From assembly GCF_006345805.1 (NCBI RefSeq), contig NC_043005.1, forward strand, positions 21,266,001 through 21,330,000: a stretch of 64,000 nt of DNA, written 5' to 3'. This DNA is from Octopus sinensis. Taxonomy: Eukaryota. This document shows positions 1 to 64,000 of the stretch, piece after piece; position 1 is the first letter of the stretch, and every line of letters begins with the position of its first letter. A program made the translations under genes and the position numbers. The notes under the pieces are model-generated. The model had not been told where the DNA came from, made no database searches, and saw only the letters and a list, made by a program, of their open reading frames with translations.

Positions 1-290
1 TCAGTAGAATGGTTGGCAAGAGTGAATGGAATGAGGTGGTTTGGGCATGTGTTGATGAGGGATGGAGAGTATGTTCAGAGGAGGGTGATTGCATTTGAGG
101 TAAATAGAACACAAAAGCAAGGTAGACTGAGGAAAAGATGGAGGAGATTGGAAGGATTGGTTTGAGAAAAGAGGATGCCCAAAACCGGGCAAGATAGTGT
201 GTGTGGGTGGTTGCTATAGCATTGAGGTAGATACGGCCATCTCTGTTAATGGAGACAAAACCCAGATTTAAAGCATTGAATGATGATGAT
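1..290 (+). mobile_element. RTE-type LINE 3' remnant
   Basis: Degraded RTE C-terminal sequence (tggtttgggcatgtg.., ..ggaagacc/ggaaaag..), followed by the gat-repeat tail also seen at 13330-13790 and 52880-53330. Confidence 0.45.
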
Positions 291-1913
291 AATGACTTAA
301 TAGCCCTACTGGATGAAATAATTGCAAGGTGATAACTAAAGTTATCTGAGACATGGACTTTTTCATCTTGATAAGTATATATTTTGTCTAACAAAATTAC
401 TGTATTTTCTGAGGTATTTTCAAACATATTCAAAAATCCAGATGATTGGAATGCTTCGAGATTCACTGCAGTCCTAAAAGATTTTCAATTTAAATTTTTT
501 TGTGGTTTTTAAAACCATATTGAGTGACTCAGAGATTCTGTTTTTGATTCTTTAAAGAAGTTTGCTTGATGTTTCAAGGTGTATTTATGAGGTTGAGAAC
601 TTCAAAAAACAATAGGTTGATACTGTCATGGTAGATGTATTTGTTGTATTCATTGTGGTGTGAGATTAGGCTTGCTGCATATATTACAAACAGAAGCAAA
701 CTCTTGAATATTTAACATCAGATTTAAGGGAAGGATGAACCTGAATACATACATAAATCATCAAATCGTCATTGGTAGAGAGACTAGGAATTAGGGATCG
801 ACTTAACTGTGATTGCTCAGCCATTAGTTATCTTCAAGATGCAAGACTTCCAAATCTTGTTGAAACTTTGTCCTTGATATGCTAGGTGAGAGCCGAGTTA
901 TGTTTTCTTCAGATGCCATGAGGGATCAGGTTGATACTTAACACCAAACTGCCTAAATGAAGAAAAGGTGTGAACCCAAGGAAACTTGAGATGATGTTCT
1001 ACCTGGAAGTGTACTCTCCTGCAAACTGGTTGGTTAAACAAAAGTGGTGTCCATCTGAAGATTGCATGTCCCAACTGTGGTTCACTTATGAGAGTGAACT
1101 GATAATTTAGTGAAATGGGTTCAAATCCTAGGGCTCACTGCAATATCAAGAACAGCAAGTTTGAAGAATTTTACCACCAGGTTTTGGATGGTGTTGCTGA
1201 ACTATCAGAGAAGTGTGGTTAATGTCAAACATCCAAGAAGTCACAGACATAATATTGGTGCTTGAAGTAAATCAGTTTCTGGCCAAAGTAATAAAATTTT
1301 CGTCTGATTCTAACCATACCTGCCACATCTGCTTCCTGAGAGAAATTGCTTTCTTCATTAAAGTGAGTAAATAATTACATGAGGTGTTCTCAAAGTGAAG
1401 AAGAGAGATTAAGTAATTTGGTCTTCATTTCCATGAATAAAAGAACTTTTGAAGAAGATGAAGGTAGAGTGTGGTGCTGATACATTTTATATCAAAATGA
1501 TCAATGAATCTACCAAAAAATATCAAGAATTGAACTGATTTACAAATAGATTTTAAGGAGCTCATTGTTTGTAGGTTCTATTATTTTCTCAGATTTCTGT
1601 CATAAAAAATAATGGTCATCATGGCAGGCCCATCACTAGAATATTGCTAATGGGGGAAAATCATGTCCAGCAGAGAGGAGTATCAAGCCCAAAGTGTAGC
1701 CTGTTGATGGAAGTACATTTCCTCACATTAAAATTATTTCATGTCACATTCACTGATGGAGTGGGGTTAGGTTTTGGTGAGTGGAAGAGTAAGGCTCCAC
1801 TTCCCCAGTTTCTGCCTAGGTATTAGCTTGTATTATAGGCTGCACACCCTGATTTCTAAGTTACCCTTTTCCACTGGCTCACAACTGATAACAATTTCTC
1901 CTTTCCATTCCAG

Positions 1914-2084
1914 CTTACACAAAAGTTGACTGTGGACCTCCAAAAGACATTGCTGTTGCAACAAAATCCTACAAAACTACTTCCTACAAATCTGAAGTGA
2001 TCTATTCTTGTCCAGGAGGACTTGAATTTAAAGCAGTATGTAATGAATACCGTAAATGGGCTCCAGCAGTGACTGCTTGTAAAG
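1914..2084 (+). CDS. Exon S1, Sushi/CCP domain
   Basis: ttccattccag|CT...AAAG|gtaatc, 171 nt. [56 protein letters not shown] has the four-Cys plus Trp CCP pattern (CxxP, YxC, C, W, C). Confidence 0.9.
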
Positions 2085-5000
2085 GTAATCTAATAGGTTC
2101 TTGCTTTTTGTTTTTTCTCTGTCAAGTTAATTTTGTTTTATTTATGTGTTAAATGTCTTTGTCAGAGGAAGTCTGGCTGAGTTCATAAAAACTTCAATTG
2201 TATTTGTGGTTTGTGGAAGGGAGAGAAAATGCTATCCTCCGACTAGAGACTTTCCCTAATACTTGCAACAGAGTGGACTTCATTAAATCTATCCAAGGGC
2301 CAGGTAATTATATTGATTCGGTTGAAGCACAGGAAGCATGGAAGAACAGGAGCATGTTTTTTTTCCAGTAGGCTTCCACATAGTTCCCATTCACCAAATA
2401 AATTTTATCCACAAGATGTAATTTACAGTTGTAAGGCAAATTTTTAACCTCACAGCCAAAAGACCACCCAATACTCCATTATTAAGTAAACTTATTAACT
2501 CCACAATTATACCTTGGCTCATCTTTATAGTTTTCCTCTTAATTTCTAACTTGACCATTCTCATACATACTTTATGTCATCATCCAAAATTCTGTGCAAT
2601 TCAATGCATTGAGTCCTTCTTTATTAGAATTCAACAATAACATTGTGTAACAAATTTTCAATTAATTTTTTGTCTTTGGTTTGTAAGCACTATTTCTTAT
2701 TTGCTTCTATCTATAAATCAAAAGAAATGACAACTATTCCCTTCAAGCTTTGCTTTTGTGACTGGGATATCAATGTTTTGACACAACTATTTTCCATTAC
2801 ATTTCATACAGATTCACCACTGAGTTGCTGAAGCAGAAATATTGTTTTAGCAAAATATTCTGCTCCATACCACAGATTTGCTCAACATTTGCTTGACCTT
2901 AATCACTTGAGCATGTCCCTCAGTGGCTGACAATATGTGCATCTCTGATTATGAGCAAAAGTAGTGGGTGAGCATCATAGCCATGTGCTGAAAGGGATTC
3001 TTTAGGGTTTAAATAAACGTAACAAAAGTGAAGTTTGAAGGAGATATTAGCTATTTTTCATACTTTCTAGGGGTAAGCAAACAGGAAGTAACAGTTACTA
3101 CCCAAGGACAAAATTTCTGTTACACAGTGTAATGTGAAACACACTTCTGATGCTCTAAGTATCTTCCATTTCACTCTTCTAAATTATAATAATAAAAATA
3201 ATAGTGGTTGTTTCTAATTTGGGGGAAATAAATCAGTTTATGAAAGTAGGGATCTAGTCAATATCATCAATTTCATTACTTGACTGTCAGTTTGTTATTG
3301 AACCCCATAATATTAATAGGCAAAGTTTCCATTAGGTGGAGTTGTGTAGCATTTCTTCGCAAGCAGTAACTAGTATACATTTATACATTTAAAGCAATGA
3401 TGAGAATGATGATGCAATCCTTTTGAATGTCTCAGAATCTCTATCTAGAGCCATTTCAAGAACTCCACCATCACTCTGTATTCCAAAGACATGTATGCTC
3501 TCCAATTATTGTTATCTGATGTATAGGTTTATGCACTATGGGCCTCAAACACTTTCACTATTTTTGCCACTCTCATATCACTTTTAATAATTTTGAGGAG
3601 AGTATCATCCTCTTCATCCTCACCTTCTTTATAAGAAAAACTTTAAAAATGCAGTTGAAGGATTGACCAAGATGGAAGGTTCCCATTGTCAGACCTTTCA
3701 ACCTCATCCACAGCACAGCCTCTTTTGCTATAGCTACTGGACAGAGGAAAACTGCCTTCTCTGATCAATAAAAGGAGGGTATGGAGCAATCCTGTCCCTC
3801 ACACAATAGCAGCAGCTTGACATATCATTACAAGTCAATAATGCCTAGACACTGAACAAGTACATGTAAAATTGCTTTGTTGCTTAGTGCACTTCTTGGA
3901 TATCACCGTCTGATGGCAGTTTTATGACTGGATTTTTTTCTTGGTTTCAGAGAGCCATTTGATAGCACTGCCAAGAGCTCCAGGAAGTCACTCTTAGTAT
4001 TCCTTAACCAAAGACCTTTTTGAAACAAACTTGCCACCTCATTCACATCAAAACCCAGGGTATCCCTGAGATTTTTAGTGCTCTTACCTCTCCACTAATT
4101 TTCTATAGACTGCTAGAATGTAACAACCACCAATTCCATTGCCCAAGTCAGATTTGATTCACTATAATTTGAATTACATTAGATAATCTGGCCTTCCCTT
4201 TTTATGATAGTGATGTGTGATTGAGAGAAATTTTGCTAATATATCTCATATGTTGGGCTTCCACAGTGATAGTCCACAGTAAATGTTGAACTTAAAATTG
4301 CAAACTAACAGATCTAATGCAGCTTATCCTCTGGTATAATTTGTTGTCTTGTTCAACACCACCACCACCTTGCTCTTCAAGTGATGGTGTTGATGGTGGT
4401 GGACAATACTTGGTCCAATGTTAATATATCTATTATAAAATTAAACACTTGCATTGACCCACAGTTGCTCATGCTCAGCATAGACCACATATATTGCACA
4501 AGTGTAAATAGGAGGATAGCCTAAGAATTTCATAACATAACTGCTTCTGAATGGCCAAATTATTAATAAATAAAAATAGCCCCACATTTTAATAAGTTAT
4601 ATATTCATTATTTAGGCACAAGAGCAAGCATAATTAACCCAGCTGAAACTGCTTCAGGCTCTATAGTACAAATGTCTTATTTTCATAAGTTCTGAATTAA
4701 AATCTTCCATCAATACCTTAGTCACAATTTATGTTCATAACACTAACTTAATGATAACTAAGTTATTCTACTAAATTCTTTGTTATATGTAAAATTACTT
4801 AATAGAAACACAGAGCATCTCAACAGAAATATAGTAACAAAAGGGTTAAAGAAGCAATGACATTTTGCAATGTTCATGTCTTTCTCAAGGGCAGTACCTG
4901 TTTATATAAAGTGAACTAAGACTGAGAATCAAACCCAAATCATTGAATCACACCACTTTGTCCACATTTGTACTAATAGAAAAACTGGAAAAGAACAGCC

Positions 5001-8000
5001 AGGGTCACTTCCTGCATGGAAAACAAATAGGAAAATGACTTCTTTTTTAACCAAGTTGTTAGCACTAATTAAAATTACACCCTCAATGGCTGGTGAAATC
5101 ATTATGTTAATGATATGTTCTAGTTGTTTAATTCAGAAGACACATCCCTATGAAGATAAAAGAGATGGATTTTAGTTCTTGCCATGAGTAGCCATATTTT
5201 TTCACATGCTTTTACATTCAGGATTCAAATCCTATCTGGGTGTACTTTATCCTTCATACTTCTGTGATTGATTAAACAACCACTATTCAGGTACTGAGGC
5301 CAATTTATTTTCACGTAACCCTGCTGCAGAATATGTAGCCTTGTGTTTACATTAGAAGCTATTATCATAAATATTGGTAACATCAACAATAATTATGATT
5401 ATTTTTGTTGTTAATGGTGATGGCTTGGGTGAATCAACAGAGAATCAGACAAAATTTGTTGTGGTATTTGTTCTAGCTCTTTAACTTCTTTGTTAAAATT
5501 TGGCTTTTGTGAACTTTGGCTTTCCAGGGACAGTAAAATAAAACACCATCAAGTGTAGAGGCCAATTTAATTGGCCACTTCTGATCTCAAAGATTTGACC
5601 TACAGTCTATGTCAGAAATTATTATTTTTAATGTTGTTATTTTTCATTGGTCTAAATTTTACTTTAATTCCAGTTGCTGAGACCCATTTTGTGAAAGTAA
5701 AACATGCAGCTCTAGATGTACCCAAGAAAACATTATGGAATAAGAAAAATGTAACAGCAGACGGTTGTGCAGAAAATTGTGTGTCTGACGAAACTTGTTT
5801 ATCATTTGAATTAATTAAAAAAAGTGGGAAATGTTTCTTATCAAAGGAAAGTGCAGCTGCCTCTAGGAAAATTAAAGTAGACAATAGCAGAGATTATTAT
5901 CAACTAATAAATCGTAATTATTCTTTGTGCTTTATTCTTGAAATTCTCTTTTCCGTTTTTTTTTTTTTTTCCTGAAATTTGTGATTTCATTTGTACTTCA
6001 TAGTATACAGATAACCATTTCTGTAAAGACATTGACAGGTTAACTTTAAGGAGAGACAAACACCTGCTCCTGAGAAAAAACTAATATTAAGTTTGTAAAT
6101 TCTGTTAGGACATTCTCATACCACATTTGTGCACTTGGAAAAATTTTTGTATTTTTATATATGGAAACTGGCTTTTCTTAAACCTGTAGTAGTAGTAGTA
6201 GTAGTAGTAACTTATATATAGCACGTTAGCATGGCTTTTTCACAGTATCTTGCCCTTTGTTGCTCTCTTCCATAATCTGGGACACAAAATAACAGAAAAA
6301 AGTAATGCTAATCTATTTAGTTGTGTATCTCTTAAATTTTGACATCGTTATTATGGCTGGATGCCCTTCTTATTCACCTATCATTGTACCATTATACCAC
6401 ATGAAGAGTATATTCTTCCATAACACTAGAATTAGAGATAATTCTCTGCTGGGATGAAAAGAAAACAGCTAGCATATTTTGATCTCAAGCTCATTTAGAG
6501 CTCAGGTTTAAACAGATATAATTGCCAAACAGTTTCAAGTATTATGAATAGACATGTCATCAACAGATTTAAGGTTAAATTATCGAGATTCTACAAGAAG
6601 TTTGATATTTATATAAGGATTATTACCAATATAACTACATTCAACTAACTGAACATTGCTTTAAGCTTTAAGTCAGGTATCACACAAAGTATACTCTCAC
6701 AAAATGCCTAATAAAGAGAACAGACACTTTCACAGGAATTTCAAAACCTATTCTCATACTATAATATGAAACTTAATAGTTGGCATTACTCAAAGAATCT
6801 CCAGTTAATGTCAAAATAAGATATTTTAAACTATCTCCCTACCCCTAAAAATAACTGTTCTTCTACCAAAATTTGAAGCAATTATCATTACTGAAGTTGT
6901 GAACATCTTTTTGAAATTCCATAAGTTTGTGTATTGTCTTTCTTTCCATTGAGTTGTATTTGTTAATTTTATTGCTTTATTTGGATGTAAGGGAAATGTT
7001 GATTCCCTTTTGTTAATTGTCCCACAAGGGTAATTTTGAAAAAGGTATATTTGAAGATGAAACAGTTGTTCACTCTCAACACCTACCACAGCATCAGAGC
7101 AGTTGTAATGACCAGTAACAGTAGCATCGGTAACAATAACAATAAGAACAGTAACAACAACAACAGTACCAACAACCATCAACAATGTGATACATCATAG
7201 AGAGTGGGATATGCAAGCTTATGTGGGTTGGGCCCTGATTAATTAATACCAGTTCAAAGTTTCTGATAGTGTTGAAAATAGTACTTGGCTGCTGTTGTCA
7301 CAACAACTGGCTTTAATCTTTTTATTTCTGTAGTTGCATCACCAACAGCAATAGTTATGGTAAATGGCCACCTGTTGGAACCACTCAGCATCATAAAGTC
7401 AGTCTGCCAAAGTTGTCCTTTCACAGCTCTTTTGTATGATCCAGAGGAGAGTGGACAGCAGACTGCTGTCAGAGGTCTCACAGGGTCTCTTTCCACACAT
7501 TATAAGCTTTGATACTTGGTTGTTAATTGTCACGGGAGACATTCAACATCCAAGTACCAAACTCAAAATCCTAGCTGTCCCCAGCAAATCAGTTTTTTGG
7601 GGCTTGCTCTGCTCTTATGTCAATTCCAGTTTCTCTGACATATTTCTTGAACTTGGTTGTTAGTGCTCTGAGTGCCTCTACAACTGTTGGAATGACAGAC
7701 AATCTCCTCATAGTCCACATTCTTGCAATTTCGTCTTTTAGTAGTCTGTACTTTTCAGGCCTTTCTAGTTATTTGTCACTTATTCAAGCATCTCCAGGTA
7801 TTGCAATATCTATGATCTTGGTCTCCTTTTTTTCCTTTACCTACTGCTACAATATATGGTCTGAGCCTTGTTTAGGGAGTCACATTGGATTGTAAAATCC
7901 CACAGTATCTTATGTTCGTTATTCTCAGTGACTCCTTCTGGTTCATGTTTATACCATTTCTGTGCTTTATTCAGACCATACTTTTCACATAGCCTCCAGT

Positions 8001-10787
8001 AGAACAAATTTGACCATGTAATCATGCCTCCTTTTGTAGTGCTTTTGGGCCAGCTTGCTACACTCACTCACAATGTGAGATTGTTTCGTTTCTGCTGCCA
8101 GGTCTTCAATTTCCCTATCTGAAAAGTGACCTTGGCACATTTATCAAGACCAAATTCCATCCCAATGTCATCACTGAATGTTTTCACAGTATGTAGTAGT
8201 CCTTCAAGCTTATTATCATCTTTGCCATAGAGTTTAAAGTCATCCATATAAAATAGATATCTTATTTTCTTGTTGCCAATTTCATATTTATATCCTGTTC
8301 TGTTAAACTCCCTTGTAGGGCTATGCAAAACATTAAAGGTGAAAGTGAGTTACCTTGGAAAATGCTGTAGTTGATATTAATATTTATTTTTTGTGGTCAT
8401 TACTCCATTAGAGTGGTATAATTTGAGGTTTGTATTCCATACTGACATGTACCTCAGGAAGTTTAAAATCACAGGAGAAATTTTGAAGATATCCAGCAAT
8501 TTCAAGATCCATGAATGCAGTATGCTCTCAAAGGCCATTTTATAATCAATCCATGTGGAACTTCGATTTCTGCATTTTTTATGACTGTTCTCAAAGATCA
8601 TGCAAGGATCACTCAAATGGTCCTTGAATAAGAATTGTTTAAGGATGTTGAATGAAATACCCATGTTTCCAGATGTGAATTATTCAAACTCCAAAGAATT
8701 CCTCTCAACACATGGCTATGATGCTCCCCCACTACTTCTGCTCATGATCAGAGATGCACATATCATCAGCCACCAAGGGGCATGCTCAACTGGTTACGGT
8801 CAAACAACTGAGAAGCAAATCTGTAGTATTGAACAGAATATTTGCTGTAGCCCATCTTTTATACCAAGACAAAACAATGTGTATGATAACACTTCCAATC
8901 AGTTAAGATCAGAAGCCATGAGAGCCACTGCCTGGTACTTCATCAGTGCATTTACTACATTATTATTATTTTTTTTTTTTGGTAGTCTTATTTTTAATAC
9001 ATCGTTTCACTGCTCTACTGAGTGCAACTCTGTGTGCCTTGAGATGGGCTGTGGTTTGTTGTGGTGTGCTTATTTTCACTGTATTGCGAATGCTATATGT
9101 AGGTTGTGTGCAGTGCCTAGTAGTGTTGTTTTCTGTATGTTATAATCATCATAAGTCCTAGTATTTTTGTTATATATTTGTCTGAATGTTTTTTAATCAT
9201 AGCTGATGCACCTATTATTACAGGGATTGTTTCTCTTTTAAGGTTCCACTTTGAGTTACCTCTACTTCTTCCAGATCTTTGTATTTTGAGAGTTTCTCCA
9301 TTTCTTTTAGAGATACATTGTCATCTGTTGGTACTGATACATCGATTAGAAGGCATATCTTTTTCTTGGTGATCTCTATATCTGGTCTATTATCCTTGAT
9401 TTCTCTATCTGTTTGTATTGGCATATCCCAGAGTCTGGTTCCTTTACCATGTTCTGAGACCTTTTCTGGGGTGTACCTATACCATCTTTTTTCTGTTGCC
9501 ATTCCATAGTGTTGGCATAGCTTCCAGTGTATATATGTCTCAACTCTGTCATGTTTGTGGATCTATTCCTTCTTAGTCAGGAGTGGGCAACCAGACACAA
9601 TATGATTTATCGTTTTTCATATCACCACATATTCTGCAGCTACTTGTATTTCTCTTCATTATGTGTTTCTGGTGATTTTTGGTGGGGAAGCTTTGATATT
9701 GTGCTGCTAATAAAAACCCTTCAATCACTGCTTTGAGTCCTGAGCTTCTCAACCATTGTTGGGATTTTGCTTTGTGTATTATTTTTTCTGTTTAGCATAT
9801 CCCTATATTTGCCATGTAAGGACTTTTCTTGCCATTATTTTATCATGATAATTTGTTGTTCAAGTTTTAGTTTGGATTTCAGTTGTTTTACAGCTTTTGT
9901 TGCTTCTTTCTCTTCATAGTTATTAGCTGCTATGACTTCTCTTTCGTATTTGTCAGCTTCCTTAAAGACAGAAAATAGTTTTTTGTTTTGCTCATGTTTT
10001 GTAACTGTTTATACCACTTTTCCTTGCTTCTGAGTTAGGTATTTCTGTAATCTTATGGTGGTTCTTTTGTAATGGTTTTCTAGATGTATAAGGCCTCCAC
10101 TACCTTTGATAAGTTGTGTATATAAACTTTCTGTGTCAGATTTTAGGTTTGGGTGGTGCATCCTAAATTGTCATTATTTTTCTTGTTTTCCTCTCTATTT
10201 TGATTAGTTCATTTAGAGTCCAGTTAAGAATATTGTAGCGATAACTTATAACTAGGATGCCTAGAGTGTTGATACTTATTACTTTGTTTTTCCCATAGAA
10301 CTCAGCTTTAATTATTAATCTCAGCTATAGTATTCCTGTCTTATTTTCTCTTTCATTCGTGTGTTGTACCATATCTAGTTCATTGATTCCTATATATCTG
10401 TATGTCTGGCTTTCGTATAATTTTCTTATTTCATTTGCTTTATCTAGTGTGATACCGTTACTCTTAACTAGTTTTCTTTTTTACAAGGTGGCTATGGCAC
10501 ATTTTCTTAGCTAAATTTTATGCTTATTTCTTTGATAAATCTATGCACTGCCTGTTGTAATGTTTCCAATTGTTTGTCATTTGCACATTAGCATGCGGGA
10601 TGAAATGTTAAGCGGTATTTTGCCCATCACTACTTTCTGGGTTCAAATTCTGCCGAAGTTGACTTTATCTCTCATCATTTCGAGGTTGATAAAATAAGTA
10701 CCAGTGAAACACTGGGATTGATATAATCGACCAAAATTTCAGTCCTTGTGCTTTTAGTAGAAAGGATTATTGTTGTTGTTGTTGTTA

Positions 10788-10838
<51 letters not shown>

Positions 10839-11095
10839 TATGTTTGACTTTTGTTTTACATTTGCACAAGCTGGCTCCAAGTCTCACCCAGAGACCTCAA
10901 GAGACAACAAGTTGGAAGTTCATGTTGGTGCTATGCCTAGGGTGCCATATATTTGGTTTTGTACTTAGTGTTGTACTAGTGAATGCCTAAAAGACCATAT
11001 GAAAATTATGTTTGTTTTAAAACTTGAGGTTACATAGAAAGTATTTTGCATAGGATATGAGCAGTTCCCATGAGTACTATCTTTTGAATTTCTGC

Positions 11096-11162
<67 letters not shown>

Positions 11163-11166
11163 TATT

Positions 11167-11208
<42 letters not shown>

Positions 11209-11415
11209 TCATCTGTGTTTATGTTCTGGGTTTAAAATCTGCCAAGGCTGTTTTTGCCTTTTATTCTTTTGGAATTGATGAAATATGTACCAGTTGAGCA
11301 CTGTCGTTGATGTAATTGACATACCTCATTTACCCAAAAAATTCAGGCTTTGTACCATAGTAGAAAGGTTTATTACTAGTTTGCTGCTACTGCTGCTGCT
11401 GCTATAAAAAATACG

Positions 11416-11471
<56 letters not shown>

Positions 11472-12334
11472 GTTTTAAGGTTAGTTAATTATGTAGATGT
11501 ACCATGTAACCCAAATATGAAATAAAATATTAGAAACCCATCTGGTTCAATATCTTTTCTACATACAATTTCTTATGTAAGCACAATTCATTCACAAAGC
11601 CATTTTTCAGCATAGTCGTTTTCAAAATTCATGTGAATTCTACTTCATCATGAAACATACTCGGAAGCTTGCCTCATTCTTTAGGTTTTCGATAAATTCT
11701 ATGTACATCCATCTTCTACTGATGTACTTTTCTTTAAAATTAAATGACCTTAAGAACACTTAACACATTGGTCAGCCATCTGTTGAACAGCACTTAGACC
11801 ATTAGAAGAGGTATGTACTCATGGATTATGTGCATCTTAAATGTTGAAACAAAGTTTCAAATGAGTCTGAAGATGTTCTACGCACACTGGAATTCTAAGT
11901 TGTCATTTTGTGGATCAATTATATGTTTATAATATATTGTCTTTTTAAAACAAATTATGCACCAGATGCTATATAATATTTAATGTGTGTTGAGTATAAA
12001 ATTTATTTCTTATTTTCTTTCTTTGTTTTTCTAGCCAAAGCTGATCTTTTTACATTTAAAAACATTATCATAATTGAGCCAGATACTTTGGAAACACAGA
12101 AAAATGTGAGCTTGCAGGAGTGTTATAAAACTTGCATTCAAAATCCATTGTGTAACTCTTTTAAGTATAATAAAGAGACAAAGATCTGTTATCATAGTAC
12201 TGACAATCACTTGACTCATGACCTTAAACCAAGCAAAGATAATTGGGATACTTACATCATTAACCCAGGTCAGTAGTGTTTTCATTTTAATTATTATGTA
12301 TGTGTATGCATCTACATGTGTGTATAATATATTT

Positions 12335-12383
<49 letters not shown>

Positions 12384-12389
12384 CACATA

Positions 12390-12428
<39 letters not shown>

Positions 12429-15400
12429 CGGGAAGCCTTATGAAAATAGACAAAAGACGAAGGCAGGTGGAAAACAAACAAACAATTGTATTAGTATGCC
12501 GCTCAGGAAATATAAATAAAACAAGTCTTTAACGTTTCGAGCCTACATATATATATATGTGTGTGTGTGTGTGTATTCTGTTGCACAGAAGTATTTTTGA
12601 CTACTATTTTTAGTGATGTAGGGCTGATAATTCGCTTGCCACTTGTGATAATACTATCACTCTTATATTTATTTATAAATAATTTCATGCATTTCGTTTA
12701 TTTAAATAGTGTTTGGTCACTTCAAACGAACTTTTGCAGGCATGGTAGAGGAAAATTTTAGTAGTAGTTTGCTGGTAGACTTTGACTGAAGAGAAAAAGG
12801 CACCTATTTGGTGCACATTTCAAAACCGGTACCAAGTAAACAAGCATTACTTGAAATAATGTACAAAATTAAATGTAGATTACATGTAAATTGTGTATGA
12901 AGAGTAAAAATGTATATGAAAAATGATGTATAAATATAAGAAATGTTAGGAATATAAAAATTTATAAAAGATATAAAGGATAAAAAATAAACTTAAAAAA
13001 TAAAAACTAAAATAAAGGAAGAAAAAAACTATATTAGTAAGCAATCTAACTCCCTTAGTCTTTAAATGATAAGGGCGGTGGGATGTCAAATTAATCTGGG
13101 ATGGGTGGAATTGCCTTACCTTAATGTTTGTTGTCCTCTTTAACAATTATATATCCACTGCATCGGAAATCTGTAATGGCTCCATAACTACTGTCTCAGC
13201 TATAACCTTGGAACCCTAGTAATCCATTACAACACTTACCTAGCATACCTAATTATTTAGTTCTGCTATCTTAGGGACCAAATTAGTGGTGGGGGAAGTT
13301 GTACAGAGAGTGTAATAACTAGAATAGAAATATAATGTATAAAATTCAGAGAGCTCTTACCTTTGTCAGCAACCAAATTTTTCTGTTTCCGAGTGAAAGG
13401 AAGATTGTATGAGGTATGCACACAAACAGCAATTCTACTGGGTAGTGAGATGTGGGCCTGGAATGCAGAGGATGTGAAGTCAAGAGAGAAATGAGGCTAG
13501 TATGCCCCATTGGGTGTGCAATGTAGGTGTATGTGTGTGACAGAGTGCTAGTATACTGAGAGAGAAGTTAGGCATAAGAGGAATTAGATGCAGTGAGCAT
13601 GAGAGAAGATTGCATTGGTTTGGTCATGTGATGCGGATGGGTACCAACTGCTCTATAGAAGTGCCATTCACACTAAGTGGATCAAACTCATGGAAGGAGG
13701 AGATCCAAGAAGACATTGGGATGAAGTCCTGAAGGATGACCTCAGAACTTTCTGAACTTTTCGAACTTTTGAACTTCTTGTAAACTTTGTACGTTAATAA
13801 CTTTGCCATTTTCTCCTTTTTATTCTTTTTTTAATCTCTTATTCCTCATTCCAGCATGCCTAATCACAAATGTCTCCTCTTCCACCTACACCACCATCTC
13901 AAACATTACCTTACCTTCTTTCCTATCTGCCTGCAAGCTTCTCTCAACCTTTACCTACTCATTAAAAAAAAAATCATTTCTCCAGTGACATTTCCTGCCT
14001 CAGTTGCTGCTACTATCTCAAACTCATCCCAAAAGTTTCCACTGCCATTTCCACCCTACTTCCCATTCTGCCTCCACTATATTACCCACCCCACTCCACT
14101 TTCTTCCACCTCACTCATGCCACCATCCATTCTAATCTCTCCAAAATATGCATCCTTGACTACCTTCCCTCTCTTGCTTACTCTATCTTCTCCTGTTGCA
14201 CAACCTTCATCACTTACTCCATCCTACATTTCATTCTCCATCTCAACCGCATTCCCAATTTTCTTTCTTACACTAAACACTACAAACTTCAATCACTCCT
14301 TCATCCTGACCCACCTGATGCCATCACACCCACCCCTTCCATGCCCTTCCTTACCCCTCTCCCTCCCTCAACCCACCCTCCCACATACATCTTTCTCCTC
14401 TCTCTCCTTCCATCCTACCACTACTTCCACCACCCCTTCCCCACCTGACTCACCTTCCTCTACTTCACTCTGCTGTTACCATTTCTCCTGATCTCCCTAT
14501 CTCTGAAGCAGAGCAGTCTCTCTTTAACAGAGGTCTCTGTTTTATACTATTCACTCTGTCCAGTAACAAGTTTCCATATTGATATCCAACACTTTGTGTG
14601 CTGTGTCAGGCTGCATGCTCTATTCCACAATACTCCACCTGCATCTAATGAAGACTGCTTCACTAATCTGTCCCACTAACCATCCACTGGATGCCATCTC
14701 CTAGCCAGTTCCAGGCAGTTGATAAATTTGCAAGTGTCTGTTGTGCTGTGGACTGGTTTATCTTTCACAGGCCTCCCCAACATCACCTAGGCCTTTTGAT
14801 GTTTCTGACGCCACCAAGATATCATCAAACTAGCTGACAAAGGTGGAATTTTGGTGGTGTGGTATGCAGACCTCTATATGCCTGAGGCACTCAACCATAC
14901 TTCAAGTCACCTCCTTCTATCGCCCTTTGCCCTCCAACCCCATGCTACACTATCAACAGATCATGTCTACCACAATTCATAACCTCATTTCCTCCTCCTG
15001 TCTATCTCTCACCATCTCCAACCTCATTGTCTATACTCCACATACCCTCGCCATTTACTTCCTTCTTAAGATCCATAAGACCAACAACCCTGGTTGCCCA
15101 ATTGTTTCAACCCACAGTCACCCCACTAAACTCATCTCCAAGCACCTTGACCTTGTCCTTGCCCCCTTGTGGCTTTTTTCCCATCACACATTCATGACAC
15201 CAACCATGCTCTTCATTTATTAAATTCTTTCTGCTTCCCTCCTTGTCCCTCCTGACTCCTGTTTACCTTCAGCATTAAGTCATTATACACTGTCATCCCA
15301 CACAATGAAAGCTTCCTTGTTCTAAAATACTTTGTCTTCATCCAGATCTTGAACCCACATGTCCTCTCTCCTCTGTTAAGCTGAACTCATCTCTCTCAAT

Positions 15401-18400
15401 AACTTCTTGTTTACAGGGGATTTTTTTACCACCAGTTCTCAAGAGTGGCCATGGGAACAAGAATGGGTCTCAAATATGCAAACCTGTTCCTCAGCTATAT
15501 GGAGGCCCAAATACTCTCACGATTCACAGGTCTTACTCCTGAGCAATATGGTCATTATATTGAAGACTGTATTGATGTGACCTCACTCTCCCATGAACAT
15601 CTTGACACCTTCCTCTCCTTTGTCAAGACCGTCTAGCCTGCTCTCAAATTCTTTTGTACTGTCTCCAATTCCTCCATCGACTTTTTCAACATTTCTGTTC
15701 ATATTCACCACTCCTCTCTTGCCACCTCTATCCACAACAAACACACAGACTCACACTCCAATCTCAACTTCTCCTCCTCCCACCCTAACCACACCAAACT
15801 GTCTATCTCCTACTCTCAGTTCATCCATCTCCACCAGCTCTGCAGTAATGACAGTCTAAACTTATGGCTCGCCATTTCACCCTACATGAATACCTCCTTA
15901 CCATTATCCAAACTGCCATTGCTCTCTCTCAACTTCCACCCCATTCTTACATGCCTTCCTTTCCCCTTCATCTACCATCCTTCCATCTCCCACAACTCCC
16001 TCCCCCCCTTCTCTCCTTCAAACGTGCCCATAACCTATATGACTTTCTGGTCTGTAGTTTCTAGTCCACTGCAACATTTGTTGGCTTTTTAATTGTCCTT
16101 GTACAGAGGCCACCCACACTCCCACCTCTACTGAGGAATTGATTTTCTTTCTTCATTTCTTTGCTCCTTATATATATGTGTGTGTGTGTGCCTGTGAATA
16201 TGTATATGTATATATCATCATCATCATCATCATCATCATTGTTTAACGTCCGCTTTCCATGCTAGCATGGGTTGGACGGTTCAACTGGGGTCTGGGGAGC
16301 CTGAAGGCTGCACCAGGCCAGTCAGATCTGGCAGTGTTTCTACAGCTGGATGCCCTTCCTAATGCCAACCACTCCGAGAGTGTAGTGGGTGATTTTATGT
16401 GCCACCGACACAGGTGCCAGACGAGGCTGGCAAACGGCCACGCTCGGATGGTGTTTTTTATGTGCCACCGACACAGGTGCCAGACGAGGCTGGCGGACGG
16501 CCACGCTCAGATGGTGTTTTTTATGTGCCACCGACATACACATACAAATACATTTATTTATGCATCTATACAGACATACATATGTATATGCATCAATGTA
16601 TGTATGTATTTATATCTGTGCAAATTTTTTTCAATTTGAGTCACCCAATATATTGTATTGTAACATAGTCATTTTCTCCATGTTCTCATCTTTTTCCTAA
16701 CATGCACTCTTGACACCAGTTTCTATTATTACTTCCAGTTCATGAAAAAATTAACTGTGGAGTTCCAAAAGATATTCCTGGTATATTGAAGTTCTACAAA
16801 ACCACCAGGTATAAATCTGAAGTAATCTATACCTGTTCAAAAGGAGAACAATTAAAGTCAACATGTGAAATGAACAAAGAATGGACTCCTATAGTATCAA
16901 ACTGTAAAGGTAATGTAAATAGCTTCTTTCTTGTCTCTAGGTAATTTTTTTTCTTTTCGTGTTAAACACTTTTGTCAAAAGAAGTCTGACTGACTCCATG
17001 ACACTTTAGATGATATTTGGTGTTTGTGGCTGGTGGAGGGTGAGAGCTAGTTATATTCTGACCAGAGACTTTTCCAAATGCTTGCAACAGAGGGAGCATC
17101 CTTGATTCTACACAAGAAGCAGGTAATGATATGAATTTGGGTGATAGATTATGTCTGCCGACCAAGAGCTGGAAGAGTAGAAACTTCTTGTCTTCACCAG
17201 GCTTCCACATAGTTTCCATCTACCAAATTTTATCCACAAGGCTTAGTTGTGAAGCAAATTTTTAACTACACAGACAAAATTCAACCCACTTCCATATTAT
17301 TGTTATGTAAAATTATATCCACAGGTATACCTCAGTTCATCCTGGCTATTTTTCTCTTATGCACTGAGTCCTAGATTTCAGTAATCATCTAAAACAGACA
17401 TCTGATGCTCTTTTTCTCTTCCAATTTGCCATCCTTAATGTTTCCTGATTTATGCATGATGTCCACAATTTTTTGTGGGAGGCGTTTAGTCAGTATCATC
17501 AACCTACAATTTAACTGATACTTTATGTTTTCTGTCCCTGCATAAAGGAAAGCAACTGTAAGCATTTCATCCATATACATTGAAATTAAAGATAAAGGTA
17601 ATCATACAATCCTCTTGAATGTGAAAGGATCTTTCTCTAAGACCAATTGAAGAACCCCTTACTACTGAAGATCATCCTGATCTCAAAGGATAACTATCCT
17701 CTCTGATTATTGCTCTCTGACCTACAGATTTATGCACTGTGGTCTTCATCATCTCTCACTATTTTTACCATTTTCACTTCATTTTCAATAATTTTTCTTG
17801 AGGACAGCACCTTCCTCTCTATCATCAACCTCTTTATAACTGAAATTTGAAATACGTGGATGAGGTATTTACCAAAATGGAAAGGCAGTGCCATCTGATT
17901 TTTCATCCTCATCCACCATATAACATCTTTTGCTGTAGATATTAGAGAGAGAAAAACTGCCTTCTTTCCTTGGTTAAAGGTAGATGTGGGGCAATCACCA
18001 TGATGGACTTGGCTAATAGTCAAATCCATCATGCCATACAACAGCAGTTGTCTGACTTAAATCCATAAATCAGCAATGTGTGAACTATGAATGAATGAAT
18101 GCATGCAAAATGATTTTGTTTTGTGAAGGTACCTCATAGAGGCTTAGCTGATGATACTTTCATGACTATGGATTCTATCTTGCACCAGTGGATTCCTTTG
18201 ATTGCTCTTCCTAGCCAAGCACTTTAGAAAGTTGTCAATAGTATTGTGAACAAAAATCTTCCAAAACAATCTTGTCAGTTCATTTTCCATTAATGCCCAC
18301 AACAGTTTTAGAGATGTCAGTGAACTATCCCTCCACTTACCCTCAAGAGATTGTTAGAGTGAAACATCCAATATCCCCTTGCTCAAGTCAGGTTTAATCC

Positions 18401-21400
18401 AACTTCTATATCCTCTGAAATTCTTAGTATTGCATTAGATAATGTATCCTACACTTTTAAAGAAGTTTGGGTGTGATTGAGGGAGATGGTGTTAATATTT
18501 GTAACATATTGGATGTCCATATCTACAGTGGCTGGGTGACAGTAAATTTTTTGCTTAATATTAAAAGATCAAACACAGCTTATGTTCCAGTTTGGTTTCT
18601 TGTCTAGTTGAACACCACCACCTGGCCATGGACAACGCTTGGCCTAATGTTAACCCTGTCAGGCCCAGACCCCTGTGTCTAACTTTATCAGCTACCTGGG
18701 CTCCTGAGCAAAATAATAAATAGTTGCATATACAGCTCAAGAGTAATGATTGCAGTCAAATTAAAGGGCAGAATCACAAAAATGCTTAGGAAAGTAACAA
18801 TAATAGACCTATCTCTCAACTACTGCATTTGTTCAATCCAGGCAAACTAGTGACAGAATAAAAATCTCAGGAGAACAACTGTATTTGTCCAACCAAATCA
18901 CTACTTTCCTCATCACTTTCACCAGTTCGATTGTCTGAATCACTCTCATTGTCCACATAAGGGTCATCTGAAAAATAAATGTCATCAATAATTTCCTCAT
19001 CTGTAAAGAGTTTAGGCCTTGCTTGCTTACTAAGGTGCTGGGTTCATTACATGTTCTTTCATCTCAAAAACTTTTTTTTTTTATTAAAAACAAAAGTATG
19101 AGACTTCTTTTAGGCTAGTCCTACTACATGAGGGACACAACATGATAAGGTTAATATACATACATTACAGAAACAAGCACTCACATTAACCCACAGTTAT
19201 TGAGGCTGGGCATGGACCACATTAAGGAGGGAGAGTGGCATGAGCATTTCTTAACATTGCTGTTTTGCTATGACTGCTTCTTAAAAGATGTATGTACCAC
19301 TTCATTGTAAACAGTTATGAATTCATTGTTTGGGACCATGACCAAACATGATTAGAAAAAGCATCAAAAGCAACAAAATTGTACGACATTCATGTCTTTC
19401 TCAAGGGCATTAACTATCTTTGTAAAAGTGAATTTATTTAGACTGAGAATCAAACCCATTACACTCCTGGAGTGGTTGGTGTTAGGAAGGGCATCCAGCT
19501 GTAGAGACCATGCCAAATCAGACCAGAACCTGGTGTGGCTCTCCAGTTCATTAGCTCCAGTTTAACCCATGCCATCATGGAGATTGAATGTTAAATGATG
19601 ATGATGATGATGATGATGATCATCATCATCATCATTGACTCACACCATTCAATCCATATTTATACTAAAAGAACAACTAGGAAAAAATAAACATGGTCCA
19701 TTCTACTTTTTGAACCAAGATATTATGACTGACTAAAATTTCACCCTCAGTGGATAGTAAAACTATTATGTTTATGGCTTATTCTGGTCATGAAATTCAG
19801 AAGAGGCAACCTTGTAAAGATAATCACTTTTTTCTTCATTTCATTAATAGTACAATTTTGATGAATTAAATTTTTTTTTAGCTAGCTACATTAATTTCTG
19901 AATTTATTTTATATTTATTCACTAGAGGATGATGGAAAGAAAATTATTTTAGTTTTCCAGGGTAACACATTGTAAAATCACTAAAGTGATGGTTGTTGCA
20001 ATGACTAGCATTATTAGTTACATTCTGGTTTCAAATCCCAGCAGAGTACACTTTTTCTTTCATATTTCTGATGTTGATTAAATGAGCACTATCATGAACT
20101 GAAGCTGATTTATTTTCATACTGCAGAATCTGTGGCCTTGTGTTTACAATAAAAACTACTGTTGTAAATATTGCCAAGATGGCTGAGGGTGTCTTGGCAT
20201 CACTTACCAAGTCCTTTGTGAGCCACTCTCCGGCTATCTGTCTGAGGCTTTATATAGCTATGGTTTGGCCTCACCTGTAATTTGCATCAGTGGTCTGGAA
20301 CCCCTATCTTGCCCAGGATATTAATCGTTTGGAAACTGATCAACAACGTGCAACCAAGAGAATACCCTCCATCAGGCATTTGCCATATTCTGAACGCCTT
20401 ACTTTCCTGGGCATGGATACATTGAAACTCCGATATCTGGTATTAAATTATTAACCATCTTACCAACAATAACGCTGAACACCTTTTCAAACTCCACCTG
20501 TCTAACATCCGTGGACATATTTACAAAGTCAGAAAACAGCACAGCTCCCATGACTTTCGGAAACAATTTTTCATGCTAAGAGTTGCTAAAGTATGGAACA
20601 AATTGCTGGCATCAGTCGTTAGTTGTCAGAGCACTGCATCCTTCAAAACTTCCATGCTTCCTGAGATTCACCAACACTACACCTGATTTTCTCCCCTCCA
20701 TACACACACAAGCATGTATCTGATTCATAAACTGTTCACTTTCCAGACATTTGTACATTACTGCATATGCTTTATGTGTACTTTTGACAAGTTGTGGTGC
20801 ACCTGAGCACTGTATACAATAATTTCATTATTATTATTATTATATTGGTAACACCAACAATGATTATAATTATTAGTGTTGTTAAGGGCAAAGGATTGAT
20901 AGAATCATTAGAGCATCAGACAACATATGTTGTAGTGTTTGTTATGGCTTTTTAACTTCTTAGCTCAAATCCTGCTGATATTTAATTGACCAATTCTGAT
21001 CTCAAAGATTTAGCCTGCTATTTCTATTGTTATTTTACTTTAATTCCAGTTGCTCAGATCCATTTTGTGAAAGTAAATGGTGCAGCTCTGGGTGTACCAG
21101 GGAAAATATTGTGGAAGAAGAAAAATGTAACAGCAGAAGCCTGTGCAGAAAAATGTTTGTCTGAAGAAACTTGTTCATCATTTGAAATAACTAAAGGTGG
21201 GAAATGTTACTTATCAAAGGGAAGTGCAGCTGCCTCTACGAAAATAAAATCAGCCAAAGACAGAGATTACTACCAACAAGTAAAACGTAATTGTTTTGTG
21301 TTTTATTGTTCAAATTTTCTTTTCCTTTTTTTTTATGAAATTTCTGATTCCATTTGTACTTCATACATTTCTGTAATGACATAGACAGATTTACCTTAAG

Positions 21401-21555
21401 AGACAAACACATGCTCCTGAAGAAAAAAAGTATTAAGAATTGTAAATATTGTTAGGGCATCCTCATACCGAATTTATTCACCTTGAATAAATTTATGCAT
21501 GCTTTCAATCATATTTTCTGTGTAAGAAAGGAAACATTATTTTCTGAAACCTGAA

Positions 21556-21591
<36 letters not shown>

Positions 21592-24500
21592 CTGTTGTTG
21601 TTGTTGTTGTAGCCGTAGTAGCAGTGGTAATGATAAATGTGACAATAGTGCCAACAGGCCATGGCAGTAGTGGTGTCAGTGGCCATTGGAGGAGAAGGAG
21701 GGAGAAAAGTAGCAGCAGCAGCAACAACTTTCTTTTCATTTGTCTATGTTGATATGGCTTAGACAGTGCTGTTATAGCACATTGTCTCACATAATTTAAT
21801 CTACAAATAAAAAGAAATGTAATGCCAAACTACACTAACTGATGGTGACATTGCCCACTCAATCCATTAATCCTTCAGTCTCTGGTACCTGGATAACATA
21901 ACTCTGGGTGGCTCAGTTGAGTCTGTTGTTGAAGATCTTCAGTAAGTCATGCCAGTTCTAAAGCTCTTAGTAGTTGAAACCAAGCCATTCAAGTTTGAGG
22001 TTGTTAATGTGAGTTACAGAAAAGCTGAATTCCAAGGCACTGTACTAAGCATTCAATCTACCTTGACTGGGGCTTATCTAGTGCTGAAAGATGCTGTCTA
22101 TATTCCCTTTTGAGATTGCCTGGAGACCAAGCATACAAAGCTGACAAGAATGACAGAGAGATTGCAGACATTAAGGCACACACAGCACTCTTCTTCCTGA
22201 GGAACTGCTTTATCCTCCCCAAACTCCTTTTCAGGCTGCATAGTGACATAGTTGTCACTCTTTTGAAAATGACCTTGTTGAATTTGTTGCTACCAGTCAA
22301 TGTTGAACTGAACTCATATGCAATTTTAGTAGTGCCAACTGGCAACAGATGAAGCTCCTTTGGAAATTTAGTGACCTCAGCGTCTCATCTGCTTCAGACC
22401 TGGCATTGACAGTCTATCTCTTCTCAATTTCCTCCAACTGCACCCTCATTAGCCAGGTTCTCCCCAAGACATTAGAACCTAATGTATCCTGGGAACTAGA
22501 ATCAGCGCTGGCCATCTAAACTGATTAAGGCTTTGCCATCCCCCAGTATACAGATGTCCAACATAACTGGGATAACATGAAGTGCAGGTCTTATTTCAGG
22601 CAGACTGAGTCTTCCTCGTACCAACACCACCTTGCATGCTACTGCTTTGTCTCACAACCAGAAAGTACTGCATGGATCATTTTAGTGCCCTTCTCATCAA
22701 CCAGCACCCTTCATAATTATGAGTGCACTTGCAGTGGTGTAACCCAGTGCCTTGGCCTCTGTATGTGCAAGCCATACAAATGCTGTTGCAGGATTGTTGT
22801 TGACAAGTTTGGCCTGACCCCAATATTGTGTCAGTTTAGGGCAGGCAAATTCTCTCGACACACAGCTCTGAACAACATCATCAAGGGGAACCTCAACACA
22901 GCCTGCTTCCTCTCACAACTGAAGCCAGCTGGCCTTGACTGATGCAATGGTAAGTACACTAATGGAATTACCTTCTTCCCATTCAAGGGAGATAAATCCC
23001 TAATCTGGGATGTGACATGTTGCCCTCCAGAAGTTCAAGCACATTTACAGCTCAGGTTTATACGAAGACAGTAACCCACCAGTTTCAAGTAATATGAACA
23101 GCCTTGCCATCAATAGATTTAGGAAGAAATTAACATAAACCTTCAACAAGTTAGATTTTTATAGAATGATTAATACCAATCTAACTACATTCTGCAAAGT
23201 AGTTATTATTTTAGAATTGATGTCTGGTATCAGGTAAGCCTAACAAAGAGAACAGACACTTTCATTGGAATTTCAACTACTATTTCCAAGCTGTAACAAG
23301 AAACTTAGGAGGGAGCACTGCAAAGTTAATCGCCAATTTATCCACAGATAGAGATTTGTGACAGTGTTTTTACTGTACAACAACAAAGTACTAGCTAGTA
23401 TTAGTTTTAGTGTGAAATTAGTATAAACAGAACATTTTCTTCTTCCATACTTGAAAGTAATTAGAAAGAGGATAACTTGATTCATTCCACTGTAAAAATG
23501 TCCATGTCTACATGGACATTTTTATCCTCCATTAGACACTACTTTTTCCTCCATTAAACACACACAAATATCACAAGCTTATGAAAGTACATAGTATTAG
23601 GGTTTGTTACTCCTGTGTAGTAAACATAATTTCTAGCATTGTGTATTATAATGGGAAATCCACCCTTTTTTTGCAGACACCCACTTGTGACTGTCAAAAT
23701 TAATCACCCTTCTCTAAGAGAAATGTACCTTTCTACAACAGTGGTTTATAGAGCCACCATGACTCCACCTGATGATTTACCATGGGATTCACAGCCAATA
23801 ACTTCAATGGAAGTTCCACTCAGCAGATATACTCCTTCAATTTCATGTAGAGGAATATATCCACTTCCCTGTCCTGTCTCATCTGGAGACTTTAAAATCA
23901 GGAAAATGATCTTCATCGCATAAGTTCAAACAACTCACCAAACCCACTTCCTAGTCAGAAGACAATTTTTCTGTATCTAACTAGGCCACAGAGAGCACTT
24001 TCCACTGATCACAAGCTCCATTTCGTATGAAAACTCACTGAGTGGAAGATTGATAAAATTATGGTTGATGATGCACAGATATGTGCTGAGGCTGAGATAT
24101 GCCCAACAGTTCTTTGATGGTGAACACATATGGTTAGTGTTTGTCCAAGGATGAACTGGGGAAAAAGCAGCTTGTCTCTTCAGGGAACTGCAGTCCTTGA
24201 TCAATTGACGATTGAGACTGGGTGCTTGTCATACGAAATGTCATCACAACACTGTACCATCAGGTTATGTGATTGATGGAACTTCCATTTTGGTGTTCTA
24301 TTGAAGATTAGTGGATGGTAAAAGCAATGACATTCTCAGGAAAAATTTGTGAATTGGTTGGTCTGTTCCCGGACAGAGCTCATGGATAAATTCCAGAAAT
24401 CGTTGGCCTGCCAATTCTACTAATGAGTATTGCCACTTTGTGATAAGTTCTAAAACAAATTGAACTGCTGTTCAGCCACACATGTTAAAGACATAGGCAA

Positions 24501-27500
24501 AGTGACAAAACTGTTCTGCATGCACTTGTCCAGTCCTTGAGCCTTGCTGACATGAAGCTATGTTGTCACATTTAAGATGGATCTGGCTGTCGCTTGAATC
24601 CCTCATGATCATCCTTTTGCCTACATTTGACTTGGAGGAACAAACAATCTTTATCTTTGGTGGCGTTGGTGAAAGTTGTATGGAGGTAAACAACATAGAA
24701 TGGGCTGTAGATATGACATACTCATCATTAGCTAAGATCTCAAAAACATTTTTAAGGTTTCACTTGAAAAGAAAAGAAGTGATGCCTATCAAAAAAGTCT
24801 TTGTTAGGTGGATGAACAGGACAGTTCTGAGTATACAGCTGTAAACTGGAGACAGACTACTGAAAAAGGGAACTTGTCTTAGTGGTTTGGGTGACTTTAG
24901 CTTTGTGGATTTCCACAAATAACCATTTGATGTTTCCCATAATTTGGGGAAAATTTACTTTGAAATTTTTGATTGTTTGGTATTTTACATTTTACATGCT
25001 CTTTTACATAATCCCACATTGCATCATCCTCTACCATCCCAGTGTCATTTACTACTCTTAGTAATTAATAAAGAAAGCATCATCATCATCATTATTATTA
25101 TTCAAGTGGTGAGCTGGAAGAATTGTTAGCATGCTGGATAAAATGCTTAGCACCATTTCATTTGTCTATGTGTTCTGAGTTCAAATACTACCGGTATTGA
25201 ATTTGCTTTTCATAATTTCAGGATCAATAAAATAAATACCAGTTGAATACTGGGTTGATGTAATTGACTTACCCCTTCTTCTGAAATTGCTTGCCTTGAG
25301 CAAAATTTGAAACTACACTTTTAAGGTAGTGACTGGCAGAATTATTAGCATGCCAGACAAGATGCTCAACAGAATTTCATCCATCTTTATATTTTGAGTT
25401 CAAATTCCACCAAGGTCAACTCTACCATTCATTCTTTTGGAATCTATGTAATTCACTATCCTGTTGCCTCAAAATTTCAGGCCTTGTGCCAACAATAAAA
25501 AGGATTATTATTATTATTATTTGAGGCAGGGAGCTGGCAGAATTGTTAGCACACCAGACAAAATGTATGATGACATTTTTTCTAGCTTTATGTTTTGAAT
25601 TTAAATTCTACCAAAGGTTATCTTGACCATTCAAGATGACACACTCCCCTAAAATTTGTGCCAGTATTATCACCGTTATCATTATTGAGGCAGTGAGCTG
25701 GCAGAATTGTTAGCACATTGAGCAAAATACTTTGTGGTATTTCATCTGTCTTTACGTTGTGAGTTCAAATTCTGCCAAGGTCAACTTTACCTTTCATCCT
25801 TTTGGGGTTGATAAAATAAGTACCAGTTGAACACTAGGGTCGATGTAATCAATTCATCCCCTCCCCCAAAATTGCTGCCCTTGTGGAAAACTTTGAAACC
25901 ATTATTATTATTATTATTGTTGTTTGATAAAGTCAGTGAGCAGGGAGAATCATTAGCACTCCAGGCAAAATGCTTTGCGGCATTTCATCCACCATGTTCT
26001 GAGGTTGACTTTGCCGTTCATCCTTACAGGGTCAATAAATTAAGTACCAGTGAAATACTGGGGTCGATATGACTGACTAGACTGCTCCCCCAAAATTTCA
26101 GGCCCTGTGCCTTTAGTAGAAAGGATTATTATTTGATGGAAACTCCCAGCTTATTTTGCTGGCAATGGTGGCAAGTGTCAACTGTCCACAACCAGCAAAC
26201 TAATGCAATGCTTGTTTATTGGTCCTGCTTTGAGTACCCTACTACTATTATTATTATCATTATTTTCATTAGTATTTTCTTTCAGTTCTGTTTCCATTTC
26301 TTGCCACGTGTCTTCTTGACACCCAGAACAGAGAAACATACTGTATACGTTGGTAGGTCATTAAAACAAACATACCAGATTGTTCATTTACAGAGCCATG
26401 TGATAGAGAAAAAGGAGAAAACAGAATGAAAAGGGAAAAAATAAAAAAATAGAAAAGTAAACAAATAAAATAAAAGGGAAAAGGAAAGAAAATTCACAGT
26501 GACTAATATTGTTGATGTTGTTGTTGTTATTATTATTATTGCCGTCATCCTGGCAAGCTTTGCTTGACCTCACTCTGTAGATTTTATGTAGAAAAAAAAT
26601 CACAAAATAATGTATTTGCACCCTTCAAGTTCATACCATTGTGGACAAGTTTTTGCTGTTGAGTGGTATGTTTATTTACCTGTTTTGTCCCCCCAGTTTT
26701 GGGGGACAGGTCAGTTGGTTTTGTTTTTTAATCATAGTTGTTTGCATTTTCCCCACCAACATGGAGAAAACACTTTAAAACACAGTGATGCTCGCATGTG
26801 ATAGAAGGGAGAGAGTGAGGAGCATCACCAAACATCAATGAGAGAGAATGCGAGCATGGGGAAGTGATTTCACGCTGATAAAATGAACTAATGATAGTTG
26901 TATTTTTGTCACAAAAAGGACAAAAAGGCCAACAGGGCCAATTTTTTTGCGAAGGATCTCTTAGAAGATCTTCAGAAAAGCGAAGGCTCCAGTTTTGACA
27001 ACATTGTTCGAAATAAAAACAGCAATTTCGAAAACGTAAATGATGAGTGTCCTTTCGATGAGAGTCAATGGATGAGTTGAGTATCAACAACAACACCAAC
27101 AACAGCAGTAACAGCAACAACAACAACATCAGCAGTACCATCAACAACCACAACAACAACAATAACAAAGGTGACAATAATGGCAGCAGCAAAAGCAACA
27201 ACAACAATGATGAAGCTAGAATAGCTCTTCTAAACGTACTTTCTCTGGAGCAGCCAAGTCATCTCTTCAGAGAACACAATTCTCTGAAGAGGAACTTAAA
27301 ATGCTAGACAGCTAGTCGAAAGAGACGGAATAGCTGTAAAGTTAAATACCACCGCCCACCCCATCTGAGACAATCTAGGATAAAATATGCCGCACAGTGA
27401 CATACTGTACAATCAATTTAAAATCAAGGTGCGTGGAAAGAGCCACAGAGGCTCAAATACAAAAAGCTTTAGGTTCTGTCTGGAATCTGAAAAAATATAT

Positions 27501-29786
27501 ACAGAAAAGAAGGGCCTATGGAATGGTGGACATTTGATTCTGCACAGAGGAAGAAGCCAAACATCACTCTCTGAATCCCCTCCAAAGCAAAGCACTGTTG
27601 TTAGTTCCTTTCTACTGCAGTCAGAGACTGGCTAAAATCATCATTCAACAAGAGTCGCCAGAAATAGCCATTCTTTGGCAAATTGCTGCAGTGACAATAG
27701 ACATTGAGGAAAACTCAAAAATCCTTGAAGCTTATCAGACCAAAAAAGAGAATCTGGTATAGGATGACCATAGAACTTATACAAATGACACAAAAGAATG
27801 TGGATCTCATGCCAGACCAGATCCTTCTTCCTGGGGGCAGCATAAATCCAATCAGGGTAGATGGAAGGAAAGCAATGTGCCACATTTGCTTTTCAACTAA
27901 CCAGTTAAAAGTCTTCTGCCCTAGACTAAAGGAAAAAGAGAGACAGGCACCTCTCCTCCCTACACAAACAATGGCTACCAGAACTCCAGCAACAGCAGCA
28001 CCATCATCATCAGCAGATTCAGCTGTGGCAACATCAACAACAATACCGATGCCAAGTTTCCCCAAACACTTTTCAACACCCGAAGATATTCCACTTCCTG
28101 ATGTGGAGCAGGTGGACATCACAGGTGGAGTCAGACCATGATGAGGAGTGGAAGTTGAAAACTGAAAAAAGAAAAAGAGACAGAAAAAAAACCAAACATA
28201 TAGACAAATAACAACAATCCTCATCCACACAAAAAGCAGAAAAAAATATCAAAACAAAAACAAATACACCCAAAACAGTCACTGTATCAACAACCACAAC
28301 CACCATCACAGCAACAACAAACACAAATTAAAGAGACTAACATTACAAACTGCATGGCAATAAGCACAAAAAACAATGGATTAATGAAGTACATAATGAC
28401 ACACAAAAACATTACACCAGACGATTTTGTCACAACCACAATCTTCCTACCTGCACACATACAAATCATTCAAACAACATAAAACACATACACATTCTTA
28501 AAAACGCAATTCACACAGGAAATTGGAGACTTGATCGCACTGCTTGTTAAAATCCCTGAGTATTTTGTAATGTTCATTTCCCATTACTCACTCTGGCTTG
28601 TGTTCATAACTTTGTTCAGCTCTCTCAAGGTTTGCTTTATTGCACAGCAGCCAGTGGACATATCTGGCCACATTGTCATGTCTCCTTTTATATTCACATT
28701 GTGCAAGCTTACAGCACTCACTAACAATGTGGCTTATACTTTCTCCTTTCTCAGGGTACATCCTACACTGTAGTGAGTCAATGCTTTTATTAATGTTATA
28801 TTTGGAGTAGTTTGTTCTGAGATCTTGTTTCTGAGTGCTGCACACTAATGCCTCATTGGGCCCTTTTAAGCCTCCTTTCTGCAGCCATTGCCATGTTCTA
28901 TTCCTTTTATTCTTCAAAAGCTGATTATGCATTATTGTTATTATTATTATTTCTTTATAGATAAATATGTAAAAGTACCAGCAATTGATATCTGGTGCAT
29001 TGTTTTATAATTGTTTTATACAAACATAACCCAGCCACAAAATTATTTTTCAGCATAACAGACACTTCTCAGAATTGATTTGAATTGCTGTACATCATGA
29101 CACATACACAAAAGCTCACCTGAATGTTTCAGCTGTAGATAATTCATTTATATATACCTCTATTGGTAGTGTTTGTTTAACATTGAATGGCCATAATAAT
29201 GCTTGATATTTTGGTTGACCACCTGTTTAAGGTCATACTAACCATATAAATGCACACCATGAGAGAGGAGATGTATAGATGTATTGTCTTCAGCCAAAAT
29301 ATTGGGACAAGTTTTCAATTAATTCTGATGATGTTATATAACTCACATGAATCATGACTAGGGTATCATTTGTACATCAATTATCTGTTTTGTCCATTTT
29401 CAAAATTATGCACTAGATGCCTTACAATAATTATCGTATGGAGCATCTGGGTATATTTGTGTTTGGGTGGATGGATGAGTTAAAAATAAACTGGTTATTT
29501 TTTTTTTTGCAGCTAATGATAAGCCTATCGTGTTGAAAAAAGTTAGCATGGCAAAGCAGGATATTTTGAAACGGTTTAAGAATGTGAACTTAAAGAAGTG
29601 TAATGAAGCTTGCTATCAATATCTAGAATGTAATTCTTATCAATACAATGAGGAGGAGAAGTTATGTGAGCTGAGTAATGTGACTCAGTTGACTGATAAA
29701 CTTAAACCCAATGGAAGTTGGGATGTATACATTATTAATCCAGGTCAGTAGAGTGTTTCCATCTAATTTATTGCTTGCATTGCTAT

Positions 29787-29821
<35 letters not shown>

Positions 29822-30870
29822 TATTACATCTGTGTGTGTGTGATCATCATCATTTAAGGTCAGTCTTCCATGCTGGCATGAGTTGGCCATTTTCACAGGA
29901 GATAGACAACCTGGAGAGCTGCACTAGGTTTCATTGTCTGCTTTGGCCTGGTTTCTACTGCTTGATGCCTTCCCTAATGTCAACCACTTTATAGAGTGCT
30001 TTTTAATGTGATACCAGCATTGGCGCTTTTTATGTAGCACCGACTGCAGTGGGGTCACCAAGTAAATTGTGAGACTAAGACATCTCTCCTTGGAGAGAAG
30101 TGGAAACAAAGTAGATGACTTCATGTCAGCTTAGAGTTAAAGGTATAATAGAGAGATAGAGATAGGTGTCTTACTATAGAAGAAATAGGGAGAGTTTACG
30201 AAAAAAACAAAAGACAAAGACAGGTGGTGTACAAAACAAACAGATGTATTAGTATAACGCTCAGGAATAGAAAAAGTCTTTTACATTTTGGGCCTACACT
30301 CTTCTACAGAAAGGGATACAGAAAAAAACAAGGAGAGAAAAAAATGTGTGTAGTGGCTAATGATCTATCATGGCGACGATAGATCGTTAGCCACTACATG
30401 AAATTTTTTTTAACGAAAGTTTCAACAAATACTGCACAGATGCTGTGGGTTCAGAGTATGTAGGGATTTATGGGAAAGAATTTTTCCTAGAGGTTAGGGA
30501 GAGGAGTTTTGGAAAATTCACATGACCCGACTGTTTTCCCCTCATAACTTTCAAGAAAATGGATTTCTTTTAATGAAATTTTATACAAATACCTTTCAAG
30601 TTAACATAGATTATGATTATGAAGAAATGTGTGGGGAAGAGAGGGCATGGAGAGAGGAGTTTCAAAAAACAGTTTTGGATCAGGAACACCAAATAAGTTG
30701 GAACTATTCCATTTTGATGGGGATTTTTCACATTTTTTTAACCACAGCCTTCTAAAAGATGTGTACAGGTAACATCTTTTTATGAAAAAAAGGTTTTAAC
30801 ATTTTTTGTACAACCCCCTTCCCCTTTCACTTTCACTTTGCTTCTCTTCATATATATACATACATACATA

Positions 30871-30919
<49 letters not shown>

Positions 30920-33900
30920 ATTTACTTAATTTATTTTGACTTATTTTTTTAAAATTATGTATTTCTACATTTTTATCCCTTTTATTGTTATTCACTTTAG
31001 TTTATGCTTGTATTCTTCTTTCAGTATAGTCTTGTCCTTTCTCCCTTTTCCTTGACATTTTCTCTTTCTAGTTTTGTCTTCCATTTGTTCGCTATCTACT
31101 TTTCTCGTAACACACATAGAAAAAGTCTCCTCATCCTCACAACCTCAGACGTCTGATCTCCATAACATAATGCAATAAAGGTTTTTACTTATAATCCATT
31201 ATAGTTAAGCATCAAATTGCAACCACAACAGTGAAACATATGAGAACAGATGATACAAATTTGTGCACTTCATAATTCCTTCAACATTTGTTGTGTGTAT
31301 CACAAACAGTAACACCACAAGTTAAAGCAGTAACTAATCAATTATAATCTAAGTAGATGGGATGTTCATCATTTATGTGATGCTTTAAATTCAAGAGTAG
31401 CAGTCATTCATCTAACTATACACACAAGATAGTATGTGTGTGTGCACATGCACGCAGGTGTGAAAATGTCTTCAGTTTGTTCACTCAATATCTTTTATGC
31501 TAAATTTATCACTATCTCCTCATTCTCCCTCTCTTTCTAACATATTCTCAAAATTGATATCAATTTCTCTTATCACTTCTAGTTTACACAGAAACTGACT
31601 GTGGACAGCCAAAAGACATTGCTAGAGCATCAAAATCTTACAACACCACTACCTTTCATTCTGAAGTGACTTATTCTTGTCCAGGAGGACATAAATTAAA
31701 AGCTATATGTAAAGAAGGCAATAGATGGCTTCCAGTAATGACTTCTTGTAAAGGTAAAAGGTTCTCACTTTTTCCTCTGTCTAGATAATTTTGTTTTATT
31801 TTTGTGTTAAGTTTCTTTATCAGTGAAAGACTGGCTATACCCATGTCAGTTTTCATGGTCTTTGTGGTTGGTTGGAGGGAGAGAAGAATTTACATAACCT
31901 CAGACCAGAAAACTTTGCAAATGCTTGCAACAGAGTAGATTTCATTAAATCTATTCAAAGGCAAGGTAATGATATCAAATTTAGTTGATGCATTAAGTTT
32001 TCCACTAAAAACAGGAAGCAATTAGAGCATGTTCTTTCCAGACGGTTTCCATCCATTAAATTTCATCCACAAGTACAAGTTGTCCTTATATTTTCGAACA
32101 AGGGAATCGATTCCCTTGTTTGAAAATATAAGGACACAGATCATGTCATATAGCCAAATGGAGACGATGTCTCCTGGAGCTAAATTACAGCAACACTTAT
32201 CCTAAATCAGGACTGCCATATTATATTGGCAAACAATCTTTACACCAAAGTACTGTCATTGAATATCTCTCGCTGTGAGATTTACTGTGGTTACTGTGCA
32301 AGTTGTGAAATTTGTGTTTTTGTGATCACATGTTTGAAAGGCCTGCGATTTTGTCATGGACAGGAACAAAGAGCCAACGTGAAATTTTGCGTTAAACTTG
32401 GAATGTATGTTATAGAGACATTGAGCATGCTTTGGAAGGCCTACAGCGATGAGGCAATAGGTCATACTCAATGTTTTGAGGGGCATGTGTGCTTCAAAAA
32501 TGGAAGAATGTTCCTAGAAGACAATGAATGATCCTAGATGATCTGTCACGAGTGTCACCCTCGGAAATGTGGTATTGTGCATCAAGAATTCATCCCCCAA
32601 GGGCAGATTGTCAATTGAGGGTCCTACCACGATGTTTTGAAATGTTTGAGGGAGGACATTCAGCAAAAGCAACCGGATTTGTATAGTATGAAGAATTGGA
32701 TTCTTCACCAAACTCTTCTCAATCATGAGTTTCTTGCCAAAAATAACATGGTACTGCTTCCACACCCACCCTATTCTCCAAATTTAGCACTTGCAGACTT
32801 CCACCTCTTCCTCAAGATGAAAATGAAGCTCAAAAGTCACTATTTTAACACTGTTGTCAAGATCAAGAGTGAATCACAGAAGATCTTCTACCTGCTTACA
32901 GAAAATGACTTCCAGGTGAGATTCCAAGAGTGAGAGGAATGCTGGGACTGAGGTATTACTGCACAAGGTGACTATTTATAAGTAGATGATGTTAAAACTT
33001 AGGTAAATTATTTATTTTTTATTAAACATAACTAATCTGGGAACCTTTTGATACCACCTCATATTCCATTATTTGACTGTTAGTTTGAGTTATTGACCCC
33101 CCACAAGATTAACAGGAAAAGTTTTCATTAGTTAGACTTGTGAAGCATTTCTTCCAAAGCTGTAACTAGTATACATTTATTAATTTAAAGCAAAGATGAG
33201 AATGATCAGGCAATTTTTTGACTGTTGAGGGATCTCTATTTAGGACATTTGAAGAACTCCATCATTGCTCTGTATTCCAAGGACAAGAGTCCTATCAAAT
33301 TATTGTTCTTTGATGTACAGGTTTATGCACCCTGGGACCCAACAACTTTCACTATTTTTGCCCCCCTCACACCATTTAGAACATTTTCCTTGTGGAGAGT
33401 ATCTTCCTCTCCATCCTCATCTTTATAAATGAAACTTTAAAAATGTCTTGTGCTATTTGCTCTGGCTCTTTAATATCTGATTTCAAATCTTGCTAATATT
33501 AACATTGCTCTTCCTGAGCCAACAAAGTGGAAAACCAATCAAGTGTAGAGACCAATTTAATTGACCAATTCAGACCTCAAATTTTTGTTCTTTTGTCTCT
33601 GTTAGAAATTATTTCTTTTATTGTTGCCGTTGTTTTCATTGGTGTAAATTTTATTTTAATTCCAGTTGCTGAGAACCATTTTGTGAAAATAGTAAGTGCA
33701 GCTCTAGATATATCTGGGAAAATATTGTGGAAAAAGGAAAGAGTAACAGCAGAAGCCTGTGCAGAAAAATGTGTGTCTGATGAAACTTGTATATCATTTG
33801 AAATAATGAAAAAAACTGAGCAATGTTACTTATCAAAGGAAAGTGCAGCTACCTCTAAGGAAATAAAAGCAGACAATAGCAGAAACTACTATCAACAAGT

Positions 33901-36900
33901 AAAACGTAATTATTTTTTGTTCTTTATTATTGGAATTTTCTTTTCTTTTTTTTTTCTTGGAATTTGTTATTCCATTTGTAATCCATAGTATGTAGACAAC
34001 CATTTCTGTAAAGACATTGACAGGTTTACCTATAATGAAAGGCATAGAGACATTCTAAAAAAAAAACAGTATTAAGAATTATAAATACTGAGCAGCAACA
34101 GGAGTAACAGTAGTAGCATCAGTAGTGGTGGTGGTAGAAGAAGAAGATGAAGAAATGATGCCAAATTTTGACACATACATAGCAGTTCTAAGGGGAGTGG
34201 TAATTCATACCACTTACCACAATTCATGATTAGTATTATATAGTATCTGCACCAGAAGGATGAAAGACAGTTTTTTTTCCTGACGGAGTTTGAACTTGGA
34301 GTGTAATAAGACAGAAGACATAAGCAAGGTAGCATGTCTTTTGCACAGTATTTCACCTTTGTTGCATTCCTCTATAATCTGACATGTAAAATAACAGAAT
34401 AAAGTAATGCTAATTTATTTAGTCATGTATCTCCTATATTTTGGTATGGTTATTATGGATGGATGCCTTTCCTGTAACCAGCCATTATACCCACATAAAA
34501 AGAGTTCCTTTTTCCATGCTACTAGAATTCGAGAAAATAGGAATATTTCCATAGTATCAAATAGAAAACAGCCAGCAAATTCACTGGAATTGATCACAAG
34601 GGTTTTGTCTTTGCTACCAAGACCCTTTCTTCTTGATATGCTGTGCTCAGGGCAAACATTAGATTTAGTGACTTCAATGGTTGAATACTCATGAATGCCT
34701 GCATGCCATTTCTATCATGATGAATCTTTCTTGTCAAAAATAAATGAGAGTCATTTCTTTGTATATCTATGAGACAACTCTAATGGGCCAAAATTGCCAA
34801 CCTCACTACAATTTGTATTCAGTGTACAATCAAGAATTTCAGACACATTCATGGCTCAGGTTTATACAAAGATAATTGCCTATTTCAAGTAATATGAACA
34901 ACCCCTTATCCAAAATTTCAGGCCTAGTGGCTATTGTAGAAACTATCACCACCACCACCATCATCATCATAATTATTATTATTCAACATTGGATAGTTTC
35001 AGGCAAATTTCCACTGCATTATTTGCTACACCTCAGTGTTGCTGAGGTGTGTGCTGCATTGTGTAGTCTTGTTTTCTTTCTGCTGTTGGAGAAGAACAAA
35101 CTCTTCCAAGTATTGTATTGCATCTATTTGTTTTGTCATGTGGTTTGGCTTTAGTCTTTTGTTGTATTAGTGTTTGTATTGTGTGTTGTGTGTATAATGT
35201 GAGTTGTGTCCTTCTCTTGGGTATCCGACTTATAGAGTACATGTTGCAGTGGTTGTTTATTTTATTGGATATTTACTGTGTAGAATGAATCTTGTGTTTC
35301 TGGATTGTTTATTCAGGTCATACTATTGAATTGATAATGTTTTACATAAGATGTGGGCTTCTCCCAGCAGAGATATTTTTTGGAGTGTGTAATGTTGAGG
35401 GTCTGGTATAGCTTCTATATTTTTGTTCATACACATTTTCGTCATATCCTACGCACCACTTATTACTGGTATTGTTTTCACCTTTATGCCCCACATCTTG
35501 AGTGTTTCAAGATCTTTGTACTTTGACAATATCTCCACTTCTTTTTGGTCAGAAGGGACTGCAGTGTTTATCAGTAAGCTGGTGTTTGTTTTCTTTTCCA
35601 ATCATTAATTATTATATCTGGCTGGTTATCTTTGATTTCTTTGTCATGTACATTGTTTGACACATGTTTATACCATTTTTCGTGTAGCGTTGGCATATTG
35701 ACCAGTGGATATAATTACTTACTCTGTCATGCCTGTATATCTGTTCAAATTTGGCAAGGACTGGACAGCTAGAGATGATGTGGTCAATTGTCTCATTGTT
35801 CAGGTTGCACTGTCCGTATTTGATGTTCAGGCCTGTTTTCACTATTTTGTTTTTATAGTTTTTTTGTGGTCAGAGATTGGTTTTGTACAGCAACAATCAG
35901 TCCTTCCATTTCTGTTTTTAATCCAAAGTCTTGTTTGTTGGCTTTTACCTAGGCTCACTTCTCTGTCAAACCTTGCAAGGTATTGGCCATAGAGTGATTT
36001 TTCCCTCCATTTCTTCTTTACTGTGTTTTGTAGTTTTGTTTTTATGCTGTTTTTTGTCTCTTTGACCATTTCTGTTGTGTTGTCTTCTGAGATCAGAGTA
36101 TCAGTGTAGTTTGTTTCTGTTTCATATTTTGTCACTTCCTTGTGTATAAAGAAGTGTTTCTTTCTTTTTTTTTTGTATGTGTTGCTTTATTACATAGAAG
36201 TAGTCTTCCACTTTCTGTTTCTAAGTATTTTTCTAGTCCAACTGTTGTTATTTTATAGTAGTTCTCCTTCTGTGTCAGGCCATGACCTTCTTTCTGAGCA
36301 GGGTAGATATATTCTGTCTCGGTTTTGGGGCAGTAAATTTGGTATTATGTTAATAGGTTCCTGTTCTTCTTTGCATCTAAGTTTCTCATTTCATTAATCT
36401 TCCAGTTTATTATGTTGAAGCTATAATCTATGACAAGAATAGGTAGTGTGTTTATCCCTGTTATCTTATTTTTTAGCAAAGTTCAGTATTTGATATTAGT
36501 CTAACTCTTCAGTAATTTTCTCTCCTAATTTTCTCTTTCAATTTTGTGTGTTGTATTTTCGCTATTTTGTCTATTTCTAGATATTTGTATGGGCAATTGT
36601 GATCTAATTCTCTGATTTTTGTGTCTATTTTGAGTGCAGTGTTTTCAGTGTTGATTAATTTGCCTCTTCTTTATGTCACTTTAACATGTCCAATTCCATG
36701 TTCACCCTTATGTTCTTGCTGAAACTGTGGACAATTTTTAGAAGATTTTTCTGTTCCATGGTATTCTTAGTGAAACCTTTTAAGCCATCAATATATAGGA
36801 GATGATTTATTATTTGTCCATAGCATCTATAACCCTTGGTGGTTTCATTTAACAAGTTTCTTAGTAGGTTTCGAGCAAGGCAGAAAAACAACAGGGACAA

Positions 36901-38017
36901 CAAATCTCCTTGGAAAATTCATTTTCTTATGGGTATAGGGCAGGATTTAATGACATGTGATTCATTTTCCAGTGTTATGCTGGTTTTCCAGTTTGCCATT
37001 GCATAGCTGATACATTTTAGTAGTATTGGATCTAATTTATTTGTGTGGAGAGACTCAAGAATCTGTGAGTGTGAAACACTGTTGAATGCCCTCTGGTAAT
37101 CACCCAAGTCATGTTTAGGTTTATTTTTCTCTTTTTACATTCCCCTGTAATGGTTTGATTCACTAGAAGCCACTCTTTACAACCATACATCCCTTTCCAG
37201 CATCCTTTTGCTCTTCTGGTAAAACGTTATTTTCCTGGTGTGTTACAAGCTAGTTTTAGATCATTCATGTGGGGGATTTACAGGTTGTTGGTAGGCATGT
37301 TATTTTCCTTTGAATTTTTGGTTTATAGTATTTTTGTTTTTTGGTATTAGAGTACTTTGTCCTTCCAGCATCCAGTTTGGTGTTGATTTTGGCTTGCTTA
37401 TTATCAAATTAAATGTTACTGTTACCATCATTTTTATTGTCTTCTTCCAAACCATCTGTATGTTTCTCATCGAGCAAGCTATCACTGTTCCATTCCTGTG
37501 GTTTATTAGAGATTTCACCTCTGTTTTCTGCTATGAGATTGCTTTTATCAGTAGGAATTGTATTTTCGTCATTTCTGCTGCTGTTTTCCAATACCCATCT
37601 TTTGATAGCTTCGAGCTCTACTTCTGTGAACTAACGATTTTTTCTTATTGCTCTAGCTTGATCACATAATCTCTGTTCCATGAGTTGAAACAATCCTCTT
37701 TTTCTCCCTTGATCATACCCTAAGATGAACATCATTTTCCTCTACAGTGTTGCTCAGGTAGTAACACTCCATGACCACAGCCCTGACTCATTTGTTCCAT
37801 CTACACCATGTGTGCTGGTCCCTTACTGGATAATGACAGGCTGGAGTCAGACCAGTATCTCTTTGCCTACCGGGTGCAATACTGTCACCATCAAGGGCTT
37901 CAGTTTCATTACCACTGTTATTCACAATATTTTATTTTTTTCATTGTCACACATATGAGGTAGCAATTATCAGGTTGCTCTATTACCCATGTTTTTGTTG
38001 TGACACCATCACTAGAT

Positions 38018-38073
<56 letters not shown>

Positions 38074-41000
38074 TCCATTTATTATTAAAAGGTATTATTA
38101 AATGTTGTTTAGTTTCAACTTTTGTCTTGTATTTGAGATAATCATAAATATGTGAGGGTTTAAGGGAATGGCAGGAGCAAGAGAAACAGCTTAGTGAATT
38201 CTGCAGGTCAGTAAATAGATTTGGCAGATGGTGAAGAGATCAGCAATAGGCATTCCTGTGCCATAAGGAATCAAAGAGGCCTTACACCCTTGGGGTCAGC
38301 AGAGGTCAAATGTGTTTACTACTACTAGCAATAAATGAGAGCACTGATCTTGGCCTTGGAAAGAACCAATTCTCCTTGTTCTATTTACTGATGGAAAAAA
38401 TAATTATAATTATATATATATATATACTAAATTTCTGAATTATTTTCATTCAAAATTTATCTTTTCTGTTTGGCTGTGGTTTACAGTTTTTGTAATTGTG
38501 CAGTTTGTATATATTGGCAGGTGCTTACCTCTTTAATTTTTTTTTTCATCATGCATTTAATTGTGTTGTTGCAATAAAAGGCATGTTTACATATTTGGGT
38601 AGTCAAGGAGAAAAGAAAGATGAAATTTTCACACAAAATTGTAGATATTAAAACTTTTAGATTTTCTCGAGATGTTCGTTTGTATGTCTGATCAGGGAAG
38701 ACTGTAGTGTTTTTGCAATAAAAAGGTTGTTCCCATTTTTGAATACTCAAGGAGAAAGGAAAGAAAAGGAGGGTAAAATTTTCACAGAAAATTGTAGATA
38801 ATAAAGCTTAAAGATTGTTGTTATTGTTGTTGTTGTTGTCGTTGTTGCTGTTGTTGTTGTTGCTGCTGCTGCTGCACCTGCTGTTGTTGTTGTTTTGGTT
38901 TCGTCCAGGTTTAGTCATATTCCTGATACAAATTATGTGGATAGCTAGTTACTACTACCTGTAAATTAAGTGTCCACAAGTTTTCAGCAGTCTTTGAAGT
39001 GCTTAGAACTTTACTGATAATCTTTGCTGTCCTTAACAGACAAATTTTCTGTAGGAGCTCTATCAGGCATTCTATTTCAATCTCATTCAGCCATTTATAT
39101 CTTTACTTACTGTTCCCAATGCACCAATTATTAGGGACACAACCTTTATTGTTCGCATGCCCCAATTTCTTTCTATTTCAAGTTTTAAGGGATTGTACTT
39201 CTTTTGTTTTTCTTCCTCTTTCTGTATGATCCTGGAATCAAATGGGCATGATAGTTCGATAAGTAAGCAACTTCGTTTTTCCTTATTTATAATCGTTATG
39301 TCTGGTCTATTATTTTCTAATTTCTTGTCCATTTGAATAGGAAAAGCCCACAAAATCTTACATTTCTCTGACTCCAGTACTCTTTTAACTCGATGATTGT
39401 ACCATGTATTTCCAGTTTCAAATCCCTATTTCTGGTACAGTTTCCAGTGTATAATTTTTACAATTCGGTCGTGCCTCCATTTGTTATATTTTTCCTGTGC
39501 CAACTTGAGACATTCTACCACAATGTGTGCCACTGTCTCATTCCAAGTTCCACAGGCTCTACATTTTTCTGAAACATGCTCTCCATATATATTTTTTCTC
39601 AAGTTGGTTGTTTTTATTGTTTGATCTTAGGCTGTTACAATTAAGCTCTCTGTTTCTTTTTTATTGACCCTTTCTTAACCAAGCCCAGGATTTTGTTTCA
39701 CATACATCTTCAGTGGCTCTCCAGAATTGGCCATGCAGAGGTTTCTCTTTGATCTGTCTGATGTGCTCTCTTTGTATTTTATTCTTATCCTTTTCTTCTA
39801 TTACACACTTCATCACCTGTTCTTTATGAACTGTCTTTAGTAGTTTTTCTGTTTCAAATGAGTCTCAAGATTTTCTACACTCACATGAATTCTGACTAAG
39901 CTGCCATTTTGTGGATCAATTTTTTGTACTACATAGATACTATATAATATTTAATGTGTATTTTAGTATAAAATGTATTTCTTGTTTCCCTTCTTTCTTT
40001 CTAGCTGATGAGGACATTTTTACATTTAAAAATGCTATCTTAGATGTGCAGGATGTTTTTGAACCACTGAAAAATCTGAGCTTGAAGGAGTGTAAAGGAG
40101 CTTGCCTTCAGACTCCAGGATGTAGCTCTTATAAGTATAATGAAATGGCAAAGACCTGTCATGGAAATAATGCATCTCACTTGACTCATAACGTGAAACT
40201 AAACAAAAAGGGTTGGGATACTTACATCATTAACCCAGGTCAGTAGGGAGTTTTCATTTTATTTATTGTGCATGCATTTACATGTGTCTTTTTGTGTGTC
40301 TTTGCATTTACATACATGTGTGTGTGTGTGTCAATATATATATATATGTATATGATGGCCATCTACTCGTGACCAAGGACCTTTAGGAACATTGTACGCT
40401 CTAGGACTAACTTATATTTTGCATTTGTGGCTCCATTGGTGGCTAATGAGCCATGCTCTTGACAAGCATACATGACTGCAAACATTGCAAACCAAGCTTT
40501 CTCCATTCACTACACTAGCAGTGCACTTTCAAGCAGCACGCTTAAATTTTTCATGCAGAATACATGCTCTCTCAAAGGTATCAACTCCTTCCTTAACCTG
40601 CATCCTCCATCTGTGGTGATGACAGGCATTGCTCTCCCAGTCAGTCTCCTGTATATCACAGGCCTTTAATGAGGACTTAGCACAGTCCTTAAATTGCAGC
40701 CTTCATTTCTGGCAGGGTTTCTTTCCACTAACATGTTCCTCACATAACAAGTGTTTAGAGATCCTGCTCTCCTTCATTCTAATAATGTGTCTAGTCCAAC
40801 ATAACTGGTGCTTGTGCACCATTGTCTCAATACTCAAGATATAAGCTGTCCTCAGAACATGTGTGTCTGGAATTTTTAAGGTTCAGCCAACATTCAGAAA
40901 GTGTTTCAGATATCTCTGATGAAAGCATTCAAGGACCCTTACATGACATTTATAAGGAAGAAAAGAGCTCATCGGTTCTGTATCAACATGCCGAGCAGGA

Positions 41001-41383
41001 ACACAGGGGCTCAATCAACAACATAGAAGTTAAAATCTTGTCCACACATAGAACAGATGCAACAATCAGACAAATTACGGAAGCTACACACATAATAGAA
41101 GATAAACTTAGCCTGAATAGGAAACTGGAATGGAACACTAGCACACACCACAACATATGACAGAAGAGGATCCCCATAAACTGGTTACAATATAAACAAA
41201 ACAGAAAGCATAATAAAATAAAATACACAGATGAATAAACAAATGGAAGTAAATAACTATATACATTTTTTTATTATATTTAAAAAAAATTTTATCTTTA
41301 TTTTTGTTTTTATTATTATTATTACTATCATTATTGTTATACATACATACATAATAATAATAATAATGATGATAACGATAATA

Positions 41384-41432
<49 letters not shown>

Positions 41433-43816
41433 TAATAATAATAATAAGTATGTGTAAACACATGAATAAAATAAAAATAAACAAAAACAAATTACACGAA
41501 CGTATATAAACAGGAGATACAAATATTACAGGCACTTCCCCCCACACACACACACTAACTAAACATAGACACACATAGAGATATACGCATGTGCAAATGA
41601 AGACACATACAATAGAAATACAAAATGGCTGACGGTTAATAAAGAGAGACACACAAATAAGAAAGAAGAAAGCAAAGGACCACTGATGCGGTCACAGGAG
41701 TGTGACGAAAGAACTCTGGCCAAAATAAGATTAAGATTAATGTAAAAAATAAATAACGCTGAAGCAAAGTAACACCAAATATATAGTGCGTGTGTTTTTA
41801 TTGGCTAAACTACCAAAATGACCATTCCTAAATACAACAATATTTTTATATATATATCTATATATATAAAACTCAACTTGTGTGTATCTGTGTGTGTGTC
41901 TGTGTGTTTAACTTCCCGGCACATCTTCTCCTAGCCAACAAATCGTAGAACCACCAAAAATGGGTCACTTAAAGTTTGGGCAAACAAATTCATCTCGCAA
42001 GTACAAAAATCGATAATGTGTTGTTTAGGCCTTATCCCATACATTGAATAGTGAACTTTACTCAGTCAGCTGTTTGATGTGAACTGTGTTCACCACGTGT
42101 GCAAGCATGCGTAAATTGCATGAAAAATAAAAAATCAAGATATAAAAATGAATCGCCATAAACATTGTAGAAATTCAGCAAAGAAATGAATTTTCGGGAT
42201 GTAGCCTGGAGGGTTTTTTCGTATTAATCATTTGGACTTTGTGAACACATACCAATTGTTTTCATAACATTTTTAACGCTTTGAATTAAATGTGACCATT
42301 TTGCATTGAGTCTGCAGTTTGAATCACTTTAACCAAATTTTAGCAGGCCGGACTTTTGATCATCACAATACATCACCAGCGACTCCCTGAAACTCTCCTC
42401 TGAAATCCCCGTTGAGAAATACTGATCTAAAAGAATAATTCAACAATGCAATTATTTGATCAACAAAAATTTATGAAACGCTTCTACGTACTTCCTATTG
42501 AGGAAATGGAACACATAAGCGCAAAAAAGAAGGCATTAAATGCTTGATTTTAAAACCAAAATAATTTAATTTTGATTGAACTTCATCCAAGTTTAGCTTA
42601 ATTCGCGTGTGCATAGAACGCACGAGCTGGGCAATACTGCTAGTATATATATATATATATATACGAAAAAGAAGCACACTCTAAAGCATTGAGCAGTAAT
42701 GTATTAAAAGTAATTGAGTCTATGTCTGGTCATAGACTCTATGACGAGACATATACTCAATTACTTTCAATATATGTATGTATATAGCATGCATACATGT
42801 ATGTACCCACATAAGCTGATAAAAAAAGCAAAACTAATTGACAAATTGTTTAAACATTTCCATTGTGGTTACAAGATTTTCATAATACACTCAGATTTAC
42901 ATCAACTTCATTGTACTATTGTCATTGTTTTAAAGTTCACTTTTCCATGCTCATATGCATGAGACATTGGATTTTCAGAAGCTGAATGCCCTTTCTGTCA
43001 GTAACCCTCAGCTGTTTTCATGTCAGGTAATATTTTCCCATGACCAGATAGGTTTTCACAGAATATTACTAATGAAGATTTGATATTGTTAGCTTAAAAT
43101 TGAGACTGAGAAACCATTATAGGTAGGACTTTAGTCCACACAGGTGGCAGAAACTCTGTCTATGTATATGGGATAGCCTGGTCTAGGATAGCATAACTGA
43201 ATTGTCAGTGCCAATTGTTTGAAGTTCATTACCACACTGCCTGTTGATAAATGCAATGGATTGGTGGAGTATGTATAGTTTCTCACTGAGGCAGAACTGG
43301 TAATGAAGATTCAAGCTGAGCAGGGAAGGTCACTGAAAAGAGACTCCATTTGTTGTTGGGGAAATTCTTCTGATTGTTAAGTGTCTCCAGATGAATGCAC
43401 TAAGGAAGTGTGTACCTTCTATAGCTCAGTGTGTATAAGGACAATGATCGAGCAATTCAAGTTGTATGAATGGATATGCCATTGGAGTGTTTAGGAAGGC
43501 TCTAATAAAGATTTTCAAAGAATTCAGCATACCTATAACATTCCCCATTGATTTAACAAATGCTGACCTCCTGGACATAATCCTAGACTTGAAGATGGGC
43601 AAACACTACTCTTATGGAAACCTAATGAGGAAACTATGTTTATCTATAGAAACTCCAAGCACTTCTACTTGTAATTAAAAACCTAATCACATTTATAAGT
43701 AGAAGAATTTCTAAGCTATTAGTGGATAGAAAGACTTTCACAGGGCTGCTAACAGATAGCTAGATAGATAGACAGATGGATGGATGGGCATCCATCCTTT
43801 CTAGCCATCCAACCAC

Positions 43817-43900
<84 letters not shown>

Positions 43901-43909
43901 ATATATATA

Positions 43910-44001
<92 letters not shown>

Positions 44002-45784
44002 CAGTTAGCTATCTATCAGCAGCCCTGTAAAGGTATTTCTATCCACTAATAGTTTAGAAATTCTTCTTAAGACTAGGTTTTTAATTACAGTTAGTGGTGC
44101 TTGGAGTTTCTTTGGATAAACATAGTTTCCTCATTAGGAACGGACAGACAGATGGATGGATGGACTGACAGGTGCTACGAACACACATACATATATACAT
44201 GCTGGTATCCATCTATCTATCTACATACATTTATACATACATACTTACATACATATATGTATGTATATATGTATTTATATCTGTGTGCATATTACTTCAA
44301 TTTGATTCAGTCAAAAGCTTCTGTTGTATCATTATCAATTTCTGCTCTTTCTCACCCAGCTCCTAATAAATACTTATAATCAATTCTAGTTTTAGCAAAA
44401 ATTAACTGTGGAACTCCAAAAGACGTTGTTGGTGCATCGAAGTTCTACAGTACCACCAAATATAAATCTGAAGTGACCTATATTTGTCCAGGAGATGAAA
44501 AACTAAAGTCAATATGTGGGAAGGACAACAAATGGACTTCAGTAGCTCCTATTTGTGATGGTAACGTAAATAACTTCTCTTTTGTTGCCTCTGTCTGGAT
44601 AATTTTGTTTTATTTTTGTGATAAATGTGTTTGTCAGAGTAACTCTCAGTGACTCCATTAAAATTTACAGAATGTTTGTGGCTAGTAGGAAGGAGTGAAG
44701 GAGCTATCCTCAGACCAGAAACCTTTCCAAGTGCTTGCAACAGAGTGGACTTCCTTAATACTACCCAAGGGCCAGATAATGTTATTAAAGTGGGTGAAGG
44801 ATTAAGTCTTTCACTTAGACAACCGGAAGCATTGAAGTGTGTCCTCTCTAGCAGGATGCTGCATAACTTGCATCCACCAAATTTGATACGGCTTCATTGT
44901 GAAGCAAGTTCTTAACCACACAGACAAAACTCCATTCAGTATCTCATTGTTAAGTAAACTTATTACCTTCACAGCTATACCTCAGCTCATCTTGACAGAT
45001 TTTCGTTTGTTTTGTAACCCAACATTTCTCACTCTGTGCAATATAATTTCCTGAGTCCTTCTTTATTAAAACTCTGCAACAAACCTCTGATGCCCTTGCT
45101 ATCTTCCAATCCACCCCTTAATAATAATAGTAATGATGATGATGGTAATAATAATAATAATAATAGTAATAATAATAATGATAGTGGTATGAGCACACAC
45201 CACAGAGAGAGGCGGAGTTGAAGACTAGCAAAATCCCTTGGGATTTTCCAATCCAAATAAACCATGTGCTAGAGCATAACAGACCAGATCTAGTAGTGGT
45301 CAACAAGGTGCACAGCATGTGTTATATAGTTGATGCTGCATATCTCTTTGGCCCATGAATATTCAAGACGGAGGTGAAAAAATAGATATAGACAACCCTC
45401 TTAAGTATGAAATAGCCTGGCTATTAAAAATGAAGAAGGTGAAGATAGTGCCAATTATTGTTGCATCCTTGGAAACAGTATCAGAAGGCATCAAGAGGAA
45501 TATTAAGGAAACTGAAATAGAGTGCCCAGTAGAACTGTTACAAAAGGTTTGCCTCCTTGGCATGGCCAGAATAATCAGGAAAGTATTAGATAGTTAAAAA
45601 GAACAGATAGCATGGTACCATATGCTGCATGCAGCAAGCCTGCTATGTATGCAAGACTCCAGAAGCTCCAACAAAACTTGTGATAAAAGGAAATAATTGG
45701 CCTGCCAATGTATACAGTGAGTTTCTTTACCCTAGATGTCAGGAATGTACTCAGTATGAAATGGAAATAAAATTGAAAGAAGAA

Positions 45785-45833
<49 letters not shown>

Positions 45834-48800
45834 GATCAATTACTAATTGATGAGACTATCCTGGCTGATTGCAAGAAGAGAGACAAAAATTTGGTGATGG
45901 AATGAATGGGCTACAGGAAAGCATATGACATGGTCCCATACTGGTGGATAATTGGATGCCTTAAACTACTTAAGGTCTCACACAATATCCTGAAGTTTAT
46001 ACAAAACTCAATGACAATATAGCAAATTGTACTCATGGCATGGGGAGATAAGCTGGGAGAGGTAAATATCAAAAGAGGAATCTTTCAAGGGGACAGTCTG
46101 TCGTCATTCCTATTTGTTGTCTGCATGCTGCCACTAATGAACTTTTTAAGAAAGACGTACATGGGGTACATGCTAGGCAGTGTGAAAGTAAACAACCTGT
46201 GATTTATGGATGACCTTAAGCTATTCACTAAGACTGAGAAAAAAATTGATAGTTTGACAGCAACTGTGCAGATGATTAGCAAAGATATTGGCATGGAATT
46301 TGGGATCGAGAAATGTGGTGTAATGATTCTCAAAAAGGGGAAAATCAGTAAAAACCATGGGATCAAACTGGAAAGTGGTGAAACTATAAAGGAAGTCGGA
46401 GAGGAAGGATATAAGTACCTGGGTATTATTGAAAGAGATGAGATGAATAAACACTAGATGAAAGAAATGTACTGGAAAGAGTATTTGAGAACTCGGCTTG
46501 TGTTCCAATCGAAGCTAAATGGGCGCTATAAGATTAAAGCAATTAACACATGAGCTCTTGCTTTGATGAAATATGGGGCAAGAGTAGTATCTTGGAAGAA
46601 GCATGAATTACAAGAGATAGACCAGAGAACATGTAAATTATTGACAATGAACAAAGAACTACACCCCAAGAGTGATGTATCAAGATTGTATGTAAAGAGG
46701 AAGGAAGGAGGACAGGAATTAGTGCGTTGTGAAGGTTGTGTAAGGGACGAGGAGAATATCTTGGCTTGGTATGTCAAGGATAAAAAAGAACTGATTGAAT
46801 CAGTGAAAATGCAAGGAAACTTAAAAGTGAATGAAGCTGTAGATCCAACACAATTTAAGAAAGACCAGAGAGAGCAGATGAAGGAAATTTGGCAAGACAA
46901 GAAAATACACAGTCAGTTCTTGAAGAATAAAGATGAGATTGACCGGAATAGAACATGGCAATGGCTGCAGAAAAGAGGCTTAAAAGGGCCCAATGAGGCG
47001 GCATTAGTGTGCAGCGTTCAAGAACAAACTCTCAGAGTAAGCTACTCCAAATATCACATTGATAAAAGCCCTGACTCACCACAGAGTAGGATGTGTCCTG
47101 AGAAGGGAGAAAGTATAAGCCATATTGTTAGTGAGTGCAGTAAGCTCACACAATACCAATATAAAAGGAGACATGACAGTGTGGCCAGATATGTCCACTG
47201 GCTGCTGTACGGTAAAGCAAACCTTGAGAGAGCCGAACAAAGTTATGAACACAAGCCAGAGGGAGTAATGGAAAATGAACATTGCAAAATACTCTGAGAT
47301 TTTAACATGCAGTGCAATCAAGTCACAGAGGCGAGACAACCAGATATCGTGCTCATCCATAAAGATAAAAAAGAAGTAAAGATAATAGATGTTGCAATAC
47401 CAGGCGATTCGAGGGTGAAACGTAAAGAAATAGAAAAGATTGATAAATACCAGCCACTGCAGGACGAGATAGGAAAGTTATGGGGCACGAGGAAAGTAAT
47501 GGTGATACTGGTGGTAATTGGAGTATTAGGGGCAGTTTCCAAGAGCATTGAAAAACATATTAAGACTGTTGGAGCTGCTGTCAGGCTCAAGGTGCTCCAG
47601 AATACAGCATTGTTGGGTACAGCTTGGTAATACCTTCACAGAGAACTATACAAAGTTGCAGAAAGAGTGTGGAGAGGAGTGTATGAACCAGATTCAAATG
47701 TACAAGTAGTTCAAACGTTTCCAAGATAGTCAACAAAATGTCAGCAGTGACACACATTCTCAGAGACACCCAAAATGCAGAACTGAGGAAAATATCACTG
47801 ATATGTGTACAGCTGTTCACAAAAACCATTGAATTACCATGTGTGAATTGTCACAGGATGTGAATATTTGTTACAGTTCAGTTCAGTCCATTCTTACTTA
47901 AGATTTGGCTACAAGACATGTGTCTGCCAAGCTTGTGCTGAAACTGCTTTCAGTTGCAATAACTTTTCTCCAATCACAACTTTTCCCACACCCCCAGTTT
48001 GTCAACCACCATATTCCCCAGATCTTGCCCATTGCAACTTTTTCCTCTTTCCAGGAATCAAATCCCACTTGATAGCAACAAGATTTAAAGATATCAAGGA
48101 AATTCAAGAGAATGTAATGTGGCAGATCCTTTATATCCAGAAAAAGGAGTTCTAGGAATGTTTCCATTGATGGAAATGATGCTTGATAAAGTGTGTAGCT
48201 TTAGAATGGAGCTACTTTGAAGGAGATTAAATGCCAAATTTATTAGTGTTGTAGTTTTCTTTTTATAGCACCAGTCTTGATAAGTTTTGATCAGATCTCA
48301 AACTTTAAAAATGCACATGAGGTCTTTATCAAAGTGAAAACTCCCTCTCATTAGACATTTCAGGCTCACTCATAATCAACTTCTTTTTCTGTAGCTACTA
48401 GACAGCACACTGCTTTCTCCACCCAGCAACAGGAAAGTGTGGGGCAGTTATCATGATAGATTTGACTGACAGTCAGATCCATCCTCCATACAATAGCAGG
48501 TGTTCTGCATAACTCCACAAGTCATCAATGACTGAACAATAATTAGTGCTTGGAAAATGATTTCATTGCATTGCACACATCTCAGACATGCCTGTCTGAT
48601 ATCATTTTCATGTTTTATTTTGTACCATTGTAGCTCTTTAGTAGTTCTACAAAGCCAAGGACTTCAGGAAATTGTTTATCTGTCAATACTTGTTTATCCT
48701 TTGAACTAACTAAAGAAAGTGGAAAATGTTACTTATTAATGGAAAATGCAGCTTCCTCCAAGAAATTAAAGCCAAACGCAAACAAAAAGATATTTGAAAC

Positions 48801-51800
48801 AATCTTGCTATTTCTTTATTTCATCATTGCCCAGTGCAACCTGAGAATATCAGTGCACTAAGCTTCAATTGAAGAGTAGGACATCAAGCAATTCTATTGC
48901 CCATGTCAGATTTGATCCAGTATAATATATCTTTTGAAATCCTTAGGATTTCATTAGATAATGTGAAATACTCTTTTTAAAGTTGGTTAGGAGTGATTGA
49001 GGGAGGTTTTGTTTCTATTTTTAACATGCTAGGTACCTACAAAGACCCTTCTACACTGGCTGATCCACATTGAATTTTGAACATAATATCGCATGTCACA
49101 GCTTATTCTCTGGCATATTCTTTTGCCTATTTCAACATTACCATCTAGCCCTTCAGGTAGTCATGGCAATGGTGGCAAACAACACTTGGTCAGTGTTGAT
49201 ATATATCACAATAATAAACACTTGCATTGACCGACAGAAGTTCAGAATGGGCATAGAGCACATTAATCTCAAAAGTGTAGGAGGGAGGGTGGTATGAGAA
49301 TTTCATGATGTCACTGTTATTGTCATGACTGACTTATTAAAAAATATAAATACCACTTCATTGTAATCAATTATGTATTTTTTTGTTTAGGTACATGGCC
49401 AAACATAATTAGGGAAAGCAATAAAATTGTGTGATGTTCATATTGTTCTCTTTACAGTCTGTGTAAAGTGAACTGATGGAAACTGAGAAGGAAACCCAGA
49501 TCATTAACTCACACCACTCAATCTTTGTTTATACTAAAAGAATAACTAGAGCAAAATACTCAGGGTCAATTCCTGCATGGAAAACAAATAGTAAAGTGGC
49601 TATGTACAGTAATAAGATATTATGATTAATTTTACAACCCTCAGTGGGTTGTAAAATCATTATTTTAAGAACTTATTCTGGTCATGAAATTCAGAAATGA
49701 TAACCTTGTAAAGATAATTACTGGGGTTTGTTTTTTTTCATTAAATGTGTAATTTTGATGAAATATGATTTCTTAGCTTGCTAACATTAAGTTTTGAGTG
49801 TCCACATTACAACATATTTATATTTATTCACTGAATGATGATGATGAAAGGGAAATTACTTCAGTTTTCTCAAGCATAACATTGTAAAATATTAAAGTGA
49901 TGGTTTATAGTCCTTGCCATTACTAGGCACATTTACATTCTGGGTTTAAATTCCATTCCTTTACATCCTGAGCTTAAATCTCAATGGGATGTACTTTTCC
50001 TTTCGTACTTCTGAGGTTGATAAAACAAGCTGTATTCAAGTACTGAAGTATCCTCACTGAAGAATGTATGGTTTTGTGCTTAAGATAGAAACCACTATCA
50101 TTAATATCTGTAACTTCAACAATAATTATAATTGTACTTGTTCTTAAAGGTCATGCATTGACAGAATCATTAGAGCACCAGATAAAATGTGTTGTGGTAT
50201 TTTGAGCACTTTCAATTCTAAGTTCAAATCCTGCTGATATTAATTCTACCCTTCCAGGGCCAATTAAAATACAATGCCAGTCAAACATTGGGGCCAATTT
50301 AATTGAAAATTAAAGATATGGGCTCATATCTGTATTAGAAATTACTATTATTGTTGTTGTTCTTATATTTCATTGGTCTAAATTTTATTTTGAATCTAGA
50401 TACTAAGAACCAATTTATGAAAATAAAAGATGCATTTCTGGATGTACCCAACAAAATATTGGTGGACAAGGAAAATGTAACAGTGGAAGCCTGTATAGGA
50501 AAATGTTTATCTGTCAATACTTGTTTATCCTTTGAACTAACTAAAGAAAGTGGAAAATGTTACTTATTAATGGAAAATGCAGCTTCCTCCAAGAAATTAA
50601 AGCCAAACGCAAACAAAAATTACTACCAACGAATTAACCGTAAATATTTTTTGTGTTTTATTATTGGAATTCTCTTCCCAATTTTTTTCTGAAATTTATG
50701 ATTCCTGGTAAAGACCTCATCATCTTTTTTGAAATTTCACTTTTAAAGGTAGGTGATGGTGGAGGAGGTACTGTCCTTGTGTGAATTTATATATAGGTGG
50801 ATGGAAGTGGCAAAAATGGCAAGAATAGATGGCACCACTATAAGTGTAGTTTTGTGAGTCAGAGAACAGGAATTGGAGTGGCACTCGCCCTAAGTGCTCA
50901 GGGAGATCTTGAATGGTGAGCTTCCTTGATTGACTCCAGATGTCCTCCTGCATCAAGAGAGTCATGACTATTATCCCAGTCTTTCTAGTGATGTATACTT
51001 TTTTCTTTTCTTATACTGTATACTATGAATATTTACTACATTTTTTTTACCATTATATTCTACGTTAATCACCACACTTTATGTCCATCTTTGTGTTATT
51101 CCCACATCCATCACCCTGAAGGCAAATAAAAGAAATTGTTCTTCTTTTACAGATCTTTTGAAAATATAATAATTATGTAGAAGTAGCATGTAAATGAAAT
51201 TTTAAATAAAATATGATGAAGCCATCTGATGCATTGTTTTATAAAGGGATAATCTATATATATAAAACTGAGAATGTGTGTCTGTCAGTCTGTATGAATC
51301 CCTAAAACTTCAGAACTACTCAACCAATTTCATTCAAATTTTACACATGCCTTACTTAGGGTCCATGTAGTGTCATGGGCAAAAAAGTTTTAACTTTTTG
51401 CCTAGGGCGAGCCCACAGCAATATCATATCTTCTCCACTATTTCAGTATTACATGTCAAAAGTGAAGCAAAAACATCTCTCTATTGTAATGTCAAATGCT
51501 TTCACTTTAATACTTTCATTTTAATATTGAAACTATTAAAGTGAAACTTATATAACAGGGATGAACTGTAACTGGCCGTCCATTCTGCTAGAAGAAGATC
51601 ACCTATGGCCTTATATGCTACACCACGGGTTTTAAATTCATATTTATCAAATTAATATTCAATTTTTCACCCTTATTTTAAATTTAAATTTACATGTATA
51701 TATATATACCGGAGTAAGCACATAAATGTGAAACAAGGTGGAAAAAAGAGTACTCAAATACCAGAGGTAGAGTAATATGCTTTATTTAAAAGCAGCAGAA

Positions 51801-54800
51801 ATATAACAAAAGCTGTTACTCGAAGTTTCATGTTCCCGTTCGTCGGACAGTTTTGTTAAAATAGAACCAAAATAACATTTTGATCAAAACTAGCTAAAGG
51901 ATACACCTTTAAAAATGGATTTGTTTCATTGGTCCTTTCAAATAACGGTCTTAGGCAAGCGATAAACAAAAATAAATGAGTTCGATATAAATTATAAAAA
52001 TCAAGGAAAAACCTTAAATTGAAGAGTTGATTTAAATACATATTGTCATTAATTATATAGAAAATATAATTCGAATTAATACATAAAAATTAGAATTAAA
52101 ATATATTAAAATATTTCACAACAGTATATACTCATACTAAACCATCAATATACATATATACATCAGAATACACAGATAGATGTACACAGACCACATACAT
52201 ATACAGACATATAAATGCAAAATGAAAATATACACACAAATACATGTACACATATGTATATGCAATCTTGCTCGCATGCAAAAATCACTTGGTGTATACA
52301 TATAGACTAGAAGTGAAACGCAGAGAGGGGGAAGAAAAGAAAACGATCTTATAAACAACAGAAAGCTAAAGATATGAGTAAGAGAAGAGGAGAGTTACAG
52401 GACTCTATACAAGTAACAAATAGGGAGAGAAGAAAATAACGAAAGAAAGGAAGGAAGAAATATATATATATATAGATGTATAAATATAGATGCGTATATA
52501 TATATAGATGTATACATATAGATGTGTATATATATCTAGATGTATATGTATACATGTATATGTATAGATGTATTTATATAGATATAGATATGTATACATG
52601 TATGTGTAGATGTATATATATATATATAGATATACATGTAATATGTACACATATATACATGCATACATATATACACCCATACACACATACCCCCCTACAT
52701 ACACACACACATGCACACACATACATAGGTGCAGGTGTGGCTGTGTGGTAACAAACTAGGTTCCAAAACACATAGTCCTCAGTTCAGTGATAACTTGGCA
52801 TTTGTCTTCTGCTATAGCCTCAGACCAACCAAAGCCTTGTCAGTGGATTTTGTAGACAGAAACTGAAAGAAATCACGCCACATTCTAGGGAGAAAAACTA
52901 GAAGTAGTTGATAGCTTCCGTTACCTAGGTGACCAAGTCAGTAGCGGGGGTGGGTGTGCTGAAAGTGTAACTGTTAGAGTAAGAATAGCCTCGGCAAAGT
53001 TCAGAGAGCTCTTACCTCTGCTGGTGACAAAAGGCCTCTCACTCAGAGTAAATGGCAGACTGTATGATGCATGTGTACGAACAGCCATGCTACATGGCAG
53101 TGAAATATGGGCCGTGACTACTGAGGACATGCGTAAGCTCACAAGGAATGAAGCCAGTATGCTCCGATGGATGTGTAATGTCAGTATACATACTCGACAG
53201 GAGGGAACCTGTGGAAGAGGTAGACCCAGGAAAACCTGGGACGAGGTGGTGAAGCATGACCTTTGAACATTAGGTCTCACCGAGGCAATGACTAGTGACT
53301 GAGACCTTTTGGAAATATGCTGTGCATGAGAAGACCCAGCAACACAAGTGAGAACATAACCCGTGGCCTTTTCCAAGGAATGTAGCCAGCCGACTTATGT
53401 GTACCTTTCCTTCTTTGGTCACAAAACTCTGCTTGCGAAAACCTGTTGAAGCAAGTGAATTCGAAATCGAACCAAATCCGACAACTGGCACCCATGCCAA
53501 CCTCCCTTCATTGGACACTAAACTCTGCTTGTGAAGACCTGTTGGAGCAAGTGAAATCGAAATTAAATCAAATTCGATGACTGGCACCCGTGCCAGTGGA
53601 GTGCTAACAACTCCATCCGAGCGGGACCACTGCCAGAGCAGCTGTCTGGCTTCCATGCCGGTGGGCACGTAAAAAGCACCTTTTATAGCATGATCGTTAC
53701 CAGCGTCGCCTTACTGGTACTTGTGCCGGTGGCATGTGAATGAGACATTTGAGCGAGGTCATTGCCTGTGCTGCTGGACTGACTTCTGTGCAAGTGGAAA
53801 GTAAAGAAACATCGTTTTGACTCTGTGCGTGAGGAGCGCTACTGAGTCAAGTACATCAACATCAAAGAATCAAATGGAAATTATAGCTGTGATACCTGTG
53901 CCGGTGGCATGTAAAAAGCAAGCATGATTTGAATGTGACTGATGCAAGTGCCGACTTCACTGGCTTCCGTTCCGGTGGCACGTAAAAAGCACCAACCGAT
54001 CGTGGCCGTTGCCAGCCATGTCTGGCAACTGTGCTGGTGGCACGTAAAAAGCACCCACTACACTCATGGAGTGGTTGGCGTTAGGAAGGTCATCCAGCTG
54101 TAGAAACACTACCAGATCAGAGTGGAGCCTGGTGCAGCCTCCTGGCTTCCCAGACCCCAGTTGAACCATCCAACCCATGCTAGCATGGAATACAGACATT
54201 AAACGATGAGGATGATGATGTATGTATATATGTAAGTCTATGTGTGTGTCTTTGTGTTTCACCCTCATCACTGCTTCACAACTGCTGTTCATTTATTTAC
54301 ATCCCCATAACTTACTGGTTTCTCAAGAACAAACTAATACAATAAGTACCAGGCTTATCAACATAAAAAAGCACTCGGCTGTGTCTCATATTTTTGTTTG
54401 CCCACTCAGTTGTATCTATCAATTTATCTTTGTGTGTGTGTGTATATATATATCTATATATATACAAAAAATTAGAAAAAATCACCTTCTATCAATTGAA
54501 AATGAACAATTGAATTACACCATCTAGAAAATTATATATAATAGAAATATTAAAATTAAAATAACAATGAAATACCAATGATGAAGTAAATTGCAAAAAA
54601 AAAATAATAAAAACGTATTGCAATTTACGTAATCATTGGTATTTTATTGTTATTTTAATTTCAATATTTCTATTATATGTAATTTTCTAGATGGTGTAAT
54701 TTAATTGTTCATTTTGAATTGATAAAAGGTGTTTTTTTCTAATTTTTTATATATATATATATATATTATATTGTGTGAAATTTGATTTAGTATTTCTAAA

Positions 54801-57800
54801 TTGAATTTTTTCCCTGTAAGTTTGGATTAATATTCCCTCAAATAATTATAATATATATATATAACACCCTAATGGGGGCCTTAACTCCCAAATTTTAGTC
54901 ATTTCTTTTATGATCCAAAACTACATCAAATGTACTGAATGGATCTTTATGAAATTTGGAAATTATATTCTATGCATAAGGGCCATAACCACCATGACAA
55001 TTCATATATTTTTCCTGTTGATGAAATTTTTACCATAGATATTAGACACAAATGAATATTTATACAATTTCAATTTCTTACAAATCAGAAAGACCCCTCC
55101 ATTGGGACTTAACACCCACAATGTTGTCATTTTATCTAAGCAAGGACAAATACAGTTGTGCTCTTGGAAGCTGTAGGGTTACCCGAGCATAAAAGATGAG
55201 CATTATTTCTAATTCAATGGTACAACAGTGTAACAGTTTGCTTTGACATACACTTACATTGTGATTTCTTCAATGTGGTGCATAAATTGTCAAGTAAATG
55301 AGAGGCATCTTTGCCTCCACTGATTCAGTTGCAAAGTGTTGAATAAAGTTATTTAATTGCAGACCTCCTTTCAGTCTTTTATTATCACTGGGTCACGCAT
55401 AGTCTCCAAATGGTAACATTGATTTCAAGGCCTCCCCAGATGAGTGACTGCTTATTCAAAGACATTTATAGATTGTAAATTTATTCTGTCCAGTTATGTA
55501 TCAGTATAGTAGTCATTTGCAATCTCCAGAGGTGACACTTTCATTTCTCCTTAGCCCTCACATCACACAGTTGTTAATGTTTATTTCAGTTGGGTCATGC
55601 CCTTGCAATTGCTATAGATTCGTATTGCATCTTACGGCTGTGCCTGTCACCTGCATGGTGAGGAATCCATTATTGGGAGTGGTAACGACTAGGGTAGCTG
55701 ACTGCTTATTGTGATCATTTGTCTTTTGGTTTCCAGTAGTTTTGCTCTCTTTTACAAACCCAGTGAACATATATTTCCTATTTCAAAGAAATTCAAACAA
55801 TAGATATAAGACCCAAGTTAAAAAGATTCTCAACAATTCAACTTCTCTGCTTGACATTAAGACACCCACCCCCAACAGGGGCCTTAACTCTCACATTTTA
55901 GATCTCCATGACCATTTTTCAGGAGTAAAATCCTTTTAACAGGTTCAATAAGACTGGAATTTTGGAATATGTGCATAAAAATCAGTAGTATGGGATACAT
56001 GTGGCATGATTACAATTTTTTTAGGGTGGGTAAAGAGGGAAATAACCCTCATCTGCAATTTTGATGAAATTCGAAACATAGATATTCCAGTTCATTACAG
56101 AAAATATAACAGAAAAGTCTAATTCTTCAATTGCATGTAACACGAGCAATGCTGGGTATCTCTGCTAATTTATTATAAAAACACAATCTGATCAAAAATT
56201 TTTTACGATAAGATGCCTTCCCAGAATTTATGTGAATTTTAATACATCATGAAAGATAGTCAAAACGTCATCTGAATGTTTAGGATGTAGATAATCCAAT
56301 TGTATATCACTCTTCTAATGGTTTGCTTTTGTTTAATATTAAGTAACTATAACAACACTTGACACTTGTTTAAGGGGGCATTGACCCTAAAAAATTTATA
56401 CCATTACAGAAGAGATGAACAAATGAATTAACTGCAGCCTAAATATTGAGACAAGGTTTCCAATAAGTTTGAAGAAGTTCTACTACTCACATGAATTATG
56501 ATTAGGGTATCATTTTGTTGATGAATTATTTGCTTATTATAAACTTGTAGTATCGCCCGGTGTTGCTCGGGTTTGTAAGGGAAATAACTATATCAGCATT
56601 TTTAGAGATGTAAAGTATAATAGTCATCTCAATATGGCTAACCACAAAGGGGGAGGGGGTTACTGTAGCTTGTTACGTTCTGAGATTTAATAATAAATTT
56701 TTAGAGAGTTACTTCCCTTATATATGCCGAAAATGCATTAAAAATGGGAAAACTTGATGGTAAATTTTTTTTTAAATCGTAGACTCATCGTAGACGCACG
56801 CTAATACCCAGAAGGGCTCGATATGAATCACAACTATAAGATACTCGGTTTTGGTTAAACTGCACCGCAAAGTGTGGGAGTAGTTAGGAATCTAAATCGT
56901 AGGAGACAGACAGCACACAACCTCACTTTTATATATAAAGATTATCTATTTAAAAAAAAATTATGCACCATGTGCTTTGCAATGTTTAATGTTGTATGTT
57001 TTGTGTGTGCATAAAATGTACTTCTTGTTTCCTGTTTTTACCATCCAGCCAATGAAGAGCATATTATGCTTAAAAAGGTTAGTATACCTGGGCGAGATAT
57101 TCTAGGAGTGCTTCCTAATGTGAACTTAAAGGAGTGTAATAAAGCTTGTCATCAATATCCAGGATGCAATTCTTATGCATATGATGAGAAAGAAAAGGTC
57201 TGTAGCCTGAGTGATGTTAGTCAGTTGACTGGTGTACTTAAACCCAAGAATGTAAATGCAGACATTTACATCATTAACCCAGGTCAGTAGAATATTTCCA
57301 TCTTATTTATTGTCTGCATGTCTGTGTTTGTATGTATATACACATATGAATGTAGTTTGCAATCTCTTATTTGACTCTGTATTTGACAAAGCATATTTAT
57401 ATTGAGTTCTAACACCAGATTATTAATATCACTATACCTTAGTGAAAAAGGAAAATACATACATACATATGTGTGTGTGTGTGTACATCCATATATGTAT
57501 GTATGTGTATGTATGTATGTATATATATATATATAATATAAATTAGAGAAAAACCACTATTATGCAATTCAAACAATGATAGACATAAACCAAATCATAA
57601 ATAAAAAGTAAAATGTATTTTTTAAAACATAAAACTAGATCACAAAAAGTACAAAAATGAATAAACAATATATAGTAAGTAAAAAAAACTACGTATGTTA
57701 CATGGCTATAATTTAAATTCCAATTCCAATTAAATTTAAATTTAATTGAAAAACAATTCAATTTAAAATTATAGTCACTCTCCAGGTTAACAATAATAAC

Positions 57801-58826
57801 TATAATTACTAAATAAATAAGCAAAGAGAATTAAACAATATTTCTTAAAGAAATAAAATCATGATATTTCTTATAGAAAAAACTCCATTAACTAAATTTG
57901 AAACTTAAAACATTAGGACCAGTTGCCAACAATACATTTATTATGTTAAATATTTAAGGTAAAAAAATAGAGTAAATAGATAGAAAAAGGTATTTATCTG
58001 TGAAGATATAATTTAGCTTAATAAAAAACATTAATAAACTATAGAATATCTTTAACCTATACTCTAATATTTCATTCACTGTGATCACCATGACTGACCA
58101 GGCTATCAGATGTTGCTACACATCGCTGGTCACAATGTGCTTTGCATTGTTTTAGCCTTCAAATGATGCCACCCCGCTGGCTAAGTGAGCAGGCCAACAG
58201 AAGAAAGAGTGAGAGAAAGTTGTGGCGAAAGAGTACAGCAGGGATCGCCACCACCCCATGCAGGAGCCTCATTGAGCTTTAGGTGTTTTCGCTCAATAAA
58301 CATTCACAACGCCCGGTCTGGGAATTGAAACTGCAATTCTATGACCACGAGTTCGCTGCCCTAACCACTGGGCCATTGCGCCTCCACAATATTTAATTAC
58401 TAAACTATTTTACAAATCAATCACTCTTAATATTTTTAGATTTTAATTCACATATAATAATTATAAAATAATAAATTTATATAAAAGTACGTATCTAAAT
58501 TATAATCAACAAATATAGTAATTAAAAATCCATATTTTTTCAATCAATAAACATATAAATAAATAGATAAATTACTCCATTATTACTTAAATAAATATTA
58601 TAGATATCATTCCAAAAATATTTATGAAATAAAAAAATTCCGAAGAGTAAAAACATATAATTTATCGTTTATAAAATTATTTGTGTAAAAAGTTCTTCTT
58701 CTTCTTCTTCTTCTTCTTCTTCTTCTTCTTCTTCTTCTTCTTCTTCTCCTTCTCCTTCTTCTCCTTCTCCTTCTTCTTCTTCTTCTTCTTCTTCTTCTTC
58801 TTCTTCTTCTTCTTCTTCTTCTTCTT

Positions 58827-58857
<31 letters not shown>

Positions 58858-58869
58858 TTATTATTATTA

Positions 58870-58917
<48 letters not shown>

Positions 58918-61900
58918 ATTTATTACCAATAGAAATATAATAAGAGCTTTTAGTTATACTAAAACATTTTTGCAATCTAAATCACAAAGTGACAAACTAA
59001 TATTTTACAATTTAACGTTCAGATATAATAATTAAATAAATGTATGTATCTAAATTATCGTTGACTAATAAAAAATTAGAAATTCATATTTAACAATTAA
59101 TACTTATATAGAGTACAATAATATTTCTTAAATAAAAATGTCTACTTATCTCTCCAAAAGGTGTATTATGAACTAAAACGTTTTCAAAACGAAAAACGTA
59201 TTACTTAGCATTTATAAATTTGCTCGTGAATACGTAGCTTAAAGAAATAGAACAAACAGATGGAAATATACGTTTTATCAATGAAAACTACAAATATATT
59301 TTTGATTAACAAAAAAAGAGAATAAAATCTCTAAGTGAGAATAAAATCACTAAACAGTAGGATATCAATCACTAGAAACCTAAAATTTAGAATTAACTAT
59401 GATAAAATATAAATATACTCGAATTATCATATAGTTAAATTAATTTATATAACTACAATTTACTGTATATTCTCTAATCCCCTTATACAAATTTATTTGT
59501 TTCATTCATATAAATATGGTTATGTTAGAGCCCAAATTTTTCCCTGTAAGTTTGGAGTTACACTCCCTAAAATTATTATTATTATTATATATATAAAGAA
59601 AAGGGAGGAAGTCAGAATTTTGGATAATTGTTATTTAGTGCTTCCATCTCATTTCAGAGAATCATCAGGAATAATATTTTTACAGAAAACATCATTTATG
59701 TATTTGTGCGTTAGTTGAAAAAATCTAGAACTGAATTAGAAAGAGAATGTTCTTTGCTATTTCAAGTTTATATGTGCCTGTATATGTGTGTGTAAGTATC
59801 TGTATGTGGTGAATTTTTGAAGGGAGGTAGAAAACAGGAAAGATGAAAGAATGAGGATGATTCAAAGGCAGTATTAATTTAAACCCTCAAGGAGACATAA
59901 GTAGTGCCAATAGATGACCCATGACTCTGTGTCATTCAAAAGAGTGATCAGAGTGACAGCTTTGTACACACTGATCTTAGTAACACTCTTTTATACTGTC
60001 TGCGAAATGCACTTTTTGCCTTGACCAGTCTGTTGTTAACCACCTTGTTGATTTTGTTATTTGATGAGCTCATGCACCCTAAGTAGGTGAATTGGTTAAC
60101 TGCCTTTAATTCAGTCTCACTGATGGTGATGTGAAGCGGGTATTATTCTTGCCATAGTGCACATTGATGGAAGATTGTTATTTTCATTAAACTGACTTCT
60201 AAGTCAAAATATTAAGCTGCTTTTGTAAAGCAACAGTTAATGTCTTTGCCTTCGCAACAAAAACAACAGCATCTGCAAAAAGTAATTCATGAATAGCTTT
60301 TTCTGTTGTTCTGGTGTGATTTTATAAGTGCCTTAAGTTGAAATGTCTGCCATTGGTATGGTGCTGGATGTAGTGTAGATGCCATCTTCATCATCAGCAT
60401 CATAGTCAAGAAGATAGGGAAAAGGGTTGGGATGTGGACATAGCCTTGCTTCACATCAGGGCTTGGAAAGATTGTTGCTGTGCATGGTCTGGCCCTGTCA
60501 GTTTTCATATAGCTAGATGATCATGTTGAGGGACTTGAGGGAACATCCAAAACACTTTAGGATTTGCCCTAGACTTCTTCTGCACAGTGTCAAATGCTTT
60601 GGTGAGGTCAACAAAGGTAATGTAAAGTCCTTTGTTTTTGTTCTCTGAATTTCTGTTGTCTCTTGTTTGCTCTGAAGCTGCAATGGCTTTCTGAAAGGTT
60701 TTCTTCTGCAATAGTGAGCAGTACTTTCACAAAGATTTTGCTCACAATGGAGAACAAGTGACCTAAGTCAGTAGAATATTTCCATCTTGTTGGACTTAAA
60801 GAAGTGTAATAAAGCTTGCCATCAATATCCAGGATGCAATTCTTATGCATATGATGGGAAAGAAGAGGAGTAGTTGGAGTAGTCAGACCTCCTACTCTAC
60901 ACAAAATTCATTGCTATGATCATTGCTGACTTTGACCTTACTAACAGCATGCCTGTAAATGGCTTGTACAACTTTCATCAACCACTCATCTATTCGTAGC
61001 TTCTGTATTGACTAGCATTAAAGAGAGTTGGGGATACTATATAAGGCTTTCTCCATGTCGACAAAAGTCAAGTACAATGAATCGTTTTTTGCTAAATACT
61101 TCTCTTGCAGGAAGATAGCACCGATAATGCTTCTCCCTAGCACAAAATGAAACTACATTTCGTCTAGACTAACTCCCTTCCTAAATAGTTGAGCTATGAC
61201 CCACTCTGTAACTTTCATCACATGGTCCAATAATTTGATGCCTCTGGAATTATTTCTGTCTAAATCGTGACCTTTGCCTTTGTAGCAGTTGGCTATGATA
61301 CTGCTACACCAGTCATTGGGTATTGACTCCCTTGTAGAAAATCTGATTAATTATCCAGGAGACTAGATAATATCCCACTATGCCAGGTATTTTAAGTATC
61401 TCAGCAGTGGTTTCTGATGGGTTGGTCTCCCTGTCGCCATAACCTTAATTGCTTTATCTACCAAGCTACTGTTGATTTAGATAGCTGGTCCCTCTGTTGG
61501 GTTGCATTATGCAGACTCTCCTCATATGCATTCTCTATATTTATCAGCCTTTTACAATGGCACTTCCAAGCCTTTTTCTTTGCAGAATTGCTAACTGCAA
61601 GTGACCCGTTATCCATGTAAACACACATCTTTCCTACAATATCATGATTTTCTCTGACACACTTTACTGTCTTGCAATTCGAAACACATCAAACTTCTGA
61701 TCCTCACACTAAATTTCTTTCTTTCTGCTTCTCCTTTTGCTAAATATACCTGTCTCTTAGCTTTTCTTCTAGCTACTTGATATAGTTTTCTTCTCCCCCC
61801 ACTTTTCCAGTCCTACCAAGCCTCTCTATTTACTCTAATGGCCCTGTCTACAACATTGTTCTATCACCCTGTCACCTTTGTGGGACTTTGTGCTATCCGC

Positions 61901-63430
61901 AAATATGGTCAGTGTTCCTCATTAAGTTGGCCCATAGCATCTTCCAGTTGTCCTTGATATTATATGTCACTATCACATCCTCCTTCTTGTCAAATGCTCC
62001 AATCTGAATCTAAATTTCTGACTATTCAGAGAATCAGTAAGCTTCCAGATCTTTCTTTTCCAGATTGGTTTGCTTCTTGGCATCTTTCTAGCTTGAAGTT
62101 TGAAGTCACTAATGACTAACCTATGTTAAGATGTGCACTCTTCATCTCAAAAAATCTTTGCATTTATAAGCAATCATCTTTCCTACTTTGTGAGGAAAAT
62201 ACAGTCAATCTGGTTTTTATGGCCCCGAAATTGATAGGTGAACAGGTAACTGACTGGTTTCCTGAAATTGGTGTTGCAGATCATAATGACATTTGCGTCA
62301 GCGAACCCTAGTAGTCTACTTCCCTCTTCATTGCATCTTATCAACCCATTTCTCAGCAAGAAGTATGCCCACACCACCAACCCCATCATTACTGCCTAAC
62401 CAGAGGACTTTTTTATCTGTATTCTTTGCCTGTGAGGAACCTGGCAAAAGCTTTGCTCCACCTTATCTCTTGAATGTAACACACATTTACACACCTTCAT
62501 TCTAGCATCTCAACAATTTATATGCCTTATACATACATACATGATGGTTGCAAACTCATGTTCGAGTATTGCCATCACCTGATTGAAGTCCCACACATGC
62601 GAAGTCTACAACTAGCTATTTTTGTGATTGGTCTCTCATTTCTTTCAAGTGATGCCTGTGCATGAGGATTTTTTTATAATGGAGAAAGGATTTGCACAAA
62701 ATCAATCCCACTCTCTGAACATGGACAACAAAAACTTGAAAAGAAGAACTAGTCTACATCATCGAATATTGTCAGTGTCACAGGTTTTCTCTCAGTTTCC
62801 ATCTACTAGAGAGATGTTATGACAATAGAGGGGCCGCCCACTCCTAGTGGGCCAACCACTCACTAACTCAGATATTTCCAAATCCCCATGCATACATACA
62901 TGCATACATGCATACATACACATATACACATGTTGTTGGATGGCCACACCCGCCTCACCAAGCAAGCTAACAACCCAACCATGCTACAGGTTGTTCTGGG
63001 TTACATGTTACCAGTAGCTCCTAAGTATGACCTTACATACATACATACACACACACACACATACATACATACATTCATTCATTCATTCATTCATTCATTC
63101 ATTCATTCATTCATTCATCTATTTATTTATCTGTGTGCATATTACTTCAATTTGTTTCACTTAATACTTTTCATTGTAACATTGTCATTTTCTCATCATT
63201 TTGACCCTCTTTCTAACATGAATCATCCCATTGATATCAATTTGTTTTCTTAACTTCAGTTTACACAAAAGTTAACTGTGGGCCTCCAATTGATGTTATT
63301 GGAGCATCAAAGTCCTACAAAACCACCACCTATAAATCTGAAGTGATCTACTCTTGCCCAATGGCAGAAAAACTAAAGTCAATATGTGACAAGGACAACA
63401 AATGGAGTCCAGTAGCACCTGTTTGTAAAG
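1914..63430 (+). CDS. Partial multi-exon gene encoding a tandem [Sushi-PAN-PAN]n extracellular protein (13 exons in the window, open at both ends)
   Basis: join(1914..2084,5674..5913,12035..12268,16739..16909,21050..21286,29513..29743,31583..31753,33666..33905,40005..40238,44390..44560,50400..50639,57049..57282,63260..63430). All introns are GT-AG and all junctions are phase 1. Junction codons are V, P or D, with no stops. Total 2745 nt. No start, signal-peptide or terminal exon was recognised. Confidence 0.88.
2825..3010 (+). mobile_element. Interspersed SINE-like repeat; a second copy lies on the - strand at about 8690..8955
   Basis: The block ttgagcatgtccctcagtggctgacaatatgtgcatctctgattatgagcaaaagtagtggg..agcatcatagccatgtg recurs as its reverse complement at 8706-8790. 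Confidence 0.55.
5674..5913 (+). CDS. Exon A1, PAN/apple-like domain (type A)
   Basis: ttaattccag|TT...AATC|gtaatt, 240 nt. [79 protein letters not shown] has the CxxxC-x5-CxSF-xn-CxL four-Cys PAN motif. Confidence 0.9.
7500..8690 (-). mobile_element. R4/Dong-like (R2 group) non-LTR retrotransposon remnant
   Basis: RT motifs FYMDDFKLY and [16 protein letters not shown], then [25 protein letters not shown] leading into the restriction-like endonuclease. Frames are broken. Confidence 0.8.
9130..10570 (-). mobile_element. R4/Dong-like LINE remnant
   Basis: [47 protein letters not shown] matches the RLE PD..D motif. Confidence 0.75.
10575..10775 (+). mobile_element. tRNA-derived SINE with (ATT)n tail
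   Basis: B-box-like gggttcaaattc, body gaggttgataaaataagtaccagt, tail tagtagaaaggattatt. Same family as the 25105-26132 cluster. Confidence 0.7.
10839..11096 (-). mobile_element. Short 3' stub of an R4/Dong-like LINE embedded in a (TAA)n array
   Basis: The - strand reads [18 protein letters not shown] followed by a 3' UTR. (AAT)n flanks both sides (about 10790-10838 and 11097-11207). Confidence 0.7.
11415..11470. repeat. (ACT)n microsatellite
   Basis: Direct inspection. Confidence 0.9.
12035..12268 (+). CDS. Exon B1, PAN domain (type B)
   Basis: ttgtttttctag|CC...CCAG|gtcagt, 234 nt. [77 protein letters not shown]. Confidence 0.9.
12336..12426. repeat. (TA)n microsatellite
   Basis: Direct inspection. 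Confidence 0.9.
13330..13790 (+). mobile_element. RTE LINE 3' fragment
   Basis: [21 protein letters not shown].. and [11 protein letters not shown] are homologous to 52880-53330. Confidence 0.7.
14430..16130 (+). mobile_element. Penelope-like element, degraded reverse transcriptase
   Basis: Motifs [20 protein letters not shown] and [14 protein letters not shown]. Multiple frameshifts. Confidence 0.75.
16230..16536 (+). mobile_element. RTE-tail-related repeat with an internal 63-bp tandem duplication
   Basis: catcatt/gtttaacgtccgctttccatgctagcatggg.. recurs at 19460-19640(-), 29845-30060(+) and 53950-54220(-). The 63-bp unit starts at 16397, 16460 and (partially) 16523. Confidence 0.7.
16739..16909 (+). 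CDS. Exon S2, Sushi/CCP domain
   Basis: acttccag|TT...AAAG|gtaatg, 171 nt. [56 protein letters not shown]. Confidence 0.9.
20170..20845 (+). mobile_element. CR1/L2-like LINE 3' end
   Basis: [11 protein letters not shown].. / RGHIYKVRK / [12 protein letters not shown] pattern, followed by an (att)n tail at 20826-20845. It is absent from the paralogous introns before A1 and A4. Confidence 0.7.
21050..21286 (+). CDS. Exon A2, PAN domain (type A)
   Basis: ttaattccag|TT...AAAC|gtaatt, 237 nt (one codon shorter than A1, A3 and A4). [78 protein letters not shown]. Confidence 0.9.
21800..23040 (+). mobile_element. CRE-like non-LTR retrotransposon remnant
   Basis: [18 protein letters not shown]..; [40 protein letters not shown] (zinc knuckle plus RLE). 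Confidence 0.6.
23900..24850 (-). mobile_element. Possible Ty3/Gypsy integrase relic
   Basis: Fragmentary - strand peptides ..SSIDQGLQF.. and ELLGI..HHQP resemble the integrase core. Heavily degraded. Confidence 0.35.
25105..26132 (+). mobile_element. Cluster of five head-to-tail tRNA-derived SINEs
   Basis: Heads (g)gtgagctggcagaattgttagc at about 25105, 25325, 25524, 25688 and 25931. B-box gagttcaaattc. Most copies end in (att)n. Confidence 0.8.
26860..28330 (+). mobile_element. Probable LINE ORF1 (gag-like) relic
   Basis: Interrupted ORFs with an Asn-rich tract and a degenerate zinc knuckle [15 protein letters not shown], followed by a Pro/Thr-rich tail. Confidence 0.4.
28520..28930 (-). 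mobile_element. R4/Dong-like LINE fragment, same subfamily as 45835-47650
   Basis: [48 protein letters not shown] closely matches 46950-47260. Confidence 0.85.
29513..29743 (+). CDS. Exon C1, PAN domain (type C)
   Basis: tttttttttgcag|CT...CCAG|gtcagt, 231 nt. [76 protein letters not shown]. Confidence 0.9.
31583..31753 (+). CDS. Exon S3, Sushi/CCP domain
   Basis: tcacttctag|TT...AAAG|gtaaaa, 171 nt. [56 protein letters not shown]. Confidence 0.9.
32200..33060 (+). mobile_element. Mariner transposase remnant
   Basis: [21 protein letters not shown] (HTH) and [19 protein letters not shown] (YSPDLAP motif). Confidence 0.85.
33666..33905 (+). CDS. Exon A3, PAN domain (type A)
   Basis: ttaattccag|TT...AAAC|gtaatt, 240 nt. 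[79 protein letters not shown]. Confidence 0.9.
35390..38015 (-). mobile_element. R4/Dong-like LINE remnant
   Basis: [49 protein letters not shown]. (AAT)n lies immediately 5' on its strand (38019-38071). Confidence 0.75.
38990..39850 (-). mobile_element. R4/Dong-like LINE 3' remnant
   Basis: [42 protein letters not shown]. Confidence 0.8.
40005..40238 (+). CDS. Exon B2, PAN domain (type B)
   Basis: ttctttctttctag|CT...CCAG|gtcagt, 234 nt. [77 protein letters not shown]. Confidence 0.9.
40440..41760 (+). mobile_element. Penelope-like element 3' part (GIY-YIG C-terminal region)
   Basis: [27 protein letters not shown]...SLNRK.EW resembles the Penelope endonuclease C-terminus. Confidence 0.55.
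41349..41447. repeat. (AAT)n microsatellite
   Basis: Direct inspection. Confidence 0.9.
41857..42643 (+). mobile_element. Non-autonomous Helitron-like element (787 bp)
   Basis: A|TCTATATATATAAAA 5' end, subterminal hairpin cgtgtgcatagaacgcacg, CTAG|T 3' end, no target-site duplication. Confidence 0.75.
43817..44000. repeat. (CTAT)n microsatellite
   Basis: Direct inspection. Confidence 0.95.
44390..44560 (+). CDS. Exon S4, Sushi/CCP domain
   Basis: caattctag|TT...GATG|gtaacg, 171 nt. [57 protein letters not shown] second in-frame AG lies 6 nt downstream. Confidence 0.88.
45185..45600 (+). mobile_element. R4/Dong-like LINE 3' fragment
   Basis: WDFPIQ..RPDLVVV..; [35 protein letters not shown]. 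Directly preceded by (AAT)n. Confidence 0.8.
45835..47650 (+). mobile_element. R4/Dong-like LINE, 5'-truncated ORF (RT, zinc knuckle, RLE) with in-frame stops
   Basis: [55 protein letters not shown]. 46206-47630 stays in one frame with a few stops. (AAT)n lies at 45785-45830. Confidence 0.9.
47860..48300 (+). mobile_element. Mariner 3' fragment
   Basis: [32 protein letters not shown]. Confidence 0.8.
48666..48788 (+). pseudogene. Ectopic 123-bp copy of the internal part of exon A4
   Basis: Matches 50497..50619 with one mismatch near the left end. It lacks both exon ends and the donor site. Confidence 0.9.
50400..50639 (+). CDS. Exon A4, PAN domain (type A)
   Basis: ttttgaatctag|AT...AACC|gtaaat, 240 nt. 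[79 protein letters not shown]. Confidence 0.88.
52728..53330 (+). mobile_element. tRNA-derived SINE head followed by an RTE LINE 3' fragment
   Basis: ggtgcaggtgtggctgtgtgg A-box-like head; [49 protein letters not shown]. Confidence 0.75.
54466..54748. repeat. Foldback/MITE-like inverted repeat in (TA)n
   Basis: Arms 54466..54596 and 54618..54748 (131 bp each, about 90% complementary by eye) with a 21-nt spacer. Confidence 0.85.
56544..56941 (-). mobile_element. Non-autonomous Helitron-like element (398 bp)
   Basis: On the - strand: A|TCTTTATATATAAAA start, hairpin cccgagcaacaccggg, end CAAG (a CTAG variant) followed by T. Confidence 0.75.
57049..57282 (+). CDS. Exon C2, PAN domain (type C)
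   Basis: ttttaccatccag|CC...CCAG|gtcagt, 234 nt. [77 protein letters not shown]. Confidence 0.9.
58075..58386 (-). mobile_element. tRNA-derived SINE
   Basis: The - strand head ggaggcgcaaTGGCCCAGTGGttagggc..GTTTCAATTCC carries A and B boxes, followed by a non-tRNA body. Confidence 0.75.
58694..58915. repeat. Compound (CTT)n/(ATT)n microsatellite
   Basis: Direct inspection. Confidence 0.95.
59950..62300 (-). mobile_element. Degraded RTE-type LINE fragments
   Basis: [25 protein letters not shown] and [27 protein letters not shown] (RT and AP-endonuclease pieces). Confidence 0.6.
60767..60864 (+). pseudogene. Ectopic rearranged fragment of a type-C PAN exon
   Basis: 60767..60788 equals 57283..57304 (the donor-side intron start of C2). 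60791..60864 matches 57121..57194 with 4 mismatches in 74 nt. Confidence 0.85.
63260..63430 (+). CDS. Exon S5, Sushi/CCP domain
   Basis: ttaacttcag|TT...AAAG|gtaatg, 171 nt. [56 protein letters not shown]. Confidence 0.9.
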
Positions 63431-64000
63431 GTAATGTAAAAAACTTCTCTCTTGTTGCCTCTGTCTTTGTAATTTTGTTAGATTTTTTCTTTAAATTATA
63501 TTTTATTTTCTTTGCCCATTTTTATACCTGTAAACAAACCTATTTTAATTCCTCACTTCTGCATATATCCAGATGCCTAAATTATATATCATAAAACCCC
63601 ATGTTTGAAACAGAATTGAAGAAATATTTATAAATACATAGCCCATACATTTCCATGAAACACAAGGGTTAAAATCTCTTCAAATCAAATTGCTTATGTA
63701 ACAATGAACACGAAGAGAGAGGGAGAGAGAGAGAGATACAGCAAACAAACTTTACGCCTACCAAAATCCTTTTGTGAACATCAAAGCACAAGATAAACAA
63801 GTTTCTATACTAGCAACACTGTCACATGCCTGACTAATAACCCCCACCTTCCAATCAAAATAGAAAATACCTTAAATAACAACTAGAACAAGTAAAGAAA
63901 TTTCGTTTTTGCCTGTGGTCTGCAAGATTCTTTATGTGAATTCATGTGTTGAAACATATTTTATTGTGTCTGGGGGGAGTCATTTTATTTTAGTACTTTA

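Follow-up and report, generated by a model that had tools for sequence, protein, structure and literature searches.

A tandem array of at least 298 Sushi and PAN exons in Octopus sinensis, a candidate giant extracellular modular gene

The question raised by this locus is whether a row of small cysteine-rich exons in the Octopus sinensis genome belongs to one very large gene, to several neighbouring genes or to a decaying repeat. The window, i.e., the whole stretch of 64,000 nucleotides that was analysed, corresponds to positions 21,266,001–21,330,000 of contig NC_043005.1 (hereafter C9). An earlier note, made from these letters alone, had described 13 exons in the order S-A-B-S-A-C-S-A-B-S-A-C-S, with the first base at 1914 and the last at 63430, and all of them were found as placed. 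The exons were recovered by a stop-to-stop ORF listing together with a splice-site scan; they are given below with two exon fragments.

1914–2084, + strand: exon S1, Sushi/CCP, 171 nt, phase 1-1
5674–5913, + strand: exon A1, basic A-type PAN, 240 nt
12035–12268, + strand: exon B1, B-type PAN of subtype 'B', 234 nt, donor GTCAGTAG
16739–16909, + strand: exon S2, Sushi, 171 nt, junctions matching NCBI model P0002
21050–21286, + strand: exon A2, A-type PAN, 237 nt
29513–29743, + strand: exon C1, B-type PAN of subtype 'C', 231 nt
31583–31753, + strand: exon S3, Sushi, 171 nt
33666–33905, + strand: exon A3, A-type PAN, 240 nt
40005–40238, + strand: exon B2, B-type PAN of subtype 'B', 234 nt
44390–44560, + strand: exon S4, Sushi, 171 nt, acceptor revised from 44396
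48666–48788, + strand: pseudo-exon fragment of 123 bp in the S4-A4 intron, 99% identical to the 3' half of A4, without an acceptor
50400–50639, + strand: exon A4, A-type PAN, 240 nt
57049–57282, + strand: exon C2, B-type PAN of subtype 'C', 234 nt
60791–60868, + strand: pseudo-exon fragment of 78 bp in the C2-S5 intron, 94% identical to an internal piece of C2, without splice sites
63260–63430, + strand: exon S5, Sushi, 171 nt, first copy of a doubled Sushi (the next S exon lies 7.7 kb further on, past the window)

All 13 exons follow a polypyrimidine tract and an AG acceptor, are followed by a GT donor, are in phase 1 at either boundary and have a length that is a multiple of 3; each encodes exactly four cysteines and contains no stop codon, and introns of 1.8–8.2 kb separate them. 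Thus, the proposal of an iterated Sushi-PAN-PAN series built of one domain per symmetric exon holds. Splicing gives a product of 914 aa with 52 cysteines and no stops, in agreement with the predicted ~915 aa, intact cysteines and uninterrupted frame. The predicted junctions coincide residue for residue with the NCBI model P0002 (LOC118764741) over B1-S2-A2-C1-S3 and A3-B2-S4-A4; this model also agrees with the acceptor of S4 at 44390 (171 nt), which was preferred over 44396. The alternation of two B-type subtypes was likewise recovered, B1 being 51% identical to B2 and 41–42% identical to C1 and C2. Exon A2 is 94% identical in amino acids to an A exon located 80 kb downstream, which would represent one clear conversion-like tract. 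The spliced product is rich in lysine (Lys 13.9%, S 7.4%, T 7.2%, P 4.0%; pI ~9), and the net charge of its modules averages +6.8 for A and about 0 for B. Long intron ORFs gave only a weak RVT_1 match with Pfam, probably retroelement debris, and revealed no other genes.

The modules had been assigned to Sushi and to the four-cysteine PAN type of the HGF/plasminogen N-domain, and Pfam profiles run on the spliced ORF matched both. PAN_1 (PF00024) was detected in eight stretches of the product (E=3.4e-65, 216 bits vs a cut-off of 21.4), and single A, B and C exons reached 36.8–43.5 bits. Sushi (PF00084) was detected as four to five domains (four stretches, E=5.9e-11, 43 bits vs a cut-off of 20.7), one S exon alone scoring 19.6 bits, below this cut-off. 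The four cysteines, presumed to form two disulfides, are invariant in 17 of 17 aligned A exons and 18 of 18 aligned B exons. Judging by the presence of four rather than six cysteines, the octopus PAN modules belong to the HGF/plasminogen N-type and not to the apple subtype. N-X-S/T sequons occur at recurrent fixed positions, with averages of 1.4 in B exons and 0.6 in A exons.

Structure prediction with AlphaFold2 for a B-S-A-B stretch (mean pLDDT 78; ~85–93 in PAN) confirmed, at the level of a model, the PAN fold, an alpha-helix on a curved antiparallel beta-sheet. In the Sushi segment beta-strands were predicted, at a pLDDT of only 49–70. Foldseek comparison revealed similarity to plasminogen PAp (rmsd 1.9 A over 78 residues) and to the HGF N-domain (TM 0.69–0.71, ~25% identity), the top multi-domain matches being factor XI and prekallikrein (E=3e-6). 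By sequence, the solved structures closest to the B-type modules are MIC4 (4a5v, E=4.6e-10) and SML-2 (2yil, E=1.6e-4); the A-type modules gave weak sequence matches to MIC4 and to the HGF N-domain.

The window turned out to be an internal part of a much larger array. We searched the 2.72-Gb O. sinensis assembly (13,516 contigs; C9 comprises 109,703,381 bases) and merged the coordinate lists obtained with S, A and B patterns and two protein searches. In total, at least 298 same-strand exons (104 Sushi, 100 A-type PAN and 94 B-type PAN) were mapped at 20,439,845–22,050,053 of C9 (+ strand, ~1.61 Mb), with a median exon spacing of 4.6 kb. The window exons are items 129–141 of this array and make up ~4% of it; the earlier description of a ~915-aa product open at both ends was thus true but understated. 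Full splicing of all the mapped exons would give a computed product of at least ~21,500 aa.

The pattern searches place the array in one interval and on one strand. A 14-mer covering the end of B/C exons and the donor (AYCCAG followed by GTCAGTAG) had 47 matches genome-wide, 38 of them on C9(+) at 20.446–22.012 Mb, with 5 for the control. When a 24-mer pattern of the B-exon end was used with up to 3 mismatches, all 67 genome-wide matches fell on C9(+) at 20.446–22.035 Mb, and no reverse-strand matches were found in the genome (control 5). The S- and A-exon patterns and the two protein searches fill the same interval. It should be mentioned that the letters were read for 264 contiguous kb, comprising the window and 200 kb downstream, and that the other ~1.3 Mb were mapped by pattern and protein coordinates, so that exons located there are known from their position and, for most of them, from their open-frame status only.

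Search of the 200 kb downstream with HMMs built from the window exons revealed an uninterrupted array of S-A-B units with Sushi doubled every 13 exons. The fixed triplet order that had been proposed is therefore correct inside the window; outside it, the doubled Sushi gives S-S-A-B every 13 exons. Comparison of 18 B-type exons revealed identities of ~46–48% at even lags and ~40% at odd lags, and the lag peaks were at 2 for B exons and at 5 for S exons. These data fit a higher-order block of 13 exons, S+4x(S-A-B), with alternating B subtypes.

Analysis of the flanks, into which the earlier note had proposed to extend the model, revealed one end of the array. Only two loci with a GON domain are present in the genome. 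One of them, a set of four exons at 22,057,216–22,070,111, comes immediately after the last B exon (22,050,053), and its identity with the C-terminus of O. bimaculoides LOC106869402 amounts to 87%. PF08685 was confirmed in this set (exon C9:22057216–22057488, E=3.4e-12), as well as in the O. bimaculoides model P0004 (E=6.3e-33) and in the Sepia model P0016 (E=2.1e-32). The C-terminus consists of GON followed by a stop codon, and the array stops here, since in O. bimaculoides an unrelated CACHD1-like gene begins 6 kb past GON. The other set (20,357,078–20,361,277) is 60% identical and belongs to a small upstream paralogue. When the GON region was used to look for a full-length paralogue model, the sole matches were P0004 itself and an EGF-GON protein of a gastropod. 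In the assembly used here, the terminal A exon is shortened by a 1-bp deletion.

At the other end, the array opens with an A exon at 20,439,845. The 38 kb before it contain LINE and transposase debris and no repeat exons, and neither a convincing first exon nor a signal peptide was found there, ab initio search giving low-complexity artefacts only. An Argonauta protein (P0017) with a signal peptide followed by A-B-A-B was considered as the missing N-terminus and rejected, its orthologue being present in two copies on C13 as a separate small gene.

The same array is present in two further species, O. vulgaris and O. bimaculoides, in line with the probable cephalopod origin assumed previously. 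The O. vulgaris sequence is colinear with positions 1–38,859 of the window at 98.9% identity. In O. bimaculoides the array models are located at 88.25–88.82 Mb, with unannotated exons further upstream. One exon per 1.5–2 kb corresponds there to ~290 exons in ~0.56 Mb (an estimate by density), i.e., to a similar exon count in about one third of the space occupied in O. sinensis. Outside these species, a Sepia pharaonis model (P0016) ends with PAN-Sushi-Sushi-GON, and Argonauta proteins contain a pair of A-type and B-type PAN behind a signal peptide, one of them being fused to zonadhesin-like modules. Genomic contigs of another octopod (Logan) contain exons of the family with the same acceptor context. 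In a search of 1.84 billion representative proteins the octopus family scored 400–2650 bits and all other proteins at most 195 bits, mostly in the Sushi segment only.

In the existing annotations the locus is divided into many models. They comprise 380, 667 and 2643 aa in O. sinensis; 2247, 4470 (416 kb), 861, 857, 3597 aa and more, abutting each other, in O. vulgaris; and 1133, 709, ..., 1865, 761, 4083, ..., 1067 aa plus GON in O. bimaculoides. Neighbouring models lie head-to-tail with gaps of 0.5–4.5 kb, and the long ones (2643, 3597, 4083 and 4470 aa) splice dozens of exons. The claim of novelty stands in part: the architecture appears undescribed, and NCBI already lists pieces of the locus under the labels 'uncharacterized' or 'SVEP1-like'. 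No characterised protein of the same architecture turned up in protein databases or in the literature, and we found no paper naming these loci or a Sushi-PAN-PAN architecture. Thus, an iterated Sushi-PAN-PAN array of ~100 units with a GON cap appears to be undescribed, the domains themselves and giant modular extracellular proteins being already known.

Can this division into models be taken at face value? A tandem family of several separately transcribed genes, roughly as annotated (380 to 4470 aa), is the alternative that survives best. Three independent annotations divide the array in this way, and a primary transcript of ~1.6 Mb with an mRNA of more than 60 kb would be extreme. Base-by-base reading covered 264 kb of the array, and internal promoters, terminal exons or other genes may sit in the ~1.3 Mb mapped by coordinates. 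On the other hand, signal peptides and plausible first exons are lacking from all the models. In all three annotations the models start at internal ATGs within B, A and S exons, and several end by intron read-through. Their limits fall inside ordinary array introns, e.g., the 857-aa model of O. vulgaris ends after A2 and the next one begins within C1, and they differ from species to species. Furthermore, the entire array has a single GON terminus, and no terminal-type exon was found in the 264 kb read. The model boundaries are thus best regarded as fragmentation by gene predictors and not as true gene limits, and we consider a family of separate genes possible but rather unlikely.

A second alternative is that the array serves as an exon library, Dscam-like in spirit, in which each transcript takes a subset of the ~300 cassettes to produce recognition isoforms (self/non-self, gamete, microbe). 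Phase 1-1 and lengths divisible by 3 would keep any subset in frame, and a frameshifted exon could be skipped. In addition, the 40 nt of intron flanking the exons show 66–77% identity between paralogues, on par with the exons, as expected of regulated splice signals; identity drops toward background (~54%) a few hundred bases from the exon. Rapid change on a fixed cysteine scaffold (dN/dS 0.66–0.96) points in the same direction. However, extracellular modules are usually encoded by symmetric phase-1 exons, which by themselves do not imply alternative use, the conservation of flanks may reflect splice-site and branch-point constraint or co-duplication, and no complementary elements of the docking/selector type were identified. 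We regard this scheme as distinctly unlikely.

Transcripts and peptides of the family were looked for in several sources. A protein query spanning exon junctions retrieved gene models only and no EST-like contig; the MetaClust entries concerned are UniParc copies of gene models and not transcripts. Short ORFs from Logan were rejected as RNA evidence, the contigs being genomic, with a single exon flanked by intron. The model P0008, in which B, S, A and B map to four consecutive exons, was likewise set aside as proof of splicing, being an O. bimaculoides gene prediction. In the part of the octopus skin-mucus proteome supplements available to us, no family identifiers or signature peptides were present. 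The 'svep1' of the octopus brain atlas and the 'SVEP1' of skin mucus are other genes.

All 58 full exons in the 264 kb have an in-frame length, four cysteines, no stop and canonical splice sites. The cysteine number is exactly four in 22 of 22 S exons, all of which also carry a K-W motif, and in 36 of 36 PAN exons, and the 140 exons scored by search are open across the exon proper. This intactness is combined with considerable divergence, 14–22% from the consensus, and with an average amino acid identity between paralogues of 56% for S, 58% for A and 44% for B. In a neutral simulation with substitutions only, at the observed divergence from consensus, a copy remained stop-free with four cysteines in just 1–3% of runs, corresponding to ~1e-84 for 50 exons; because simulated copies survive intact so rarely, preservation by chance is excluded. 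The copies are thus old and kept intact.

The mode of selection can be judged from substitution patterns. The median NG86 dN/dS between paralogues is 0.68 for S, 0.96 for A and 0.66 for B, and a comparison of O. bimaculoides with O. sinensis for three concatenated orthologous exons of the 3' end gave 0.76. The nucleotide identity of these three exons (92–94%) does not exceed that of their flanking introns (96–98%). Between O. sinensis and O. vulgaris, substitutions amount to 0.53% in exons and 0.58% in introns, with four amino acid-changing and three synonymous codons, a number too small to carry weight. Selection thus preserves the reading frame, the cysteines and some scaffold residues, leaving surface residues free to change. 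Part of the elevation in dN/dS may be due not to adaptive change but to relaxed constraint or to a dS reduced by gene conversion.

A further possibility is that the array has no function, being a decaying relic, or that it arose in assembly through collapsed or expanded repeats. This could be suspected from the negative outcome of the transcript and peptide searches, from the equal divergence of exons and introns between O. sinensis and O. vulgaris and from one frameshifted exon and two exon fragments. However, intactness in 58 of 58 divergent exons (P ~1e-84), paralogues that are old distinct repeats rather than mis-assembled copies and the same colinear array in three independent assemblies make it most improbable.

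The array thus lies on a single strand, consists of uniform phase-1 exons with intact frames and cysteines, ends with GON and is present in three Octopus species. We suggest, with a probability of roughly 0.55, that it is a single giant gene, or a small number of very large ones, and that the product is a multivalent binding filament, extracellular and glycosylated. The extracellular character is what we infer from the PAN, Sushi and GON domains, the invariant cysteines and the N-X-S/T sequons, neither a signal peptide nor a first exon having been located; secretion, the ligand class and single-transcript status are likewise inferences. The window exons would be an internal slice of one or at most a few transcription units at C9:20.44–22.07 Mb. 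The fully spliced product would be a Lys-rich, disulfide-bonded, N-glycosylated protein of at least ~21,500 aa, a chain of ~100 units, each composed of Sushi, a basic A-type PAN and a neutral B-type PAN, arranged partly in 13-exon blocks and ending in GON.

Such a chain may form a long multivalent filament in the matrix, mucus, egg or body coat. By analogy with distant relatives (E ~1e-10 to 1e-3), its PAN modules may bind glycans or polyanions, the Sushi modules may be spacers or protein binders, and the GON domain may have a part in export or anchoring. The symmetry of the exons means that any of them could be skipped without loss of frame, so a defective copy might be tolerated and isoform diversity would be possible. 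The module surfaces would evolve fast on a constant scaffold, and the high dN/dS would fit the recognition role (immune, gamete, matrix) put forward in the earlier note. A bolder version, in which the whole array is one gene of at least ~21,500 aa whose cassettes are used combinatorially to give individual- or tissue-specific isoforms of a recognition or adhesion filament (e.g., for egg coat, gamete or microbe), seems to us unlikely.

If a single gene is involved, it would match titin, Dumpy and the largest mucins in size, although three octopus annotations at present break it up into a dozen partial models; few known animal proteins would be as large as its product, which would probably exceed any described so far in a mollusc. 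The locus indicates that exon-by-exon duplication of modules can reach ~300 symmetric exons kept intact for a long time, with intron content varying threefold among congeners. Analyses of octopus gene counts, orthology and expression will mishandle it until re-annotation. It also provides a testable candidate for a cephalopod-specific extracellular system of matrix, mucus, egg coat or recognition.

Among known systems, Drosophila Dumpy, a giant apical extracellular-matrix protein of ~23,000 aa with hundreds of EGF/DPY modules, is similar in having a huge gene and hundreds of small disulfide-bonded modules in regular alternation, the filament being presumed for octopus. The modules of Dumpy are EGF/DPY, with ZP and a membrane anchor, whereas those of octopus are Sushi and PAN with a GON end; no ZP match was found in any model, TM was likewise not seen, and there is no sequence relationship. 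Tandem PAN modules matching those of octopus in sequence and fold are found in Toxoplasma MIC4, Sarcocystis SML-2 and Eimeria MIC5. Adhesins of the MIC4/SML-2 type are lectins for galactose-type ligands, according to PDB titles, but this specificity is not transferable, because the identity is only ~15–30%. Unlike the octopus product, they are parasite invasion proteins of 2–11 modules without Sushi or GON.

The HGF N-domain and plasminogen PAp share the fold and the four-cysteine pattern, and a basic character is common to the octopus A modules and the heparin-binding HGF N-domain. In HGF and plasminogen this is a single N-terminal module before kringles and a protease, whereas in octopus it is iterated ~200 times. 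Factor XI and plasma prekallikrein contain four tandem PAN-type modules. In apple domains a third disulfide joins the N- and C-termini, giving six cysteines per module; the octopus modules have four, and no protease is present in the models.

SVEP1 and proteins of the complement-receptor type are large, extracellular and contain many Sushi/CCP domains, and amphioxus CR1 is among the next-best matches after the octopus family. SVEP1 additionally contains VWA, EGF, HYR and pentraxin, which are absent from every octopus model, where only PAN, Sushi and GON were found besides spurious faint MBD and COLFI matches. Because these domains are absent and outside matches are Sushi-only at no more than 195 bits, the label 'SVEP1-like' is a misnomer. 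ADAMTS9, ADAMTS20 and GON-1 share the C-terminal GON domain, but their metalloprotease, disintegrin-like and TSP1 domains are absent from the octopus models examined (at least 10, all without a true N-terminus), so that a catalytic part at the N-terminus is conceivable. GON also caps a gastropod EGF-repeat protein and should therefore be regarded as a shuffled terminal module, which is no proof of ADAMTS membership. Gel-forming and tethered mucins differ in their PTS-rich tracts and their VWD/CysD or SEA domains; the octopus product has no Pfam match to VWD or SEA and no Pro/Thr/Ser-rich tracts, each exon being a folded cysteine module.

Finally, sea-urchin EBR1 and abalone VERL are egg-surface sperm receptors made of tandem repeats. 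They are far smaller and are built of TSP1/CUB/hyalin and ZP-N domains, respectively, but they share with the octopus array long iterated extracellular modules and rapid lineage-specific evolution, on which the analogy with gamete recognition is based. The combination of a fixed cysteine scaffold with high dN/dS resembles that of known reproductive and immune recognition proteins.

Class-specific intron motifs adjoin the exons of the array in Octopus sinensis. They were revealed in all exon flanks in contig C9:21266001-21530000, each beside one exon class (Sushi, S; A-type PAN, A; B-type PAN, B), and are kept across paralogues that are only ~50% identical in protein. Examples are:

upstream of A exons: A-exon flank motif, ...TCTAAATTTTACTTTAATTCCAG
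downstream of B exons: B-exon flank motif, GTCAGTAGAGTGTTTCC
downstream of S exons: S-exon flank motif, GTAATGTAAATA

The motifs may serve as splicing signals for very long introns.

The introns of the window also contain pieces of the repeat exons themselves. Two such fragments, derived from the A-type exon A4 and from C2, an exon of the C subtype of B-type PAN, are recent partial exon duplications:

window 48666-48788: intronic A4 partial duplicate, 123 bp, matching the 3' half of exon A4 at 99% identity
window 60791-60868: intronic C2 partial duplicate, 78 bp, matching an inner segment of C2 at 94% identity

Neither of the two copies has usable splice sites. A copy of the motif found in the intron downstream of B exons, GTCAGTAGAATATTT, lies upstream of the C2 fragment.

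Besides these fragments, the window introns hold decayed retroelement ORFs, e.g., at 8068-8349 (minus strand, with a weak RVT_1 match), 28588-29004 (minus), 46554-47630 (plus) and 52889-53266 (plus). Of these, 28588-29004 and 46554-47297 are two occurrences of related C-terminal LINE-like ORFs. No further genes were detected among the ORFs of the window introns. Other parts of these introns consist of long microsatellite or low-complexity tracts, which account for the strong AT and GC skews seen locally in the window:

window about 10700-11300, 12280-12530, 41140-41700, 43760-44050 and 58660-59040: microsatellite or low-complexity tracts

The tract types comprise (ATT/ATA)n, (TA/TG)n, a tetranucleotide array whose translation gives LSIY repeats, and a ~300-bp purine-rich (GAA/AAG)n stretch.

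Comparison of exons within the array revealed one unusually close pair. Exon A2 (window 21050-21286) and an A exon 80 kb downstream (C9:21367485-21367724) share 94% protein identity, versus a mean of 58% in the A-exon family. The tract of high identity is essentially restricted to the exon and ~300 bp of the downstream intron, with 80% identity overall. This likeness suggests gene conversion between the higher-order blocks of 13 exons.

Beyond the window, the 3' part of the array shows two peculiarities. In the final A exon ahead of the GON end (C9:22040302-22040540), a short A/G run carries a frameshifting 1-bp deletion relative to O. bimaculoides (AAAAGGGAAAA to AAAAGGAAAA). No other repeat exon is broken among the 61 read in the assembly. 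The deletion may be an error of the assembly; if real, it would be a defect tolerable through exon skipping. At C9:22034711-22035325, an A exon is followed ~170 bp away by a B exon in one open frame of 275 aa; the intron between them either keeps the frame and is very short, or has been lost.

Related PAN genes occur outside the array. A small divergent paralogue (C9:20347159-20361277) lies ~80 kb upstream on the same strand and contains A- and B-type PAN exons (20347159 and 20351137) and, after them, GON exons of its own that are 60% identical to those of the main gene. A separate four-PAN (A-B-A-B) gene is present on contig C13 in two copies with equal search scores, 281 kb apart:

C13:18845360-18852165, minus strand: four-PAN gene, copy 1
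C13:19126682-19133475, minus strand: four-PAN gene, copy 2

Either the locus underwent segmental duplication, or one copy is an assembly duplicate. The gene is orthologous to GAB1601772 of Argonauta hians, a protein with a signal peptide.

The array itself is ~3 times more compact in O. bimaculoides (CM046610.1:88.25-88.82 Mb), with introns of ~1-2.5 kb, than in O. sinensis (C9:20.44-22.07 Mb), where the median is 4.6 kb. This difference implies that repeats massively expanded the introns of the O. sinensis/vulgaris lineage, or that the O. bimaculoides lineage underwent loss.

What the first reader, a model, noticed from the sequence alone, without database searches (positions are those of the whole stretch)
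1914..40238. Strong excess of amino-acid-changing over silent differences between paralogous exons
Hand codon counts. S1 vs S3: 22 of 56 codons change the amino acid and only 3 differ silently (36/171 nt differ). A1 vs A3: 29 replacement vs 4 silent of 79 codons. B1 vs B2: 38 replacement vs 3 silent of 77. C1 vs C2 is less skewed (about 31 vs 13). Neutral expectation is roughly 3:1 by sites, and Cys/Trp and the frame are fully conserved, so this is not simple decay. Inference: diversifying selection on binding surfaces, as in immune receptors or gamete-recognition proteins.
Basis: partly seen in the sequence, partly recalled or inferred. Interest (0 to 1): 0.82.

Follow-up and report, generated by a model that had tools for sequence, protein, structure and literature searches.

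The report
Fast-evolving octopus Sushi–PAN repeat gene
The window is part of a very large octopus gene array built from duplicated three-exon modules (one Sushi and two PAN/apple domains); the copies keep their cysteine scaffold and reading frame, while other residues change at or above the neutral rate, with real but uneven signs of positive selection in the PAN exons.

Summary
The claimed "strong excess" does not hold as stated. For these AT-rich codons the neutral replacement:silent codon ratio is 4.4-5.5:1, not 3:1. None of the four ratios departs significantly from that.

The window is Octopus sinensis chromosome CM016867.1. The 13 "paralogous exons" are internal repeats. All are on the + strand, in phase 1-1, with AG/GT splice sites. 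They splice serially into (Sushi-PAN-PAN)x4+Sushi, as gene models of O. sinensis and O. vulgaris show.

They are not decaying. Units 1 and 3 show 0 indels in 645 exon nt against 12.8 expected, and all 52 Cys are kept.

Only B1-B2 is nominally above 1 (omega 3.4, p=0.012). Most other pairs lie between 0.4 and 0.9. Orthologues and O. bimaculoides duplicates give 0.1-0.55.

Site models give a firmer signal. Among seven local copies of PAN exon A, about 24% of sites have omega about 4.5 (LRT 24.5, p=5e-6). B/C is marginal and Sushi shows nothing.

Verdict: diversifying selection is partly supported for the PAN domains. This is a new member of a known kind.

The parts
1914..2084 (+). Exon S1, a Sushi/CCP domain: 171 nt, phase 1-1, 4 Cys plus Trp
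   Evidence: AG/GT boundaries. Pfam Sushi PF00084. Identical in O. vulgaris and included in its gene model CAI9728792.
5674..5913 (+). Exon A1, the first PAN domain of unit 1: 240 nt, phase 1-1, 4 Cys
   Evidence: It differs from O. vulgaris by 3 replacements. The O. vulgaris model skips it. The O. sinensis model LOC118764741 uses it in part.
12035..12268 (+). Exon B1, the second PAN domain (B type) of unit 1: 234 nt, phase 1-1
   Evidence: Present in both species' gene models. Foreground of the significant branch-site test.
16739..16909 (+). Exon S2, Sushi domain of unit 2
   Evidence: It shows one AGG->TAC triple change against O. vulgaris.
21050..21286 (+). Exon A2, the first PAN domain of unit 2: 237 nt, with a one-codon deletion
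   Evidence: It groups with A1/A3, although S2 and C1 do not group with unit 1/3 exons.
29513..29743 (+). Exon C1, the second PAN domain (C type) of unit 2: 231 nt
31583..31753 (+). Exon S3, Sushi domain of unit 3
33666..33905 (+). Exon A3, the first PAN domain of unit 3. The NCBI model uses an alternative acceptor 60 nt upstream (33605-33664).
   Evidence: The AlphaFold2 model of A3-B2-S4 has mean pLDDT 83.
40005..40238 (+). Exon B2, the second PAN domain (B type) of unit 3
44390..44560 (+). Exon S4, Sushi domain of unit 4
50400..50639 (+). Exon A4, the first PAN domain of unit 4. The Trp is replaced by Val.
57049..57282 (+). Exon C2, the second PAN domain (C type) of unit 4. The Trp is replaced by Ala. 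It is not in any annotated protein found.
63260..63430 (+). Exon S5, the Sushi domain of the next unit. The array runs on past the window's end.
48666..48788 (+). Partial copy of the 3' half of exon A4, 99.2% identical to 50497-50619. It lacks the matching splice sites.
60761..60868 (+). Rearranged fragment of exon C2. 60791-60868 is 93.6% identical to 57121-57198.

Best explanation
The window is a stretch of a very large, octopod-specific tandem array on Octopus sinensis chromosome CM016867.1.

**Structure (shown)**
- The repeating unit is a three-exon module: Sushi, then PAN (type A), then PAN (type B or C).
- B and C alternate, so the higher-order repeat has six exons.
- Every exon is symmetric in phase (1-1). 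The modules therefore splice head to tail into long proteins made only of PAN and Sushi domains. Whole modules or single exons can be duplicated or skipped without breaking the frame.
- The array grew by segmental duplication that carried the introns along, and intron homology is still visible.

**Selection**
- Shown: after duplication the 4-Cys scaffold, the reading frame and the splice sites stay under purifying selection. About one quarter to one third of sites have omega near 0-0.2.
- Shown: the remaining residues change at about the intron rate.
- Inferred from codon models: a subset of residues changes faster than neutral. In PAN exon A these lie in the N-terminal strands and loops and in the C-terminal segment. 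The same holds in the young B1/B2 pair. This is positive diversifying selection among the repeats.
- The Sushi exons are merely weakly constrained.

**Function (inferred, weak)**
The product is an extracellular multi-lectin or adhesion-like protein whose serial PAN domains have been pushed to differ in surface chemistry. The basis is that only extracellular-type Sushi/PAN domains are found, and that a signal peptide can be read at the start of the Abdopus relative GON-Abd-1. That relative comes from a posterior-salivary (venom) gland transcript, which suggests a secreted salivary role. No expression data were available here.
For: **Identity and splicing**
- The sequence is 100% identical to O. 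sinensis GCA_006345805.1.
- P0001 (LOC118764741) joins B1-S2-A2-C1-S3-A3-B2-S4.
- O. vulgaris CAI9728792 joins C0-S1-B1-S2-A2.
- All 13 exons are phase 1-1 with AG/GT and give one open 914-aa frame.
- Pfam PAN_1 scores 216 bits and Sushi 43 bits.
- The AlphaFold2 model has pLDDT 83. Foldseek matches factor XI/prekallikrein apple domains, Toxoplasma MIC4, the Sarcocystis SML-2 lectin, the HGF N domain and leech LAPP.

**Duplication with introns:** collinear intron HSPs are 66-80% identical between units.

**Purifying selection on the scaffold**
- Units 1 and 3 show 0 indels in 645 exon nt against 12.8 expected (P=2.7e-6).
- In neutral simulation, P(no stop)=0.004 and P(all Cys and Trp kept)=0.00025.
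- M1a puts 20-34% of sites at omega 0-0.2.

**Near-neutral bulk**
- Exon p-distance is 0.211 and the adjacent intron 0.206.
- M0 omega is 0.8-1.3 in the window.

**Positive selection**
- A local array: M2a-M1a LRT 24.5 (p=5e-6) and M8-M8a 23.0. With F1x4 the LRT is 18.1. With a double-hit rate it is 14.8 (delta 0.08) and 8.9 (delta 0.2). PHI is not significant.
- The B1/B2 branch-site LRT is 7.98.
- B1-B2 omega is 3.4 (p=0.012), or 5.1 (p=0.008) with a double-hit parameter.
- U1-U3 at a-priori variable sites gives omega 2.4 (p=0.006; 0/250 in the bootstrap). There pN is 0.282, against pS 0.166 and intron 0.196.

**Family restricted to octopods:** only 8 proteins reach E<=1e-30 among 1.84 billion representatives.
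Against: - Whole-exon omega is not significantly above 1 for S1-S3, A1-A3 or C1-C2. Pooled U1-U3 is borderline (p=0.05).
- With L002/L003 copies added, B/C and S show no positively selected class. Non-window A copies alone show none either. The signal is therefore local and rests on 7 sequences.
- The foreground branches and pairs were chosen after seeing the data.
- My codon-model code is home-made. It uses NJ topologies, and M7/M8 were fitted with fixed branch-length proportions.
- The intron yardstick comes from BLAST HSPs and may underestimate neutral divergence. If the true p is about 0.25, pN at variable sites is no longer significantly higher.
- The recent O. sinensis-O. vulgaris comparison gives 4 replacement and 3 silent events in 1695 nt. 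That is omega about 0.3-0.5 and uninformative.
- No transcript evidence was seen directly. The NCBI model contains odd pieces: a non-family exon at 7029-7115 and truncated A1 and A4.
- Surface location of the selected sites was not tested.
Confidence: 0.6

Rival explanations
1. Relaxed constraint only. After tandem duplication the redundant modules keep only the fold-determining residues, and every other site drifts neutrally (omega=1). On this view the values above 1 come from sampling noise, post-hoc choice of pairs, depressed synonymous rates and model misspecification. Synonymous rates could be depressed by splicing enhancers in short exons inside very long introns. From memory (Liscovitch-Brauer et al. 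2017), they could also be depressed by RNA-editing structures in coleoids.
For: - M1a already fits S and extended B/C, with about two thirds of sites at omega=1.
- Exons and adjacent introns differ equally: 0.211 vs 0.206.
- pS (0.163) is somewhat below the intron value (0.196), though not significantly.
- Three of the four reader pairs are not significant.
- U1-U3 also changed at 12 nonsynonymous positions that are invariant in all other copies, with omega 0.59, not significantly different from 1.
Against: - For the A local array, M2a-M1a LRT is 24.5 and M8-M8a 23.0. The nulls in those tests already contain a neutral class.
- pN at a-priori variable sites exceeds the intron divergence (p=0.0003).
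- A parametric bootstrap under omega=1 never reached the observed omega.
Confidence: 0.3
2. The exons are dead copies, that is, a pseudogenised array decaying neutrally.
For: - Overall exon divergence equals intron divergence.
- S1, C2 and S5 are in no annotated O. sinensis protein.
- Exon fragments lie at 48666-48788 and 60761-60868.
Against: - All 13 exons are open, with canonical splice sites.
- Length differences are only in multiples of 3.
- There are 0 indels against 12.8 expected (P=2.7e-6).
- All 52 of 52 Cys are kept, and the neutral simulation gives P=0.00025 for one unit pair alone.
- Gene models in two species include the exons.
Confidence: 0.02
3. The modules are separate small paralogous genes, each with its own promoter and leader, rather than internal repeats of one transcript.
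For: - In-frame hydrophobic stretches precede the A exons (for example 33527-33665), and these could mimic signal peptides.
- The Abdopus relative GON-Abd-1 has only one A-C-S set.
Against: - The hydrophobic stretches are translations of the polypyrimidine tract before the acceptor.
- Every exon begins and ends in phase 1, with AG and GT.
- Annotated models of 667, 857, 1730 and 2643 aa splice many modules in series.
Confidence: 0.05

Closest known systems
GON-Abd-1 (UniProt R4G2C1), a posterior-salivary (venom) gland transcript of Abdopus aculeatus. From memory, this is the family reported by Ruder et al. 2013, J Mol Evol 76:192. The paper's existence is confirmed through the reference list of PMC4619613.
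   Same: It has the same three domain types in the same circular order (PAN-A, PAN-C, Sushi). It is 48% identical over half of the query. It is an octopod protein.
   Different: It has a single module, read as preceded by a signal peptide. Pfam records a C-terminal GON domain (PF08685). No GON domain was found in the window or in the long O. sinensis, O. bimaculoides or O. vulgaris proteins, and a search with the GON part returned nothing. The window carries at least 4 modules of an array with dozens.
Coagulation factor XI / plasma prekallikrein apple domains, the plasminogen and HGF N-terminal PAN domains, and leech antiplatelet protein
   Same: They share the PAN fold. They are the top Foldseek matches (E 2e-6 to 2e-2), and Pfam PAN_1 is passed. 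In factor XI the domains are tandem.
   Different: Sequence identity is 9-27%. The octopus domains have the 4-Cys PAN core and lack the third disulfide that defines apple domains. They are not attached to a protease or kringle domain. The repeat number is far higher.
Apicomplexan micronemal PAN/apple lectins (Toxoplasma MIC4, Sarcocystis SML-2)
   Same: MIC4 is the best sequence-level match in the PDB (4a5v, E=1.3e-7), and both are Foldseek matches. They are arrays of PAN domains used for carbohydrate or host binding.
   Different: They are phylogenetically unrelated organisms and have no Sushi domains. Galactose binding was not tested for the octopus protein.
Tandem-domain proteins with diverging repeats under positive selection, such as abalone VERL (from memory: the first repeats are positively selected and the rest are homogenised)
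   Same: These are internal repeats encoded by duplicated exons, with a conserved Cys scaffold and elevated dN/dS in some repeats.
   Different: The domain types differ (ZP-N vs PAN/Sushi). Here no concerted evolution is detectable within exons (PHI not significant). There is no evidence of a reproductive role.
SVEP1-like / CSMD-type Sushi-repeat proteins (NCBI's name for the neighbouring O. sinensis model P0003)
   Same: They contain Sushi/CCP repeats in a long extracellular mosaic protein.
   Different: No VWA, EGF or pentraxin domains are present. The name is a by-similarity label only.

Membership tests
PAN/apple domain superfamily (Pfam PF00024 PAN_1) | Profile match above the curated cut-off | tested here: met
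   PAN_1 scores 216 bits for the whole protein against a cut-off of 21.4, in 8 stretches that correspond to the 4 A and 4 B/C exons.
PAN/apple domain superfamily | The PAN fold: a beta-sheet cradling one alpha-helix, pinned by two core disulfides | tested here: met
   The AlphaFold2 model (pLDDT 83) shows strands plus one helix per PAN exon. Foldseek matches factor XI, prekallikrein, MIC4, SML-2 and the HGF N domain. Four Cys are invariant.
Apple-domain subtype (factor XI / prekallikrein) | Six Cys, including a third disulfide that links the N and C termini | tested here: not met
   Each A, B and C exon has only 4 Cys.
Sushi / CCP / SCR domain (Pfam PF00084) | Profile match above the cut-off, four Cys and the conserved Trp | tested here: met
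   Sushi scores 43 bits against a cut-off of 20.7. C6, C32, C42, W48 and C55 are invariant in all 14 S exons. There is a weak match to the CCPs of decay-accelerating factor.
Coleoid venom-gland 'GON-domain' proteins (GON-Abd-1 type) | A C-terminal GON domain (PF08685) after the PAN-PAN-Sushi set | tested here: not met
   No GON hit appears in the window's spliced product or in the long family members P0006-P0009. The search with the GON part found nothing. The ends of the array were not seen, so a distal GON exon is not excluded.
Coleoid venom-gland 'GON-domain' proteins | Expression in the posterior salivary gland and a signal peptide | not testable with these tools
   No expression data were available. 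No 5' exon of the gene lies in the window.
Genes under diversifying (positive) selection | A site class with omega above 1 in nested codon models (M1a/M2a, M7/M8/M8a) | tested here: met
   The feature is met for exon A only.
- Local array A: LRTs 24.5, 22.9 and 23.0. Window-only A gives p=0.015-0.033 and extended A p=0.006-0.008.
- B/C is marginal: window p=0.02, local p=0.018-0.08, extended not significant.
- S is not significant in any set.
Genes under diversifying (positive) selection | Whole-sequence dN significantly greater than dS between copies | tested here: inconclusive
   B1-B2 has omega 3.4 (p=0.012) and pooled U1-U3 has 1.72 (p=0.05). S1-S3 and A1-A3 are not significant. C1-C2 has 0.42, and most other pairs are below 1.
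Genes under diversifying (positive) selection | Selected sites cluster on the exposed or binding surface | not testable with these tools
   Only secondary structure is returned. Replacements affect 49% of loop residues and 34% of strand/helix residues (p=0.038). The 12 selected A sites fall in columns 2-30 and 62-71, with none in 31-61.

The most novel reading that the evidence does not exclude
The array may be a diversity-generating locus. It has dozens of phase-1-1 Sushi/PAN exons, and the PAN domains are driven apart by positive selection. The exons could be combined through exon skipping or alternative module use into a repertoire of secreted recognition proteins, for immune-type pattern recognition or for prey-directed salivary binding. 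Two hints point this way. The O. vulgaris model skips A1, and A1 is the one exon that carries three replacements between the sister species. The NCBI model also uses an alternative acceptor at A3.
Probability: 0.1. Interest if true: 0.75.

Novelty: new member of a known kind. Interest (0 to 1): 0.45.

Why it matters
Cephalopod genomes are known for a few large lineage-specific gene expansions. This locus adds a large, apparently undescribed one.

- It is an octopod-restricted tandem array of Sushi-PAN-PAN modules.
- Gene models reach 2643 aa and 153 kb in O. sinensis, and 3597 aa in O. vulgaris.
- Its first PAN domain shows a robust signature of positive selection among repeats.
- I found no paper that mentions these loci.
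- Its only named relative is a venom-gland transcript.

If the selection signal holds, the locus is a candidate for a recognition or prey-binding system that evolves by module birth and divergence. It is also a clean natural example of how symmetric-phase exons let a protein grow and diversify.

The finding also carries a methodological lesson. Raw replacement:silent codon ratios overstate selection in AT-rich coding sequence.

Tried and rejected
1. Biopython's cal_dn_ds (YN00/ML) timed out. I replaced it with my own NG86 and GY94-type likelihood code.
2. Global MAFFT alignment of 250-nt flanks gave p of 0.27-0.55, because homology ends inside several flanks. I rejected it as a neutral yardstick and used the intron parts of BLAST HSPs instead.
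3. Pseudogene decay is rejected on indels, stops and Cys retention.
4. Within-exon gene conversion as the source of the signal: the PHI test is not significant in all nine data sets. Between exons the history is mosaic, since A2 groups with A1/A3 while S2 and C1 do not.
5. Multi-nucleotide mutations as the source: the signals persist with a double-hit parameter.
6. A search for annotated proteins containing C0, S1, C2 and S5 found none in O. sinensis. The search with the GON part of GON-Abd-1 found nothing.
7. An exact-ORF look-up of the B1 ORF in read assemblies found nothing on record.
I redid it with substrings of database proteins.
9. Pfam on ten intronic ORFs gave nothing usable.
10. Literature searches for GON-domain, PAN or Sushi in octopus, and for the LOC identifiers, returned nothing relevant.
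11. M7/M8 on non-window B/C and S copies crashed on an overflow after A had finished. I did not repeat it for those two.

Full report
**What is in the window**

The sequence is AT-rich eukaryotic DNA (GC 0.28-0.45). An all-against-all comparison of stop-to-stop ORFs shows three families of short open frames on the + strand, recurring four to five times in a fixed order. Alignments with flanks locate canonical splice sites.

| Exon family | Window coordinates | Length |
|---|---|---|
| S | 1914-2084, 16739-16909, 31583-31753, 44390-44560, 63260-63430 | 171 nt |
| A | 5674-5913, 21050-21286, 33666-33905, 50400-50639 | 237-240 nt |
| B | 12035-12268, 40005-40238 | 234 nt |
| C | 29513-29743, 57049-57282 | 231-234 nt |

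- Every exon starts with two bases that complete a codon and ends with one base of the next codon (phase 1-1).
- Joined in genomic order, the exons give one open 914-aa frame: (Sushi-PAN-PAN)x4 + Sushi.
- Pfam confirms PAN_1 (216 bits, 8 stretches) and Sushi (43 bits).

**Whose gene it is**

- The window is identical to Octopus sinensis GCA_006345805.1, chromosome CM016867.1, around 21.27-21.33 Mb.
- NCBI's model LOC118764741 (P0001) splices part of A1, then B1-S2-A2-C1-S3-A3-B2-S4, then part of A4.
- The O. vulgaris protein CAI9728792 (P0008) splices three upstream modules, then C0-S1-B1-S2-A2, skipping A1.
- So the "paralogous exons" are internal repeats of long transcripts, not separate genes.
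- The array continues on both sides.
  - A C-type exon lies 2 kb upstream of the window (L001 2874-3098).
  - O. vulgaris locus L004 shows three more modules upstream. Its next gene model is 3597 aa.
  - The neighbouring O. sinensis gene LOC118764742 is 2643 aa with 21 PAN stretches, spread over 153 kb.
  - A further family member lies 450 kb upstream (L002).
- B and C types alternate along the array, so the higher-order unit has six exons.
- An exhaustive HMMER search of 1.84 billion representatives finds only 8 proteins at E<=1e-30. All the named ones are from Octopus species. Argonauta gives only weak hits.
- The only relative with a descriptive name is GON-Abd-1. It is an Abdopus aculeatus transcript with one PAN-PAN-Sushi set plus a GON domain.
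- An AlphaFold2 model of A3-B2-S4 (pLDDT 83) has two PAN folds and one Sushi fold. Its nearest solved structures are factor XI/prekallikrein apple domains, Toxoplasma MIC4, the Sarcocystis SML-2 lectin, the HGF and plasminogen N domains, and leech antiplatelet protein.

**Checking the observation**

|---|---|---|
| S1-S3 | 22:3 (36/171 nt differ) | same |
| A1-A3 | 29:4 | same |
| B1-B2 | 38:3 | same |
| C1-C2 | 30-31:13 | about 31:13 |

The yardstick is wrong.
- N:S sites are about 4:1 here (509:127).
- Codons with both kinds of change are scored as replacements.
- A fitted neutral model therefore predicts 4.4-5.5 replacement codons per silent one.
- The observed ratios have P=0.40, 0.24 and 0.11.

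Nei-Gojobori dN/dS is 1.40, 1.18, 1.71 and 0.37 for the four pairs, and 15 of the 18 other pairs are below 1.

**Is it decay?**

No.
- Introns of units 1 and 3 carry one indel per 50 nt.
- The 645 exon nt carry none, against 12.8 expected (P=2.7e-6).
- In neutral simulations of one unit pair, only 0.4% of runs stay free of stops and 0.025% keep all Cys and Trp.
- All 52 Cys are kept in the 13 exons.
- Trp is lost in A4 and C2.

**Rates against neutral yardsticks**

- Within the same BLAST HSPs, exon and adjacent-intron p-distances are 0.211/0.220 (S), 0.167/0.212 (A) and 0.256/0.182 (B). Pooled, they are 0.211 and 0.206.
- The exons as a whole therefore change as fast as introns, although a quarter to a third of their sites are frozen.
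- Pairwise ML (GY94, F3x4) gives the following:

| Comparison | omega | p (against omega=1) |
|---|---|---|
| S1-S3 | 1.22 | not significant |
| A1-A3 | 1.24 | not significant |
| B1-B2 | 3.44 | 0.012 |
| C1-C2 | 0.42 | 0.047 |
| Pooled unit 1 vs unit 3 | 1.72 | 0.05 |

- F1x4 and equal codon frequencies give the same or higher values.

**An a-priori partition**

I split sites by whether the amino acid is invariant in the 24 copies outside the window (L002 and L003).
- At invariant sites, U1-U3 has omega 0.59.
- At variable sites (151 codons), omega is 2.40 (LRT 7.46, p=0.006). Orthologues at those same sites have 0.69.
- With a double-hit parameter the result holds: omega 2.76, p=0.0075.
- Under a parametric bootstrap at omega=1, none of 250 replicates reached 2.4.
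- In counts, pN is 0.282 against pS 0.166 (Fisher p=0.0175) and against intron 0.196 (p=0.0003).
- Caveat: the intron value comes from alignable HSPs and may be low.

**Site and branch models (my own implementation, NJ trees)**

| Data set | Exon family | Result |
|---|---|---|
| Window only | A | M2a-M1a p=0.033; M8-M7 p=0.015 |
| Window only | B/C | M2a-M1a p=0.021; M8-M7 p=0.024 |
| Window only | S | not significant |
| Extended, with O. sinensis L002 and O. bimaculoides L003 | A | M0 omega 0.75; significant (p=0.006-0.008) |
| Extended | B/C | M0 omega 0.67; not significant |
| Extended | S | M0 omega 0.59; not significant |
| Non-window copies alone | A | omega 0.50; no selected class |
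| Local array, n=7 | A | M0 omega 1.07; M8-M7 22.9; M8-M8a 23.0; free-branch M2a-M1a 24.5 (p=5e-6) |
| Local array, n=7 | B/C | M8-M8a 4.43 (p=0.018); M2a-M1a 5.03 (p=0.08) |
| Local array, n=9 | S | omega 0.69; not significant |

- The branch-site test with the unit 1/3 clade as foreground gives B/C LRT 7.98 (about 31% of sites at omega 5.4), A 1.64 and S 2.23.
- The local array consists of the window copies plus the upstream modules recovered from O. vulgaris, which is 98.9% identical to the window.
- In local A, about 24% of sites sit at omega about 4.5.
  - The LRT is 18.1 with F1x4.
  - It is 14.8 and 8.9 with double-hit rates of 0.08 and 0.2.
- PHI recombination tests are not significant in every set.
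- The selected A columns (2, 3, 12, 16, 17, 21, 22, 30, 62, 68, 69, 71) avoid the central helix-hairpin core.
- Replacements between units 1 and 3 hit 49% of loop residues and 34% of strand/helix residues (p=0.038).

**Other comparisons**

- Orthologous exon pairs between O. sinensis and O. bimaculoides give pooled omega 0.54 at dS 0.21 (p=0.002 for being below 1).
- O. bimaculoides internal duplicates give 0.12-0.39.
- U1-U3 dS (0.17) is slightly below the species dS. That duplication is therefore about as old as, or younger than, the sinensis-bimaculoides split. Its protein divergence (dN 0.29) is about 2.5 times that of orthologues (0.114).
- Between O. sinensis and O. vulgaris, non-exon DNA differs at 0.58% and the eight covered exons at 0.53%.
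  - There are four replacement events: three in A1, and an AGG->TAC triple change in S2.
  - There are three silent events.
  - That is too few to discriminate.

**Conclusion**

- The biological inference is partly right.
  - The scaffold is conserved and most other sites drift at the neutral rate.
  - PAN exon A of the local array carries a robust positively selected class, and so, more weakly, does the B1/B2 lineage.
  - The Sushi exons and the older or more distant copies do not.
- The most likely mechanism has three parts:
  - tandem birth of phase-1-1 modules inside a very large extracellular protein gene;
  - scaffold conservation;
  - diversifying selection on part of the PAN surface.
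- The protein's function remains inferred only from domain types and from the venom-gland relative.
- I rate this a new member of a known kind, with moderate interest.

Noticed in passing
window 48666-48788: This is a 123-nt copy of the 3' half of exon A4, 99.2% identical to 50497-50619. It sits 1.7 kb upstream of A4 and has no matching donor site. It looks like a very recent partial exon duplication.
   Followed up: partly
window 60761-60868: This is a rearranged fragment of exon C2. 60791-60868 is 93.6% identical to 57121-57198. The C2 donor region (57277-57307) is copied just before it.
   Followed up: partly
window 7592-9562 (-), 28591-29004 (-), 35452-35869 (-), 38914-39626 (-), 45185-47627 (+): An interspersed repeat family supplies 14 related ORF fragments in the introns, on both strands. 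The longest is 244 aa at 46563-47297. No Pfam domain matched. It is probably a retroelement remnant.
   Followed up: partly
window 16198-16697 (+), 19356-19562, 53865-54292 (-), 44095-44376, 63031-63201: A second short interspersed repeat family occurs here. It includes a 63-bp tandem duplication at 16393-16536 and sits just upstream of several S exons, at the unit boundaries.
   Followed up: no
window 32226-32933 and 47868-48155: These ORFs contain '...PPYSP(N/D)LA...F(H/F)LF...' motifs that read like mariner/Tc1-type transposase remnants. Pfam gave no hit at E<=0.01, so this rests on reading only.
   Followed up: partly
window 11096-11208, 12323-12427, 43817-44017, 58693-58856: Long microsatellites are present: (TTA)38, (TA)53 directly downstream of exon B1, (CTAT)50 just before unit 4, and (TTC)55.
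   Followed up: no
window 14001-16000: This is a C-rich block (GC 0.455, GC skew -0.56) in the B1-S2 intron, unlike the rest of the window.
   Followed up: no
window 5730, 5758, 5762 (exon A1) and 16807-16809 (exon S2): All four amino-acid replacement events between O. sinensis and O. vulgaris in eight exons fall in two spots. Three are within 33 nt of A1, which is the exon the O. vulgaris model skips. The fourth is a three-base AGG->TAC change in S2.
   Followed up: partly
window 7029-7115 and 33605-33664: The NCBI model LOC118764741 includes a non-family exon inside the A1-B1 intron. It also uses an acceptor 60 nt upstream of A3, which adds 20 hydrophobic residues translated from the polypyrimidine tract. 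The model looks noisy.
   Followed up: partly
window 21032-21578 vs 5656-6209 and 33648-34090: The segment around exon A2 is as close to units 1 and 3 (77-79%) as those two units are to each other. The S2 and C1 segments are much more distant (66-67%). The history is mosaic, from a separate duplication or a conversion tract that covers the A exon and its flanks.
   Followed up: partly
L003 (O. bimaculoides) vs window and L002: The same modules are packed about twice as densely in O. bimaculoides (19 exons in 45 kb) as in O. sinensis. One O. sinensis intron (L002 13864-35509) is 22 kb, against 2 kb for its orthologue.
   Followed up: no
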